Source: Candidatus Aminicenantes bacterium
GTDB taxonomy: Bacteria > Acidobacteriota > Aminicenantia > Aminicenantales > UBA4085
Length of the DNA: 57,496 bases
Direction of reading: 5' to 3'
Assembly: GCA_030691735.1 (NCBI GenBank)
Contig: JAUYDS010000122.1
Span: 1-57,496 of the forward strand
Shown: one piece after another, positions 1 to 57,496 of the stretch
How positions within the stretch are numbered: position 1 is the first letter of the stretch
How the letters are laid out: every line of letters starts with the position of its first letter
Notes under the pieces: model-generated
What the model saw: the letters and a program-made list of their open reading frames with translations, nothing else
Databases searched by the model: none
Told to the model about the DNA's origin: nothing
Position numbers and translations under genes: made by a program

Positions 1-51
1 AGGGAATCCAATATCACGGCCCGCTCACGCGGCGAAAAAATATCAATAATC

Positions 52-123
52 GGGGACACATACTTTGGGGACACATCCTTTTCCGGGGAAGCAGACCGAT
101 GTGTCCCCAAAGTATGTGTCCCC
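52..123. repeat. Perfect 26-bp inverted repeat with 20-nt loop (REP/MITE-like GGGGACACAT element)
   Basis: GGGGACACATACTTTGGGGACACATC (52-77) is the exact reverse complement of 98-123; each arm contains two GGGGACACAT units. Confidence 0.85.
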
Positions 124-319
124 ATGACGGCTCCCGCGATCGCCCTCAAGTTCGCTCCGAAGTCGAAATGGAAACAGCGGCGCCCGCGAAGCCCGCGGCT
201 TTCCAGCAGCTCCCCGAGCGGCGTCTTCCCGATTCCCGGCGGCCCGACGAGGAGGACGGCTTTTTTCTTCCGCATGTAAATATGATACATTATGACCATC
301 TTCAAAATCGAGGGAAGGA

Positions 320-769
320 ATGAACATCGGAAGCATGACTCTGAGGCTGCTCCTGGCCGTCGTTCTCGGCGGGATCATCGGGATCGAGCGGGAAACAAGC
401 CATAAGCCGGCCGGCCTCAGGACGAACATCCTGATCTGCGTCAGCTCGGCGATGATGATGATCCTGGCCGAGCTTTTTTCCGGGAAGGACGGCGGCGGAC
501 AGGAGGCCATGAGGGTCGCGGCCGGCGTCATCACCGGCGTCGGCTTTCTCGGGGCGGGCGCGATCATCCAAGCCCGCGGTACGGTCCACGGCCTGACGAC
601 GGCCTCGGTCATCTGGGCGGTGGCGGGACTGGGACTCGCGGTCGGAGCCGGTTATTACCTGATCTCCATCGTCTTCACGGTGATGGTCGTCCTGATCCTG
701 GTCCTTCTGCGGAAGATCGATCAGATCCTACTCAAAAGATTCGAGAAGAATCATCCCTCGGTCCACTGA
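320..769 (+). CDS. MgtC/SapB family membrane protein
   Basis: GIERE..KPAGLRTNIL, RVAAGVITGVGFLGAGAI and GLTTASVIW motifs; SD-like GAAGGA upstream. Confidence 0.92.
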   Translation: MNIGSMTLRLLLAVVLGGIIGIERETSHKPAGLRTNILICVSSAMMMILAELFSGKDGGGQEAMRVAAGVITGVGFLGAGAIIQARGTVHGLTTASVIWAVAGLGLAVGAGYYLISIVFTVMVVLILVLLRKIDQILLKRFEKNHPSVH

Positions 770-823
770 CCGCCCGCGCATAGAAAAATCCGCCGAAATC
801 CCCTATAATGAACAGCCCATCCA

Positions 824-1891
824 ATGAAGAAAAGGCTGTTCGTCCTCGTCTTTCCGGCCCTTCTCGCGGGGCTTGCCTCGCCGTCCGTCTTGAGCACCGC
901 ACAGTCCGGCGACCTGACGGTCAAAGACAGCCTTGACCGGACGGTCGTCATTCCGGCCAAGGTCAAGCGCATCGTCTCGATCCAGTCCGAGATCACGCGC
1001 CTCATCGTCGCCCTGGGCGCGGGCGACGACCTCGTCGGCATCGATTACACGATGCGACTCCACGACCACCTGTTCAAGCACATTTACCCCGAAGAATCGC
1101 GCCTTCCCCTCGTTTCCATGGCCGAGAACAACGTCAACCTGGAAACGGTCGTCAGCTTGAAGCCCGACATCATCTTCGCCTCGCCTTTCGAACGGCAGAT
1201 CGTCGACGCCATTCAGCGGAAGACGAGGATCCCCGTGGTCGCCCTGGCCTCTCTCGGGGACGTCTCGAAACTCGCCGATGAAATGAGGCTCGTCGGGAGG
1301 ATCCTCGGCCGGGAACGGCGCGCCGAGGAGCTCTCCGCCTATTTCACGGGCGCCGTCGGCCTTGTCCGGGAACGCCTGAAAGACGTGCCCCGCGACAAAA
1401 GGCCCCGCGTGTACATGTCCTTTTGGGGTTTCCTGACGCGAACGCCGATCCATTATGATCCGGTCGAGATCGCCGCGGGCCTCAACCTGGCCGAAAAGAT
1501 CATCCCCGACGTCCTCGGTTCCGTCGGGACCATGGTCAAGATCGAACAAATCATCCTCTGGGACCCGGACCTGATCCTGGTCCACGGCAATTACCTCCCC
1601 AAAGAACGGACCGTGACCGTCGAGAGCGTCCTCAAGGATTCGCGGCTGGCCTCTTTGAGCTCGGTCCGATCCAAGAGGGTTTTTTATACCTTCGGATTCT
1701 GGAACTGGTGGGACATAGCCGAGGTCCTGCTCGAAACCGAGTACCTGGCTCACCTGTTCCATCCGGACAGATTCCCCGAATTCGACCTCGGTCGGCGAGG
1801 CGACGCTATTTACAAAAAATTCTATGGATTGGACGACGGCTTCGCCAAGCTCTCGGCGATCCTTCGCTGCGATGAGTGGGTCCATGACTAA
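824..1891 (+). CDS. ABC transporter substrate-binding protein (iron-siderophore/cobalamin class)
   Basis: Signal peptide, VKDSLDRTVVIP..KRIVS, NLETVVSLKPDII, EQIILWDPDLI; first gene of permease/ATPase operon. Confidence 0.9.
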   Translation: MKKRLFVLVFPALLAGLASPSVLSTAQSGDLTVKDSLDRTVVIPAKVKRIVSIQSEITRLIVALGAGDDLVGIDYTMRLHDHLFKHIYPEESRLPLVSMAENNVNLETVVSLKPDIIFASPFERQIVDAIQRKTRIPVVALASLGDVSKLADEMRLVGRILGRERRAEELSAYFTGAVGLVRERLKDVPRDKRPRVYMSFWGFLTRTPIHYDPVEIAAGLNLAEKIIPDVLGSVGTMVKIEQIILWDPDLILVHGNYLPKERTVTVESVLKDSRLASLSSVRSKRVFYTFGFWNWWDIAEVLLETEYLAHLFHPDRFPEFDLGRRGDAIYKKFYGLDDGFAKLSAILRCDEWVHD

Positions 1892-2894
1892 AAAACAGCG
1901 CGCGCTCGGCCTGCTCATCGTTCTTTTTCCGTTCGTCGCTTTTTTCGTTTCCCTGTCCATCGGCGTCGTCCATATTCCTCTCGACGGCGTGCTCAAGTCC
2001 CTCCTCTCGCCTATCTTCCCTTCGCTGAAACAGGGCCTGCCCGAAAATTATCTCGGCATCGTCCTCGGCGTCCGCCTTCCCCGCCTGCTGCTGGCCCTGT
2101 TGGCCGGCGCCGGCCTGTCCGTCTCCGGCGCGTCGCTTCAGGCATTGTCCAAGAACCCGCTCGTCAACGAATACATCCTGGGCATCTCTTCGGGCGCGGC
2201 CTTCGGGGCTTCGCTCTCGATCGTCATTTTCCGTCAGAGCTTCCCGCCCCAGATCTCGGCCTTCGTCTTCGCCGTCGCCGCCGTCATGATCGTCCTGCTC
2301 ATCTCCAGGAACTCGGATTCGCCCATCGTCTCGCTTCTTTTGACCGGGATCATCGTCTCGGCCTTCTTTTCGGCGCTCCTCTCCCTCGTCGAATTCTTCG
2401 CCAGCCCTTACGCCCTCCAGGGCTTGTTCTACTGGCTCATGGGCAACCTCGGCTGGCCCGGCTGGGGAGCCCTCTCGATCTCCCTTCCGCTGACGGCGGT
2501 CGGGACCGCCGGGCTGATCCTCATGCGCTGGCGGATGAACGTCCTGTCCATGAGCGACGAAGAAGCCCGCTCCCTGGGCGTCAACATCCGCCGGGAGAAG
2601 CTCATGGTCATTTTTCTGGCGACGCTGGTCACGGCGGCCGTCACCTCCGTGGCCGGAATCATCGGCTGGGTCGGCCTGATCGTGCCGCACCTGGTCCGGA
2701 TGATGGTCGGCGTGGACAACCGCCGCGTCGTGCCCTTGTCGGCGGCGATGGGCGCCGGCTATCTGATCCTGGCCGACGATCTGGCCCGCGGCCTGGCCTC
2801 GTCGTTCGAAATCCCCGTGGGCATCTTCACCAGCCTCATCGGGATCCCCTTCTTCATCCTTCTCCTCAGGAAGTCCAAAAGGATCTGGCTGTGA
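1884..2894 (+). CDS. FecCD/BtuC-family ABC permease
   Basis: RLPRLLLA..GAGLSVSGASLQ..NPL, EEARSLGVN, GIIGWVGLIVPHLVR; ATG at 1884 overlaps the upstream stop. Confidence 0.92.
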   Translation: MTKKQRALGLLIVLFPFVAFFVSLSIGVVHIPLDGVLKSLLSPIFPSLKQGLPENYLGIVLGVRLPRLLLALLAGAGLSVSGASLQALSKNPLVNEYILGISSGAAFGASLSIVIFRQSFPPQISAFVFAVAAVMIVLLISRNSDSPIVSLLLTGIIVSAFFSALLSLVEFFASPYALQGLFYWLMGNLGWPGWGALSISLPLTAVGTAGLILMRWRMNVLSMSDEEARSLGVNIRREKLMVIFLATLVTAAVTSVAGIIGWVGLIVPHLVRMMVGVDNRRVVPLSAAMGAGYLILADDLARGLASSFEIPVGIFTSLIGIPFFILLLRKSKRIWL

Positions 2895-3649
2895 GCATCT
2901 GGGTCAAGGACCTGCGCTTCGACTACCGGAACTTCTCGCTCCATATCCAAAACCTCCGCTTCGAAGCGGCCAAATTGACCTCGATCGTCGGCCCCAACGG
3001 AGCGGGCAAAACGACCCTGCTCAAATGCCTCTGCGCCATCCTGCCCATCGCCAGAGACTCGCTCTTCCTCGATCGGCGGGACATCGCCCTTCTCTCGGCA
3101 GAAGAGCGGGCCCGTCTCATCGCCTACGTACCGCAGGAGCACAGCTCCGCTTTCAATTACGCCGTCCAGGATTTCGTCCTGATGGGCCGGGCGGCCTACG
3201 TTTCCCTCTTTTCCACGCCTTCCGCCGCCGACGTCGAGATCGCCCTCGAGGCGCTCGAATACGTCGGGCTGCGCCGCTACGCCGCCCGTCCCTACTTCGA
3301 GCTCAGCAGCGGCGAGCGGCGGCTGGTCCTCATCGCCCGGGCCCTGGCCCAGAAGTCGGACATCCTCATTCTGGATGAGCCCACCTCGTTCCTCGACCCG
3401 AAGCACGAGACCGAGCTTATGGATCTTGCCCGAAGACTGGCCGTGGAGAAGAAGAAGACGGTCCTGGTAACCCTCCACAACCTCGACATGGCCGTCAAAT
3501 ATTCGGACGTCATAGTCTTCATGAAGAAAGGCGGGGTGGTGGCCGGCGGAAGCCCGGATGACATCCTGACCGAGCCCTTGCTCGAGTCGGTCTATGAGAT
3601 CAAAATGAACATCCTCCGCCATGACGGGCGGAAATTCATCGTCAAGTGA
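2891..3649 (+). CDS. ABC transporter ATP-binding protein (FecE/BtuD class)
   Basis: Walker A GPNGAGKT, LSSGE signature, ILDEPT Walker B; GTGA overlap with permease. Confidence 0.93.
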   Translation: MSIWVKDLRFDYRNFSLHIQNLRFEAAKLTSIVGPNGAGKTTLLKCLCAILPIARDSLFLDRRDIALLSAEERARLIAYVPQEHSSAFNYAVQDFVLMGRAAYVSLFSTPSAADVEIALEALEYVGLRRYAARPYFELSSGERRLVLIARALAQKSDILILDEPTSFLDPKHETELMDLARRLAVEKKKTVLVTLHNLDMAVKYSDVIVFMKKGGVVAGGSPDDILTEPLLESVYEIKMNILRHDGRKFIVK

Positions 3650-3763
3650 CCCTATGGGTCGGATAGCCTCCGCCCTGCTTTTATGCTAAAATACCGCCGT
3701 TAAAAGTTCCGATTTTCCGGGAGCGGGACAATAGTATATAATCATGATAGGAATGGTAGGGAA

Positions 3764-5542
3764 ATGAAGATCCGCTATCTCAACGGAAGCCGGTTGTACT
3801 TCGCCGTCCTGGCCGGCGGCAACGCGGTCATCGAAGACCAGTCCTATCTGAATAAGATCAACGTCTTTCCCGTCCCCGACGCAGACACGGGGACCAACCT
3901 GGCCTCGACCATGCGGGCCATCGCCGACGGAGCGGAAGCCCATCGCTCGATCAAGGCCACCCTGAAATCCATCGCCAACGCCGCCCTGAGCGGAGCCCAG
4001 GGCAACTCCGGCCTTATCTTCGCCCAGTTCATCCACGGCCTGAGCAAGGAAATCAGCCACGAATCCAAGTTGACGACCCATGCCTTCGCCGAGTCCGTCA
4101 AACGGGCCGTCCAATACGCCCACAAGGCGATCGTCCACCCCGTCGAGGGGACGATGATCACGGTCATCCGGGACTGGGCCGAGGCGGTCTACGAGCGGAG
4201 GAGCCAGACCTCGGACTTCGTCGAGCTCATGACCGACTCCCTCCACGCAGCCAGGAATTCGCTCACGGAAACCACGCAGAAACTCCAGGTCCTGGCCCGG
4301 GCCGGCGTCGTCGACGCGGGAGCCAAGGGCTTCGTCGATTTCCTCGAAGGAATCCTCCATTACATCAAGAAAGGCAAGTTCGCCCGGCCCCAGAAAGCGG
4401 AGATCTTTTGGGCCCAGGAAGAGATCAAGACGCCGTTCAAAGATAAATCCTTGGAATTTCGCTACTGCTCCGAGGCCCTTCTGACGGGCTCGGACCTCGA
4501 TCCCGATGCGATCCGATCGGTCGTCCAGCGCTTCGGCGAATCGGTCGTGGTGGCCGGTTCCGAAGAGCGAGTCCGGATCCACGTCCATACCAACCGTCCG
4601 GCCGAACTGTTCTTCGAGCTCAAGGATCATGGCCTCATGTCCCAGATCAAGGTCGACGACATGCGCCGCCAGTATGAGGCGGTCCATCAAAGAAAGGCCA
4701 AGATCGCCATCGTCACCGATTCCGCTTGCGATCTCCCTCCCGAGGTTCTGGACGAACGCCAGATCCACGTCATCCCGCTGACCCTGTCTTTCGGCGACCA
4801 GCAGTTCCTGGACAAGGTAACGATCCGGCCGGACCAATTCTACAGTTTGCTCGAAACGAGCCCGGTCCACCCCAAGACCGCCGTTCCGCCCGTGATGACG
4901 GCCCAGAACCTGTTCTCATTTCTGGCCAGCCATTACGATTCGATCATCGCCATCATCCTCTCCGACAAGCTCAGCGGCGTGCACAACATGTGTCTCAAGG
5001 CCGCCGCTCAGATCGCCGGAAAAAAGATCAGCGTGATCGACTCGCGGACCATTTCGGCGCCGCTCGGCCTGCTCGTGGCGAAAGCGTCGGATATGGCCGA
5101 AGCGGGCGTTCCCCATGCCGAGATCGCCCGGACGATCGAAGCGGCGGTCCCGAAAACACAGCTTCTGGTCGATGTCGCGACGATGAAATATCTCGTCCGC
5201 AGCGGCCGGGTCAGCCCGGTCAAAGGCTGGATCGGCCGTCTGCTAAAGGTCAAGCCGATCATCACCCTCGATGAATCCGGCAAAGCCACCGAAATCGGCA
5301 AATCCTTCAGCCGGAAGGCGAACATGGCCAAGATCCTGGCCAAGGTCCGGAAGAAGGCCGCCGAACGGGGCCTCGAAGGATACGCCGTCGTCCACGCCCG
5401 GAACCCCGAACGGGCCGCTGTCTACGGAAAACGGCTCACCGAACTTCTCGGGCTGGCGCCCGCCTATATCATGGATGTCGCCCCCGTCATCGGCGTCCAC
5501 ACCGGCGTCGGCATCGTCGGCGTCGCCTTGCTGTACAAATAA
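3764..5542 (+). CDS. DAK2 (FakA-like) plus DegV (FakB-like) fusion, putative single-chain fatty acid kinase
   Basis: LNKINVFPVPDADTGTNL, GAQGNSG, PVEGTMITV, VVDAGAKG, RIHVHT, then DegV motifs IVTDSACDLP, LSDKLSG, VIDS, YLVRSGR, KVKPII, IGVHTG. Confidence 0.88.
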   Translation: MKIRYLNGSRLYFAVLAGGNAVIEDQSYLNKINVFPVPDADTGTNLASTMRAIADGAEAHRSIKATLKSIANAALSGAQGNSGLIFAQFIHGLSKEISHESKLTTHAFAESVKRAVQYAHKAIVHPVEGTMITVIRDWAEAVYERRSQTSDFVELMTDSLHAARNSLTETTQKLQVLARAGVVDAGAKGFVDFLEGILHYIKKGKFARPQKAEIFWAQEEIKTPFKDKSLEFRYCSEALLTGSDLDPDAIRSVVQRFGESVVVAGSEERVRIHVHTNRPAELFFELKDHGLMSQIKVDDMRRQYEAVHQRKAKIAIVTDSACDLPPEVLDERQIHVIPLTLSFGDQQFLDKVTIRPDQFYSLLETSPVHPKTAVPPVMTAQNLFSFLASHYDSIIAIILSDKLSGVHNMCLKAAAQIAGKKISVIDSRTISAPLGLLVAKASDMAEAGVPHAEIARTIEAAVPKTQLLVDVATMKYLVRSGRVSPVKGWIGRLLKVKPIITLDESGKATEIGKSFSRKANMAKILAKVRKKAAERGLEGYAVVHARNPERAAVYGKRLTELLGLAPAYIMDVAPVIGVHTGVGIVGVALLYK

Positions 5543-5611
5543 AAGAAGTCCCCCCTCTCTTCTTTTTTATAAAGAAGGTTCGTTGCGGGATCAAGACGCT
5601 GGAGGAATGGA

Positions 5612-7930
5612 ATGAGTCGCTGGAAGCTGCTGTTTTCGATCTTCGCCGTCACCTTTTCCACGATGCTGGTCGAAGTCCTGCTTACGCGCGTCTTCTCGGT
5701 CCTATATTTCGGGCAGTTCGCCTTCCTGATCATCTCCCTGGCCCTTTTCGGCTACGGATTAAGCGGCGTCTTTCTCGCCCTAGGTAAGCTCCCCCGGGGA
5801 GAAGACCAGACGATCCGGCTCCTGGCCCGATACCTTCTCCTGTTCGCGATCTCCCTGCCCGCGGCCTATAAAGCGACTCTTGTCCTGACCATCGACTTCC
5901 TCCACCTGTTCAATCCGGTCACCAACCTGTTGTTTCTGGTCTTCAACTGCCTTGTCCTGCTTGTCCCCTTTTTCTTCGGGGGAGTCGTCCTCGCCCTCAT
6001 CTTCTCCTTTTATTCCGAGCGGATCGGCCGGCTCTACTTCATCGACCTGGCCGGAGCCAGCCTCGGGTCCCTGGCCATCATCCCCCTCATTCCCCAACTG
6101 GGCCCAAGCCGGATCCTGATCCTCTTGTTCCTCCTCCTGGCCCTGGCCTGGGTCCTCCTCGCCCCCGGACGCCGGACCGTCCGGACCGGCATCATGACCC
6201 TCCTAGCCGTCTCCTTCGTCCTGATGTACCGCTTTGACGGGAAGGTTTTTCCCATCGTTCCCAAGCTGGTCGAATGGAAGCGCCACTACAACGCCCAGTT
6301 GGAGAACAATCGCATCGAATACAGCAAGTGGAGCACGATCGACAAGATCGATGTGGCCCCTTGGGGGGTGGGCCGCAAGGTCATCTGGATCAACGGCGGG
6401 ACGATGCAGTCGTTCATCAAGAAGTTCGACGGGAATCTGGCGGGGCTGGAGAAGATCGAGTGGGACCCGGTCGGACTGCCGTTCCAGATTGCCCGGAACG
6501 GCTCGGCGGTCATCATCGGCTCGGCCGGGGGCTACGAGGTCCTCTGCGCCCTATCCCACCGGTTCAAGCGCATCGTGGCCATCGAAATGGACCCCGTCAT
6601 CTGCGAATTGCTCAAGAACGAATACGCGGCTTACTCCGGGAACATCTTTCACCTGCCCCAGGTGAGACTGCTCGCCGACGAGGGAAGGAGCGCCCTCAAG
6701 CGGATGAAATTGAAGTTCGACGTCATCCAGATGGTCAACTCCCACAACGCCGATCTATTGCTCTCCGGCGCCCTGAGCATTGCCGAGACCTATATCTACA
6801 CCGTCGAGAGCTTCAAGGATTACTGGGACCACCTTCAACCCGACGGCCTCGTCTACATCCTCCATTGGAACGGAGAGCGGCTCTTCTCCACGGCCCTCAA
6901 AGCCCTTCAGGAAATGAGCGTCGAGCGGCCGCAGGATCGCTTCTTCGTCGTCCAGTACGCGAACGGATTCAATCATTTCTTCCTGAAGAAGGGCGACCTG
7001 ACCGCCGCCGATTACAGCGTCATGAAGGATTCCGTCGGGGAAAACGGGGAGATCGTCTATTCCCCCGACATGCGCAAGGACAACCTCTACTATGCGATGA
7101 TGAACGATCTGGAGGCGACGGTCCGGCGGTCTTCGGTCAACATCGCCCCGGTCTACGACAACTCCCCCTACTTCAACCAGCCGAACCGCATCGGCCAGCT
7201 CCGATTCAACAACATCCTGCTCCAAGGCATGGCTGAGCCCGTCGTCAAGTCCGCGCTCATCTATTCCAACTCCATTTATCTGTCCATCCTGGCCCTAGCC
7301 CTGCTCTTTTCCTTTGTTTTCATCTATCTCCCCCTCCGGCGGAGGTCGACCGGCGCCGGCGCGAAGCGGATGATCCTCTATTTCTTCTTCATCGGCCTGG
7401 CCTTCATCATGGTCGAGATCATCTTCATCAAAATCTTCCAGCTGTTCCTGGGCAGCCCGGCCATCTCCATCTCGATCATCATCTTCTCGCTCTTGGTCTC
7501 GTCCGGCCTCGGCAGCCTCTTCTCGGAGCGCCTCGGCGCGGCCCTGGGCCCGCGCAAGATCGGGATTTTCGCGGCGCTGCTGGCGGTGCTGCTTTCGCTC
7601 TACGGCCTGGGGCTGTTCTCGCTTCTCAACCGCCTCATGTTCCTCGCCTTCGCCTGGCGGATCGCCATGTCCTTCGTCCTGATCTCGCTGGCCGGCTTCT
7701 TCATGGGCTCCTTTTTCCCGGACGGCATCCGCCGCCTGGGCAAGCAGGACAAGACCATGATCGGCTGGGCCTGGGGGGCGAATTCCTTCGCCACGGTCCT
7801 GGGTTCGATCCTGGCCGTGATCGTCTCCATCAACTGGAACTTCACCGTCGTCCTGGTCCTGGCCGGAACGGCCTATCTCGCCGCGGGGCTCTGCAGCCGG
7901 ACAGCCGGCAGGACGAAGCCGGCCGGATGA
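5612..7930 (+). CDS. Polytopic membrane protein with a central spermidine-synthase-like class I SAM-binding domain
   Basis: TM bundles at both ends (RLYFIDLAGASLG; WAWGANSFATVLGS); central IIGSAGGYEV, AIEMDP, DEGRS, FDVIQ, YTVESF. Confidence 0.8.
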   Translation: MSRWKLLFSIFAVTFSTMLVEVLLTRVFSVLYFGQFAFLIISLALFGYGLSGVFLALGKLPRGEDQTIRLLARYLLLFAISLPAAYKATLVLTIDFLHLFNPVTNLLFLVFNCLVLLVPFFFGGVVLALIFSFYSERIGRLYFIDLAGASLGSLAIIPLIPQLGPSRILILLFLLLALAWVLLAPGRRTVRTGIMTLLAVSFVLMYRFDGKVFPIVPKLVEWKRHYNAQLENNRIEYSKWSTIDKIDVAPWGVGRKVIWINGGTMQSFIKKFDGNLAGLEKIEWDPVGLPFQIARNGSAVIIGSAGGYEVLCALSHRFKRIVAIEMDPVICELLKNEYAAYSGNIFHLPQVRLLADEGRSALKRMKLKFDVIQMVNSHNADLLLSGALSIAETYIYTVESFKDYWDHLQPDGLVYILHWNGERLFSTALKALQEMSVERPQDRFFVVQYANGFNHFFLKKGDLTAADYSVMKDSVGENGEIVYSPDMRKDNLYYAMMNDLEATVRRSSVNIAPVYDNSPYFNQPNRIGQLRFNNILLQGMAEPVVKSALIYSNSIYLSILALALLFSFVFIYLPLRRRSTGAGAKRMILYFFFIGLAFIMVEIIFIKIFQLFLGSPAISISIIIFSLLVSSGLGSLFSERLGAALGPRKIGIFAALLAVLLSLYGLGLFSLLNRLMFLAFAWRIAMSFVLISLAGFFMGSFFPDGIRRLGKQDKTMIGWAWGANSFATVLGSILAVIVSINWNFTVVLVLAGTAYLAAGLCSRTAGRTKPAG

Positions 7931-9543
7931 TGCCCATACGACGTCTCGACAACAACAAGCTTGCCTTGATCGGAATACTCCTGATCAGCCTTTTTCTCAA
8001 TGGGTTAGGTCTTTGGTGGGGACTGCCGAGTTATGACGGATGGGCGGTCGATGAAATCGTTCCGGCGCGGGTCCAGAACGGCATCGCCAACGGCTTTTCC
8101 CGCGGATGGAATGATAGCTACCCTCCCCTCCACTATTATCTCCTAACGCTTTCCTATTCGCCTATTTTTTTATTTCAACAATTTCACCCGCTGACCGAAG
8201 ATGATCTCAATACGGCCTTATTTTATATGGGACGGATCCTCAGCGCTCTGATGGGTGCAGGAATCGTCCTGCTGGTGTATTTATGCGGACGGGAAATTTA
8301 TGATGAACTCTCGGCGTTGATCGCCGGCGGCTTAACGATGGGCATTGCGCCGTTCGTTTATTATGCCAAAACCGCCAATGTCGATGTTCCCTATGTGTTC
8401 TGGGTCATCTGTTCGCTTTTTTTCTATATCCGCATCCTTAAAAATCATCGTCTTCGGGATTATCTATGGTTCGCCGCGACAGCGACACTGGCGGTCTGCA
8501 CGAAAGATCAAGCCTACGGATTCTATGTTCTTGCGCCCCTCCCGATTCTCTGGTCGCGCTACGCCTTCGAAAAACGCCGGAATGATGCGGCCTCTTGGAT
8601 CGCGACGCTGATCAACCGGAAGAACCTTGCCGCTCTCGGCGCCGGGGCGCTCGTCTTCATCCTGACGCAGAATCTTCTCTTCAACTGGGACGGTTTTATC
8701 GCCCATTTCAAGTTTATTGCCGGCCCGGCTCAAATCTACTCCAACTACACACATACCGTCGCCGGTCATGCCAGCATGACATGGCAAAGCGTCAAACATC
8801 TCTTATTTTCGTTCGGATGGCCAAGCTTCCTTCTCTGTTGCGCGGGCCTAGGATATGCGCTTCTCCAACAGAAAAAGAATTATCTCCTGCTCGCCCTTCT
8901 GATTCCGGTGATTTCGTACGATATTTTCTTTATCAACGTCATCCTCCATGACTTTGATCGCTACTTTCTTGCCATTTGCATTATCTTCACGTTTTTCGGA
9001 GGAAAATTCGGAGCGGATATTCTCCGATCTCGTCATATCGGAAGGCTTGTCGGTCTCGCGCTTCTCAGCGTCACCGGCGTTTATAGCGTCTGGTATGCCC
9101 TATCCGTGGATCTCGCCATGGTCAATGACTCGCGGTATCACGTCGAAGCCTGGATAAAAGAGAACCTCCCCCCTCAAGCCTCGATTGCCCTGGCCGACGA
9201 TCGCGTCTTTCTTCCGAGAGATTATCTTTGGGACTGCCAAAATTGTTTTTATCCGTCTCGAATGATTTCCATGGAAAAACTTAAACGCTTGAACCCCGAT
9301 TATCTTGTCATCAACGCAGACCTGCAAACAAGAATGAATTCCGAGTTCTACGGCGAATTGCGGCGCGAGTCTTCCCCTTATGCGCGGATCCTCGGCTATC
9401 GTTGGCGCTCAAAATATCTTTTGCTTGATCGGGATGATATCTACAAAAACGGAAAAAGAATGATTGTCACCAACCTTGACAAGATCAATCCGCAAATAGA
9501 AATCTTTCAACGCAAGCCTTTGAGGAGATCCCCCCAAAATTAA
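7927..9543 (+). CDS. GT-C fold glycosyltransferase (ArnT/PMT, GT39/GT83-like)
   Basis: First-loop WAVDE and YPPLHYY, GRILSALMG, multiple TM helices, DRYFL; ATGA overlap with upstream gene. Confidence 0.82.
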   Translation: MMPIRRLDNNKLALIGILLISLFLNGLGLWWGLPSYDGWAVDEIVPARVQNGIANGFSRGWNDSYPPLHYYLLTLSYSPIFLFQQFHPLTEDDLNTALFYMGRILSALMGAGIVLLVYLCGREIYDELSALIAGGLTMGIAPFVYYAKTANVDVPYVFWVICSLFFYIRILKNHRLRDYLWFAATATLAVCTKDQAYGFYVLAPLPILWSRYAFEKRRNDAASWIATLINRKNLAALGAGALVFILTQNLLFNWDGFIAHFKFIAGPAQIYSNYTHTVAGHASMTWQSVKHLLFSFGWPSFLLCCAGLGYALLQQKKNYLLLALLIPVISYDIFFINVILHDFDRYFLAICIIFTFFGGKFGADILRSRHIGRLVGLALLSVTGVYSVWYALSVDLAMVNDSRYHVEAWIKENLPPQASIALADDRVFLPRDYLWDCQNCFYPSRMISMEKLKRLNPDYLVINADLQTRMNSEFYGELRRESSPYARILGYRWRSKYLLLDRDDIYKNGKRMIVTNLDKINPQIEIFQRKPLRRSPQN

Positions 9544-9645
9544 GGGGAGAAGAGCCGTCGCCGGCCGGTGAGTGCGCGACGCTTCGTCCGCAGGTTGAAA
9601 TAGACCATGGCGACGCAGGCCGCGGCCGGAAAAAAGAATCCGCGA

Positions 9646-11391
9646 TCATTCTTGTACGCTATAGAGGGACATCGTCGTGTTCCAGACCGGGAACTTGTGG
9701 ACGGATTTGAGGCGGGGGGCGACCTCCGGATATTTCCGTTGGATCCAGCCCAGTTCCATGTCTCCGAACTTGTCGAGGACAATGAGATGCGTCGGCTTGT
9801 ACCGATTGAAGAGATCCTGGTCATTGAACCAGTTTTCATAGGCCATGAAAGCCTTGAAGGGAGTCTCCAAGGTCAACCGGAGCGCTTCCTGACCCATGAG
9901 CACCGAGCCGGCGGGCAGAGTCTCGAGATATCGAGACGCGGCTTCCAGTTGATAGGTCGGTTTGAGATAGAAGTTCCCGACATACAGAAAAAGAGACGTT
10001 CCCAGCATGACGGCCAGGACCAGTCCCTCAAGAGATCTCTTCAGGGCCGGCGAACGGAAAATGAAATAGAGAACGATGCCGGCAAGGGAAAGATAAATGA
10101 GCGCGCGCAAGCCGAGGGGAAAAATGAAAAAAGCCGAAGGCCTCGCCGTCAAGTACCGGCCAAGCGGAATGAACAGGGCCGCCGGAATCACGGTCAGCGG
10201 CCAGAACCAGCGGCTTTGGGTCCGGATCCAATCCCGGTCCCTGATCAATACCGAGATCACCAGGTAGAGAGCCGGCCACAGGGGCAAATAATAGCGGAGC
10301 GGACGATAGTTCAGGATCCCCATGGACAGCACGGCGCCGGCGATCCAGAGGAAGAGGAAAAGATCAAGCTCGCGCAGCCGGTCGGCCTCTTTGGCACGGA
10401 GGAGTTTCAAGAGCATCAGTCCTCCGAACAGGATCAAAAGCAAGGCCGCTACCGGAAGCAGTTGCATGTATCGAGACAGGGGATTTTGAACAAGGTTGCT
10501 CCACACCTGGGAGAGTGAGCGCGGCAGGGAGAGCATTCCCCAGCCGGAGCCGATTTTGCTGAATGTCGCCCTGAAGGGTAAATAGATGCCCAAGAACCAG
10601 GGCAGACCCACGGCCAATCCGCCGGCTAAAAAAGAGATCAGGAGACGGACATTGGACCGCCGCCAGGCTTGATAGGCGACCGCCAGCAGCGTCGAGATCA
10701 AAAAATAGAGGAACAGATACTTGGACAGGGCGGTTAACGTCACGGTCAAGCCCAGAAGAAAGGTCATGCCCTGGCGGCCTCTGGCCCGGACGAAAAGATA
10801 GAAACTCAGCAAAAAGCAGAGGCTCGAGAAATTCTCCAGAAGGCCAATGCGATTGTACATCAGTCCGTAGAAATCCAAAGCGAACAGCCCGCTCAAGGCC
10901 AGGGCTTGGCCGGACGACATGTAGGTTCGAAGGCCGGCGTGAAAGAGGAGGATCCCGAGCAGGCTGAAAAGGATGTTGATGACCTTGACGGTAACGATCG
11001 AAATGCCGAACAGCTTGAAGCCCAGAAAATAGATCATCGTCAGGGGCGCGTTATAAACCAGGGGATTCCACTCGTCCATGATCCAGCGGCCGAAAAGGAT
11101 CTTGTTCCGGGCATTGTGACAGTAGATACCCTCGTCGAAGTAGACGCCGGCGCTGCCGGAAAGAGCGGGCAGGATCAAAGGAGGATCGGCCTTGATGTGC
11201 TGAAGCCGCAGACCGGCGGCAAGGATCAGGATCAAAGCCAAGCCGAGCCCCTTTTTCCAGGCGGTCAAGGGACGAGTCTTCGGCTCGCCACTCGCCCGTG
11301 GCTTGTATCCACGGGCGAGTACGGCGGAGGTGGACCCCCGGGCAAAGCCCGGGGCCCCGGCCGCCGTCGATAACGCGGTTTTCATCGCCAT
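9646..11391 (-). CDS. GT-C fold glycosyltransferase (ArnT/PMT-like)
   Basis: YFDEGIY first-loop motif, YNRIGLLE, LSKY, PLRYYLPL, multiple TM helices; exact start uncertain. Confidence 0.78.
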   Translation of the reverse strand: MAMKTALSTAAGAPGFARGSTSAVLARGYKPRASGEPKTRPLTAWKKGLGLALILILAAGLRLQHIKADPPLILPALSGSAGVYFDEGIYCHNARNKILFGRWIMDEWNPLVYNAPLTMIYFLGFKLFGISIVTVKVINILFSLLGILLFHAGLRTYMSSGQALALSGLFALDFYGLMYNRIGLLENFSSLCFLLSFYLFVRARGRQGMTFLLGLTVTLTALSKYLFLYFLISTLLAVAYQAWRRSNVRLLISFLAGGLAVGLPWFLGIYLPFRATFSKIGSGWGMLSLPRSLSQVWSNLVQNPLSRYMQLLPVAALLLILFGGLMLLKLLRAKEADRLRELDLFLFLWIAGAVLSMGILNYRPLRYYLPLWPALYLVISVLIRDRDWIRTQSRWFWPLTVIPAALFIPLGRYLTARPSAFFIFPLGLRALIYLSLAGIVLYFIFRSPALKRSLEGLVLAVMLGTSLFLYVGNFYLKPTYQLEAASRYLETLPAGSVLMGQEALRLTLETPFKAFMAYENWFNDQDLFNRYKPTHLIVLDKFGDMELGWIQRKYPEVAPRLKSVHKFPVWNTTMSLYSVQE

Positions 11392-11450
11392 GATCTCGTT
11401 TCTATCGGGCCAAGAGCTGGAAATGGCCGCAAAAGTTCGTCAGACGATCT

Positions 11451-13688
11451 TCAATAGATCAAGCTTTCGTTGCCGGTGGCGTCCACGCAGGCGACGGCGT
11501 AGACGTAGTCGCTGTCTTTGGGCACGTTGCGGTCCACGTAGGTCAGGATGCCCGGCGCCACTTCGGTGAGACGGGCCCATTGAGTGTCGCTCTCGGTCCT
11601 CAGCTTCCGGAAAATTCGTTGGGCGACGATCACGACTCCCTGTTCGACGTTCAGGGGATTGGCCTCCCAGGAGAGAACGTTGAGGTAATAGCCGTTGAAG
11701 AAACCGCGCTCGACCTTCTTCTCCACGTTGAGGTTGATGGGGGACTGGACCCGCAAACGAAAATTGGCCTTGACCGTCATGTCGCGATCCATCGTGACGG
11801 TGACGGGAGTGGTCGTTCCGGAAGCGTCTCCCGACCAAGACGTGAATTCAACCCCGACGTCCGCAATGGCCCTGACGCTGACGCTGCTTCCCTTATTGAT
11901 CCGATATGTTCCCGGACTCGGGTTTGTCGTTCCGCCGGCGCCGGCTTGGATCGTCAACGTCTGTTGGGGGGTGAAATTGGCTTTGACCGTCATATCGCGA
12001 TCCAAGGTGATGGTGATGGAAGCGGCATTTCCGGAGGCATCACCCGACCAAGACGTGAATCCATAGGCGGCGTCCGCTATGGCCCTGATACTGACGCGGC
12101 TGCCCGTATTGATCCGATATGTTCCCGGACTCGGGTTTGTCGTTCCGCCAGCACCGGCTTGGATCGTCAACGTTTGTTGGGTGGTGAAATTGGCCTTAAC
12201 CGTCATGTCGCGATCCAAGGTGATGGTGATGGAAGCGGCAGTTCCGGAAGCGTCACCCGACCAAGACGCAAATCCATAGGCGGCGTCGGCAATGGCCCTG
12301 ATGCTGACGCTGCTGCCTTTATCGTAGCGATAGACGCCCGGGCTAGGGTCCGTCGTTCCGCCGGTACCGGTTTGGATCGTCAACGCTTGTCTGGGAAGGC
12401 CGGGGGGGTCGACACTCACGGTGGTCAGGAAGACGTTGGCGGGCTCGTTGACTTCGCCCCAGGCGATGAGCATCTTGTCGTACCCGGAATACAAGTCGAA
12501 ATTATCGACCGCGCCGGTCGTGATCTGGGCGACCTGGATCCATTGGAACGTCAATTCATCGAATTTCAAGAGGAATAGAATCCTTCCGGAGTTCATGACC
12601 GCCGCGTAGAAATCCTTGCCGTGCGCGACCAGCCTCGACCAGAACGTGCACCAGGGATTCATCGAAAGGCCGGTATTGAGGGGGATCCGGGAGGACAGAG
12701 TCTCGGCCGCGGGATCATAGAGCCTGGCCTGGTAGTCGCCACCCGTGGGAAAAGCCCAGAGCGTCATGACCTTGCCCTCGTTGTTGACGGCGACCGTGGG
12801 CCAAAAGGACCAGCCCGTGCTGGTGGAAACGAGCTGCCAGCCCTCCATTGGGTCTATGTCGACCGCATCGTTGTTCTGGTCCCAATGGCTCAATAAGATG
12901 ACCAGGACATCTTCTGCGGGATTCGGATTATATTGGTAATCGTTCTTATGGACCACCCAGATATTGTCTTTGGAGTCGACGGCGAACCAAGCCTGGCACG
13001 AGCCTTCTTGGTCGTTGGTCAGGTTTTTGGGGGTCCGGAATTGGGAGTCGGTCTTTCCTTTGGCGTAGAGGAAGACGTTTTTGGTCAGATAGCCGGGGGG
13101 GATGATCTGGCTGTTAAGGGTGAGCACCTCGTCGTTGGAGCGCACCGCGACAGTGGTCCCCATATCGTTCTTGCCGGACATCTGTTGTTTGAAGGGCGTT
13201 GTCCATACCCCGTCAAGGAACGAACCGTAGACAGCGAAGTTTTGGGGCTCATCCCAGGTGCAATGAAAGCGGCCGGTGCTGTCCGCCTCTACATCCACAT
13301 TACTGATAATTTTTTCCTGGATACTGATATTAGGCTGCTTGGGGATTCTGGCCGGGGAGCTCCAGGCCTCGCCTTTCTTGCAGGTAGTGTACCAAAAAAA
13401 GTTATCGCTGCCCCTGAAGACGACCAGGCGGTCGCCTTTGGAGTTCTCGGCAACCCCGGGATAGCGATTGTTGCCGCCCAGGTTGCCCGTGAGATTGATG
13501 GTCTCGATGATCGGAGCTTCCACCACCTGGGGCCGCGTCGTTCCGGCCGTGCCGGTCCATTGATCGGCGGGCTTCATGGTCATGGCGGTTGTCGGGTCCT
13601 GCGCCCCGGACGAGGCGGCTATAACCATCCCCGCGATGATCACGGATATGACCATAAGAAGGACCACAGGAAAAATGGCTCTTCTCAT
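11451..13688 (-). CDS. Secreted protein: beta-propeller-like N-domain, three InlB-type B-repeats, FN3-like C-terminal domain
   Basis: Signal peptide; blade-like DSTGRFHCTW/VDSKDNIWVV; three 71-aa LTIQ..GGTT.P.PG.Y..F.SWSGDASG..DRDMTVKANF repeats. Confidence 0.85.
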   Translation of the reverse strand: MRRAIFPVVLLMVISVIIAGMVIAASSGAQDPTTAMTMKPADQWTGTAGTTRPQVVEAPIIETINLTGNLGGNNRYPGVAENSKGDRLVVFRGSDNFFWYTTCKKGEAWSSPARIPKQPNISIQEKIISNVDVEADSTGRFHCTWDEPQNFAVYGSFLDGVWTTPFKQQMSGKNDMGTTVAVRSNDEVLTLNSQIIPPGYLTKNVFLYAKGKTDSQFRTPKNLTNDQEGSCQAWFAVDSKDNIWVVHKNDYQYNPNPAEDVLVILLSHWDQNNDAVDIDPMEGWQLVSTSTGWSFWPTVAVNNEGKVMTLWAFPTGGDYQARLYDPAAETLSSRIPLNTGLSMNPWCTFWSRLVAHGKDFYAAVMNSGRILFLLKFDELTFQWIQVAQITTGAVDNFDLYSGYDKMLIAWGEVNEPANVFLTTVSVDPPGLPRQALTIQTGTGGTTDPSPGVYRYDKGSSVSIRAIADAAYGFASWSGDASGTAASITITLDRDMTVKANFTTQQTLTIQAGAGGTTNPSPGTYRINTGSRVSIRAIADAAYGFTSWSGDASGNAASITITLDRDMTVKANFTPQQTLTIQAGAGGTTNPSPGTYRINKGSSVSVRAIADVGVEFTSWSGDASGTTTPVTVTMDRDMTVKANFRLRVQSPINLNVEKKVERGFFNGYYLNVLSWEANPLNVEQGVVIVAQRIFRKLRTESDTQWARLTEVAPGILTYVDRNVPKDSDYVYAVACVDATGNESLIY
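11759..12397 (-). repeat. Three tandem 213-bp intragenic repeats
   Basis: AAATTGG anchor recurs at 11761, 11974 and 12187 with high nucleotide similarity; outer edges approximate. Confidence 0.9.
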
Positions 13689-13854
13689 TATAATTATCCT
13701 TCTTTTTTTTATCTTTTATACAAATACAAGTATTTAGAGATAAAGTCAAGATTCTAATGATAAAGGGGAGAACGGCGAAAATCAAAAAGATGCGTCATGA
13801 TCAGGGAGTCCAGACCTCTCCCCGGGTTCTGAAGGTCCTTTTCGCGGGAGGGTC

Positions 13855-14478
13855 TTAGAATCGAGCCACGAGGCCGATGCCGAATTCCTTGCCTCCGAGG
13901 TTCAGTTTCGTGCTGTCGTCGGGAAGCGGGTAGTCCAGCGTCTTTATGACATCGTTCAAGCGGACGAAAACCTTTCCCGCCAGGAACTTGGTGATGTTGA
14001 CGTACGTCCCGAATTGGATGTGGAAACCGACGGCGTTGCCGCTGGCCCCCTTGATGTCGGTCGTCCCCTCGATCGTCTCGGAGTAGGAATAGGACTCGAG
14101 CCCGGCGCCGATGAACGGCTCGAAGCGAGCGGTTGAGAAGAGGCGATAGAGGACGCCGAAGGAAGCCATGTTGAGCCGGAACTTGTCGGCGAGGCCCTCA
14201 TAAGTCGTCTTCGTTTCTTCGCCGTAGATGCGGTAGGAGACCCAGACGTCGATGTTGTACAGAGTATGCGCGGAAGCCTCGAAACCCGGGACGTTCTTCT
14301 GGGAATGACCGTAAAACCTCGTCAGGTTCTTGTCGTCGATCTGGAGCCCTTCCCAATAGAACCCGGCCCGGAACCTCGGCTGGTCCACCCCGGTCTCGTC
14401 CGGGGCGGCGGAAGCCGCCGTCGCCGGCCCCAGGATCAGGAAGACCGCAAAGAGGCATATCAGCAAGGTTGATTTCAT
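13855..14478 (-). CDS. Small outer-membrane beta-barrel protein (OmpW/OmpA-barrel-like)
   Basis: Signal peptide ending ASA, amphipathic strands, PFIGAG, C-terminal GIGLVARF; GAGGA SD before ATG 14478 (alternative start 14490). Confidence 0.82.
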   Translation of the reverse strand: MKSTLLICLFAVFLILGPATAASAAPDETGVDQPRFRAGFYWEGLQIDDKNLTRFYGHSQKNVPGFEASAHTLYNIDVWVSYRIYGEETKTTYEGLADKFRLNMASFGVLYRLFSTARFEPFIGAGLESYSYSETIEGTTDIKGASGNAVGFHIQFGTYVNITKFLAGKVFVRLNDVIKTLDYPLPDDSTKLNLGGKEFGIGLVARF

Positions 14479-14505
14479 GATGGTCCTCATTTCGTCAGAC
14501 GATCT

Positions 14506-16440
14506 TCAATAGATCGAGCTTTCGTAGCCGTTGGCGTCCACGCACGTGACGGCGTAGACGTAACCGCTGGTTCTGGGCACGTTGCGGTCCACGTAGGTCA
14601 GGATACCCGGCGCCACCTCGGCGAGAAGCGTCCATTGAGGGTAGCTCTCGGTCGGCAGTTTTCGGTAAATTCGTTGCGCGGCGATCACGACCCCATGTTC
14701 GCTGTTCTGGGGATTGGCCTCCCAGGAGAGAACGTTGAGGTAATAGCCGCTGAAGAAACCGCGCTCGATCTTCTTCTCCACTTTGAGGTTGATGGGGGAC
14801 TGGACCCGCAAACGAAAATTGGCCTTGACCGTCATGTCGCGATCCAGCGTGACGGTGAGGGGAGAGCTCTCTCCGGAAGCGTCTCCCGACCACGAAATGA
14901 ACCGATACGCGGCGTCCGGAAGGGGCCTGATGCTGACGCTGCTGCCCTTATTGTACCGATATGAACCCGGACTCGGGTCTGTCGTTCCGCCGGCACCGGC
15001 TTGGATCGTCAACGTTTGTTGGAGGGTGAAATTGGCCTTGACCGTCATATCGCGATCCAAGGTGAAGGTGATGGGATTGGAATTTCCGGAAGCATCGCCC
15101 GACCAAGACGTGAATCCATAGGCGGCGTCCGCGATGGCGCTGACGCTGACGCTGCTGCCGCGATCGTATTTATAAGAACCCGGAGCCGGGCTTGTTGTTC
15201 CTCCGGAGCTGGATTGAACCGTCAACGTAGATTGCGGGGGGCCGAGGGGTTCGACCTCCACGGCCGTCAGGAAGACGTTGGAGGGCTCTTCCCAAGAATT
15301 CCAAGCGACGAGCATCCTGTCGTATCCGGAATATATAGACATCATTTCGACAGGTCTATCCGAAACCTGGGCGACCGGGATCCATCTGGATGTCGCTTCG
15401 TCGAATTTCAGGAGGTAGAGGATCCTTGCGGGAGATATGGCCGCGATGTAGAAATCCTTGCCGCGGTCGGTCAGTTTCGAAAAGAAGGTGTGCCAGGGAT
15501 TCCTGCAAAGTCCGATATCGAGGGAGACCATAGGGCCCAGCTTCTTGGTCGCGGGATCATAGAGCCTGGATAGGTATTGGCCGCTGGTGGATTGGGCCCA
15601 GGCGGCCATCACCTTGTCCTCGCTGTTGACGGCAACCTGAGGCAGGAAGGCCCAGCCCGGGTTGGATGAAACGACCAGCCAGTCGATGTCCCCATCATTG
15701 TAGTTCTTATCAAACGGGGCCAAGTAAATGACCAGGTTCTCCTCTACGCCTGGGAGATGGTAGTCGCTCTTCCAGACCACCCAGATATTGTCTTTTGAGT
15801 CGACGGCGAGGTGGGGCTGGGTCGAGCCTTCAGCAGGATCCCTGGTCAGGTTTTTTTGAGCCCGGAATTGGGTTTCATTCTTTCCCTTGGCGTGGACCCA
15901 GATGTCTTTGCTATAACCGAGAACCTCGCAGTCGACGGTGACCACCTCGTCGTCGGAGCGCACGGCCATCCCGCTCGTCTGATCATAAACTCCGATCGAT
16001 GGTATCTTGAAGGGGGTTGTCCAAATCCCGTCGCGGAACGAGGCGTAAACGGCTCCGTTGGCGTGCTCCCATTCGCAATGAAAGCGGTCGGTGCTGTCGA
16101 CATGGATATACGCGTAGAGACTTCTAACGAGAGACGGCTGGCTGCCTATGGATTTTGGGGAGCTCCAAGTCCCGCCTTTCTCGCAGTAAACGTAATAATA
16201 TTTGTTGCCCTCGGGGCCTCTGAAAATAACCAGACGGTTTCCTTTGGAGTCCTCGGCAACAGCGGGATGGCGATAGTTTTGATTTGCGCCGGCAAACGTA
16301 AGCTGGTAAGTCTCGACGATCGGGGCTGGCACGACCTGGGACGATGTCGTTCCAGGAGTGCCGGACGAGGCGGATATGGCAATTCCCGCGGCGATGACGA
16401 TTATGGCCGATAAGGTCAAAAGCATAACTACTCTTCTCAT
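14506..16440 (-). CDS. Paralog of 11451-13688 with two B-repeats and the same C-terminal domain
   Basis: Signal peptide, collinear N-domain motifs, two 213-bp repeats (anchors 14816 and 15029), near-identical C-terminus. Confidence 0.85.
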   Translation of the reverse strand: MRRVVMLLTLSAIIVIAAGIAISASSGTPGTTSSQVVPAPIVETYQLTFAGANQNYRHPAVAEDSKGNRLVIFRGPEGNKYYYVYCEKGGTWSSPKSIGSQPSLVRSLYAYIHVDSTDRFHCEWEHANGAVYASFRDGIWTTPFKIPSIGVYDQTSGMAVRSDDEVVTVDCEVLGYSKDIWVHAKGKNETQFRAQKNLTRDPAEGSTQPHLAVDSKDNIWVVWKSDYHLPGVEENLVIYLAPFDKNYNDGDIDWLVVSSNPGWAFLPQVAVNSEDKVMAAWAQSTSGQYLSRLYDPATKKLGPMVSLDIGLCRNPWHTFFSKLTDRGKDFYIAAISPARILYLLKFDEATSRWIPVAQVSDRPVEMMSIYSGYDRMLVAWNSWEEPSNVFLTAVEVEPLGPPQSTLTVQSSSGGTTSPAPGSYKYDRGSSVSVSAIADAAYGFTSWSGDASGNSNPITFTLDRDMTVKANFTLQQTLTIQAGAGGTTDPSPGSYRYNKGSSVSIRPLPDAAYRFISWSGDASGESSPLTVTLDRDMTVKANFRLRVQSPINLKVEKKIERGFFSGYYLNVLSWEANPQNSEHGVVIAAQRIYRKLPTESYPQWTLLAEVAPGILTYVDRNVPRTSGYVYAVTCVDANGYESSIY

Positions 16441-16472
16441 GAGTACTCTCCTCTAAAATTTATGGGCTATTT

Positions 16473-16501
16473 TTTATACAGGTTTTTAGAAAAAAAGTCA
16501 A
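16473..16501 (-). promoter_or_regulatory. Sigma70-type promoter for the secreted protein/beta-barrel pair
   Basis: Minus strand TTGACT-N17-TATAAA. Confidence 0.55.
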
Positions 16502-16607
16502 CCTCCCGCCGATGGGATAAAGGAGATACGGGACGCGTACTCGTTACGCTGGGTCAAAGTTCCGAAGTCAGCCCCTAAGACGCCGGGGTCCCTTCGGGCT
16601 ATCGATT

Positions 16608-19205
16608 TTACTTTCGAAGGACGCGGACCGTCTTGATCTCGAAGGGATTCAAAGTCAACGTCAGCGCCGCCCCGCTCCCCTCTTCTTTGGCCAGGGGCCG
16701 TTCGATCAGGTCTGTTTCCGCGGACATCACCGGCCAGGGAAATTCGATCCGGGCCTCGGTCTTCCGGCCGAAGGCTTCATAAACGCGCAGGATCAGGCCG
16801 CGGCTGTAGTATCCCGTCTCTTTTTTCAAGGCCGAAAGAAAAACGTTCTCCGGTCCGACCGTGACGAAGGCCCGGCTCGCGGGCAGCGACCCGGGATGGG
16901 ACATCGCCAGGCGAGGCAGAAGCGGATTGTTGAATTCGTAGCCTCGCCGGGCCGTTTGGGCCTCTTTCCAATCGCCGCGATGGGGATAGAGCGAGTAATA
17001 AAGCTCCTGGGAGCCCCGATCGGCCTCCGGGTCGGGAGTCGTGGCGCCGTGGACGACGGAAAGCCGGAGGACATTTCCCTTCATATCGTGGCCGTATTTC
17101 CGGTCATTGAGAAGGCCGACGCCGAAGCGGCCGGATTCGTCGGTCGCATCCGCCCAGCGGATCGCGGGGACCTCCGTGCCGTCCGTCTTGCGGGAGATAG
17201 AGCCGTAAGGGATTTCGAACTCCGCTTTGTCGGTCTTCAAGTTCAGCGGGAAAGCGGCCTTGATCATCAGATTCCGTTCCTGCCAATTCAGGCCGGTCCT
17301 GAAGTCGATCCGCGGGACGCCCGCGGTGAGGATAATGTCCTGGGTAAACGACGAGCGGCGGAACTTGCTCCGGACGCGGATGACGGCCCGGACCGGCCCG
17401 GATTCGACGAGCGTGATCCGCGCGCCGTCCTCGCCGATGGCCCCGGCCTGATCCTTCAGTCCGAGCTCCCAGGCGGACATGTTCTGGGGCTCGTCCGTGA
17501 TCGCCTGAAGGACGTTGCCCGGTCCTTGGAGAACTTCTCGGCCGTTCGTTTTGTCCAAAATGCCGGCGAGCCATCCCGTCTTGGGATCGATCCTCACCTT
17601 GAAAAATTCGTTTTCGAGGCCGTCCGCGCCGGCCGTGAGCGCCGTTTTGAACGCGGGGGCTTGATCGGCCGGCAGGACCCTGAACATCTTGTACCCCAAG
17701 GACGGCACGCGCCCGGCGATGAAAACGACGCGCGCCGTCAGGGGAGCGCCCGGAGACGATTCCGGAAGGATTTGATAGGGGATCTCGGCGCCGTCGGCGT
17801 CGACGAGTTTGAACGCGCCGGATTTTCCCTCCCCGATCAATTCGTGGCCCAAAGCTCCTTGGAAGGAAGGCAGGGACGGCGGGATTTTCCCGCCGGACCG
17901 TTGGGAGGAAACCCGTTCAAAGGGTTTCCTTCCAAGAGTGACCTGCCGGGGCAGGCGGCAGACCACGGGTTCCGTTCGCTCCCAGGCCAAAGGATTGTAA
18001 ACCACCACGGGAACGCCTTCGCCGCGCGTGTCGATATCGTTGGTGATCGTTTCCAGAGAAAAATCGAGGGCCCGCTGGCCGCGGTCCATGGCCGTTTTAT
18101 AAAAATCGCGGACCTCATCGTAAACGGGACCGATGCTCGAGCCGTCCAGGATGTCGTGGAACTGGTTGCGGAGGACGATCTTCCAGGCTTCGTCGATGTC
18201 GCGCTCGGGGTAATAGTCCCTGAGTCCCAGGGCCACGGACAGAGCGGAAAATTTCTCCGCGGTCACGAGCAGTCCCTCGGCTTTCCGGTTGTTCTTTTTG
18301 GTCTCGGCCTGCGTCGTGTAGCAGGCGGGGAAGGTGAAATTCAATTCGTCGCCGAACGACGGAAGTCCGGCTTTTTGCGCCTCCAGGATCTTGAAATAAT
18401 CTTCCGGAGTGACGAATTCCAGGCGCGGCTGGTTATTGTCCTTTCCGAATCTCCGGATCGCCTCCAGGTCCGAGTCCCGCGGGCCACCGCCGTGGTCCCC
18501 TTCGCCGTAGAGGATCATGACATCCTTGAGGGGCGAAATCTTGGCCGCCTCGAGGACCACGTCTTTGATCCCGTTCTTCAAGCCGACGTTGTACCAGCCT
18601 TGAGGAACGTACGAGAGAAGCTGCGATCCGTCCTTGCCCCGCCAGACAAAGGCGGGCATTTTGTCCGGCGCGCACCGACCGAAGACATAATACTTGAGTC
18701 CGGCCTTGGCCAGGATCTGGGGAAGCTGCCAATTATGTCCGAACGAATCCGGGTTCCAGCCGACCTTTACGTCCACGCCGAACTTTTGGAGGAAATATCT
18801 TTTGCCGTAGAGGAGCTGGCGGGCCAGGGCTTCGCCGTCGGGCATGTTCAAATCGGGTTCGACCCACATCCCCCCGACCGGAACCCACGTCCCTTCCTTG
18901 ATCTTGTCCCTGATCGCCTGGAACAGCTCGGGATAGTCCTTTTCGATGGCCTCGTAGATCGCAGCCTGGCTCTGGGCGAACGTCAGGCCGGGCATCTTGT
19001 TCATCTGGACGAGCGTTCCTTTGAACGTCTCGACGGCGACGTCATGCACGGTCTCCTCCCAGCGCCACAGCCAGCTCAGGTCGATATGAGCGTGCCCGAC
19101 GAGACGGGCGGTGTAATCCCCCGGCTTGAGCGTTTGAGCGGATAAGCCCGCGCCGAGAAGAACGAACGCCAGAAATGTGGACGCGAATGCCTTCGATGTT
19201 CGCAT
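16608..19205 (-). CDS. Exported glycoside hydrolase family 38 (alpha-mannosidase-like)
   Basis: GHAHIDLSWLW, GGMWVEPDLN, WNPDSFGH, GDHGGGP, NQFHDILDGSSI; signal peptide. Confidence 0.92.
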   Translation of the reverse strand: MRTSKAFASTFLAFVLLGAGLSAQTLKPGDYTARLVGHAHIDLSWLWRWEETVHDVAVETFKGTLVQMNKMPGLTFAQSQAAIYEAIEKDYPELFQAIRDKIKEGTWVPVGGMWVEPDLNMPDGEALARQLLYGKRYFLQKFGVDVKVGWNPDSFGHNWQLPQILAKAGLKYYVFGRCAPDKMPAFVWRGKDGSQLLSYVPQGWYNVGLKNGIKDVVLEAAKISPLKDVMILYGEGDHGGGPRDSDLEAIRRFGKDNNQPRLEFVTPEDYFKILEAQKAGLPSFGDELNFTFPACYTTQAETKKNNRKAEGLLVTAEKFSALSVALGLRDYYPERDIDEAWKIVLRNQFHDILDGSSIGPVYDEVRDFYKTAMDRGQRALDFSLETITNDIDTRGEGVPVVVYNPLAWERTEPVVCRLPRQVTLGRKPFERVSSQRSGGKIPPSLPSFQGALGHELIGEGKSGAFKLVDADGAEIPYQILPESSPGAPLTARVVFIAGRVPSLGYKMFRVLPADQAPAFKTALTAGADGLENEFFKVRIDPKTGWLAGILDKTNGREVLQGPGNVLQAITDEPQNMSAWELGLKDQAGAIGEDGARITLVESGPVRAVIRVRSKFRRSSFTQDIILTAGVPRIDFRTGLNWQERNLMIKAAFPLNLKTDKAEFEIPYGSISRKTDGTEVPAIRWADATDESGRFGVGLLNDRKYGHDMKGNVLRLSVVHGATTPDPEADRGSQELYYSLYPHRGDWKEAQTARRGYEFNNPLLPRLAMSHPGSLPASRAFVTVGPENVFLSALKKETGYYSRGLILRVYEAFGRKTEARIEFPWPVMSAETDLIERPLAKEEGSGAALTLTLNPFEIKTVRVLRK

Positions 19206-19392
19206 TTTTCCCTCCGCGCACGTCGTGGGCCGGATTATATCACAGCCGCAAAGGGGGCAAAAACGACAAGTGTCCCCATTTTTTTTATTTTCAGCGCTAT
19301 TGTTTTGACATTTTTATTTTGATAGAATCACAACCTTTAGGGAGGCTCCGATCATGCTCCGCATGATAATTATACGGTAAGGGAAGGGAAAT

Positions 19393-19701
19393 ATGTTTAT
19401 ATGGGTTTTCCATCGCATCAGCGGCCTGTTACTCATCCTTCTGTTGGGAATCAAATTCCTGACCTCCTTCTTTCTCATGACCAAGGGGCAAAAGCCCGAT
19501 TGGGCCCTTGTCCTCCACGCCAATCCTCTCACCGACACGTTCCTGATCGTGGCCGGCGTCTACCACGCCTTCTACGGACTGAGGACCTTCATCATCGACT
19601 GCGGCGTGCGCAAGGAGAAGCTCCTCTTCTGGATCTTCACCGGCCTCGGCACCGCCACCACCGCCGCCCTGCTGGTCATTTACTACACCAGGAACTACTG
19701 A
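19393..19701 (+). CDS. sdhC: Succinate dehydrogenase/fumarate reductase small membrane anchor (3 TM)
   Basis: WVFHRISG and YHAFYGLR motifs; directly upstream of the flavoprotein. Confidence 0.8.
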   Translation: MFIWVFHRISGLLLILLLGIKFLTSFFLMTKGQKPDWALVLHANPLTDTFLIVAGVYHAFYGLRTFIIDCGVRKEKLLFWIFTGLGTATTAALLVIYYTRNY

Positions 19702-19704
19702 GCT

Positions 19705-21402
19705 ATGGTCAGCCACGATATCCTCATCGTCGGTGGGGGGCTGGCGGGCCTGGCCGCGGCCTTGACCGCCGACCCCAAGCTCAACGTAGCGGTCCTCTCT
19801 AAAGTCCACCCGATCCGATCCCATTCCGTGGCCGCCCAGGGAGGCATCAACGCCGCCCTGGCCAATCACCCCAACGCGAAGGACGATACTTGGGAGAAAC
19901 ACGCCTTCGACACGATCAAGGGCAGCGACTATCTGGCCGACCAGGACGCCGCCGAGCTCATGTGCCAATTGGCCATCCCGACCATGTACGAGCTCGACCA
20001 CTGGGGCGTCCCCTTCAGCCGGTTCCCCGGCGGCGTGATCGCCCAGCGCCCCTTCGGCGGCGCGGGATACCCGCGGACCTGTTACGCGGCCGACCGGACG
20101 GGACAGGTCCTCCTTCACACTCTCTACGAGCAATGCATCAGGAAGAACGTCACGATCTATGATGAGATCGTCGTGACCAACATCGTTGTCCGCGACGGCC
20201 GCTGCGTCGGCCTCGTCGCCTACGACCTGGCCACGGGAGAGATCCGACCCTTCGCGGCCAAGGCCGTGATCTTCGGCACGGGCGGCTACGGCCGCATTTA
20301 CAAGCTCTCGACGAACGCCTACATCAACTTCGGCAGCGGCATCGGGATGGCCTACCGGGCGGGCATTCCGCTCAAGGACTTGGAGTTCGTCCAGTTCCAT
20401 CCCACGGCCCTCTACGGAAAGAACATTCTCATCACCGAAGCCGCGCGGGGCGAAGGCGGCTACCTCGTCAACAACAAAGGCCGGCGCTTCATGGAAGACT
20501 ACGCCCCGACAGCCATGGAGCTCGCCCCTCGCGACATCGTCGCCCGGTCCATCACGACCGAGATCCTCAAGGGCAACGGCTTCGAGAATGCCTATGTCCA
20601 CCTCGACCTCAGGCACCTGGGTCGGGAAAAGATCGAAAAGCGGCTCCCGGGCATCCAGGAGATCTGCATCAACTTCTCCGGGATTGATCCCGCGGACACC
20701 CCGATCCCCATCCAGCCGGCCCAGCATTACTCCATGGGCGGGATCGACGTCGATAAGAATTGCGCGTCTCTCGTCAAAGGCTTCTACGCCGCGGGCGAAT
20801 GCGCCTGCGTCAGCGTCCACGGGGCGAACCGGCTCGGCGGGAACTCCCTCCTCGACGCGATCGTCTTCGGCAAGATCGCCGGCGTCTCGGCCTCGAAATT
20901 CATCAACGAGGGCGGGTTCGCCGGCCCGCGGGACGCCGAGATCACAGCGGAAGCCAAGACCCTCACCGACCAGTTCGAGAGCATCAGGAAACGGGACAAG
21001 GGCCACAACGTCTATCAGCTCCTGAACGACCTCAAGATCCTGATGGGTGATAAGGCCGGCATCTTCCGCGACGGCAAACAACTCCAGGAGGGCCTCGACG
21101 GCCTGTCCGGGCTGAAAGAGGCCTCTCGGGACTCCTACATCTACGGAAGCTGCACCCGCTTCTGCCAGGAGTTCGTTACGCTCATCGAGTTCAAATACAT
21201 GACCGACCTCGCCGAGACGATCCTCCTCGGCGGGCTGAAACGGACCGAGACGCGCGGATCCCACTTCCGCACGGACTTCCCCAAACGCGACGACGACAAC
21301 TGGCTGAAGCACACCCTCGCTTCCTATTCGGACAAAGGCCCCGTCCTGTCCTATCGGGAAGTGAACGTCGACAAGTACAAGCCTCAGGAAAGAAAGTATT
21401 GA
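19705..21402 (+). CDS. sdhA: Succinate dehydrogenase/fumarate reductase flavoprotein subunit
   Basis: [16 protein letters not shown] (covalent FAD His), [36 protein letters not shown]. Confidence 0.95.
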
Positions 21403-21416
21403 GGAGAGAGCCGACC

Positions 21417-22145
21417 ATGAGCACCACATTCAAGATCCTCCGGTTCGACCCTCCCAAGGACGAGCATCCCCACTTCCAGGAATATATCCACACGCCGATA
21501 CCCGGGGACACTATGCTCGAGGTCCTCAAGGAGATCCGGGACCAACAGGACCCCTCGATCTCCTTCCGCTACAGCTGCCGGGAGGCTGTCTGCGGATCGT
21601 GCGCCCTGACCATCAACGGCACGATCTGCCTCGCCTGCAAGACGCAGTTCGAAGCCCTCAAGACCGACGTGGTCGTCATCGAGCCCCTGCCCAACCTGGA
21701 GATCATCAAGGACCTGATCGTCGACTTCAAACCTTTCTGGGACGCCTACAATTTCATCCAGCCGTATCTCCAACCCGAGGGCCAGGCCGTCCCCGAAAAA
21801 GGTCACTGTGTCGAAGAGAAGGACATGGAGAAGGTTTTCCAATTCATCACCTGCATCCTGTGCGGCAGCTGTTACGCCGCCTGCCCGGTCGCCACGCGCG
21901 ACGGCCGCTACCTCGGCCCCGCCGCTCTGGCCAAGCTCTACCGCTTCGCCATCGATCCGCGGGACAAGCGCCCCTGGTCGGCGCTGGCCCGCGTCGACAA
22001 TCCGACCGGCGTCTGGGGCTGCGACACGGTCTTCCGCTGCAACGACGTCTGTCCCAAAGAGGTCCGGCCGGCCGACGGCATCGAGGGCCTCCGGAGGAAG
22101 CTGGTCGTGGACAGGACGAAACACCTATTTGGACGGAAAAAATGA
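21417..22145 (+). CDS. sdhB: Succinate dehydrogenase/fumarate reductase iron-sulfur subunit
   Basis: SCREAVCGSC, CILCGSCYAACP, CDTVFRCNDVCP; GAGGAG SD before ATG 21417. Confidence 0.95.
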   Translation: MSTTFKILRFDPPKDEHPHFQEYIHTPIPGDTMLEVLKEIRDQQDPSISFRYSCREAVCGSCALTINGTICLACKTQFEALKTDVVVIEPLPNLEIIKDLIVDFKPFWDAYNFIQPYLQPEGQAVPEKGHCVEEKDMEKVFQFITCILCGSCYAACPVATRDGRYLGPAALAKLYRFAIDPRDKRPWSALARVDNPTGVWGCDTVFRCNDVCPKEVRPADGIEGLRRKLVVDRTKHLFGRKK

Positions 22146-22600
22146 GAATCGACAACGCCTATTTCACCCGCCGCAAGTTCTTGAACTCGATCCTCGGCGG
22201 CTGGCTGGGGGCCGTCGCGGCCTCTTTCATCAGCCCCATCGTCAAATTCGTCTGGCCGCCCTACAAAGAGCCGGACGAGGTCAAGCTTGTCTTCGCCGAT
22301 TATTCCGGCATGCAGCCGGGCGAAGTGAAGAACTTCGCTTGGGGCAGCAAGCCCGGGCTCATCAAGCGGGCGCCGGACGGATCCTTCATCGCCTGGGTCG
22401 GCGTGTGCACCCACCTCGACTGCAACGTGGCCTGGCTCCCCGACAAGAAGCAGTTCTTCTGCGCCTGCCATGACGGCTGGTACGACGAAAACGGAACGAA
22501 CGTCTCCGGCCCGCCGCCCAAGCCGCTCCGGCGCCTCGAGTCGTCGGTTGAAGGCGAGGACCTCTTCGTCCGCAAGCCGGGCGTGGGAGCAAAAACATGA
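22142..22600 (+). CDS. qcrA: Rieske [2Fe-2S] protein of a Rieske/cytochrome b complex
   Basis: Tat-like TRRKFL anchor, CTHLDC and CACHDG boxes, GPPPKPL; ATGA overlap with sdhB. Confidence 0.9.
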   Translation: MRIDNAYFTRRKFLNSILGGWLGAVAASFISPIVKFVWPPYKEPDEVKLVFADYSGMQPGEVKNFAWGSKPGLIKRAPDGSFIAWVGVCTHLDCNVAWLPDKKQFFCACHDGWYDENGTNVSGPPPKPLRRLESSVEGEDLFVRKPGVGAKT

Positions 22601-23667
22601 AGATCGACATGAAAAAGCTCGCCGCCTGGTTCGACGACCGATTGGCCTTGACCCCCATCTTCAAATACATGACCAAGAAGGAAGTGCCCCAGCACGAGCA
22701 CTCCTTCTGGTATTACACGGGCAGTTCGATCCTCCTCTTCCTCTTCATCCAAATCGTCACGGGCATCATGCTCGCGCTCTATTACCAACCGACCCTCGAA
22801 GGGGCCACGGACAGCATCGGCCGGATCATGACCGAGCTTCCGCTGGGCTGGCTCATCCGCTCCGTCCACAGCTGGTCGTCGACGTTCATGATCGCCTTCG
22901 TCATGATCCACCTCCTGGCCATCTGGTTCACCAAATCCTACCGCAAGCCGCGGGAAGCGACCTGGATGACCGGGATGATGCTGCTTGTCGTCTCGATGGT
23001 CTTCGGCTTCACCGGCTACCTCCTGCCCTGGGACGACCTGTCGCTGTCGGCGACCAAGGTCGGGACGAACATCCCCATGGCCATCCCCGTGGTCGGCAAG
23101 TGGGTGACCCAGTTCCTCCGCGGCGGCGGCGACGTCACCGGCGACACGCTGACGCGCTTCTACCTTTTCCATGTCTGCATCCTGCCCCTTGTCATCTTCG
23201 CCATCCTCGCCGTCCACATCCTCCTCGTCCAAAAGGAAGGCATGAGCGTTCCTCTCAAGGACGAGATCGCCAAGAAGAAAGTTCCGGCCCTGCCCTTCTG
23301 GCCCAATTTCATCCTCCGCGAAGTCGTCATCTGGCTCGTCCTCCTCGGCGTCCTTCTGACCATCTCGCTGGCCTTCGCCCCCTCTCTGGAACTTACGGCC
23401 GACCTGATGGCCCCGGCCCCGGAAGGCGTCAAACCCGAGTGGTATTTCCTGTTCCTCTTCCAGACGCTCAAGATCTTCCCGGCCAACATGGGCCCCGTCA
23501 CCGGCGAGTTCGTGGCCGTGGTGCTCATCCTGATCGCCGTCGTGGCCATCTTCTTCCTGCCCTTCATCGACAACAAGCCCGAAGGGAAGAAAGGCAAGCT
23601 CATCCAGTACCTTGGCGTCGCCGGCCTGATCTACGCGATCGTCTTCAGCATATGGAGCCTGTTATGA
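22597..23667 (+). CDS. qcrB: Cytochrome b of a Rieske/cytochrome b complex (unsplit)
   Basis: Four heme His (RSVH..MIH; LFH..AVH), FTGYLLPWD, KPEWYFLF; ATGA overlap with Rieske gene. Confidence 0.92.
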   Translation: MKIDMKKLAAWFDDRLALTPIFKYMTKKEVPQHEHSFWYYTGSSILLFLFIQIVTGIMLALYYQPTLEGATDSIGRIMTELPLGWLIRSVHSWSSTFMIAFVMIHLLAIWFTKSYRKPREATWMTGMMLLVVSMVFGFTGYLLPWDDLSLSATKVGTNIPMAIPVVGKWVTQFLRGGGDVTGDTLTRFYLFHVCILPLVIFAILAVHILLVQKEGMSVPLKDEIAKKKVPALPFWPNFILREVVIWLVLLGVLLTISLAFAPSLELTADLMAPAPEGVKPEWYFLFLFQTLKIFPANMGPVTGEFVAVVLILIAVVAIFFLPFIDNKPEGKKGKLIQYLGVAGLIYAIVFSIWSLL

Positions 23668-24095
23668 GAAAGATCCGCGTTTTGTATCTCCTGGTGATGG
23701 TCCCGGTGGTCCTGGCCCCGCTGGCGGCGGTCGCCCAGCCATCGGGGGTGCCGCCGACCGTCAAGGACAAAGCCCAGATAGAGGCGGCGGTTGCCGCCCA
23801 GGCAGCGCCGACGCAGCAGGCCAAGCCCGCCCCCGCTCCGCCCGCCGCCAAGAAACCGGCGGCCAAGAAGGCCGAGGTCAAGAGAACGGAGCCGATCGTT
23901 CCCGCCTATTCCGGCATCAGGGAAAAGATGGCCGTCATCGTTTTCTACGTCTGGCTCTGGTTCTCGATCGCCGTCCTGATCTATTTCCTCCGGCTGTGGA
24001 TCAAGGAGGCCGACCGGGTCTACAAGGCCAAATACTACGAGCCCGAGGAGAGCCCGCGGAAGGACAATCCCATGGCCCCGGTGCTGGGGGATTGA
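23664..24095 (+). CDS. Hypothetical membrane protein (signal peptide, Ala/Pro/Lys linker, one TM helix)
   Basis: ATGA overlap with cytochrome b stop, host-like codon usage, no CxxCH. Confidence 0.72.
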   Translation: MRKIRVLYLLVMVPVVLAPLAAVAQPSGVPPTVKDKAQIEAAVAAQAAPTQQAKPAPAPPAAKKPAAKKAEVKRTEPIVPAYSGIREKMAVIVFYVWLWFSIAVLIYFLRLWIKEADRVYKAKYYEPEESPRKDNPMAPVLGD

Positions 24096-24159
24096 AACGC
24101 CGCTCATTTTTTTTCGGCCCGGATCGGCGTAAAGTGTAATCTTATCCTAAAGGGGACCC

Positions 24160-24411
24160 ATGGCAGACACAGAGCAGAAGAAAAAAGGTCTCGGGTCGGT
24201 CGTCATCAACGCCGAACGCTGCAAAGGCTGCGGCTTCTGCGTGGAGTTCTGCCCGACCCATTGCTTGGAGCTTTCCGAACAGTACAACGCCAAAGGCTAC
24301 CATCCCCCCGTGCTGACCCTCCCGGAGAAGTGCACCGGCTGCAACATGTGCGGGTTGCTCTGTCCGGATTTCGCCATTTACGGCTTTCTGTTCAAGAAAA
24401 AGAAAAAGTAG
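24160..24411 (+). CDS. korD: 2x[4Fe-4S] ferredoxin, delta subunit of 2-oxoacid:ferredoxin oxidoreductase
   Basis: CKGCGFCVEFCP and CTGCNMCGLLCPDFAI. Confidence 0.88.
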   Translation: MADTEQKKKGLGSVVINAERCKGCGFCVEFCPTHCLELSEQYNAKGYHPPVLTLPEKCTGCNMCGLLCPDFAIYGFLFKKKKK

Positions 24412-24420
24412 GAGATTCAC

Positions 24421-25590
24421 GTGAAAGCAGATCCCAAAGGCGTCGTGGCCGGCGCGTATTTCATTGACGGCGATCATGCCTGCGCCGAAGGGGCCATCGC
24501 GGCGGGCTGCCGCTTCGTGGCCGGATACCCGATCACGCCGTCGACAGAGATCGTGGAGCGGATCGCGGAACGCTTCCCGCTCATCGGAGGGATGTTCATC
24601 CAGATGGAGGACGAGATCGCCTCGTCCATCGCCATCCAGGGCGCGGTCTGGGGAGGCAAAAAGGCGATGACCGTGACCTCGGGCCCCGGTTTCTCCCTGA
24701 TGATGGAGCATATCGGCCTGGCGGCGATGACCGAAACGCCCTGCGTCTTCGTCGACGTCCAGCGGGGGGGTCCATCGACGGGGCTCCCCACGCTTCCCGG
24801 GCAAGGCGACATGATGCAGGCCCGCTGGGGTTCCCACGGCGACTACGGCATCATCGCCCTCTGTCCCAACTCTCCGCAGGAAAGTTTCGACCTGACCATC
24901 AAGGCCTTCAATTTGGCGGAGCAGTACCGCGTTCCCGTCCTGGTCATGCTCGACGAGTGCGTGGGACACATGACCGAGCGCGTCGTCGTCCCGCCGGCGG
25001 ACGAGATCGAGATCACTCCCCGCCGCTATTGGGACGGGCCTAAAGAAGGATTCCTCCTCTTTAAGGCCGGGCCGGACCGCGTGCCGCCCATGGTCAAAGC
25101 CGGGGACGGATACAACATCCACGTGACCAGCCTGACCCACGACGAACGCGGCTACCCCGTCATGACCGCGGCCGCCCAGGAGAAACTGGTCCGGCGCCTG
25201 ATCGACAAGATCCGCCTGAACTCCGACGCCATCGTCGAGTGCAGGGAAGAACAGACCGCGGGGGCCGATGTCGTCATCGTTTCCTACGGGATCACCTCGC
25301 GCATCGCCATCCCGGCCATCGAACAGGCCCGCCGGGAAGGCGTCAAGGTCGGGCATCTCCGGCTCATCACCGCCTGGCCTTTCCCGGCCAAGCGGATCCG
25401 GGAGCTGTCCCACCACGTCTCGTGCTTCGTCGTCCCCGAGATCAACTACGGGCAGATGGTCCGCGAAGTGGAACGCTGCGTCGCCGGGCGAACCCGCGTC
25501 GAGCGCGTCTCCCACGGCGGCGGGGCCGTCCACAATCCGAAAGACATCTACGCCAAGATCATGAGCTGCGGGAAGGAAGAACGGAAATGA
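24421..25590 (+). CDS. korA: 2-oxoacid:ferredoxin oxidoreductase alpha subunit
   Basis: AGYPITPSTE, QMEDEIAS, TSGPGFSLM, QRGGPSTGLPT; GTG start after AGGAG; substrate not determinable. Confidence 0.9.
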   Translation: MKADPKGVVAGAYFIDGDHACAEGAIAAGCRFVAGYPITPSTEIVERIAERFPLIGGMFIQMEDEIASSIAIQGAVWGGKKAMTVTSGPGFSLMMEHIGLAAMTETPCVFVDVQRGGPSTGLPTLPGQGDMMQARWGSHGDYGIIALCPNSPQESFDLTIKAFNLAEQYRVPVLVMLDECVGHMTERVVVPPADEIEITPRRYWDGPKEGFLLFKAGPDRVPPMVKAGDGYNIHVTSLTHDERGYPVMTAAAQEKLVRRLIDKIRLNSDAIVECREEQTAGADVVIVSYGITSRIAIPAIEQARREGVKVGHLRLITAWPFPAKRIRELSHHVSCFVVPEINYGQMVREVERCVAGRTRVERVSHGGGAVHNPKDIYAKIMSCGKEERK

Positions 25591-26462
25591 CCGAAGAATC
25601 CATGGACATCGACATGAGCATGCCGACCAACACAGTGGAGGAATTCCTGCGCATGGAGCGCATGCCGCACATCTGGTGCCCGGGGTGCGGCATCGGGACG
25701 ACGGTGAACTGCTTCGCCCACGCCCTCGAGACGAGCGGGCTGGACCTGAAAAAGGTCTCGATCGTCTCCGGGATCGGCTGCACGGGGCGCGTCGCCGGCT
25801 ACTTGAAGCTCGATTCCTTCCACACGACCCACGGCCGGGCCCTGCCCTTCGCCACGGGCCTCAAGCTGGCCAACCCCGACCTCAAGGTCGTCGTCTACAG
25901 CGGCGACGGCGACTTGACGGCCATCGGCGGCAACCACTTCATCCATGCCGCCCGCCGGAACGTGGACATGACCGTCATCCTCATCAACAATTTCATCTAC
26001 GGGATGACCGGCGGCCAGGTCGCGCCGACGACGCCCATCGGAGCGACGGCCTCGACCGCGCCCTACGGCAATTTCGAAGAGCCTTTCAATCTGCCCTATC
26101 TCGCCGAGTCGTGCGGGGCGGTCTACGTCGCCCGCTGGACGGCCTACCACGTCCGCCACGCGACCAAGGCCATCAAGGACGCCCTGCTGAAGAGGGGCTT
26201 CTCCTTCGTCGAGATCCTCGCCCCCTGCCCGACGCTCTACAGCCGGAGGAACCGGCTCGGGGACGGCCTCGACCAGATGAAATTCTACAAAGATAACAGC
26301 GAGATCAAAAACGGCGCGGACACGAAGACCCTGGGCTTGAGCTTCCAGGGCAAGATCATCGTCGGGAAGTTCGTCGACAAGGACAAGCCGACGTATCTCG
26401 ACTCCATGAACGCCTTCTACGCCCAGAAATTCGGCGATACGTATTCGCCTTACAAAGGATAA
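25587..26462 (+). CDS. korB: 2-oxoacid:ferredoxin oxidoreductase beta subunit
   Basis: WCPGCG, SGIGC, HGRA, TPP motif GDGD..NN, YGMTGGQ. Confidence 0.9.
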   Translation: MTEESMDIDMSMPTNTVEEFLRMERMPHIWCPGCGIGTTVNCFAHALETSGLDLKKVSIVSGIGCTGRVAGYLKLDSFHTTHGRALPFATGLKLANPDLKVVVYSGDGDLTAIGGNHFIHAARRNVDMTVILINNFIYGMTGGQVAPTTPIGATASTAPYGNFEEPFNLPYLAESCGAVYVARWTAYHVRHATKAIKDALLKRGFSFVEILAPCPTLYSRRNRLGDGLDQMKFYKDNSEIKNGADTKTLGLSFQGKIIVGKFVDKDKPTYLDSMNAFYAQKFGDTYSPYKG

Positions 26463-26467
26463 GTCCC

Positions 26468-27022
26468 ATGGCCAGAACGGAAATCAAGATCGGCGGGTTC
26501 GGCGGACAGGGCGTCATCCTCAGCGGCTACATCATCGGCCGGGCGGCGGCCATCTACGACTCCAAGCACGCGACCATGATCCAGGCCTTCGGCCCGGAAG
26601 CGCGCGGGAGCGCCTGCAGCGCCCAGATCGTCGTTTCGGCGGAACCCATCGCCTATCCCTATATCACCACCCCCCAGATCATGATCGTCATGTCCCAGGA
26701 AGCGTACACGAAATTCTCTCCGGAGCTCGCCGAAGGCGGGATCCTGATCACGGAAGAGGAGTTGGTCAAGACCCACAACCTGCGCAAGGACCTGAAGCAC
26801 TTTTCGATCCCGGCCACCCGCTTCGCCGAGGAGCTCGGCCGGAAGATGGTCCTCAATATCGTCATGATGGGCTTCATGACCTCCGTCACGGGGATCGTCG
26901 GGGTCGAGGCGATGCGCCAGGCGGTGAAAGTGTCCGTCCCGAAGGGGACGGAGCACTTGAACCTCAACGCCTTCAACAAGGGATTCGAGTACGGCGAGAA
27001 GCTCAAGTCCGGAGCGGCCTGA
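26468..27022 (+). CDS. korC: 2-oxoacid:ferredoxin oxidoreductase gamma subunit
   Basis: GFGGQGVIL, FGPEARGS, N..AF.KG. Confidence 0.9.
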   Translation: MARTEIKIGGFGGQGVILSGYIIGRAAAIYDSKHATMIQAFGPEARGSACSAQIVVSAEPIAYPYITTPQIMIVMSQEAYTKFSPELAEGGILITEEELVKTHNLRKDLKHFSIPATRFAEELGRKMVLNIVMMGFMTSVTGIVGVEAMRQAVKVSVPKGTEHLNLNAFNKGFEYGEKLKSGAA

Positions 27023-27047
27023 GCGATTCTGTCATTCTAGACAGTGC

Positions 27048-27161
27048 TGTCATCCTGAGCGCAGCGAAGGATCCGACTCGAAGAGTCGTCCCGAGTCTTT
27101 CGAGGGATCTCATCCAACGACTCGAAACCTAATGGGATTCTTCACTTCGTTCATCATGACA
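27048..27161. repeat. REP-like imperfect inverted repeat (TGTCATCCTGAGC family), copy 1
   Basis: TGTCATCCTGAGCGCAGCGAAGGATCC pairs with GGATTCTTCACTTCGTTCATCATGACA; a related copy lies at 31675. Confidence 0.75.
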
Positions 27162-27505
27162 ATTGATTAGCGCGGCAATCACCACAAACGATTCAAATCT
27201 CGGCGATCGCCACGTCTATTTCAGTGACAGTCAACTCAATCCCAAAATTCATATTTTTTGAGTTATCTGTCACCATAATTGTCAAGCCTGTTTCATATAT
27301 CTGATACTTCTTAGAGCATATGGGGCCTTGAGCGATTGTGAACTTGCGAAGGAATAGAGAAGTTTCGCATTTGACATACTCGTTTTTATTAATTACTTTT
27401 CTTTTTATAAGGGGAAGGAGAGACTCTGAAAAAAGTCTACGATCTATTGCCTGGACCAAGTAGATAATCCTTTATAATTTATTAAGCACGCAAAAGGAGG
27501 GGACA

Positions 27506-29776
27506 ATGACCATTCAGAAGTTCTGCAAACGCGGAAGAATTATCCTGGCCGTTTTCGCGATTCTTCCGTTTATTTCCGTTGTTCCTGCGTTTTCCCAGGA
27601 GCAAGGGGAGAAGCGGCAGCTCGTCGACATGCATCTTCCCCTTCAATGGACGCAGGGCTATACGCTCATTCTCCTGGACGAAAAGGACCTCCATGCCGTG
27701 AATGATGCTAAGGAATATATCGAGGAAAGTGGCGGTTCGATCGCGATCTTTTCCAACGCGAAGGCCATGCTCGGATGGGTCCCACGGACAATCGCCCCTC
27801 TCCTTGTCGGTAAGCACGGAATCAATTCCATTCATTACGAGCAGGTCGATGCCGGTACCCTCAATGCCCAGGACGAGATCTCGTTGTCCTTGGTCAAATT
27901 TTTCAATTCGGTTGTTACGGGTGAAGTGGAGCGGCAGTATCATTCCCTCCGTTGGCAGGGGGATCCGCTGGTCAATGATGTCCTCGAGCATCCCTTCGTC
28001 AACCCGGCCGAGGTCGCTAAGAATCTCGAGGACAAGAATATCGCATGGGATGCCGAGCTGGCCCGAACCGCGGCGAACGGAGGCGTTTTTCCGGGTTATT
28101 CCGATTCTATGACTGGCACTGTCGCTTGTTGCCTTTTTTTCGTCGAAAGTAATGGTACGATCGACAGTAATCTATATACGTGGACGACTTCAGCCAGAGA
28201 TCAAGTCATAAATCAATGTTTATCGGGGGCCTCCTGGTGGGCGAGTCGAGGGAGCTCCAATGGCATTTCGGTCTCGTTTTATATCTATTATTATTCACCT
28301 GACAGTTCGGCGATGAAGCAGGGATATGAGCCCATTCTACATAGGTCTAACGAAGATTCTCTATGGATTAATGCGATCATGGCAAATTTGGGGTATTCTT
28401 CTGGAACAAAATTTGACCGGGTCACGTCCTTTAATGGCTGGCTGAAAAGCTATGCGGGTTCCAATTGGGCATATCCATGTTTCTTCGCTTATAATCCTTC
28501 GGGCGCTCCCTCTACCTTCACCGACGGCTACTTTGCCTATGCCTATCCGGGCGGTCCCTACTCCCAAATGCTGTATCGTAACGATGGCTGGTCGATCTCT
28601 GATATCTGGAGTACCTACGCCCATGAGACGGGACATATTTTTTGGGCCTGCGATGAATATTATCAGGCCGGCTATGGGGGATGCACGAGCTGTTCTCCAT
28701 GCAGCAGCTATCGGCCCGTTACGAACGGTAATTGCGAACATCCGAGCTGTAATCCGGGCGGTTCCGTCGCTTGCATGATGAAAAACAGCAGTAATGCCTT
28801 GTGTTCTTATACGGTGGCCCAAGTCGGATGGCAGAGTTCACCTCAAACACAAATATTGACAATCCAATCCAGCTCCGGGGGAACGACGAACCCGACGCCA
28901 GGGTCATACACATATGATAAAAATAGTAGCGTGAGCGTCAAAGCCAATCCGGATGTCAATTATCGCTTTTATAATTGGTCCGGAGACGCCTCCGGGACAA
29001 GCAACCCCATAACCATTCTTATGGATCGGGACAAGACGATAAAAGCGAATTTTGTACGTCAATATAGCTTGACGATTCAAGCAGGCGAAGGAGGCACGCC
29101 ATCTCTTTCCCCTGGAACCTATAAATATGATACGGGAACGACAGTCGAAGTGACGGCCGTTCCAAACATCAATTATGAATTCGTCAACTGGAGCGGCAGT
29201 ATCTCCAGCACGCAGAACCCGGTGACGATCACCATGGATAACGATAAGACAATCATGCCCGTTTTCCGCCTGAAGCCCAAATTGACCATTCAGTCAAACG
29301 AGTTCGGGACCACGAATCCAAGTCCCGGCGTTTATTATTATGCCACCGGCACCCAGGTCCAAATCAGCCCCCTCCCCAAAACTTATTGTATTTTCATCAG
29401 CTGGAGCGGCGACGCGACGGGAAGCGCGGACCCGCTTGTCGTAACAATGGACAGGGATAAGACCGTCTCCGCTTATTTTCGGTACATCTATGGGCCGATC
29501 TTGACGGGACGAAAAGTTTTGAACCGGACCTTCTCGCAAGCGGAATACATCAATATCCTGTCCTGGCGGGCCGACCCGGCCAACGAGGGGCTGGACATCG
29601 CCCTATACAGAATCTATACCATGAGCGGCGATACTCCGACGCTGCTGGTTGAGCTCACGGGCGACCAAATTGAGTACTACCATCGCAAGGCGGGACAGGC
29701 GAGCATTCAGTATGCCGTTCGGGCGGTCACGAGCAGCGGCCGTGAAGGCGCGCCGGCCCTGGTCACCGTTCAATGA
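27506..29776 (+). CDS. Secreted zinc metallopeptidase with three B-repeats and an FN3-like C-terminal domain
   Basis: Signal peptide, HETGHIFWACDEY, Cys-rich segment with CMM turn, three LTIQ..WSG..MD.DKT repeats; AGGAGG SD. Confidence 0.85.
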   Translation: MTIQKFCKRGRIILAVFAILPFISVVPAFSQEQGEKRQLVDMHLPLQWTQGYTLILLDEKDLHAVNDAKEYIEESGGSIAIFSNAKAMLGWVPRTIAPLLVGKHGINSIHYEQVDAGTLNAQDEISLSLVKFFNSVVTGEVERQYHSLRWQGDPLVNDVLEHPFVNPAEVAKNLEDKNIAWDAELARTAANGGVFPGYSDSMTGTVACCLFFVESNGTIDSNLYTWTTSARDQVINQCLSGASWWASRGSSNGISVSFYIYYYSPDSSAMKQGYEPILHRSNEDSLWINAIMANLGYSSGTKFDRVTSFNGWLKSYAGSNWAYPCFFAYNPSGAPSTFTDGYFAYAYPGGPYSQMLYRNDGWSISDIWSTYAHETGHIFWACDEYYQAGYGGCTSCSPCSSYRPVTNGNCEHPSCNPGGSVACMMKNSSNALCSYTVAQVGWQSSPQTQILTIQSSSGGTTNPTPGSYTYDKNSSVSVKANPDVNYRFYNWSGDASGTSNPITILMDRDKTIKANFVRQYSLTIQAGEGGTPSLSPGTYKYDTGTTVEVTAVPNINYEFVNWSGSISSTQNPVTITMDNDKTIMPVFRLKPKLTIQSNEFGTTNPSPGVYYYATGTQVQISPLPKTYCIFISWSGDATGSADPLVVTMDRDKTVSAYFRYIYGPILTGRKVLNRTFSQAEYINILSWRADPANEGLDIALYRIYTMSGDTPTLLVELTGDQIEYYHRKAGQASIQYAVRAVTSSGREGAPALVTVQ

Positions 29777-29787
29777 AAGGAGCAGCC

Positions 29788-30052
29788 ATGATTAGAAAAA
29801 TAGGAATCGTCCTTGTTTTGTTTCGGAGCGGGCTTCGGATATTACATGTACGATGAGAAGAGCGCCGCGTTCGGCGAGGCCAAAAAAAGCAATATCGGTT
29901 TCTGCGTCGTGGGCGGCACTTCCATGCGGGTTCTCAAGAGCCTGGCCCTGGACTGCCGTATAAAATACAGCACCTGCAGCCTGAAGCCGGCCGATTTTAA
30001 GGTCAATATCGGCGGTTTGACCTTTGGCTTTGGATTAGGTTTGGGCTTCTAA
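29788..30052 (+). pseudogene. Internally deleted, frameshifted small OM beta-barrel gene homologous to 13855-14478
   Basis: AAGGAG plus ATG 29788 gives MIRKIGIVLVL then an early stop; another frame encodes the C-terminal barrel half FGAGFGYYMY..NIGGLTFGFGLGLGF. Confidence 0.7.
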
Positions 30053-30181
30053 AGCGGATCGCGTCAAACCATCATGGCCCGCGGGATATCGCGGGCATGC
30101 TCTTCTTATTGACTTCGGTCCCCGACCGAGATTATCCTTTCTCCATCGAGTGCTGAACGCTCTATCAAAAGGAGGGAGGAA

Positions 30182-31591
30182 ATGGCCGCTTTAGGTTCAA
30201 CGGAGGTCCGCGGGTCAAGCCCCGTCCAGTACAACCTGTTCTACCGATCTCTCAGGCTCTTCGCCGACATCCGCCAGGGCGAAGCGCCCAAGGCGCTTCT
30301 TCTGGCCGCGAACGTCTTCCTCATCCTCATGGCCTACTACATCATCAAGCCCGTCCGGGACGCCCTCATCCTGACCGCCAAAACCCCGGAATTCAAGAGC
30401 TACATGGGAGCCGCCCAGGCCATTCTCCTCATCTTCGTCATCAAGGGCTTCAGCCTTCTCTCCTCCAAGGTCGCCCGCCAGGTTTTAATCACCTGGGTGA
30501 CGCTCTTTTTCATCTCCAACCTCGTCCTCTTCAATGTCCTCGATTGGGTCCGCGTCCCGATGGGGACGATCGGCATCGTCTTTTACATCTGGATCGGGAT
30601 GTTCAACTTATTGGTCGTGGCCCAGTTCTGGGGCTTCGCCAACGACCTGTACCTCGAGGACATTGGCAAAAGGATCTTTCCTCTGATCTGGCTGGGGGGC
30701 ACCCTGGGCGCGCCCGTGGGCTCCAAGATCAATACCTGGCTGGTCAAGCCGTTGGGCGTTTACCCGCTGATGCTCATCACCGCCGTCATCCTGGTCGTCT
30801 GCATCTTCATGACCGTTTCTATTCATAAGAGAGAGATCCGGAAGCTCACGGAAGAGCCGGGAGGGCTTACGCCCGCGCTCGAGCGCCGGAAAAAAGCCCA
30901 GGAGGAACCCCTCAAGCGGGGCGGCGGTTTCCGCCTCGTCTTCAAGAGCCGCTATCTCCTTCTCGTCGCCCTCGTCATCGGCATCTATAACTTCGTCAAT
31001 GCCAACGGCGAGTATATGATCGGCAAGGTCATCTCGAACATTGCCGACAAGCTCATCAAGGAGGGAACGATCGTCGGCCTGGACAAAGCCCAGGTCGTCG
31101 ATGGATTTTTCGCCAATTACCATTTCTTGACCAGCATCCTGACCATCGTCATCCAGCTCTTCCTGGTTTCCCGCATATTCAAATGGGTCGGGATCAGCGG
31201 GGCGCTGCTCTTCCTGCCCTTGATCTCCCTGTTCGGCTATGCCCTGATCACCTTCGGCGCCACCCTCGTCCTGCTCAAATGGGTCAAGTCCATAGAGAAC
31301 GGCACCGACTATTCCCTTATGAATACGACCAAAGGCGCTCTATTCCTTGTGACCACGCGTGAGGAAAAATATAAGGCCAAGGCGGCCATCGATACGTTCT
31401 TCGTCCGCGGGGGAGATACCCTCGCCGCCCTGGCCGTATTCCTGGGGTACACGTACCTGTCGGCCAAGATCGAGGGTTATGCCATTCTGAACGTCATCCT
31501 GGTCGTGGTCTGGATCGGGCTGGTGCTGATGGTCATCAAGGAGTACAAGAAACAAAAAGCCAGGGTCGACGCAAGCCACGCGGCGGTTTGA
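30182..31591 (+). CDS. NTT/TLC (Npt1-like) family nucleotide-transporter homolog
   Basis: YYIIKPVRDAL, QFWGFANDL, KRIFPLI, KYKAKAAIDTFFVRGGD; many TM helices. Confidence 0.85.
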   Translation: MAALGSTEVRGSSPVQYNLFYRSLRLFADIRQGEAPKALLLAANVFLILMAYYIIKPVRDALILTAKTPEFKSYMGAAQAILLIFVIKGFSLLSSKVARQVLITWVTLFFISNLVLFNVLDWVRVPMGTIGIVFYIWIGMFNLLVVAQFWGFANDLYLEDIGKRIFPLIWLGGTLGAPVGSKINTWLVKPLGVYPLMLITAVILVVCIFMTVSIHKREIRKLTEEPGGLTPALERRKKAQEEPLKRGGGFRLVFKSRYLLLVALVIGIYNFVNANGEYMIGKVISNIADKLIKEGTIVGLDKAQVVDGFFANYHFLTSILTIVIQLFLVSRIFKWVGISGALLFLPLISLFGYALITFGATLVLLKWVKSIENGTDYSLMNTTKGALFLVTTREEKYKAKAAIDTFFVRGGDTLAALAVFLGYTYLSAKIEGYAILNVILVVVWIGLVLMVIKEYKKQKARVDASHAAV

Positions 31592-31674
31592 TTTTTTCCC
31601 GGCTTTTTTCAGGGGACTTCTTCTTCAGGACTCCTGCTCATCGTGGATTTTTCTGTTATCAAGGGCGATTATTC

Positions 31675-31731
31675 TGTCATCCTGGGCAAAGCGAAGGACG
31701 ACCCAAAAGGTCGGATTCTTCACTTCGTTCA
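31675..31731. repeat. REP-like element (TGTCATCCTG family), copy 2, right arm truncated
   Basis: TGTCATCCTGGGCAAAGCGAAGGA...GGATTCTTCACTTCGTTCA; right arm matches copy 1 over 19 nt. Confidence 0.7.
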
Positions 31732-31762
31732 GTTCGTTTACAGTTGACGCATTACCGAAATT

Positions 31763-31809
31763 AAATCTCTCCTCCCCCCCTTTTCTAAAGGGGGGTGAGG
31801 GGGGATTAT
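31763..31809. repeat. C-run/G-run palindromic repeat, same family as 47527-47641
   Basis: CCCCCCCTTTTCTAAAGGGGGGTGAGGGGGGATTAT; right end identical to the right end of the 47.6-kb element. Confidence 0.75.
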
Positions 31810-31950
31810 CAGAGGGGTGAGTTGTCTGTCACCGAAATTAGTCAGGTACCTGATATCCCGCAACCGCTTGTGATTTTCCAGAGGATTTCAGGCAAATTAT
31901 AGCGGAAATTTTGATGGACAGGGCTCCCCTTGTTTTGCCGGACCCGCTAT

Positions 31951-31979
31951 AGATCTATTTTTCAACTGTCGAAAATAAG
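31951..31979 (+). repeat. 29-bp direct repeat, left copy, flanking the ETF/Fe-S cassette
   Basis: AGATCTATTTTTCAACTGTCGAAAATAAG; 28 of 29 identical to 36924-36952. Confidence 0.85.
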
Positions 31980-31986
31980 TAAAAGC

Positions 31987-33999
31987 TTATTGCAGTGCCT
32001 GGGCGACAATCTCAGCCAAATCCAGCACCTGCACTTTTTCACCGGCCTTCAAATCTTTGATGCCGTCTTCAAACATGGTCATGCAATAGGGACAGCATAC
32101 GCAAATCGTCCTCGGGTCTTCCTTCAGGGCTTCCTCGACCCGCTCGTGGTTGATGCGCTTGCCGACGTTTTCCTCCATCCACATGTGTCCGCCGCCGGCG
32201 CCGCAGCAAAAAGACCTATTCAAGCTGCGTTTCATCTCAGTGGGGGCATGATTGATCGCCTGGGCCAGGACTTCGCGAGGAGCCTCATAGATTCCGTTGT
32301 GGCGTCCCAAATAGCAGGAATCATGAATCAGCACTTTGCCCAGGTCTCCATTCCCGTTCAATTTCAGCCGCTTCTCCTTTATCAATCCGCGAATAAACTC
32401 GGCATGATGGATGACTTCCCAATCCGCACCGTACTGATGGTAGTCATTCTTCAGGGTATGAAAGCAATGGGGGCACTCGGTGATGATCTTTTTTACCCCT
32501 CTATCCTGGAACATCTTAATATTGTCCTTAGCGATGCGATCGAAAACGTATTCATTCCCAAGACGCCGCAGGCTGTCTCCACAGCAGAGTTCATCCTTAC
32601 CCAAGATTCCCCACGAAATACCCGCCGCGTCCAGGATGCGGGCTATGGCCAGGCTGATGTGCCGGTTTCGAGCGTCAAAGGCGCCGGCGCAGCCGACATA
32701 AAATAAGTACTCGGTTTTGCCGGCCTCAAAAGGCTTGGTTTCAATTCCCGAGGCCCACTTCGCGCGGTCGGCCGGCGCGATCCCCCAGGGATTGCTGCGC
32801 TGTTCGGTATTCTCAAAAAGGTTCAGCAATTCGTCGGGGAACTTCGCTTGCATCTGGACAAGATGACGGCGCATATCGATAATTTCCCAGGCATGCTCGA
32901 TGTAAACGGGACACACTTCCATGCAGCCGCCGCAGGTGGTGCAGGCCCAGATGGCTTCCTCCGGAACGCTGCCCTCCTGATCATTGCCGATGAGGGGGAG
33001 CACGGGAGCCTGTTTTTTCGTAATGAATGGGCCGTTTTTAAGCATGTTCGTCTTAATATCGCGGATAACCAACCGGGGATTGAGCTTTTTGCCGGTGATT
33101 GCCGCAGGGCAAATCTCCTGGCAGTAGCCGCAAACAACACAGGATACCGAGTCCAGGAGTTGTTTCCAGGCGAAATTATCGACCCGGTCCACTCCAAAGC
33201 TCGAGGGGTCGTTTAAGTCGATCCGCTCGGGAGTGCCTTTGGGAGGCGTCCTCCGGAGAAGGTCATTGAGCGCGCCGGCGATTATATGCAGGTAGCGCGT
33301 GTATGCGATCATGCCCAGGACGACCAGGACGAATACCCAGTGGCTCCAAAACCAGAAGCTGTGCCATTTCGCTATTGTCGCGGCGTTGGTATAGAGATGA
33401 CTCACAGCCGTGCTCAGAGCCGGGGTGAGGATGCCCAAGCCCGCGGGAGGATGTCCGGCGGCAATCTGCGTGGCAATCTTGCCCACGTGGGTGATGGGAT
33501 GAATGAGAACCGTGATCAGGATGATCAACGCTTCTGCGGTTTGCTGCCCCTTCAATCTCGCCGGTTTGACGATATAACGGCGAATGATCGCCCAAAGCGT
33601 GCCGATCACGATAAAGGGAGCCACAAAATCCATCACCCACGTGTAATATCCGTAGATTTTGGTTTTTTCCATGACATCGGAAATGCCGAATCCCGAGGCG
33701 ATGATGATGAAGAAAAAGTAGTAAGTGACAAAAAAGAGAAAACCCCAGGCTATGAAGAGGTGACTCACGCCGCCCCTGTCCTTGCGAGTGATGTTTTTAA
33801 ATTGACACTTTTGAATGATGACATGGCCGAGTGCCGTGAAGGCCCTTTTGACGAGATGGCCGAACTTCTCGCTTCGTCTGCCGAGGGATATCAATCGAAA
33901 AAGCTGATATCCCCTGAATAAAAAGACTCCGGCAGCCAGGGCGGTTAAGCCCCAGAACAAAATATATCCAACGGCTCCAAGATCACTTACTGGGTTCAT
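31987..33999 (-). CDS. Membrane heme b/Fe-S oxidoreductase with CCG domains (FadF/DUF224, ETF:menaquinone oxidoreductase-like)
   Basis: N-terminal TM region with His residues, CVVCGYCQEICP, CTTCGGCMEVCP, CCG domains (CCGD, CPHC, HDSC, CCGAGGG, CPYC); downstream of etfBA. Confidence 0.88.
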   Translation of the reverse strand: MNPVSDLGAVGYILFWGLTALAAGVFLFRGYQLFRLISLGRRSEKFGHLVKRAFTALGHVIIQKCQFKNITRKDRGGVSHLFIAWGFLFFVTYYFFFIIIASGFGISDVMEKTKIYGYYTWVMDFVAPFIVIGTLWAIIRRYIVKPARLKGQQTAEALIILITVLIHPITHVGKIATQIAAGHPPAGLGILTPALSTAVSHLYTNAATIAKWHSFWFWSHWVFVLVVLGMIAYTRYLHIIAGALNDLLRRTPPKGTPERIDLNDPSSFGVDRVDNFAWKQLLDSVSCVVCGYCQEICPAAITGKKLNPRLVIRDIKTNMLKNGPFITKKQAPVLPLIGNDQEGSVPEEAIWACTTCGGCMEVCPVYIEHAWEIIDMRRHLVQMQAKFPDELLNLFENTEQRSNPWGIAPADRAKWASGIETKPFEAGKTEYLFYVGCAGAFDARNRHISLAIARILDAAGISWGILGKDELCCGDSLRRLGNEYVFDRIAKDNIKMFQDRGVKKIITECPHCFHTLKNDYHQYGADWEVIHHAEFIRGLIKEKRLKLNGNGDLGKVLIHDSCYLGRHNGIYEAPREVLAQAINHAPTEMKRSLNRSFCCGAGGGHMWMEENVGKRINHERVEEALKEDPRTICVCCPYCMTMFEDGIKDLKAGEKVQVLDLAEIVAQALQ

Positions 34000-34128
34000 G
34001 ATGAATGTCCTCCTTAACTACCCTCAAACCTGCGACCCAAACAGTGCAAGTCGGTCTTATCTTTCCCAACGGCCTTCAAAATACCGGCTGACCCGACCTT
34101 CGCCTTTGTTCGTTGATCATGATCGGGC

Positions 34129-35481
34129 CTACTTTTGCTCGTTCTTCGTCCTCAATTCTTTGATCCGCTCGGTAACGGCAGGAACGATCTTAAAGAGGTC
34201 GCCCACAATCCCATAGTGAGCGACCTCGAAAATGGGGGCCTGCTTATCGCGGTTGATGGCGATGATCACATCCGAACTCTGCATGCCCACAAGGTGCTGA
34301 ATGGCGCCGCTGATACCGCAGGCAATGTAAATCTTGGGCCGGACGGTCTTGCCGGTCTGACCCACTTGACGATCCTGAGGCATCCAGCCGGCCTCGACCG
34401 CGCTGCGTGAAGATCCGACCACACCCCCCAGTTCATCAGCGAGCGCTTGGAGGATTTTAAAATTCTCCTTGGACATCATCCCGCGGCCTCCGGAAACAAT
34501 CACCTCGGCCGCGGCGACATCCACGTCTTGTCCATGCTTGCTGTCATCGATCAACTCGAGCATTTTGACCGCGATATCTTCTTCTTCGATAGCCGGGGAT
34601 TCACGGATGACCATCCCGGTGCGCGAAGAGTCCTTTGCGGGCAGGGTCATGACGTGCGGTCTTACGGTGGACATCTGCGGCCGTGTTCTCTCCGTCAAAA
34701 TCGTGGCCATGATATTGCCGCCGAAGGCCGGGCGGGTTTGAAGTAAAAATCCCCGGTCGTCGATATCCAGCCCGGTGCAGTCCGCGGTCAATCCGGTGGC
34801 GAGGTCGGTGGCCACGGCCCCGGCCAGATCCCTTCCCAAGCCGGTAGCGCCCACGAGTATGATCTCCGGCTTGAATTTGCGCACAAGATGACAAATGGCT
34901 TTATAGTATGGCTCAGTGCGATAGTGACGAAATACGGGAGCATCGATCAGATAGGTTTTGGTTGCGCCATAGGCGAAGGCTTCCTGGCACAGGTCTTCCA
35001 CGCCGTGGCCGATGATCACGGCACACAGCTCGACGCCCAGGGTCTTGCTCAGATTGGCCCCGGCCCCCAATAGCTCCCAGGATACGATGGCGGGTTTCCC
35101 ATCGGTCTGCTCGACATAAACCCAAACGCCCGAGTACTCCTTGAATTTCGCCGCCGCCTTGGTCTCTACTTCAACGGTTCGTCCTTCAGCCGCCCCAGGA
35201 GCCGCCGCAGCCGCCTCCTTCCTGGCCAATTCCCATTCCTCCAGTTGCTTCAATTGTTCGGGGGTGAAGAACATCTCGAGGGCGTCGACAGGGCAGACCT
35301 TGAGACACCTCTGGCAACCCGTGCACTTTTCGAGATCAATGATAGGTTCGCCGATATCGTTCATGATGATCGCCAGCGGCTTGCATTCGACCTCACAGCG
35401 CGCGCCGCAAGCGATGCACTTTTTGGGGATGAGCCTGGCGAATCCTAAGGGTTTCCTGATTTTCTTTTTCTTTTCTTCCAT
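34129..35481 (-). CDS. etfA: Electron transfer flavoprotein alpha subunit with N-terminal ferredoxin domain
   Basis: CIACGARC/CTGCQRC clusters; GLTADCT, RPAFGGN, QVGQTGKTV, GISGAIQH. Confidence 0.93.
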   Translation of the reverse strand: MEEKKKKIRKPLGFARLIPKKCIACGARCEVECKPLAIIMNDIGEPIIDLEKCTGCQRCLKVCPVDALEMFFTPEQLKQLEEWELARKEAAAAAPGAAEGRTVEVETKAAAKFKEYSGVWVYVEQTDGKPAIVSWELLGAGANLSKTLGVELCAVIIGHGVEDLCQEAFAYGATKTYLIDAPVFRHYRTEPYYKAICHLVRKFKPEIILVGATGLGRDLAGAVATDLATGLTADCTGLDIDDRGFLLQTRPAFGGNIMATILTERTRPQMSTVRPHVMTLPAKDSSRTGMVIRESPAIEEEDIAVKMLELIDDSKHGQDVDVAAAEVIVSGGRGMMSKENFKILQALADELGGVVGSSRSAVEAGWMPQDRQVGQTGKTVRPKIYIACGISGAIQHLVGMQSSDVIIAINRDKQAPIFEVAHYGIVGDLFKIVPAVTERIKELRTKNEQK

Positions 35482-35499
35482 GGTTCAGCCTCGCGCCTT

Positions 35500-36312
35500 T
35501 TAGACGGCCAGAATATCCTTCTGAATCAACGTGTCGATTAACAAGTGGGCGGCTTCCTTGGGCATATTCGCTCCGTCGCCCAATATCTCCCCCTTGGCTC
35601 TTTGGGGCGAAAAAATCTTGCGCACCAAAGTCGGTGAACCCTTTAGCCCGACCAGCTCCTCGGGCAGATTCATGAACTTGTTATCCCAAATCGAGACATC
35701 GGTAATCTCGGACTTCAACCGCATGGGCACCGTCGGATAGCGGGGCCTGTTGATCTCTCTGACCACCGCGATCATGGCGGGCAAGGGGGCCTCAACGATC
35801 TCGTGCCTCCCCTCCAGCTTGCGCCTGACTTTGACCTTCTTGGCTTTTAAGTCGACGTTCAATATTTGATCGACCAAAGTGAGCTGTGAATAATTCAAGC
35901 GGGTCGCGATTCCGGGCCCGACCTGGGCCGTATCTCCATCGATCGTCTGTTTGCCGCAAATGACCATGGCCACCTCTTCCTCTTGGGCCAGCCGCTTGAT
36001 GGCTTCCGCTAAGACAAAGCTCGTGGCCAGGGTGTCGGCTCCGCCATAAACACGATCGCTCAATAAGACGGCCCGGTCCGTCCCCAGCGCCAAGGCCTTT
36101 CTCAAGGTCACGACGGTGTTCGGCGGCCCCATCGAAATAACAACCGCTCGAAATCCGTACTTGTCCTTGAGCCTAAGGCTTTCTTCCAGCGCATTGGTAT
36201 CATAGGGGTTGGCGATGAACGGTACGCCCTCTCTGATCAGGGTGCCGGTGTCCGGATCGATCTTAACCTGGGTCGTATCAGGAACTTGTTTGACACAAGC
36301 GATAACTAGCAC
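35500..36312 (-). CDS. etfB: Electron transfer flavoprotein beta subunit
   Basis: CVKQVPDT, NPYD, GADTLATS, GKQTIDGDTAQVGP; GTG start after AGGAGG. Confidence 0.93.
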   Translation of the reverse strand: MLVIACVKQVPDTTQVKIDPDTGTLIREGVPFIANPYDTNALEESLRLKDKYGFRAVVISMGPPNTVVTLRKALALGTDRAVLLSDRVYGGADTLATSFVLAEAIKRLAQEEEVAMVICGKQTIDGDTAQVGPGIATRLNYSQLTLVDQILNVDLKAKKVKVRRKLEGRHEIVEAPLPAMIAVVREINRPRYPTVPMRLKSEITDVSIWDNKFMNLPEELVGLKGSPTLVRKIFSPQRAKGEILGDGANMPKEAAHLLIDTLIQKDILAV

Positions 36313-36589
36313 GATCGTGTCCCTCCTTTATAAAATACTATTAGGTGCCCCCGTTGAAACCGGCCGCCAATTTTACCTGTATCCACGACAAGTCCGCCGC
36401 CGCATTTGAATAGACTTCATTAGGTAAAATTGCTCAGGATTCGCCAGAAGGCCGCTTTTCCTTCCCGATAGCAATACCTCGGGGAGAAAGCGATTATATG
36501 ATTATACAAGTTATTTATACTACACAAGGCGAGGGCGCGTTGTCAATGCTCCGGACGGACTTTTGTTATCTAAAATTGGGTACCGGCCG

Positions 36590-36685
36590 GAAGTCGTCTA
36601 TGTCAGATCTTTTCCGATGTTATACAGCCTCTATGGGGACTCGTGGTACAAGGAATTGCTGAAAAAAATCGGATTTGAAAAATAG
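36590..36685 (+). pseudogene. Possible 3' remnant of a TPR/protein-kinase-type gene
   Basis: Reads EVVYVRSFPMLYSLYGDSWYKELLKKIGFEK*, resembling the ..DPR[FY]..LLKKMG C-terminal tail of such proteins; no evident start. Confidence 0.3.
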
Positions 36686-36923
36686 CCTGAAAGCAATTTG
36701 GTGATTGCGTTGACTATCACCGAAATTACCCCTGGACATGGGCTTTATCGACGGCGATCACTTTGAAGGAGAAAATATTAAGGGCATGAACAGCCGGGAT
36801 TTCAGGAGCGCGTTCGCCGTCCGGTATGCGGCCGCCCTTGCCTGTGACGATGATGGCAGGAGAAGAATGAACAGCGTAGTGACAAAGAATTTTTCAGAGC
36901 CCGTAACTTATAGATTATGAGAA

Positions 36924-36952
36924 AGATTTATTTTTCAACTGTCGAAAATAAG
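36924..36952 (+). repeat. 29-bp direct repeat, right copy
   Basis: AGATTTATTTTTCAACTGTCGAAAATAAG, ending 1 nt before the argR -35 box. Confidence 0.85.
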
Positions 36953-36953
36953 C

Positions 36954-37010
36954 TTGACAACGTCATCCTCTTCTGTATAATTATACCAATATTATGAATA
37001 TTTATACAAA
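36954..37010 (+). promoter_or_regulatory. argRGH promoter overlapped by tandem ARG boxes
   Basis: TTGACA-N16-TATAAT; 18-bp boxes TCTGTATAATTATACCAA (36972-36989) and TATGAATATTTATACAAA (36993-37010) separated by 3 bp. Confidence 0.8.
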
Positions 37011-37458
37011 AGAAAAACGGCGTCAGATCCTTCGCGAGATCGTTTCCAATCACGGCATCGGGGATCAGCATCACCTCCAGACGGAGCTCGCCCGCCGAGG
37101 GATCGATACGACCCAGGCCACCATTTCGCGCGACCTTCACGACATGGGTTATGTCAAGGTCCAACTGGACCATGGAGCTTATCGCTATGACCTTTTCGAA
37201 AAAACCGCGGAGGACTCCGTCTGGCGCCGGCTGAAGATCCTTTTCAAGAACTTCGTCATCGGCGTCAAGAGCACGCAGAACCTGCTTTTGGTCAAGACCT
37301 CGCCCGGGAACGCCAACGGCGTGGCCAGCCTCATCGACGGCCTCCGGCGAGAGGAGATCCTGGGGACGATCGCCGGCGACGACACGATCCTGATCGTCAT
37401 GGATACGAAAGAGAACTGCGAATCGGTCGAGAAGAGCCTGCGAGAGCTCCTGGACTAG
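36994..37458 (+). CDS. argR: Arginine repressor
   Basis: [27 protein letters not shown]. Confidence 0.95.
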
Positions 37459-37517
37459 GTCCCGGCAGCTCTCTCCCAGTTTTCGATCCTCTCTCTCTTC
37501 AGAACAAAGGAGCCGAC

Positions 37518-38771
37518 ATGGATAAAGTCGTATTGGCTTATTCCGGAGGATTAGATACTTCCATCATCCTGAAATGGCTCGTCGAAAAAGGCTATGTCGT
37601 CATCGCCTATGTGGCCGACGTCGGTCAGGACGAGGACCTGACGGTCATCCGCGAGAAAGCCCTGAAAACCGGAGCGTCCAAGGTCTATATCGAAGATCTG
37701 AAGCGCGAGCTGGTCACGGATTACGTTTTCCCCGCCGTCAAAGCGAACGCCATCTATGAGGGGCGCTACATGCTGGGGACGGCCCTCGCCCGTCCCCTGA
37801 TCGCCAAGCGCCAGATTGAAATCGCCCATCGGGAACAGGCACCCTGCGTCGCCCATGGCGCCACGGGGAAAGGCAACGACCAGGTCCGCTTCGAGCTGAC
37901 CTACTACGCTCTCGATCCGAAGATCCGGGTGATCTCGCCCTGGAAGAACGAGGACTTCCTGTCCGAGTTCCAGGGCCGTTCGGACATGATCGCCTATGCG
38001 AAAAAGCACGGGATCGAGATCAAGGCGTCGATGGACATGCCCTACAGCGAAGACGCCAATCTGATCCACATCAGCCACGAATCGGGAATCCTCGAGGACC
38101 CCCGGCTGACGCCGGACGATCACGTCTTCTCCAGAACAAAAAGCCCCAAGGACGCCCCCGACGAAGAGACGCGGATCGAGATCCATTTCAAGGATGGGAT
38201 CCCGGTCAAAGTTGTCGATCCCGCGAAGGGAATCGAGGAAACCGACCCCTACGAGCTCTACCGATATCTGAACTCGCTTGGCGAGGAGAATGGGATCGGA
38301 CGCGTCGATATGGTCGAAAACCGGTTCGTCGGGATCAAGAGCCGCGGCGTTTACGAATCCCCGGGGATCACCATTCTTCGGACGGCCCATATGGACATCG
38401 AAGGGATCGCCATGGACCGAGAGGTCATGCGGCTCCGCGACATGTTGACGCCGAAGTTCTCCGAGATCATTTATAACGGATTCTGGTTCTCGCCCGAGAT
38501 GGATTTCCTCATGGCCGCCGTCAACAAGAGCCAAGAGGTCATCGACGGCATCGTCCGCCTGTCCCTCTATAAAGGCAACGTCACCGTCCTCGGCCGGGAA
38601 TCTCACAGTTCCCTCTACGACAAGGATCTCTCGAGCATGGACATCGAGGGCGGTTTCAACCAGCAGGATTCGGAAGGGTTCATCAATATCCACGCGATCC
38701 GGCTCAAGGCCCACAACGCGATCATGACCAAGCAGGGCAAGAAGGTCACGGATTTCATGAAGAACGGCTGA
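37518..38771 (+). CDS. argG: Argininosuccinate synthase
   Basis: [38 protein letters not shown]. Confidence 0.97.
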
Positions 38772-40138
38772 TGAAGGTCTGGGAGCGAAGGTTCAAAGGC
38801 CGCCGGGAGGATCCCCGGCTGGAAGCGTTCAATGCCTCCATACGCGAGGACGCCTTCCTGGCCAGCGCGGAGATCGCATCCTCGAAGGCTTATGCCAAGG
38901 CGTTGCGGCGGGCGAAGGTCCTAACGGCTGAGGAACTGTCGAAGATCACCTCGGGCTTGGCGAAGGTCATCAAGCGGATCGAGGCCGGCGCAGACCTCGG
39001 GTCCTTCGAAGACATCCACTCCGCCGTAGAGCTCATGCTGATCGAGGAGATCGGCGAAACGGGGAAGAAGCTCCATACGGGCCGAAGCCGGAACGAACAG
39101 GTCGTCACCGATGAACGGCTCTTTCTGAAGAGGGAGATTCCCCGCCTGCTCGAGTCATTGAGGGCATGTCAGCGCGCCGTGATCCGTCTCGCTGAGGAGT
39201 ACCCCGATATCATCATGCCGGGATATACGCACCTTCAACAGGCGCAGTATGTCCTCTTCTCTCATTACATCATGTCGATCTTCTGGCCGCTCGAAAGGGC
39301 CAAGAGCCGGCTCCGGGACTCTTTCCAGAGGATCGACGTTCTGCCGCTCGGAACGGGCGCGCTGGCCGGCACGACGGCTCCCCTGGACCGGAAATTTCTG
39401 GCTGAGATCCTGGGCTTCGCCGCCATCTCGGAAAACTCCATGGACGCCGTCGCTGACCGGAGCTTCATCCTGGAGACGCTCTCGGCGCTGTCGCTATTGC
39501 TGCTCGACCTGAGCCGCTTCGCCGAGGACTTCGTCATCTTCGCCAGCCGCGAGTTCGGCTTCCTCGTCCTAGACGAGGCCATCGCCACATCGAGCAGTTT
39601 GATGCCGCAAAAAAAGAACCCGGATTTCTTCGAACTCATTCGGGCCGGCGCGGGTCATTTGTTCGGGCACTTCAGCCGTCTGTTCATCACGGTCAAGGGC
39701 TTGCCGTCGACTTACAATAAGGACCTTCAGGAAGATAAGGTCCCTCTGCGGGAGGGCTTGGAGGATACGGCCCGCATCCTCGAGGTCTTCCGGATCACGC
39801 TGAACAAGATCCGGCCGAATCGAAAGGAAATCGAGAGGAAAGCGGAGCCTTTCCTCGTCGCCACCGATCTGGCCGATTACTTGGCCGGAAAAGGCGTTCC
39901 ATTCCGGGAAGCCCACGGAGTCGTCGGGGAGATCGTCGGCTACGCGGAAAAGAAAAGGAAAGCCCTGAACGCGCTGACGCTGCGGGAATTCCGCGCTTTC
40001 CATCCTCTGATCGGGGATGATGTTCGGGCAATCTTCGACCCGGCCCGGTCGATCAGGCTCAAAAAGACGAGCGGATCGACCCACCCCGACCGGGTGAAGG
40101 ACCAGATCAGGAAAGCCAAGACCCTCTGCCTGAAATAA
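38771..40138 (+). CDS. argH: Argininosuccinate lyase
   Basis: LHTGRSRN, MPGYTHLQ, SSLMPQKKNPD, YNKDLQEDK. Confidence 0.96.
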   Translation: MKVWERRFKGRREDPRLEAFNASIREDAFLASAEIASSKAYAKALRRAKVLTAEELSKITSGLAKVIKRIEAGADLGSFEDIHSAVELMLIEEIGETGKKLHTGRSRNEQVVTDERLFLKREIPRLLESLRACQRAVIRLAEEYPDIIMPGYTHLQQAQYVLFSHYIMSIFWPLERAKSRLRDSFQRIDVLPLGTGALAGTTAPLDRKFLAEILGFAAISENSMDAVADRSFILETLSALSLLLLDLSRFAEDFVIFASREFGFLVLDEAIATSSSLMPQKKNPDFFELIRAGAGHLFGHFSRLFITVKGLPSTYNKDLQEDKVPLREGLEDTARILEVFRITLNKIRPNRKEIERKAEPFLVATDLADYLAGKGVPFREAHGVVGEIVGYAEKKRKALNALTLREFRAFHPLIGDDVRAIFDPARSIRLKKTSGSTHPDRVKDQIRKAKTLCLK

Positions 40139-40189
40139 ACGAAGGTCCCCGCGACAAGCACGGGAAGACAAATAAGGCTTCCCCGCGGT

Positions 40190-41626
40190 TCAATAATTCC
40201 TGTTGAACCGCCGGAGGATCTCCTCCGCCCCGACCTGCGGGTCGAGCCACGTCGCGTCCGGGATCTGGAACCAACGGGCGTTCAGCCTCCGACGTGCAAC
40301 GCGATGGATGTTTAAAAGGTGGCTTGTCGTGATGTTGTCGGTGAAGATGTTCCCGGCCTGGGTCCCGCAGCTCAGGGTCAATGACGGCGTCAGCGTGTTG
40401 AAAGTCCCCCCGATCGCGCCCTGGGTCGCCGGCGTGTTGATGCAGATCCGCCCCGCCGATAGATGTTCGATGAATTTCTTGATCACCTTCTCGTCGTTGG
40501 CGAAGAGGCTGACCGTGTGGCCCCGGCCGCCCAGGGCATTGAGCTTGACGCAGATCTCGAGAGCCTTACGCACGGTGGGGACCTCGTAATAGGTCAGGAT
40601 CGTCGTTAGGATCTCATGGGACAGCGGATAATCCGGTCCCACCCCCTCGCACGGCGCAAGGAGCAGCTTCGTCCCGGCCGGGACGCGGAAGCCCGCCCGT
40701 TTCGCCACGAACGCCGCCGGTTTGCCGACGATATCCGCCTTCATGAGGTGGTTGGTGGAATCGAAGGCGATCGCCCCCAATTTTTCGGCCTGGGCCGGCG
40801 AACAGAAATAGCATCCCCGCTCCTCGAGGAGCGGCTTGAGCCGCCGGGCCACGTTCCGCTCTACGACCAGCGCTTGTTCCGAAGCGCAGACCGTCCCGTT
40901 ATCGAAGGTCTTGGACAGGACGATCGAATCGGCGGCCAAGGCGAGATCGGCCGAGGCGTCCACGAATGCCGGCACGTTCCCCGGCCCGATCCCGATCACG
41001 GGCTTGCCGGAGCCGTAGGCCTCCTTGACGATCTGGCGCGTACCGGTGGCGATGATGAGCGACAGGTCGCGGTGGCGCATGATGTGCCACAGGTAATCCG
41101 GGTGCTTTTTGGTGAGCCATTGCAGGCAATGTTCCGGCGCGCCGGCCTTGAGCGCGGCTTTATAGAGGACCTCCGCGGCGCCGAGCGAGCACTTCCGAGA
41201 CGACCCGTGGGGACTGAAGATCAGGGGATTGCGCGTCTTCATGGCGATAAGGGTCTTGAAGATCGTCGTCGAGGTCGGGTTGGTCAAGGGGGTCATGGCC
41301 AGGATGGGCCCGTGGGGCTGGGCGATCTCGGCGATCCCCCGGACCGGGTCCTCGGAGATGATCCCGACCGTCTTTTGGTTTTTAATGTTCTCGTAGACGA
41401 GAAGGCTGGCCCAGACGTTCTTGATGACCTTGTGTTCGAGGCGGCCTGTCCCCGTCTCTTCGAAGGCCTGCCGGGCGAACTCGATCCGGTTATCGTAGCC
41501 GGCCTTGAAGACGGCGTGAACGATCCGGTCCACGGCCTCCTGGTCGAAGCCCTTGAAGGCGTTGGCCGCGGACATGGACCGAGCCAATAGTTCGTTGGCG
41601 TAATCCTGGTAAGCCGACGTCGTCAT
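40190..41626 (-). CDS. CoA-acylating aldehyde dehydrogenase (stand-alone AdhE-N/SucD/EutE type)
   Basis: TPLTNPTST, IATG, GIGPGNVP, SKTFDNGTVCASEQ, LTLSCG. Confidence 0.88.
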   Translation of the reverse strand: MTTSAYQDYANELLARSMSAANAFKGFDQEAVDRIVHAVFKAGYDNRIEFARQAFEETGTGRLEHKVIKNVWASLLVYENIKNQKTVGIISEDPVRGIAEIAQPHGPILAMTPLTNPTSTTIFKTLIAMKTRNPLIFSPHGSSRKCSLGAAEVLYKAALKAGAPEHCLQWLTKKHPDYLWHIMRHRDLSLIIATGTRQIVKEAYGSGKPVIGIGPGNVPAFVDASADLALAADSIVLSKTFDNGTVCASEQALVVERNVARRLKPLLEERGCYFCSPAQAEKLGAIAFDSTNHLMKADIVGKPAAFVAKRAGFRVPAGTKLLLAPCEGVGPDYPLSHEILTTILTYYEVPTVRKALEICVKLNALGGRGHTVSLFANDEKVIKKFIEHLSAGRICINTPATQGAIGGTFNTLTPSLTLSCGTQAGNIFTDNITTSHLLNIHRVARRRLNARWFQIPDATWLDPQVGAEEILRRFNRNY

Positions 41627-41738
41627 TTCTTTTCTCCTTCTCCGGGACGCGCTTCATAATGATATGGATGAAAGCTGGGTTTCATGCGCCCGGGACCGAT
41701 GGAGAAACGGCGCGTCGGACAACGCTTACAGGATCTTA

Positions 41739-41767
41739 TCTATACCACAGCGGCGCCCGGCTGTAAA
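41739..41767 (-). promoter_or_regulatory. Probable sigma70 promoter for the aldehyde dehydrogenase
   Basis: Minus strand TTTACA-N17-TATAGA with extended -10 TG. Confidence 0.45.
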
Positions 41768-41825
41768 TTGGGTTTTCGACCTGATCTCAAGAAAGAGAGT
41801 CCGCGGCGGGCGGCCGCACCCCGCC

Positions 41826-44534
41826 CTAAACGTCCCCGGGATGAGGCACCGGCAGCCCTTCGGCCGCGCAGACTCGTCTCAGCGCGGACAAGCTCCTAGG
41901 ATCCGCGAAATCATAGAACTCGGCGAACGGCCGGAGGAGCAGGTCCACGACCTCGGCCGTCTGAGGATCGAACGCCTCCGCCACGCACTGCCGGACCTCG
42001 GCCAGATCGACCCGGCTCAACTTGAGGGTCATGAACTCCGCCACGAGCCCCTTGTGGACGCGGAGCGGGCCGAGGCCGCGCGAGAGAATGTAGTCCTTGG
42101 CCCGGTTGATCCGTTTTTCGCCGAGATCGCTCAGGATGTTCAGATATTTCTGATGGAGGACCCATTCGTCGAGGAGATGGGCCACTTCGAGAGCGTTGAA
42201 GCTTTCCCAGAACGCGACCCGGGCGCCCGGCTTGATCAGGCTGCCGATGACAAAGGCGCCCGCCTGATAACCGGAGAGTCCTTTCTTAAGGCAGATGGCC
42301 AGGGCCGAGCGGAGAAGCATGACCTGGCGCTCGGGCGTGAGCAGTTCGTAAGCCGCGAGGTTGATCAAGTGAGTGCCGAGCGTGGCGTCCAGCAGGCGCC
42401 TGACGAGCGTCTCCCGGTTAATGTCGAAGCATTTGTTGACGAAGGCCGCCCGCTGGGGATCCGCGCTCATCCGGCCGAAGCGGACCGAGTGGCCCAGGTC
42501 TTGAAGGCTGTCGAATTCGGACGCGGCCACATTTTCCAGGATCCTTCGATATTCGCGATAATAGGCCGCCAAGCTCTCGAACCGCTTCCGCTCCGTGGGG
42601 GACAGATCGACCTTCTCCCCGGCCATGAAGCGGAGCAGGCGGGCCGGCGCGTAGACCGCTTTGCCGATGTAGAGGATCTTGTTCCGGCTCGAGATCGTGA
42701 TCCAATCCCCTTCGCACAGGGTTAAGCCGTCGCGATTGATGAGCAAGTGCTGGTCGTGGTCGATCCGGACGCCATCTCCTTCGAGGTTCAGCAAGGCCGG
42801 GATCCCCAAGTTCTGAGCGGCCGTCACCACGTGGATGGCGGCCGGGCTCAAACTACAGATCCCGTTGACTTTCTGCATCTCGACCGCGTCCGTCGGATTG
42901 AACCGTTCCTTGGTCAGGATGACATGCTCGCCGCTGCGTTCCTCGCGCGCGCGGCGGGCCCGGACGCCGGAAAAATAGAGCCGGCCCGTGACGGCCGATC
43001 GCGGCAGCACCGACAAGCCTTGGCAAAACGGGGTGAGCACGTGGAGCGATTTCGCGTCGATGGCGTCGGATTCGATCTGACGGATGTGGTAGGGCTTGAT
43101 CAGCTCCCGGACCCGATCGGAACTGATCTTGTTGGCCCGATGCATGTCCATGACGGACGTCACCATGCCCGCTCCGGACAGTTCGGCCGGGTTGACCTGG
43201 AGAACCGTGAACGTGCCGTGGACGCCGGTGAATTCGACCATGACCGGACCGCGGAAGATTTCCTCGAGCTGGGCCAGCCGGTCCCAGAAATGGAAGACGG
43301 CCGGGAAATCGCGCCGCGTTTCTTCGCGGCTCAGGAAATGCCGCTCTTCCGGCCGGAGCCGGCCGGTCATCAGGTCCTCGCCGAAGACGGCTCGGGCGAA
43401 CTGGAGGAAGACGCCGGTCCCCAAACGGGGATGACGGCTGTAAAGGACGCCGGCGTAGGACGACCTGTCGATGACGCTGCAGACCATTCTCTGGAAGATC
43501 ACGGCGGGGTAATGGGTCTCGCGGACCATGAAATTGCGGAGGGCGTCCATATGGCCGTCGTAATATTCATACGTTTTTATCAGAAAGAAGAGGATCTGGG
43601 CGAAGGCGCTGGACAGCAGGCCTGGATCGCGCTTCTCGATGGCGGCTTCGATCCGAAGGGCCAGATCGAGATTCTGGGTCATGGTCAGGTCGGGCCGGAT
43701 CTCCTTTTCGAACGGCCGGAACGCATCCGGGTCCAATGTTTCGAGGATGGTCTTCCGGTTGTTCAAACGGATCTTGACCGCGCCCGATTTTCCATAGCGG
43801 CGCGGAAGCCCCGGGAACATGGCCGGCGTCAGTCCGACGTTCAGATACGTCGGCATGAACCCGGGAATGTATTCCGGCATGGCTGAGCGCATGGCGATGA
43901 GGAGAGGATTGTCGGGATCCTCGAGCTTCCGGCCGCTGAGGGTTTCCAGATTGCGGATGGCGGCCTGAACCCGTTTTTCCCTGGCCGTCGGAGCGAGTTT
44001 ATAAGCGCCGGCCGAGAGGAGATTGAAATCCGCGGTGGTGAAGCCGCGGCGGGAGAGATTCAAGAGGATGGACCCCTTGTTGCTGATCTGGGCTTCGCTG
44101 AATTCCCCGGCCGTCGTGTAGGGAACGACATACTCGTTCTCGATCAGCGTCTTGCCCGAGAACCGCGGCCACATACCCTGGTGGACTTCCAGGGTCCGGC
44201 GGGCCAGCTCCCGGCGTGCGGATGATATCCCCTGACGGGCCTTGAGGATCAGGTCCAGATGTTCGATCGCCGTCGCCTGGGGAACGCGATCGAGATAGCG
44301 GACATCATAATCGCGAACGGCGACCGTCCCGGACGCTCCATCGGACATCCGATAATCGATCTCCGCCGGAAGATATCCCGGCTGGCGCTTGAAGACGCGT
44401 CCCGCGACGCGATGCTCGAGGTTCGTGGCGATCAGCCGGGCGCTGGTGTATTCCGAACGGACCTGGGTGACCCTTAAAAGGGAGCGGGGCGCGACCGAGG
44501 CCTTTCCCGGCCGCTTTCGTTTCGCGACGCTCAT
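41826..44534 (-). CDS. Pyruvate phosphate dikinase-like protein (ATP-grasp and His-swivel domains, non-canonical C-terminus), 902 aa
   Basis: SNKG, NPLLIAMRS..PGFMPTYLNVGL, QRMV, GEDLMTG, VEFT..LQ, AIHVVTAAQNLGIP, EGDWITI follow PPDK motif order; start trimmed from the 1640-aa ORF whose 5' part is antisense to the TonB receptor. Confidence 0.8.
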   Translation of the reverse strand: MSVAKRKRPGKASVAPRSLLRVTQVRSEYTSARLIATNLEHRVAGRVFKRQPGYLPAEIDYRMSDGASGTVAVRDYDVRYLDRVPQATAIEHLDLILKARQGISSARRELARRTLEVHQGMWPRFSGKTLIENEYVVPYTTAGEFSEAQISNKGSILLNLSRRGFTTADFNLLSAGAYKLAPTAREKRVQAAIRNLETLSGRKLEDPDNPLLIAMRSAMPEYIPGFMPTYLNVGLTPAMFPGLPRRYGKSGAVKIRLNNRKTILETLDPDAFRPFEKEIRPDLTMTQNLDLALRIEAAIEKRDPGLLSSAFAQILFFLIKTYEYYDGHMDALRNFMVRETHYPAVIFQRMVCSVIDRSSYAGVLYSRHPRLGTGVFLQFARAVFGEDLMTGRLRPEERHFLSREETRRDFPAVFHFWDRLAQLEEIFRGPVMVEFTGVHGTFTVLQVNPAELSGAGMVTSVMDMHRANKISSDRVRELIKPYHIRQIESDAIDAKSLHVLTPFCQGLSVLPRSAVTGRLYFSGVRARRAREERSGEHVILTKERFNPTDAVEMQKVNGICSLSPAAIHVVTAAQNLGIPALLNLEGDGVRIDHDQHLLINRDGLTLCEGDWITISSRNKILYIGKAVYAPARLLRFMAGEKVDLSPTERKRFESLAAYYREYRRILENVAASEFDSLQDLGHSVRFGRMSADPQRAAFVNKCFDINRETLVRRLLDATLGTHLINLAAYELLTPERQVMLLRSALAICLKKGLSGYQAGAFVIGSLIKPGARVAFWESFNALEVAHLLDEWVLHQKYLNILSDLGEKRINRAKDYILSRGLGPLRVHKGLVAEFMTLKLSRVDLAEVRQCVAEAFDPQTAEVVDLLLRPFAEFYDFADPRSLSALRRVCAAEGLPVPHPGDV

Positions 44535-44681
44535 TCGGCGGCCAGAGCGGCCGCGCTCCATCCCACGGTCCTGACGAATTCCCTGCGTTTCATCGCCCGT
44601 CCTCCCTGCCCGTAAGATATTCAAACTTATCTTTAAAGTAAAGCGGGGCGGTGCTAAAATGAGGGCCAAAGGACATTTGCC

Positions 44682-47525
44682 ATGAACCGACATCAAAGAA
44701 GTCAATCCCGGCGCCGGCTCATCTTGGCCGGCATCGGCATCTGCGTCATCGCCCTGGAATTGGCCTTCGCCATAGAGACGGGCGAGATCAAAGGGAAGGT
44801 CAAAGACGAGAACGGCGCGGGCCTGCCCGGGGTCGAGATCACGGCCGCCGGCCCCTCGCTCCAAGGCCTGCGCACGATCCTCTCCTCGAAGGACGGCGAC
44901 TTTCATGTTTCGCTCCTGCCGGTCGGGAAATACACGCTGACTTTCAAGCTCCAGGGATTCAACAGGGTCAAGCAGGAGAACGTCGTCGTCCGCCTGGGCA
45001 TGACGACCGGCCTGGCCGTTATTATGCCGCTGGCCTCCCTCCAAAAAGAGATCGTGGTCACGGCCGAAGCCCCGCTCATCGATAAAACCTCGACGGACAC
45101 GTCCTATCGCCTCAGCGCTGCGGACCTGGCCAAGGTCCCGGCCATGAACCGGACAGTCGTCGATGCCGTCAAGTTCGCCCCGGGCGTCACCGGCGTCCGG
45201 ATGAACACCCGCCGCGGCACGGCGTCCGAAGGCCAGCCGAGCTTCCGGGGCGAGGGCGAAGAGGGCAACACCTGGATCGTGGACGGGCTGGCTATCAGCG
45301 GCGTTCGCCTCAAGGACTCCGGAGTGAGGCTGAACTACGATTCGCTCGACGAGATCCAGGTCATCTCCGACCCGTTCAGCCCGGAGTTCGGCTCGGCCTT
45401 CGGCGGCATCATCAACATGGTCACCAAAAGCGGCTCGAACGAGTTCCGGGGCGAGGCGAGCCTCGTCTTCATGAACAAGAACCTCCAGGCGAGCCGGCAG
45501 TCCCAGCTTTCGGTCTTGAGCGAGCCGGAATATTTTTCCAACGGCAACTGGTATCTCGACCTGGGCGGCCCCATCCTCAAGGACAAGCTCTGGTTCTTCC
45601 TGTCCGAGAACTATTACACGAACACCGAGCAGACCCGGGACGGCACCCTGGACTATCTCTCCATCCCGGGCGGGCAGAAGACGACCGGCCGCAACAACGT
45701 CTTCGCCAAGCTCACCTACGCGATTAATCCCAATCACAACCTCTCGCTGACCGCGATCTACGACAAGTCCTTCCCGCAAAAAGGCGGCACGGGCCTGCCC
45801 GAGATGAACGAGGAGAACGCCGCCAAAGACCTGATCGTCCGGATGAACTATAAGGGGATCCTGAACGCGACGACGTTCATCGAGGCCGGGCTCGGCCTCG
45901 TCCAGCGGAAATCGTTCAAACATCCCGTCTCCGACGACCTGGGCCCGGCCCAGTATTTCATCAACGACCTGGCCCAAAACATCCACAGCTCCTACGGCAA
46001 CGTCGCCGACAACGAGAAGCGTCTGGACCTCAGCTTCAAGTTCAACAAGTATCTCGAGACCGAGACGTTCGGCCATCACGAGATCGGCCTCGGACTCGAG
46101 TATTACGACTTGTCCTCCGACTTCCGTTCGGAGTTCAGCGGGCGGGACGAGGACCCCTTTCCGGGGAACGGCTACGACAACGGGACAAAATATTTCTTCG
46201 ACACCTGGAAGAACGGCGCGGGGACCCCGACCACGTTCCGCGAATACGGCGTCTTCAACTTCAAGAATTCGGCGCGGGGCATCGGGATCTACCTCAAGGA
46301 CAAGGTCTCGTGGGACCGCATCACCCTCATGGCCGGCATCCGCAGTCAGACCCAGCTCTGCCTGGACGGGCAGGGCCAAAAGATCTGGGCTTGGGACCTC
46401 GCCGACTTTTTTTCCCCCCGGCTGTCCTTGATCGCCGACCTGACCAAGGACGGCGCGAACATCCTGAAGCTCGCCTGGGGCCGCTTTTCGGACCCGATCA
46501 CGACCATGCCCCTCGGCTTTTTCAATCCGGGCGGCAGTCTGACCTATCGCGATTACGTCTGGACCGGGCCGGCCCATCCCTCGGACGCCGAGATCCACGA
46601 CCCGTCGAACTGGATCTATGACTGGGGGCTGCCCATGCAGCGGTTTGCCGTCGGGAGCGGCATCTCGCCCAATTTCCAAAGCCGAATTCTCCTCGAGTTC
46701 GACCGGCGGATCGGCCGGGACTGGGCGGTCAAGGCCCGCTATGTCCATTCCAACGCCGAGAAGCTCCTGGAGGCGTTGATGCTCTTCGATCCGGGTTCAA
46801 CGCTGGGCTACAAGCTCTCCTACGAGAACTTCGAACACAAAAGGCGGTCCTACGACGGTTTCGAGATCGAGCTCAACGGCAAGATCGGCCGGGATTTTTT
46901 CCTGAACGCGTCCTATTCCCACGCGCTGTCTGAGGGGACGAACCCCGGACAAACCGAAACGGGCGGCTGGGGGAAGGAGGAAGGCAGCACGAACTACGTC
47001 GGCCTGTTCGGAAAACATATGTATATCCCGGCCATCCCGGAGCTGGCGGACGTGAAAGCGGAAAACGACCGGATGTTCGGCGGCCTGGGCGGCCGGGGGA
47101 TCGGCGATGAAGGATGGTACGGCAAACTCCCCTACTCGGTCGACCACGACCTCAAAGTCAACGCCATGGTCAACGCGCCGTTCGGCATCCTCTGCTCGGC
47201 GGCGTTCGAATTTATTTCTGGCTATTATTGGGAGAAGCTGGGCTACGTGCCCGGTTTCCTCGACTATTACGCCTTCCCCGAAGGCCGCGGAACGCGCGAG
47301 ACGCCCGCCCACAGTTATGTCGACCTGTCCCTCGAAAAATCGTTCGCGGTGCCGATCAAAGGATTTCTCAAGGACGCCTCGCTCTCGGTGCGCCTGGACG
47401 TCTTTAATCTGCTCAACAGCCAGATCCCGATCTCCTACGTCAAACAGGATGTTTCCTTCTTCGGATCGGTCTGGGGCCGGCAGCAGCCGCGTCAAGCGCG
47501 GATCTCGGCCAAATTGAAGTTTTAA
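44682..47525 (+). CDS. TonB-dependent outer-membrane receptor (Oar-like, N-terminal carboxypeptidase-regulatory-like domain)
   Basis: GEIKGKVKDENGAGLPGV, GGIINMVTKSGSNEFRG, LGGPILKDKLWFF, SPRLS, DVFNLLN, terminal Phe. Confidence 0.92.
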   Translation: MNRHQRSQSRRRLILAGIGICVIALELAFAIETGEIKGKVKDENGAGLPGVEITAAGPSLQGLRTILSSKDGDFHVSLLPVGKYTLTFKLQGFNRVKQENVVVRLGMTTGLAVIMPLASLQKEIVVTAEAPLIDKTSTDTSYRLSAADLAKVPAMNRTVVDAVKFAPGVTGVRMNTRRGTASEGQPSFRGEGEEGNTWIVDGLAISGVRLKDSGVRLNYDSLDEIQVISDPFSPEFGSAFGGIINMVTKSGSNEFRGEASLVFMNKNLQASRQSQLSVLSEPEYFSNGNWYLDLGGPILKDKLWFFLSENYYTNTEQTRDGTLDYLSIPGGQKTTGRNNVFAKLTYAINPNHNLSLTAIYDKSFPQKGGTGLPEMNEENAAKDLIVRMNYKGILNATTFIEAGLGLVQRKSFKHPVSDDLGPAQYFINDLAQNIHSSYGNVADNEKRLDLSFKFNKYLETETFGHHEIGLGLEYYDLSSDFRSEFSGRDEDPFPGNGYDNGTKYFFDTWKNGAGTPTTFREYGVFNFKNSARGIGIYLKDKVSWDRITLMAGIRSQTQLCLDGQGQKIWAWDLADFFSPRLSLIADLTKDGANILKLAWGRFSDPITTMPLGFFNPGGSLTYRDYVWTGPAHPSDAEIHDPSNWIYDWGLPMQRFAVGSGISPNFQSRILLEFDRRIGRDWAVKARYVHSNAEKLLEALMLFDPGSTLGYKLSYENFEHKRRSYDGFEIELNGKIGRDFFLNASYSHALSEGTNPGQTETGGWGKEEGSTNYVGLFGKHMYIPAIPELADVKAENDRMFGGLGGRGIGDEGWYGKLPYSVDHDLKVNAMVNAPFGILCSAAFEFISGYYWEKLGYVPGFLDYYAFPEGRGTRETPAHSYVDLSLEKSFAVPIKGFLKDASLSVRLDVFNLLNSQIPISYVKQDVSFFGSVWGRQQPRQARISAKLKF

Positions 47526-47526
47526 C

Positions 47527-47641
47527 ATAATCCCCCCTCACCCCCCTTTAGGAAAGGGGGGAATTCTTATCCCCCTTTTTTAAAGGGGGATGGAGGGGGA
47601 TTATGCTCCCCCTTTTTTAAAGGGGGGTGAGGGGGGATTAT
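47527..47641. repeat. Composite palindromic element with perfect terminal inverted repeats between convergent genes (REP/MITE-like, possible bidirectional terminator)
   Basis: ATAATCCCCCCTCACCCCCCTTTA ... TAAAGGGGGGTGAGGGGGGATTAT with three internal CCCCCTTT..AAAGGGGG hairpins. Confidence 0.85.
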
Positions 47642-49467
47642 TCGACCGTCACGCTCTTGGCCAGGTTCCTCGGCTGATCGACGTCCGCTCCCCGTTTCGC
47701 CGCGATATAATAAGCGAACAACTGGAGGGGCACGACCGTGAGGAACGGCATCAGGAGCGGATGGGCCGCGGGGACGGGGATGACCGCGTCCACGCGCTGA
47801 CGGATCTGCGCGTCGTTCTCGTGGGCCACGGCCAGGACATACCCCAGCCGCGCTTTGATCTCTGAGATGTTGCTCAGCATCTTGTCGTAGACCCGGTCCT
47901 CGGGGATGATGGCCATGGTCGGCATATTTTCATCGATCAGGGCGATCGGCCCGTGCTTCATCTCGCCGCCGGGATAGGCCTCGGCGTGGATATAGGAGAT
48001 CTCCTTTAGCTTGAGCGCGCCCTCCATCGCGACGGGGAAATTCACCCACCGCCCGAGATATAGGAAATGGGAGAACGGCACGAAATGCAAGGCCAGGTCC
48101 TCGATCGTCTTGGCCTGTCCTAGGATCTTCTCCATCTTGTGCGGGATCCGTTGGAACTCCTGAATGAAGGCCAGGCTCGCCTTTTTATCCACCGCTCCCC
48201 GCGCCTGGGCCACGTACAGGGCGATGAGGGCCAGTGCCGTCATCTGGGCGGTGAAAGTCTTGGTCGCGGCCACGCCGATCTCCGGCCCGGCGTGCGTGTA
48301 GAGGACGCCGTCCGCCTCGCGGGCGATGGAGGAGCTGACAGTGTTCGTCACGGCCAGCACCGCCGCGCACTTGCCCTTCGACGCCCGCAGGGCGGCCAGC
48401 GTGTCGGCCGTTTCACCCGACTGGGAGATCACGACCACGAGGGTCTCCTTGTCCAGGATGATGTCCCGGTAGCGGAACTCCGAGCCGTACTCGACGTCGA
48501 CGGGAAGCTTCGCCAGCGACTCAAAGAAATACCGGCCGACGAGTCCGGCGTGATAGGACGTCCCGCAGGCGATGAGGACGGCCTTGCGGACCTTCTTCAG
48601 GAGCTGGGGCTTGACGCCGAGCTCATCGAGCAGGACCTTCCCCGAATCGAGAGAGGTCCGTCCGAGGAGCGTGTCCCGGACGACCTCGGGCTGTTCGAAG
48701 ATCTCCTTGAGCATGAAATGCTTGAACCCTCGTTTCTCGATCATCATCGGGTTCCAGGCGAGCGTCTCGACCTTTTTTTTGACGGCGTTCCCCTTGAAGT
48801 CGGTGAACGTGACCCCCGACGGCTCGAGGATCGCCATCTCCCCGTCGTCGAGAAAGGCCACCTTCTGCGTATGGCTGAGGATCGGGTTGATGTCCGAGGA
48901 AAGGAGGTATTCGTCGTCGCCGAAGCCGACGACGACCGGAGGCCCGAGCTTGGCCGCCACGATCTTGTCCGGATCGTCGGCCGAGATCGCGGCGATGGCG
49001 AACGCGCCTTCCAGGACGGCGATCGCCGCCCGCACGGCGTTCTCAAGCGATCCTTTGAAATGCTTCTCGATGAGGTGGGCGATGACCTCGGTGTCGGTCT
49101 CCGTGGTGAATGTATGGCCTTCGTCCTTGAGCTTCCGCTTGAGGACCAGGTAGTTCTCGATGATCCCGTTGTGGACGATGACGATCCGGCCGCTGCAGTC
49201 CCGGTGAGGATGGGCGTTCTCCTCGCTCGGCCGGCCGTGCGTGGCCCAGCGCGTGTGACCCAGGCCGTAGGACCCGGCCAGAGGCGACTTCTTCAGGCTC
49301 GCCTCGAGCTCCTTGATCTTGCCCTTGACCCTTTTGACATGGATCTTGCCTTTATCGACCAGGGCCACTCCGGCCGAATCGTAGCCGCGATATTCGAGCT
49401 TCTTCAGCCCTTCGATGAGGATGGGAACGACCTTCTTTGGGCCGATATAGCCGATGATTCCGCACAT
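47638..49467 (-). CDS. glmS: Glutamine-fructose-6-phosphate aminotransferase
   Basis: MCGI, LEYRGYDSAG, GHTRWATHG, SQSGETADT, DQPRNLAKSVTVE. Confidence 0.98.
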   Translation of the reverse strand: MCGIIGYIGPKKVVPILIEGLKKLEYRGYDSAGVALVDKGKIHVKRVKGKIKELEASLKKSPLAGSYGLGHTRWATHGRPSEENAHPHRDCSGRIVIVHNGIIENYLVLKRKLKDEGHTFTTETDTEVIAHLIEKHFKGSLENAVRAAIAVLEGAFAIAAISADDPDKIVAAKLGPPVVVGFGDDEYLLSSDINPILSHTQKVAFLDDGEMAILEPSGVTFTDFKGNAVKKKVETLAWNPMMIEKRGFKHFMLKEIFEQPEVVRDTLLGRTSLDSGKVLLDELGVKPQLLKKVRKAVLIACGTSYHAGLVGRYFFESLAKLPVDVEYGSEFRYRDIILDKETLVVVISQSGETADTLAALRASKGKCAAVLAVTNTVSSSIAREADGVLYTHAGPEIGVAATKTFTAQMTALALIALYVAQARGAVDKKASLAFIQEFQRIPHKMEKILGQAKTIEDLALHFVPFSHFLYLGRWVNFPVAMEGALKLKEISYIHAEAYPGGEMKHGPIALIDENMPTMAIIPEDRVYDKMLSNISEIKARLGYVLAVAHENDAQIRQRVDAVIPVPAAHPLLMPFLTVVPLQLFAYYIAAKRGADVDQPRNLAKSVTVE

Positions 49468-49476
49468 GGGGCCCCT

Positions 49477-50880
49477 CTATCGCGGAGGACTCTCGCTCTT
49501 CCGCTTCTCCCGTTTTCGTCGGGCCCAATCCGCCTTCTCGATCTGCCGGCTGCGGGCAACGGCCAGCGCGTACGGGGAGACATCCTTGGTGATGACCGAT
49601 CCCGCGGCGATATAAGCCCCCCGGCCGATCCTGACCGGCGCGACGAGCTCCGTGCCGGAGCCGATGAAGGCGCCGGCTTCGATGATCGTCCGGTGCTTCC
49701 GGACGCCGTCATAATTGCAAGTGATCGTGCCGGCGCCAATGTTGACCCCCTCGTGGATTTCGCTGTCGCCGAGGTAAGTGAGGTGCCCGGCCTTCGCCGC
49801 CCGGCCGAAATCGGTGTTCTTCATCTCGACGAAATTGCCGACATGCGAGCCGGCGCGGAGAAAGGTCTTCGGCCGCAGGCGGGCGAACGGGCCGACCGTG
49901 ACGCCCTCCTCGATGGTCACGTCCTCCATGACGGTCGAGCTGAAGACCGTGACGCCGTCGGCGATGCGGGAATTGATGATATGAGCGCCCGGATAGAGGC
50001 GGCAGCGGGCGCCGACGGTTGTCCGGCCTTCGAGAACGACCGAGGGATAAACGATCGTGTCCCGGCCGATCTCGACATCCAGGTCGATCCAAGTCGAAGC
50101 GGGATTTAGGAAGGTGACGCCGGACTCGGCCACCTCGCGGATCTTGCGCTCGCGGAGGACATCCATGGCCCGGCTCAGGTCGAGGCGGGTATCGACCTGA
50201 ACGATGGCTCGGGAGTCCGGGGTTTTAAACGCCTTCACTTTTTTCCCGGCGGCGGAGAGGATGGCCAGGATGTCGCTCAAATCGTATTCCCCGGCCTTGT
50301 TCCTGTTCGCGCCTTTGGGAAGGGCCCACAGCAGATCTCTCGTCTTGAACGCATAAACCGACGTATCCACTTCGCGAACCGCCCGTTCGCGAAGGCCCGC
50401 CTCTTTGTCCTCGACGATCCGAACGCATCCGTCATCGGCGCGGATGATCCGTCCGAATCCCGAAGGGTCCTCGACGTCCGCGCTAAGGATCGTAGCGGCA
50501 TTCCCGCGCCGCCGATGGAAGGAGAGAAGGGACCGCAGGGCTGCAGGTTGGATAAGGGGAAGGTCGGCGGGCATGACCAGAATGTCGGCGGCCGCGTTTT
50601 CGCGAAGGATGCTCTTCGCCGCCAAAACCGCGTCGGCCGTGCCTTTCGGCACTTTCTGATGGACGAATCCGACGCGGAGCAGGAGCGCTTCTTCCATCAC
50701 CGCTTCGCGCTGATGCCCGACGACGACGGTGGTTTTAGCAGGCTTGAGGCTCTGGACGGTCTCGCAGACCAGTCTGAGCATGGACCGGCCGAGCAAGGGA
50801 TGAAGAATCTTGTTGGACTCGGAGCGAAAGCGGCCGCCCCGCCCCGCGGCCAGGACAAGCGCCAACAAGGGTCGTTTCAT
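49477..50880 (-). CDS. glmU: Bifunctional UDP-GlcNAc pyrophosphorylase / GlcN-1-P acetyltransferase
   Basis: LAAG..KILH, GFGRIIR, VGPFARLRP, GNFVEMKN, HLTYLGD, NIGAGTITCNYDG. Confidence 0.93.
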   Translation of the reverse strand: MKRPLLALVLAAGRGGRFRSESNKILHPLLGRSMLRLVCETVQSLKPAKTTVVVGHQREAVMEEALLLRVGFVHQKVPKGTADAVLAAKSILRENAAADILVMPADLPLIQPAALRSLLSFHRRRGNAATILSADVEDPSGFGRIIRADDGCVRIVEDKEAGLRERAVREVDTSVYAFKTRDLLWALPKGANRNKAGEYDLSDILAILSAAGKKVKAFKTPDSRAIVQVDTRLDLSRAMDVLRERKIREVAESGVTFLNPASTWIDLDVEIGRDTIVYPSVVLEGRTTVGARCRLYPGAHIINSRIADGVTVFSSTVMEDVTIEEGVTVGPFARLRPKTFLRAGSHVGNFVEMKNTDFGRAAKAGHLTYLGDSEIHEGVNIGAGTITCNYDGVRKHRTIIEAGAFIGSGTELVAPVRIGRGAYIAAGSVITKDVSPYALAVARSRQIEKADWARRKREKRKSESPPR

Positions 50881-50881
50881 C

Positions 50882-51394
50882 TCAGACGATGCGGGTGATG
50901 AGCTTGAACTTCTTGTCGTCCCGCAGCGGTTCGAAATCGGATTCGTTCTGAGCCAGGGTTCTGAAGAACTTATCGATCTGGATGGCCTTTTTCAAATGCT
51001 CGAGGGCGGCATCGCTCTGGCCCATCAGGCAAAAGAGATCGGCCAGGGCGTAGTGCACCCGGCCCTCTTCGGGATTCATTTTCTGGGCTTTTTCGAGAAG
51101 TTTCTGGGCCTCTTCGAACTCGCCGGCATTGGTCTTGTAGACCCCATAGTGATAATGATCCTCGAACGTTTTCAGAGGAACCGGGCTCTTGGGCTCCCGG
51201 ACCTTTTCCTCCGAGATCGCGATATACATCTTGGCCCGGTCGACCAATTCTCTCTCTGCGGGGTACTTCTCGATGAAGCTTCGGAACGATTCGGCGGCCT
51301 TCTCGAATTTCTGCCTGCGGAATTCCTTGCTGGCTTCGGCATAAGCGCCCAAGGCCTTCTGATAGTCGTCTTTTCTCGTTTTTTCGTCTTTCAC
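50882..51394 (-). CDS. Tetratricopeptide repeat protein
   Basis: TPR-like helices (AAESFRSFIEKYP, YALADL..ALEHLKKAI), AQNESDFEPLRDD tail; GTG start after GGAGA. Confidence 0.8.
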   Translation of the reverse strand: MKDEKTRKDDYQKALGAYAEASKEFRRQKFEKAAESFRSFIEKYPAERELVDRAKMYIAISEEKVREPKSPVPLKTFEDHYHYGVYKTNAGEFEEAQKLLEKAQKMNPEEGRVHYALADLFCLMGQSDAALEHLKKAIQIDKFFRTLAQNESDFEPLRDDKKFKLITRIV

Positions 51395-51438
51395 GCATGT
51401 TCTCCCAAAATCGATGGTTCGCTTATTTTACTTATTTT

Positions 51439-52284
51439 TCATTCCTCTGTCCAGAAGTCCGGATTGCCCAGAAGGAAACGCACGACCTGGAGATGGAGTC
51501 GGTGGCCGGCCTTGTGGGCGGTGAATCGGCCGGCAAGAGGCCGGCCGAGGAGGGCCAAGTCGCCGGCAAGGTCGAGGAGTTTGTGCCGGACGAATTCGTC
51601 GGGGAAGCGCAACGGACCGTTCATGACCCCCTCGGAATCCAGGACAACGGTGTTCTCGAACGACGCGCCGAGGGCCAATCCGCGGCCATGGAGCGCTTCG
51701 ACATCCTTGATGAAACCGAAGGTCCTGGCCGGAGCGACCTCGCGGGCGAAAGTCGCCGGCGTCAAAGACAGGCCGCGGCTTTGGCGGCCGATCGACGGAT
51801 GGGGATATTCGATGGTGTAGGCCAACCGGAGCCCTTCTCCGGCCGGCGCGGGCTCGACGATGACGGAAGCGCCGTTTTCCTCGATGGCGAACGGCTTGCG
51901 GATCTTGAGTACCGGGATGTTTCCCGACAGGGAGCGCGTGCCGCCCACTTCAAGGGCCCGGACGAAGGGCAGGGCGCTGCCGTCGAGGATCGGGATTTCG
52001 TCGGCGTCGAGTTCGACGACGACACTGGCGACGCCGTAGGCGAAAAGCGAGGCCAGCAGATGCTCGACGGTCTGGACCTTGAACCGGCGACCCTCGATCG
52101 CCATGCTGTTCAGCGCTTCGACCCGGCCGGGATCGACAGCCATTTCCAGACCGCCGAGGTCCTCGCGCCGGAAGACGATCTCCCCCCTGTTCGATGGCCG
52201 CAAGACCAGACGGACGGGTTTTCCCGAATGGACGCCGACTCCTTCGAGGCGGACTTCGTTCCGGATCGTTTTCTTCTGGGCCAT
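51439..52284 (-). CDS. lpxC: UDP-3-O-acyl-N-acetylglucosamine deacetylase
   Basis: GVGVHSG, TVEHLLA, PILDGSA, PARTFGF, RHKLLDLAGDL, KAGH. Confidence 0.96.
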   Translation of the reverse strand: MAQKKTIRNEVRLEGVGVHSGKPVRLVLRPSNRGEIVFRREDLGGLEMAVDPGRVEALNSMAIEGRRFKVQTVEHLLASLFAYGVASVVVELDADEIPILDGSALPFVRALEVGGTRSLSGNIPVLKIRKPFAIEENGASVIVEPAPAGEGLRLAYTIEYPHPSIGRQSRGLSLTPATFAREVAPARTFGFIKDVEALHGRGLALGASFENTVVLDSEGVMNGPLRFPDEFVRHKLLDLAGDLALLGRPLAGRFTAHKAGHRLHLQVVRFLLGNPDFWTEE

Positions 52285-52340
52285 GGGCGAACCTCCTTTC
52301 TATATTTTAGCTTAAAAAGGATTTATGTTAAAATCCCGGC

Positions 52341-53084
52341 ATGAGATCGCAGATTGAAGACCTCCTGAAAAAAGTCTACGAGAGGAAGATATCGCCGGAG
52401 GAAGCGCTCCACGCGTTGAAAGACTACCCCTACCAGGATTTGAGCTTCGCCAAGATCGACCATCACCGCGAACTAAGAAAAGGCTTCCCCGAGATCATCT
52501 ACGGCCTGGGCAAGACGGACGCGCAAATCCGGGACATCGCCAGGGAGATCGTCAAAAAAGGCGGCAGCCTGCTCATTACAAGGGTCGAAGCGCCCACATA
52601 TAAAAAGCTCAAAAAGAGCCTCCCCAAGGCAGGCTACAATCCCGCGGCAAAGACCGTTTTTCTCAAACAGCGGCCGCCCGCGGCCGGGAAGGGAAAGATC
52701 ATCGTCCTGACGGCCGGGACGTCGGACATTCCGGTCGCCGAGGAAGCCTACGTGACCTGCGATATGCTGGGCAATGATGTGGAGAGGATCTATGACGTCG
52801 GCGTCGCCGGGCTCCACCGCCTGCTGGGCGAATACGACAAGTTCAAGAGGGCTAAAGTCATCATCGCCGTCGCCGGGATGGAAGGAGCTCTGCCCAGCGT
52901 CGTCGCCGGCCTCGTTTCGGTCCCCGTCATCGCCGTCCCGACGAGCGTCGGCTATGGCGCGAGCTTCAAAGGATTGGCCGCCCTTCTGGCCATGCTCAAT
53001 TCCTGCCCCGGCGGGGTCGGCGTGGTCAACATCGACAACGGTTTCGGCGCCGCTTATCTGGCCAGCCTCATCAACCATTTATAG
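52341..53084 (+). CDS. larB: Nickel-pincer cofactor biosynthesis protein LarB (PurE-like)
   Basis: DHHRELRKGFPE, AGTSDIPVAEEA, AGMEGALPSVV, PTSVGYG, VVNIDNGFGAA. Confidence 0.93.
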   Translation: MRSQIEDLLKKVYERKISPEEALHALKDYPYQDLSFAKIDHHRELRKGFPEIIYGLGKTDAQIRDIAREIVKKGGSLLITRVEAPTYKKLKKSLPKAGYNPAAKTVFLKQRPPAAGKGKIIVLTAGTSDIPVAEEAYVTCDMLGNDVERIYDVGVAGLHRLLGEYDKFKRAKVIIAVAGMEGALPSVVAGLVSVPVIAVPTSVGYGASFKGLAALLAMLNSCPGGVGVVNIDNGFGAAYLASLINHL

Positions 53085-53158
53085 ATTGATGGACGGACAC
53101 AAGGGCTTGCCTTCCTTTTCTTATTTTCGATATTTATCGACTTTTTTTGGCGTTTTCC

Positions 53159-53187
53159 TTGACAAACAGGCCTGGGAAACCTATATT
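53159..53187 (+). promoter_or_regulatory. Sigma70 promoter of dnaG-rpoD
   Basis: TTGACA-N17-TATATT. Confidence 0.65.
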
Positions 53188-53224
53188 TAACTAAACTTTG
53201 CGCAAATCCCGGTTACCCTAAACT

Positions 53225-54949
53225 ATGGAAATCGTCGATCAACTCCGGCAAATTGCCAATATCGTCGAGATCGCGTCCCAGTACACGACGCTCAGGCTGA
53301 GGGGACGCAAGCATGTCGGCCTCTGCCCTTTTCACGCCGAGAAAACACCTTCGTTCACCGTGGACGCGGAAAAGGGTCTCTATCACTGCTTCGGCTGCGG
53401 TGTCGGAGGCGACGTTTTCTCCCTAATCATGGAAAAGGAGAACCTGAGCTTCCCAGAGGCGCTCAAACACCTGGCCGAAAAATACAACGTTCCCCTTCCC
53501 GAACAGAGGAAGATCTCCCCCCAGGCACTGAAACTCGAAGAGCAGATTCTGAACGTCAACGAGTCGGCCCTGGCGCTCTTTAGGAAGAACCTTCTCAACA
53601 GTCAGGAAGGCAAGAACGCCCTCGAATACCTTAAAAAGCGCGACATCCCGGACAAGATCATCCAGGAGTTCAAGCTCGGCTACGCCTTGAACACCTGGGA
53701 CGCCCTCTCTTCATACTTCAAGAACAAGGGTGTCGCGACCGACCTCATCGAGAAGGCGGGCCTCGTTCTCCCGGGCCGCAAGCCCGGCGAGTTCTACGAC
53801 CGCTTCCGGGGCCGGGTCATCTTTCCCATCTTCACTCTGACCGGCAAGGTCGTCGGCTTCGGCGGCCGGACGCTGTTCAACCAGGAACCCAAGTACCTCA
53901 ACTCCCCGGATACGCCCGTCTATTCCAAAGGGCATCTCCTCTACGGGCTGAACTTCAGCAAGGACTCCATCCGAAACGCCGGCGAAACCATCCTCGTCGA
54001 AGGCTACACGGACTACCTGTCCCTCTATCTCTCCGGCTTCACCAACGTCGTCGCCTCGCTCGGGACGGCCCTCACCCCCCACCAGCTCGGCCTGGCCCAG
54101 CGGTTCGCCCCGAAGATCATCATCAATTACGACGGCGACACGGCGGGGCGGACGGCGGCCTTCCGGGCCGTCTCGCTCTGCTTCGAAAAAGGCCTGGAAA
54201 CCCATGTGGTCGTCCTGCCCAAAGACCTCGACCCTGACGGATTTATCAAGACGCAGGGCAAGGAGGAGTATGCCAAAACCCTCAAAGCCGCCGTCCCGGC
54301 CATGAAATTCGTCATCGACACCTCGGTCGAGGGAAAACGGATGAACGTCCCGGAGGTCAAAACGAAGGTCCTCCGCTCCATTCTGGCCGTCCTCGAGACC
54401 ATCCCCGACGCCATCGTCCGGAGTGAATACCTCAAGCAGGCCGCCGAGCACCTCTCCGTCGAGGAGTCCGTCCTGCGCGGCCTGTCGGTGCGGAAACCGG
54501 CCCCCAAAACGGAGGAGGAGACGGATCTGCTCCTGAACGCCGAAAAGCGGCTCCTCCAGATCCTGATCGAGAACAAAGAGCTCCGGCCTTATATTTTCGC
54601 CGAGGTCCGGGACGAGGATTTCGGGGGCTTGAAAAGCGAGCCGATTTTTAGGATAATACTGGATCATTTTAAAAAGGACAACGACCTCATTTTCCACGAG
54701 TTGCAAAAGGAGATCGGCCCTTCTCTCTCTCGGCAGCTCTCCCTAGCCCTGCTCGAGAAAGGGAATCCTCCGACCATCGAGGAAGCCCTCGGCTGTCTGT
54801 GCGCCCTTCAGAAAAGCTGCAAAGAGAGCGAACTGAAGAGGATCCAGGCCGAGCTGGCCCGCGAGGAAAAGAAGGGCGACCGGGATAAGGTCCGGGCGCT
54901 CCTGTTCCAGAAGCAGGACCTGACCAAGCAGATCCTGGCCTTGAAATGA
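53225..54949 (+). CDS. dnaG: DNA primase
   Basis: CPFHAEKTPSF..CFGC zinc finger, FGGR, KYLNSP, TOPRIM EGY.D and DGD.AG. Confidence 0.97.
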   Translation: MEIVDQLRQIANIVEIASQYTTLRLRGRKHVGLCPFHAEKTPSFTVDAEKGLYHCFGCGVGGDVFSLIMEKENLSFPEALKHLAEKYNVPLPEQRKISPQALKLEEQILNVNESALALFRKNLLNSQEGKNALEYLKKRDIPDKIIQEFKLGYALNTWDALSSYFKNKGVATDLIEKAGLVLPGRKPGEFYDRFRGRVIFPIFTLTGKVVGFGGRTLFNQEPKYLNSPDTPVYSKGHLLYGLNFSKDSIRNAGETILVEGYTDYLSLYLSGFTNVVASLGTALTPHQLGLAQRFAPKIIINYDGDTAGRTAAFRAVSLCFEKGLETHVVVLPKDLDPDGFIKTQGKEEYAKTLKAAVPAMKFVIDTSVEGKRMNVPEVKTKVLRSILAVLETIPDAIVRSEYLKQAAEHLSVEESVLRGLSVRKPAPKTEEETDLLLNAEKRLLQILIENKELRPYIFAEVRDEDFGGLKSEPIFRIILDHFKKDNDLIFHELQKEIGPSLSRQLSLALLEKGNPPTIEEALGCLCALQKSCKESELKRIQAELAREEKKGDRDKVRALLFQKQDLTKQILALK

Positions 54950-55021
54950 CGGAGCGAGGGAACGGAATGACGGCCATGAAGGTAATAGATATGCGGCGAA
55001 TCCATCGTTTAGGAGCTCACG

Positions 55022-56665
<1,644 letters not shown>

Positions 56666-56710
56666 GGCCGGCACCCGATTCGGCTCCCCTCCCCCTTTGC
56701 CCCCTTTTCA

Positions 56711-56739
56711 TTGACTCATCCATGGTTATCTGATATAAA
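56711..56739 (+). promoter_or_regulatory. Promoter for the tRNA and downstream gene
   Basis: TTGACT-N17-TATAAA with extended -10 TG. Confidence 0.65.
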
Positions 56740-56748
56740 AGGCAGGAA

Positions 56749-56820
56749 GGGCCTATAGCTCAGCGGTAGAGCTCCCGGCTCATAACCGGTTGGTCCCAGG
56801 TTCGAATCCTGGTAGGCCCA
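56749..56820 (+). tRNA. tRNA with CAT anticodon, probably tRNA-Ile2 (lysidine) rather than Met; CCA not encoded
   Basis: GGGCCTA/TAGGCCC acceptor stem, GCTC/GAGC D-arm, CTCATAA loop, GGTTCGAATCC T-arm; paired first base and no triple G-C anticodon stem argue against the initiator. Confidence 0.92.
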
Positions 56821-56840
56821 ATTGACCCAGAGGAAATGAT

Positions 56841-57496
56841 GTGGAAATCGCATTCGATAAGCTGATCAGGCTGCAAAATGTTGATATCGAAATAAATACG
56901 ATTTCCTCTCTTCTCGAAGCCATCCCCGGCAGAACCGAAGCCATCGACAACGAGATCAAGGCTGCGGCCGAGATCATCGCCCGGGCTAAGGAAAAGCTCG
57001 CCACCAACCAGAAAAAGCGCCGCGACTTGGAAGGCGAGGTCAAAGACATCAAGGGCCAAGCGGCCAAGTTCAAACGCCAGCTCAACGACGTCAAGACCAA
57101 CAAGGAATATACCGCTCTCCTCAAAGAGATCGAGGAAACCGATCACAAGGCCGACAAGGTCGAAGAGGGCATCATCCAAGAGATGATCGCCGCCGACGAC
57201 ATCGAAAAAGAGATCAAGGCGGCCACCGTCAAGAAGGCCGACGAGGAAGGCCGGCTTAAGAAGGACAAACAGGTCCTCTTCCAGGAGCAAAAGGATTTAG
57301 AAGCCAAGAAAGATATCCTGGTCGCGGAACGCCAGGGCATCCTCCCTTTGATCCCCCCCGATCAGATTAAGCTTTATAATCGGATCCGGGCGAAATTGAA
57401 CGGCGTGGCTTTGTCGCCGGTCACCGACGACTTCTGTTCGCTGTGCCAATTGCGCATCCGACCCCAGCTCGTGAACGATATCATGGAGATGAAGAA
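56841..57496 (+). CDS. Coiled-coil protein with C4 zinc ribbon (DUF164-like), truncated by window end
   Basis: GTG start, L..LQ.VD, long coiled coil, NKEY.AL.KEI, CSLC...RPQ; no stop before the window edge. Confidence 0.85.
   Translation, partial: MEIAFDKLIRLQNVDIEINTISSLLEAIPGRTEAIDNEIKAAAEIIARAKEKLATNQKKRRDLEGEVKDIKGQAAKFKRQLNDVKTNKEYTALLKEIEETDHKADKVEEGIIQEMIAADDIEKEIKAATVKKADEEGRLKKDKQVLFQEQKDLEAKKDILVAERQGILPLIPPDQIKLYNRIRAKLNGVALSPVTDDFCSLCQLRIRPQLVNDIMEMK

Follow-up and report, generated by a model that had tools for sequence, protein, structure and literature searches.

Pairing of FN3-type C-terminal tails with class-matched small barrels suggests a surface anchor for exported enzymes in Aminicenantes

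In Aminicenantes, genes for exported proteins that end in a divergent FN3-type domain (the tail) are often followed by genes for small outer-membrane barrels of the matching class. Together with a modelled tail-barrel interface, this pairing suggests a previously undescribed way of holding enzymes on the cell surface; no description of it was found in the searched literature, which was largely that outside subscription journals. Aminicenantes are abundant and uncultured, occurring in groundwater, sediments and digesters. To our knowledge, little is known about the surface retention of exported enzymes in diderms outside the well-studied phyla. The window, which is the whole stretch of 57,496 nucleotides that was analyzed, contains the following features:

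11451..13688, minus strand: cargo gene P0001, 745 aa; the product contains three B-repeats and ends in a class III tail (11451-11768).
13855..14490, minus strand: predicted small outer-membrane barrel P0004, 211 aa, with a signal peptide, 8 strands and a C-terminal Phe; class III.
14506..16440, minus strand: cargo gene P0002, 644 aa, with a signal peptide, 2 B-repeats and a class III FN3-type tail.
14506..14823, minus strand: FN3-type C-terminal domain of P0002, 105 aa plus the stop codon, assigned from the AF2 model, fold matches and an alignment of 37 tails.
14743..14772, minus strand: tip of the A-B hairpin (tail residues 18-27), the predicted contact with the barrel mouth; coordinates derived from the residue numbers.
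27506..29776, plus strand: cargo gene P0003, 756 aa, with a signal peptide, an HExxH-bearing head, 3 B-repeats and a class II tail (29474-29776).
29788..30052, plus strand: remnant of a class II barrel; a deletion has removed the middle of the gene and left the start codon and the beginning of the signal peptide in a different frame from the final ~76 codons.

The open reading frames and translations agree with a preliminary description of this DNA, which had placed three signal-peptide proteins here and had seen no lipobox in them; the N-termini of P0001, P0002 and P0003 are all hydrophobic, and none contains a Cys lipobox. The B-repeat stalk and the terminal domain, said to be common to all three, were both recovered. 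The three proteins match the Pfam family Flg_new_2 (InlB B-repeat, PF18998) with E values of 1.3e-34, 7.5e-27 and 6.8e-32, respectively, and with scores of 118.4, 93.6 and 109.7 bits, all above the gathering cut-off of 23.6; the matches cover 3, 2 and 3 stretches. The tails of P0001 and P0003, ~100 aa in size, are homologous, with 32% identity over 96 aa (E 3e-9). P0001 and P0002 share 57% identity in the head and 76% in the final 242 aa; they are paralogs, so that the independent cargo types in the window number two instead of three. The Pfam search assigned the heads of the window cargo, earlier labelled propeller-like and zinc peptidase, to no family, and the PDB sequence search gave no match for P0002 or P0003; an HExxH motif is seen in the translation of P0003. 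Promoter and terminator scans gave counts no higher than those in shuffled sequence.

The tail of P0002, which is the first row of our alignment of 37 tails (A3), was modelled by AF2 with a pLDDT of 87.8. The model is a seven-strand FN3 beta-sandwich, in which the strands of the hairpin span residues 11-21 and 26-35, and its best Foldseek matches are all FN3 domains (TMq 0.62-0.74), in line with the FN3-like fold and extended first hairpin proposed from the letters. Even with the threshold set at E 10, the Pfam model fn3 (PF00041) finds no match in the tails of P0001, P0002 and P0003, and the terminal domains of relatives give sub-threshold scores, 20.0-24.3 bits in 5 of 28 proteins, against a gathering cut-off of 25 bits. 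As modelled, the A-B hairpin is unusually long, and the tail counts as a divergent FN3 domain, a member by fold and not by curated model. Its core, judged from the sequence profile, is generic FN3; the profile matched 56,199 cluster representatives, the best of which are giant FN3 arrays. Full-length copies also occur internally and in tandem, five in two 935-aa proteins and two in several others, which contradicts the idea of an exclusively terminal tag.

P0004 belongs to the Pfam family OMP_b-brl (PF13505), with 32.4 bits against a gathering cut-off of 28.7. Its AF2 model contains 8 strands (pLDDT 90.8), and the fold matches include OmpA (1bxw, TMq 0.73), NspA, OmpX, OmpW and OprG; P0004 is predicted to be an 8-stranded OmpA/OmpX-like outer-membrane barrel. 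The barrel gene had been given as 13855-14478. The gene is real, but 14478 is its second in-frame ATG; the frame begins at 14490, 15 nt from the stop codon of P0002 (27 nt from the second ATG). Downstream of P0003, the ATG at 29788 lies 11 nt past the stop codon; the frame that it opens begins like a signal peptide and is closed after 22 codons, and the second frame (29804-30052) encodes only the final ~76 residues of a barrel. This piece matches P0004 weakly (E 0.054), the barrel of contig C147 with an E value of 1.1e-11 and the family profile with 1.1e-22; the latter two values confirm the remnant barrel that had been suspected there. The earlier observation that two of the three cargo genes are followed by a barrel gene within 30 bp is thereby upheld, with gaps of 11 and 15 nt, one of the barrels being a deletion remnant. 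P0001 is located downstream of P0004 and has no barrel gene of its own. Among relatives of the barrel, a short helix, bearing a Tyr in 91% of 32 rows, is conserved in loop 1, and N-terminal AMIN, SH3_3 or membrane-fusion-protein domains occur. The termini of the barrel are probably periplasmic and the loop side would therefore be extracellular, a topology that these N-terminal fusions fit.

The linkage of tail and barrel is real and class-wide across the sampled genomes. Using a single barrel sequence, the locus search found 5 loci. In the first pass, 41 of 134 tail-bearing frames, among the matches listed from 41 genomes of the order, had a family barrel no more than 1.5 kb downstream, compared to an estimated chance expectation of about 0.3. 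Thirty of these pairs are co-directional; the other 11 are not co-transcribed, because they are convergent. Between the cargo stop and the barrel ATG, the median distance is 11 nt (30 pairs). Class assignment in the 41 genomes placed 38 of 55 class I tails beside 38 of 47 class I barrels, and 30 of 67 class II tails beside 30 of 43 class II barrels. All 68 pairs are class-matched, with no cross-class adjacency. A barrel gene thus follows the tail far above chance and in the matching class, as could be expected from the preliminary description, but it does not always adjoin the domain; only about half to two thirds of the class-assigned tails have one. The tails left unpaired are 17 of 55 in class I and 37 of 67 in class II; the unpaired barrels, some of them at contig ends, are 9 of 47 and 13 of 43, respectively.

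Tail and barrel also co-occur across genomes. For class I, 31 of the 41 genomes have both, 9 neither, 1 the tail only and none the barrel only (agreement 40/41); for class II, 27 have both, 10 neither, and 2 and 2 are one-sided (agreement 37/41). In genome G000, searched with models built without rows from G000, tails and barrels are both present for classes II, III and IV and both absent for classes I and V. The per-genome numbers of tail and barrel matches, which are not copy numbers, correlate modestly (Spearman 0.52). Tail-barrel pairs are present in further orders of the class Aminicenantia too, and no FN3 tail was seen beside the barrel in a small sample of 4 loci from other Acidobacteriota, one of them incomplete.

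The distance matrices of tails and barrels are strongly correlated (Mantel r 0.81, 0 of 5000 permutations). However, this correlation and the class matching are expected anyway because two adjacent DNA segments are co-inherited. The end of the cargo gene (3') and the gene that follows it might travel together as a neutral cassette, with head swaps recombining upstream and no functional relation between the two products; co-inheritance alone would account for the matched classes, the Mantel result and the joint loss. We consider this very improbable, as the linkage is kept across orders of the class and across at least 12 head architectures, matched classes co-occur in one genome (G026) although they are 2 Mb apart, and the complex model described below passes its controls. 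The barrel and tail trees agree on the class I clade (11 of 11 rows) and are discordant in their deeper branching. Class-discriminating positions number only 9 in the barrel and 3 in the tail, and show no clear pattern. No tail-barrel (Rosetta-stone) fusion was found among long frames ending in a barrel or in a search of longer proteins; the former carry PKD, HlyD-like, AMIN or no known domains and no FN3 tail, and the latter search returned one protein, a membrane-fusion-protein-barrel fusion. One apparent fusion, on contig C201 of genome G020, was rejected, as it spans an N gap in the assembly.

The at least 12 head architectures that carry paired tails bear out the expectation that the domain would be found on diverse exported heads. 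Heads paired with one class are C1+lectin, C10, M10, M12, M28, S8, BNR/sortilin, lactonase-type propeller, FG-GAP, PKD and AAT. C1+lectin heads are found with both classes, and the barrel class tracks the tail class each time. This bears on a functional coupling without docking, in which the barrel would be co-expressed with the hydrolases for a different purpose, for instance as a narrow OmpW/OprG-like product-uptake channel or as an envelope stabilizer, and the FN3 tail would be an ordinary spacer or substrate-binding module. The presence of OmpW and OprG among the fold matches, the majority of peptidases among the heads, the generic FN3 core and the numerous unpaired tails and barrels are all compatible with such coupling. 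We nevertheless regard it as unlikely, since barrel class follows tail class and not head type, with many heads per class and 0 of 68 pairs mismatched, and since the complex model passes its controls at the very hairpin that distinguishes this FN3 variant.

Prediction of the tail-barrel complex, which the preliminary description had put forward as a check, placed the interface at the hairpin tip. The complex score, which is the model's own confidence, obtained from custom-built alignments and with the cargo head not included, is 0.63 (three runs, 0.62-0.76), compared to 0.01 for the best of 3 controls. In the benchmark of this score, 58 of 80 solved complexes attained the mark, as did 2 of 110 mismatched pairs. 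Contacts are identical (100%) between the runs, and the pLDDT of the partner is at least 84. On the tail, the modelled contacts are formed by residues 18-27, 29 and 80-81; on the barrel, they are formed by residues 27-28, 31-32, 67-70, 74, 76, 110, 112, 116-121, 157, 159 and 161-162, all of which lie in or beside the four loops opposite the termini. In the model, the hairpin tip enters the loop-side mouth of the barrel. Because the solved OmpA-nanobody complexes 9fzc and 9fzd are among the best fold matches of the barrel, the model might in part be reproducing known structures when it places an Ig-like hairpin in the mouth of a barrel.

Taken together, these observations lead us to favor, by a little over even, the reading that exported enzymes are displayed on the outer membrane by a class-coded plug-and-socket anchor. 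The cargo would be Sec-exported multi-domain proteins with the divergent FN3 domain and its long A-B hairpin as the last module. After export, the tip of the hairpin would insert into the extracellular, loop-side mouth of a barrel of the same class, and this docking would hold the enzyme on the cell surface; its purpose would be hydrolase retention. Tails without a neighboring barrel gene would use a same-class barrel encoded elsewhere. P0001 may use P0004, and P0003 may use the C147 barrel, its own barrel gene having decayed. The cargo possibly crosses the outer membrane through a type II system, a route suggested by the presence of two secretin genes in the genome.

The tail had originally been read as a docking or export tag. 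Docking fits the modelled hairpin-barrel interface; the export half found no support, and an 8-stranded barrel alone cannot be a translocon. A related reading, in which the cargo needs the barrel to reach or cross the outer membrane, for example through BAM co-assembly around the hairpin, and not only as a final anchor, is in our estimate quite unlikely. The tight spacing of the genes (median 11 nt) is compatible with translational coupling, the hairpin is modelled inside the barrel mouth, T9SS markers were not found in the searches given below, and RcsF, which is threaded through OmpA/C/F, offers an analogy. However, 8-stranded barrels lack a pore that could pass a folded protein of ~600 aa, tails far from barrel genes and internal copies exist, and the two secretin genes offer an ordinary route.

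Docking could also take place on the other side of the membrane, with the cargo held at the periplasmic face of the outer membrane and sorted into vesicles. For this there is a precedent in Pseudomonas putida, where OmpW is described as a molecular tether that sorts periplasmic DypB into vesicles (PMC13592688), and the domains found at the N-terminus of the barrel family are of periplasmic type. The modelled contacts, all loop-side and opposite the termini, make such a periplasmic tether improbable. The gene-pair logic further resembles that of the potempins reported to be encoded beside the KLIKK peptidases of Tannerella (PMC9890683), so that the barrel might be a cognate inhibitor or immunity factor of the adjacent peptidase. 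That the partner is an integral 8-stranded membrane barrel, that barrels also follow non-peptidase heads (propellers, FG-GAP, PKD), and that the modelled contact is with the FN3 tail and not with the head (the modelled complex comprised tail and barrel) leave this reading hardly credible.

If the plug-and-socket anchor exists, it would represent a new principle of anchoring that draws on two very common folds. The surface enzyme set could then be predicted from sequence, an FN3 tail of a given class pointing to a barrel of the same class. The small, orthogonal tag/receptor pair would be a candidate for surface display in Gram-negative laboratory hosts, and conserved loops of small OmpA-like barrels could mark a protein-docking function.

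Compared to known components, P0004 shares fold and OMP_b-brl membership with the OmpA-family barrels (OmpA, OmpX, NspA, Ail, OmpW). Some of the Aminicenantes barrels, like OmpA with its C-terminal domain, are joined to extra domains of peptidoglycan-binding type (AMIN, SH3_3), here at the N-terminus; different from that family, they also have the loop-1 Tyr helix, and their genes are located directly after FN3-tailed cargo genes. The nearest structural neighbors of the tail are FN3 domains of the phage tip attachment protein J and of the phage T1 tail tip (Pfam Ig_J, E 0.12; 9l9p_S, TMq 0.73, rmsd 2.0). Unlike the Aminicenantes tail, these are internal modules of phage fibers, and we know of no relation of theirs to barrel binding.

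In the T9SS of Bacteroidota, the C-terminal domain of the cargo works with PorV, and PorQ-PorZ and PorV-PorU are attachment pairs. Like the system proposed here, T9SS combines diverse exported enzymes bearing a C-terminal beta-sandwich with recognition by a barrel, and its barrels hold surface proteins. However, the T9SS barrel is 14-stranded and FadL-like, and one shuttle serves there, whereas the Aminicenantes barrels have 8 strands and are many, class-matched and encoded in cis; no translocon, sortase or A-LPS step is in evidence, and the tail is also internal. The expected lack of recognizable homology to the T9SS C-terminal domain was confirmed, as no NCBIfam or Pfam model of it matched the window cargo. 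The Por_Secre_tail/SprA search (PF18962 and PF14349) gave 0 matches in G000 (92.5% complete), and the absence of the machinery is not proven by this because the control genomes were silent too. PEP-CTERM (PF07589) likewise had 0 matches in G000, with silent controls, and the last element of the tails is a beta-strand, with no hydrophobic helix. Autotransporter or type V organization, in which a passenger goes with a 12-stranded barrel or a 16-stranded partner barrel and two-partner systems have TPS or POTRA domains, was not seen in the pair, which has a separate 8-strand barrel gene, no POTRA and no tail-barrel fusion among those searched.

Slam/type XI and two-partner secretion resemble our pairs in that a cargo gene lies beside a dedicated outer-membrane barrel gene. 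In those systems the barrel is a translocator of 14 strands (DUF560 with TPR, in Slam) or of 16 strands, TPR or POTRA domains being attached, and the cargo consists of lipoproteins or carries a TPS domain; none of these features is present in the Aminicenantes pair. No Slam or type XI Pfam match was found, and the N-termini of the three cargo proteins contain no Cys lipobox. OmpW of P. putida resembles P0004 as an 8-stranded barrel tethering a specific exported enzyme; there, the contact is periplasmic, through an N-terminal hydrophobic region, the cargo has no signal peptide, and the abstract describes no FN3 tag, gene pairing or classes (PMC13592688).

The cellulosome, as far as its logic is concerned, also combines many hydrolase heads with a common C-terminal docking module and type-matched surface receptors. 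Its cohesin-dockerin pairs belong to Gram-positive bacteria and consist of an EF-hand dockerin and a receptor module on scaffoldin. In Aminicenantes, the receptor would be an integral outer-membrane barrel and the plug an FN3 hairpin, with no homology between the two systems. We tentatively propose, at somewhat less than even confidence, that the pairs constitute a modular, class-coded display system, a Gram-negative counterpart of cohesin-dockerin, in which the hairpin tip would set specificity and the FN3 plug would dock at the extracellular mouth of an 8-stranded socket dedicated to it; the genomes sampled from the order and the class would contain at least five classes of plug and socket, with sockets used in cis and in trans, by an anchoring principle unrelated to lipidation, T9SS, sortases or autotransport.

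The window encodes three cargo proteins (P0001, P0002 and P0003), one small barrel protein (P0004) and one further piece of barrel coding sequence.

Cargo and barrel features of the window
11451-13688, minus strand: P0001, 745 aa, paralog of P0002
13855-14490, minus strand: P0004, barrel gene, 211 aa, with signal peptide, OMP_b-brl match and Phe as last residue
14506-16440, minus strand: P0002, 644 aa, paralog of P0001
27506-29776, plus strand: P0003, 756 aa, head unrelated to P0001/P0002, HExxH motif
29804-30052, plus strand: barrel piece in a second frame, just the last ~76 residues of a barrel

Coordinates and translations of the three cargo frames agree with the preliminary description. 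The heads (N-terminal parts) of P0001 and P0002 are 57% identical, and their last 242 residues are 76% identical. All three N-termini are hydrophobic and, as claimed earlier, none has a lipobox cysteine; each protein has the InlB B-repeat (Pfam Flg_new_2) two or three times. The ~100-aa C-terminal tails gave no match over threshold in Pfam or NCBIfam, and the proposed sharing of this domain was confirmed between P0001 and P0003 (32% identity, E 3e-9).

Read along the minus strand, P0002 is followed after 15 nt by the barrel gene and after a further 166 nt by P0001. P0004 matches Pfam OMP_b-brl with 32.4 bits (cut-off 28.7). Behind P0003, one ATG at 29788, 11 nt past the stop codon and with AGGAG in front, opens a frame that has a signal-peptide-like start and ends after 22 codons; the 29804-30052 piece matches the barrel family profile (E 1.1e-22) and aligns to the C-terminal third of full barrels. 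Together, 29788-30052 is the remnant of a barrel gene that has lost its middle. A barrel gene soon after two of the three cargo genes, as had been described, is thus found at both places. Directly after the remnant lies a 469-aa membrane protein that matches the TLC ATP/ADP transporter family moderately (30182-31591, plus strand; 52.8 bits), which is unexpected for a free-living groundwater bacterium. The P0002/P0004/P0001 locus is flanked by two PMT_2-type glycosyltransferases and one GH38 alpha-mannosidase (7927-9543, plus; 9646-11391, minus; 16608-19205, minus), which may hint at envelope-protein glycosylation.

The AlphaFold2 model of the tail (37 homologues) is a beta-sandwich with mean pLDDT of 87.8; its first two strands, residues 11-21 and 26-35, are unusually long. 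The best solved-structure matches are all FN3 domains (TM 0.62-0.74), including neogenin, titin, growth-hormone receptor and the phage T1 tail tip, in keeping with the FN3-like domain with a long first insertion that was proposed. For 5 of 28 proteins from relatives, the terminal domain scores 20.0-24.3 bits with the Pfam fn3 model, just below the cut-off of 25. With the tail profile, 56,199 cluster representatives scored E 0.001 or better; the top matches are giant multi-FN3 proteins aligned from about profile position 30 on. The core is thus an FN3 of the ordinary kind, and what sets the domain apart is its N-terminal hairpin. Of 37 frames from the retrieved loci, 33 have no more than 11 residues between the end of the last copy and the C-terminus; the expectation of an always terminal domain holds mostly and fails strictly, as 6 of the 37 frames have more than one copy, and further two-copy proteins were seen in additional loci. 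Five copies, including full-length internal ones with hairpin, occur in two 935-aa proteins (L026:366-3170 and L029:1329-4133) without other recognised domain, and both genes are convergent with an AMIN-barrel gene.

In the barrel model (pLDDT 90.8), the barrel consists of eight strands and the first loop contains a short helix; its fold matches are the OmpA transmembrane domain, NspA, OmpX, Ail and OmpW. The family's best-conserved residue other than glycine, a Tyr present in 91% of 32 rows, lies in this helix, and such conservation is unusual for a surface loop. OmpA-like barrels have periplasmic termini, and the N-terminal AMIN, SH3_3 and membrane-fusion-protein fusions within the family agree with this. 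Peptidoglycan-binding AMIN or SH3_3 domains precede the barrel in L026:3193-4581, L023:1452-2564, L001:3938-4771, L024 and L030; from their domain content, these proteins would be outer-membrane-to-wall tethers, with a domain order opposite to that of OmpA. AMIN-type barrel genes tend to be convergent with the cargo gene. HlyD-type membrane-fusion-protein domains precede the barrel in L043:778-3804, L044:457-2532, L045:723-3620 and P0155, one protein from the search for longer, fused forms, which contains a coiled-coil hairpin and adaptor domains and then a barrel resembling P0004 (40% identity). It is unusual for a periplasmic adaptor to have its own 8-stranded barrel as outer-membrane anchor; two of these genes lie directly after FN3-tailed genes. 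The ~590-aa proteins of L041:1040-2812 and L042:830-2569 contain BiPBP_C, three PKD domains and a C-terminal family barrel; either their Ig-like domains are on the presumed periplasmic side or their topology is unlike that of OmpA.

Eight frames of this genome contain the tail. Of the five clear barrel-family members, three directly follow a tail-bearing gene (the P0002 locus, the P0003 locus and a reprolysin-like protein on contig C147). Within the same order, the tail was found in 40 and the barrel in all of 41 genomes. A first linkage pass took the best 150 rows of each table (tail and barrel) from these 41 genomes, with one barrel row, the second piece of the C147 gene, dropped. Among the matches listed, a barrel lay no more than 1.5 kb downstream of 41 of 134 tail frames (30 co-directional, 11 convergent); we estimate ~0.3 by chance, with ~5 barrels per 3-Mb genome. 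Because tails and barrels divide into sequence classes (I-V), the search was redone with class-specific profiles. Class I comprises 55 tails (E up to 3.5e-28; next row 1.6e-25) and 47 barrels. A barrel of this class comes directly after 38 of the tails, in 37 cases in the same orientation; a 39th is separated by an N gap from the truncated tail that it follows. In class II, which includes P0003, a barrel of the same class (43 in all) follows 30 of 67 tails. No class mismatch occurs among the 68 adjacent pairs, and the expected linkage beyond this genome is seen in the sampled genomes. From cargo stop to barrel ATG the median is 11 nt (range -14 to 67; 30 of 33 pairs, the signal-peptide rule having found no start in the other three). 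Such pairs are also present in other orders of the class, there mostly after S8 subtilases; in four barrel loci from other Acidobacteriota, a sample too small to claim absence, no tail was seen. Locus L005 (G001:C90:1-8132), ortholog of the P0002/P0004 locus, has three FN3-tailed genes in a row and then a single barrel gene, which points to several cargo proteins for one barrel in the same operon. L036 (CAZPAX010000021.1) carries an Aminicenantes-type barrel and an FN3-tailed gene; its record label, 'uncultured Eubacteriales', is probably a binning or labelling error.

The heads are diverse, as had been proposed: peptidases (papain C1 with lectin-like domain, C10, M10, M12, M28 and S8), BNR/sortilin and lactonase-type propellers, FG-GAP, PKD and AAT-type hydrolase. 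Every tail/barrel class covers several head types; C1+lectin heads are combined with tails of either class I or class II, and the barrel class tracks the tail class. That the barrel is an inhibitor of its cargo, potempin-like, is very improbable. The distance matrices of tail and barrel are correlated (Mantel r 0.81, 0 of 5000 permutations), and 21 of 31 pairs have matching nearest neighbours. In both maximum-likelihood trees the class-I clade consists of the same 11 members, while deeper branches differ. Co-inheritance of two adjacent segments would also give such agreement, which thus establishes a long-lived cassette rather than co-evolution; a neutral cassette is quite improbable. The phyletic pattern is more telling. 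Class I has both partners in 31 genomes, neither in 9, tail only in 1 and barrel only in 0, and its presence differs within genera; for class II, 27 genomes have both, 10 neither, and 2 and 2 one side only. In G026, a single-contig genome, one class-I tail gene lies 2 Mb from the only class-I barrel. When its own sequences are left out of the class models, the present genome has classes II, III and IV on both sides and I and V on neither. Together, these observations fit use in trans.

The mature P0004 barrel (32 aligned homologues) was then modelled with the P0002 tail (37). The complex score, which is the model's own confidence on alignments made for this analysis, was 0.63 (three runs, 0.62-0.76), compared to 0.01 for the best of three controls. 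In the calibration of the score, a value this high was obtained for 58 of 80 solved complexes and for 2 of 110 mismatched pairs. All contacts (100%) are common to the runs, and partner pLDDT is at least 84. On the tail, residues 18-27 and 29 at the tip of the long hairpin, plus 80-81, are in predicted contact with four barrel loops.

Modelled contacts on the barrel
First-loop helix: residues 27-28, 31-32
Second loop: residues 67-70, 74, 76
Third loop: residues 110, 112, 116-121
Fourth loop: residues 157, 159, 161-162

Every modelled barrel contact is on the side opposite the two termini; given the periplasmic termini of OmpA-like barrels, docking in the model takes place on the extracellular side. 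The closest fold matches of the barrel include solved OmpA-nanobody complexes, so an Ig-like hairpin in the barrel mouth may be partly remembered by the model. The proposal of a docking tag whose hairpin binds the partner barrel is supported as a modelled interface. Functional coupling without docking, for example with the barrel as an uptake channel, is unlikely. A tether at the periplasmic face or a vesicle loader, for which OmpW and DypB in P. putida are a precedent described in PMC13592688, would place the contact on the other side and is improbable.

The likeliest mechanism, in our view and with moderate confidence, is a class-coded plug-and-socket anchor for exported enzymes. The hairpin tip of the FN3 tail would dock at the extracellular loop side of the same-class barrel, and the exported enzyme would thereby be kept on the outer membrane. 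P0001 would share P0004 with P0002 in trans (all three are class III), and P0003, its own barrel gene decayed, would use the intact class-II barrel on C147. The earlier interpretation is supported in part: folds, linkage and class matching are demonstrated, the interface is modelled, and we infer barrel topology, passage of the cargo across the outer membrane and the purpose. The genome has two secretin genes; T9SS and PEP-CTERM markers were not found in it, in searches that were also silent in control genomes. Action of the barrel in export or assembly is rather unlikely.

Membership in T9SS, type V, Slam or PEP-CTERM fails on the features tested, which agrees with the claim of no recognisable homology to T9SS or two-partner systems, with the silent controls limiting the T9SS marker searches. 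No description of the tail-barrel pairing was found in the full-text literature, coverage of which excludes most subscription journals and supplements. The parts, a divergent FN3 and an OmpA-like barrel, are ordinary; the class-matched pairing and the modelled hairpin-in-mouth contact appear to be new. In logic, the system is closest to the T9SS CTD with PorV, PorQ and partners and to cohesin-dockerin, in both of which many enzyme heads carry one docking module for a matched receptor.

Follow-up and report, generated by a model that had tools for sequence, protein, structure and literature searches.

What does a dikinase of the PPDK type phosphorylate when the domain that should bind PEP and pyruvate is missing? 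The question is raised by one gene in the window, that is, the whole 57,496-nucleotide stretch of Candidatus Aminicenantes DNA analysed here. The coding sequence of this barrel-less PPDK-like dikinase (902 aa) lies at positions 41829..44534 of the minus strand and its stop codon at 41826-41828 on the same strand, which confirms the interval of 41826-44534 reported for the gene in an earlier note. The mechanically called open reading frame reaches 46748 (1640 aa), and its extra upstream part runs antisense to a TonB-dependent-receptor-like gene (44682-47525, plus strand). In an alignment with four homologous loci, their start codons fall on the ATG at 44534, and a 20-codon reading frame preceding this ATG showed no conservation across these loci. 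A consensus scan placed a weak terminator-like hairpin 8 nt 3' of the stop codon (41802..41818, minus strand), which is only suggestive given that the region has 4 such sites against 3.2 expected. The protein is soluble. A gene fusion or misassembly as the origin of the reading frame was ruled out because more than 100 independent contigs show the same architecture.

The core of the protein resembles PPDK (EC 2.7.9.1; TIGR01828; C. symbiosum structures 1kbl/1dik). A PPDK-type ATP-grasp nucleotide-binding domain with the first linker (residues 133-494; 43053..44138, minus strand) is followed by a phospho-histidine swivel, or carrier, domain (residues 495-628; 42651..43052, minus strand). The earlier note had described the corresponding motifs as present in order but diverged, and the searches bear this out. 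TIGR01828, whose cut-off is 843.45, gave 104.3 bits for a match that spans model positions 229-508 of 865, and all 12 sequence matches among solved structures were PPDK (best 1dik, E 2.9e-19). In the Pfam search, PF00391 scored below its gathering cut-off and PF01326 was undetected in this dikinase. His568, the predicted phospho-carrier in the motif SPAAIH (codon 42831..42833, minus strand), is aligned with H455 of C. symbiosum PPDK (motif GGMTSH) and Ala566 with Thr453; the catalytic histidine is thus kept and the regulatory threonine lost, as had been proposed. In relatives the swivel motif reads SLTSAA[IV]H.

Conservation among homologues, a check that the note had suggested, extends well beyond this histidine. 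The equivalents of PPDK residues K22, R92, G101, E323, Q335 and H455 are common to the dikinase and invariant in 76 close (alignment A1) and 17 distant (A3) members of the family. In the numbering of this protein, K153, R216, G225, E434, Q446 and H568 are invariant in the 17 distant full-length members, down to 31% overall identity, and both modules of a tandem-duplicated relative (P0199) retain these residues. Other positions differ from PPDK: D321 is replaced by M432, R337 by N448 and T453 by A566, so that the nucleotide or phosphate chemistry may deviate from that of PPDK or be impaired.

The greatest departure from PPDK follows the swivel domain, where the PEP/pyruvate TIM barrel gives way to a C-terminal all-helical domain of 274 aa (residues 629-902; 41829..42650, minus strand). 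This part had been described as about 240 aa without barrel motifs. The motifs are indeed absent, none of RTEHM, GTNDL, FSFG and GIGL occurring in the 902-aa protein, whereas the canonical PPDK of a relative has them; the length, at 274 aa, is slightly greater than was thought. Two AlphaFold2 models, one built for the full-length protein and one for the isolated domain (the latter with pLDDT 89.7 and pTM 0.81), contain 14 helices and no strand, and Pfam detected no PEP-utilizers_C. A degenerate PEP-utiliser barrel, the outcome that would have undermined the original reading, was therefore ruled out. No Pfam or NCBIfam model matched residues 629-902 at E ≤ 10, a PDB profile search with the domain returned nothing better than E 0.37, and the whole dikinase had no match in PADLOC at E ≤ 1. 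Comparison of the domain model with solved structures yielded no convincing match, the weak ones being repeat-like, and the ESM Atlas offered weak leads only (0.77-0.84). As modelled, the domain has no recognisable fold, and the family that joins it to an ATP-grasp and a His domain, with no Pfam or NCBIfam model for the C-terminal part, is on sequence grounds an unnamed family. Compared with the features of TIGR01828, the protein has an ATP-grasp domain with the ATP/Mg residues and, in central position, a swivel domain that carries the catalytic His, and lacks the full-length score, the C-terminal barrel and the regulatory Thr. For PpsA, neither the PEP-utiliser barrel nor a family-level sequence match was found.

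The C-terminal domain is conserved. Mean pairwise identity is 57% among close and 33% among distant members, with 12 invariant columns; G720, H722, G755, F761, G764, W776, E790, Y797 and G805 are invariant in the distant members. The motifs LGxH, GYxAGxFxxG, FW and NEWxLxxKY stand behind the PPDK-type core in alignments A1, A2 and A3. Used as a query against 1.84 billion representative proteins, the domain retrieved no more than 88, and in 18/18 full-length representatives it comes after the dikinase core. Conservation and constant position behind the core are what would be expected of a functional second site. Predicted docking of residues 495-625 against residues 645-902 scored 0.00 in both runs, but the controls did not fold either run's verdict into a usable one, and the score argues neither for nor against docking.

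At the other end, the N-terminal extension of some 130 aa noticed earlier is real. It comprises 132 aa (residues 1-132; 44139..44534, minus strand), and in the model residue 133 is aligned with PPDK residue 2. The extension is predicted to form a small alpha/beta domain with additional helices (pLDDT about 90 from residue 20 on). It had no Pfam or NCBIfam match at E ≤ 10, nothing better than E 0.37 in a PDB profile search and no ESM Atlas lead, and the homologue search confined it to the dikinase family. The 11 short proteins that carry it alone all belong to this family and are probably fragments. Both modules of P0199 lack the domain.

More than 100 full-length homologues with the same architecture were found (59-87% identical). 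Within the order, the family is present in 28 of 151 genomes and 14 of 60 genera, and presence is split within genera. The genome of the window contains a fragment of a canonical PPDK elsewhere, and of 13 related genomes, 10 have a canonical PPDK that scored above the family cut-off. The gene is thus an accessory paralogue beside canonical PPDK. Public records call the family members hypothetical or mis-name them PPDK, and our literature searches found no published description of this family. As a result, the protein can be taken for a second PPDK when the metabolism of Aminicenantes and related uncultured bacteria is reconstructed, although the domain that this reaction requires is missing.

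Gene neighbourhoods were surveyed for clues to the acceptor, as had been recommended. Of 85 sources analysed, the crude ORF caller retained the target gene in 77, and in these 77 loci of the window's clade the dikinase had no conserved neighbour. The families most often found at most 4 genes away were alpha-galactosidase-like proteins (10), DPP-IV peptidases (8), sulfatases (8), TonB-receptor-like proteins (7), beta-lactamase-like proteins (6) and hybrid sensor kinases (6), counts that are not independent since many of the loci are closely related. An acetylating aldehyde dehydrogenase gene lies downstream of the dikinase in the window and has a counterpart in the closest locus (L018) alone.

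A partner does adjoin the gene in a distant branch. In the class of genome G147, 4 of 251 genomes contain the dikinase family; these four, which represent two genera only, are also the only ones with a permuted enolase fusion. In 4/4 of these genomes the dikinase gene and the gene for the membrane-anchored, circularly permuted enolase are adjacent and tail-to-tail; being convergent, they are not co-transcribed. Searches for the permuted enolase were negative in the window's genome (92.5% complete) and in 27 of the order's 28 family-positive genomes, so the enolase clue may not apply here. The strict pairing of the distant branch with this enolase offers a concrete, testable route to function.

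We consider it somewhat likely, on balance, that the protein is a soluble, self-contained, PPDK-derived phospho-histidine dikinase with a second acceptor site in its C-terminal domain and an acceptor other than pyruvate. ATP would occupy the ATP-grasp domain, His568 would become phosphorylated or pyrophosphorylated, and the swivel domain would take the phosphoryl group to the second site, putatively formed by conserved polar and glycine-rich residues (LGxH722, G755-x3-G759-x-F761-x2-G764, W776, E790 and Y797). There a non-pyruvate acceptor would be phosphorylated, or the whole sequence would run in reverse. In the window's own clade, the dikinase would operate without an enolase partner. The earlier note's proposal of a phosphotransferase with some small-molecule or protein acceptor gains support from the absence of a barrel fold together with the conserved His and ATP-grasp residues, and the dikinase probably phosphorylates something other than pyruvate. 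The replacement of D321 and R337 and the pairing of a distant branch with a permuted enolase add to what that note contained. Because the distant branch co-occurs and sits tail-to-tail with the permuted enolase, our best guess for the acceptor is a small phospho-acid from the lower part of glycolysis, with chemistry of the 2-phosphoglycerate/PEP type.

Such an enzyme would join a small set of PPDK-type swivelling dikinases, in which every new acceptor domain to date has brought a new chemistry with it (starch, rifampin, phenols). Glucan water dikinase, a plant and algal multi-domain enzyme with carbohydrate-binding modules, differs in domain order from the barrel-less dikinase, and no sequence or fold match between the two emerged in the searches made. 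According to PMC13553574, its His domain pivots and its acceptor is not pyruvate, the combination proposed here. RPH, HpeHI, CreHI and PpsAB are described, in PMC4844700 and PMC12167813, as having an ATP-grasp domain and a phospho-His that swivels between two substrate sites, with AMP and Pi as products. As those texts present them, they have something other than a PEP barrel as acceptor domain, a feature shared with the dikinase; their His domain, however, is C-terminal and their substrate domain central or on another subunit, whereas the dikinase keeps the PPDK order, and the searches detected no similarity of its C-terminal domain to their substrate domains. The same sources document, for RPH and HpeHI, that the scaffold has been reused with different acceptor domains, as the earlier note had argued, and PpsAB is a further precedent for such a swap.

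A kinase with no small-molecule acceptor at all would account for part of the evidence. Like VadK (Rv1127c), it would autophosphorylate on His568, and its helical C-terminal domain, perhaps also the N-terminal one, would bind and regulate metabolic enzymes such as enolase, with or without phosphotransfer. All-helical domains with only weak, repeat-like structural matches are often interaction modules, and in the distant branch, an enolase-like protein whose gene strictly co-occurs with the dikinase gene and lies tail-to-tail with it would suit the role of protein partner. Against this, the His, Glu, Tyr and Trp residues and the glycine-rich motifs that are invariant in the C-terminal domain resemble a ligand or catalytic site more than a surface, and searches of the window's clade did not reveal the enolase partner. 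The model NF004531 covers short barrel-less PPDK relatives, which we take to be of the VadK type; the dikinase reaches 83 bits against its cut-off of 456 and extends past the His domain. In PMC13400623, VadK is reported as a PPDK truncated after the His domain that autophosphorylates and acts on metabolism by interacting with metabolic enzymes. As portrayed there, it shares with the dikinase a PPDK-derived ATP-grasp and catalytic His domain and the lack of a pyruvate/PEP domain, but it ends where the dikinase adds 274 conserved residues and it has no counterpart of the 132-aa N-terminal domain. We regard regulation of this kind as possible but doubtful.

The patchy accessory distribution (28/151 genomes, 14/60 genera, split within genera) and the variable neighbours, usual for resistance or scavenging genes, would also suit a xenobiotic or secondary-metabolite phosphotransferase resembling rifampin phosphotransferase or the phenol and hydroxyphenylethanone kinases. 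Its C-terminal domain would bind an antibiotic, phenolic or similar compound, to be activated or inactivated by phosphorylation, and enzymes of such a kind are documented in PMC4844700 and PMC12167813. Such a role is nonetheless improbable. The His domain of the dikinase is central (495-628), unlike the C-terminal one of RPH and HpeH, where the order is ATP-grasp, substrate domain, His domain. Similarity of the C-terminal domain to a RIF-binding domain did not appear in any search, the nearest approach being a weak language-model lead (0.77) to clusters carrying 'Rph_4th', and RPH chains were absent from the listed matches of the C-terminal domain model and from the PDB profile search. No catabolic or resistance gene context was seen, and the distant branch, by its pairing with an enolase, suggests a role in central metabolism. 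We think it very unlikely, finally, that the protein is a catalytically dead scaffold in which the changes at D321 and R337 and the loss of the barrel abolished phosphotransfer while a structural or binding role persists. The replacements by Met and Asn can be read in this way, as can the matches to the Pfam domain models, which are below threshold; by their titles, PDB entries 2dik and 1jde hold mutants of R337 and K22, respectively. Yet the invariance of H568, K153, R216, E434 and Q446 down to 31% identity is hard to explain without catalysis, and since all 10 family members aligned with PPDK carry Asn in place of R337, function seems to have changed rather than been lost.

To return to the phospho-histidine dikinase with a non-pyruvate acceptor, a bolder version would make the C-terminal domain a new phosphoryl-acceptor module that links the PPDK engine, turning ATP into AMP or running backwards with PPi, to C3 chemistry of the enolase type. 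Barrel-less PPDK relatives and the membrane-anchored permuted enolase of other lineages would then jointly constitute an undescribed glycerate/2-phosphoglycerate-PEP route or control point in uncultured anaerobes, with the Aminicenantes version as its stand-alone form. This extension is speculative and, in our estimate, rather unlikely.

Giant barrel-less PPDK-like proteins (P0222, L114) likewise have a PPDK ATP-grasp domain and swivel His and no barrel, and they share with the dikinase family a large helical domain of unrecognised fold and a link to an M50-like permuted enolase, to which the giant proteins are fused or whose gene is next to theirs. Their helical region of about 730 aa, however, lies N-terminal to the ATP-grasp domain, whereas that of the dikinase is C-terminal. 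A relationship between the two helical regions was rejected (hhalign probability 0.07%, against a single sequence), and BLASTP of a giant protein against P0002 returned short motif matches only. That a barrel-less PPDK-like protein from outside the dikinase family is joined to this type of enolase within a single open reading frame favours the enolase link.

The predicted dikinase joins a PPDK-like engine to a new C-terminal domain. Sequence matches to solved structures were exclusively pyruvate, phosphate dikinases (PPDKs; 12/12), with 1dik retrieved by the single-sequence search (E 2.9e-19) and 2dik by the family-profile search (E 2.1e-31), the latter spanning PPDK residues 56-508. Pfam returned one match, the PEP-utiliser mobile domain at residues 536-599, which was sub-threshold (18.4 vs 23.1 bits), and the NCBIfam models TIGR01828 and NF004531 scored 104 and 83 bits against cut-offs of 843 and 456, respectively, TIGR01828 over model positions 229-508 only. 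PPDK numbering was transferred through a canonical PPDK from a related genome and a MAFFT alignment. On this basis, K22, R92, G101, E323, Q335 and H455 of PPDK are kept as K153, R216, G225, E434, Q446 and H568, and D321, R337 and T453 are replaced by M432, N448 (Asn in 10/10 family members in the MAFFT alignment) and A566, which bears out the earlier note in that the catalytic His is retained and the regulatory Thr lost. All six kept residues are invariant among 76 close homologues and 17 distant full-length members, down to 31% identity. Judged from this invariance, the ATP-grasp/His engine looks functional, but its phosphate chemistry may differ from that of PPDK.

The same note had proposed that the PEP/pyruvate barrel is absent and that the protein is extended at its N-terminus, and both proposals held. 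Residues 629-902 contain no barrel motifs, and neither Pfam nor NCBIfam matched them at a threshold as loose as E ≤ 10. The domain, predicted alone from a 37-sequence alignment, was all-helical (14 helices and no strands; pLDDT 89.7, pTM 0.81). Foldseek searches of the PDB with this model gave nothing at E ≤ 0.001 (maximum TM 0.27), and a profile search of PDB sequences reached only E 0.37. Polar and glycine-rich positions are conserved in this domain among distant members (E648, G720, H722, G755, F761, G764, W776, E790, Y797, and G805) and may form a ligand or catalytic site. Residues 1-132 constitute a second family-specific domain (predicted pLDDT ~90), which had no match in any search made with it, including Pfam and NCBIfam at E ≤ 10. 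Mean identity among distant members is lowest in this N-terminal domain (24%), followed by the C-terminal domain (33%), the ATP-grasp (41%), and the His domain (47%).

A word-indexed protein search gave 262 matches at E ≤ 0.001. Among the 120 matches listed, identity was 59-87%, length was mostly 856-912 aa, and organism labels were Aminicenantes, Latescibacteria, Vicinamibacterales, and Acidobacteriota; where names were given, most were 'hypothetical', with three PPDKs, one 'PEP-utilizing enzyme', and one 'phosphohistidine swiveling domain-containing protein'. When 1.84 billion representatives were searched exhaustively by HMMER with the C-terminal domain alone, 88 proteins were recovered (36 at E ≤ 1e-30), of which 17 are full-length (826-905 aa), carrying the domain behind a dikinase core and ending it 0-15 residues from the C-terminus, and the remainder are fragments. 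The representative search also contained a 1550-aa relative (P0199) in which the grasp-His-C-domain module is tandemly duplicated, the N-terminal domain is missing, and both halves keep the K, R, E, Q, and His. This architecture suggests a functional unit of three domains, which may work as a dimer. No paper on this family turned up in our literature searches. Two contigs of one MAG (L003 and L005) carry family copies that are 60% and 55% identical to the query and have neighbour families in common, the L005 copy being split across two frames; instead of being true paralogues, they may stem from mixed strains or from indel errors in long reads.

The family is accessory in the order, occurring in 28/151 sampled genomes (17/105 high-quality genomes and 14/60 genera) and split within genera. 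The window's genome also encodes an Enzyme-I-like protein and, where one contig breaks off, part of a canonical PPDK that scored 712.6 bits across model positions 415-865. Canonical PPDK scored above cut-off in 10/13 related genomes. No conserved neighbour was found in the window's clade across 77 loci (of 85 sources, those in which a simple ORF caller retained the target gene). The commonest families within four genes were alpha-galactosidase-like (10), DPP-IV (8), and sulfatase (8), followed by TonB-receptor-like (7), beta-lactamase-like (6), and hybrid sensor kinases (6).

A partner gene was apparent in a distant branch. In another class of the same phylum, the family was present in 4/251 genomes (three from a single genus, the fourth from another family), and exactly those four also carry an 843-859-aa protein consisting of an M50-like membrane part with HExxH, then Enolase_C, then Enolase_N, that is, a circularly permuted enolase. 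Its genes (L105, 11212-13791, minus strand; L104, 7448-9979, plus strand; further copies on L117 and L118) lie tail-to-tail with the dikinase gene, with a 4-nt overlap or at distances of 20 nt, 246 nt, and 2.4 kb; one of the four, in genome G499, carries three in-frame stop codons. Only 3/151 genomes of the window's order contain the permuted enolase, and in two of these it shares one ORF with a different barrel-less PPDK-like protein (P0222, 2079 aa, L114, 6068-12307, plus strand; and 2298 aa, L113, 4308-11204, minus strand). In these giant ORFs, the M50-like part and permuted enolase are joined to a ~730-aa helical region and then to a PPDK-type ATP-grasp whose swivel His (GGSTSH) is C-terminal, a Rosetta-stone-type fusion that ties enolase chemistry to a second family of barrel-less PPDK relatives. 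Unlike the C-terminal domain of the present family, their helical region precedes the ATP-grasp, and hhalign found no relation between the two. Of 301 genomes sampled across the phylum, 5 contained the family and 7 the enolase fusion, with 2 genomes having both. Searches of the window's genome and of 85 close loci did not recover the permuted enolase, the genome giving a canonical-type enolase match only. Thus, the enolase link is real for the distant branch and for barrel-less PPDK relatives more generally, and the window's clade works without this partner.

The best-supported reading is an ATP-driven phospho-His dikinase with a non-pyruvate acceptor: ATP would drive phosphorylation of the dikinase His, and the second half-reaction would take place on the new all-helical domain. 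Because of the enolase association, a C3 phospho-acid is our leading guess for the acceptor, with low confidence. The nearest described systems are VadK (PMC13400623), rifampin phosphotransferase (RPH; PMC4844700), HpeHI (PMC12167813), and glucan water dikinase (PMC13553574). The main rival is a regulatory kinase resembling VadK, a PPDK truncated after the His domain; the present protein continues past its His domain into the helical one. A xenobiotic kinase resembling RPH is less likely, as is a catalytically dead scaffold, a reading to be set against the invariance of the six kept residues.

The gene occupies 41826-44534 on the minus strand, and ORF analysis and translation upheld these previously proposed coordinates as 902 codons plus the stop. 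The mechanical ORF runs further upstream to 46748 (1640 aa), where it is the antisense of a TonB-dependent-receptor-like gene (44682-47525, plus strand; Plug, CarboxypepD_reg, and OMP barrel domains). In four homologous loci the dikinase start codon aligns with the ATG at 44534, and there an upstream peptidase gene stops ~20-25 nt before it. Long frames antisense to the receptor-like gene (44535-46748 and 46797-47528, both minus strand) appear to be artefacts of a high G+C content; no family match was found for these antisense stretches of the 1640-aa and 243-aa ORFs. The dikinase has no hydrophobic segment (top 19-residue Kyte-Doolittle mean, 1.23). Directly 5' of it lies a 20-codon ORF, MKRREFVRTVGWSAAALAAE (44531-44593, minus strand), with a GGGAGG Shine-Dalgarno 7 nt 5' of its ATG, a start resembling a twin-arginine signal, and a TGA overlapping the dikinase ATG (ATGA). 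This ORF has no conserved counterpart in the four homologous loci compared and may therefore be a chance ORF or what is left of a secreted-protein gene that was displaced.

Beyond the dikinase stop lies a terminator-like hairpin, but sites of this kind are no commoner here than expected by chance. On the dikinase strand, 200 nt downstream of the gene, 40190-41626 (minus strand) encodes a stand-alone acetylating aldehyde dehydrogenase of 478 aa. It matches EutE-type models and, at 550 bits and thus under the full-length cut-off, the AdhE N-terminal half, and it recurs in the closest locus only. An electron-transfer flavoprotein pair and the 670-aa CCG-domain/4Fe-4S protein beside it (31987-36312, minus strand) look like an electron-bifurcation-type module; the alpha subunit bears an N-terminal 2x[4Fe-4S] ferredoxin domain. 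Housekeeping clusters flank the dikinase at 36994-40138 (plus strand) and 47638-50880 (minus strand), one being argR-argG-argH and the other glmS-glmU. DNA near-identical to 41829-44534 was present in metagenome-run contigs from two studies distinct from the likely source (0.94, 0.76, and 0.41 of sampled words).
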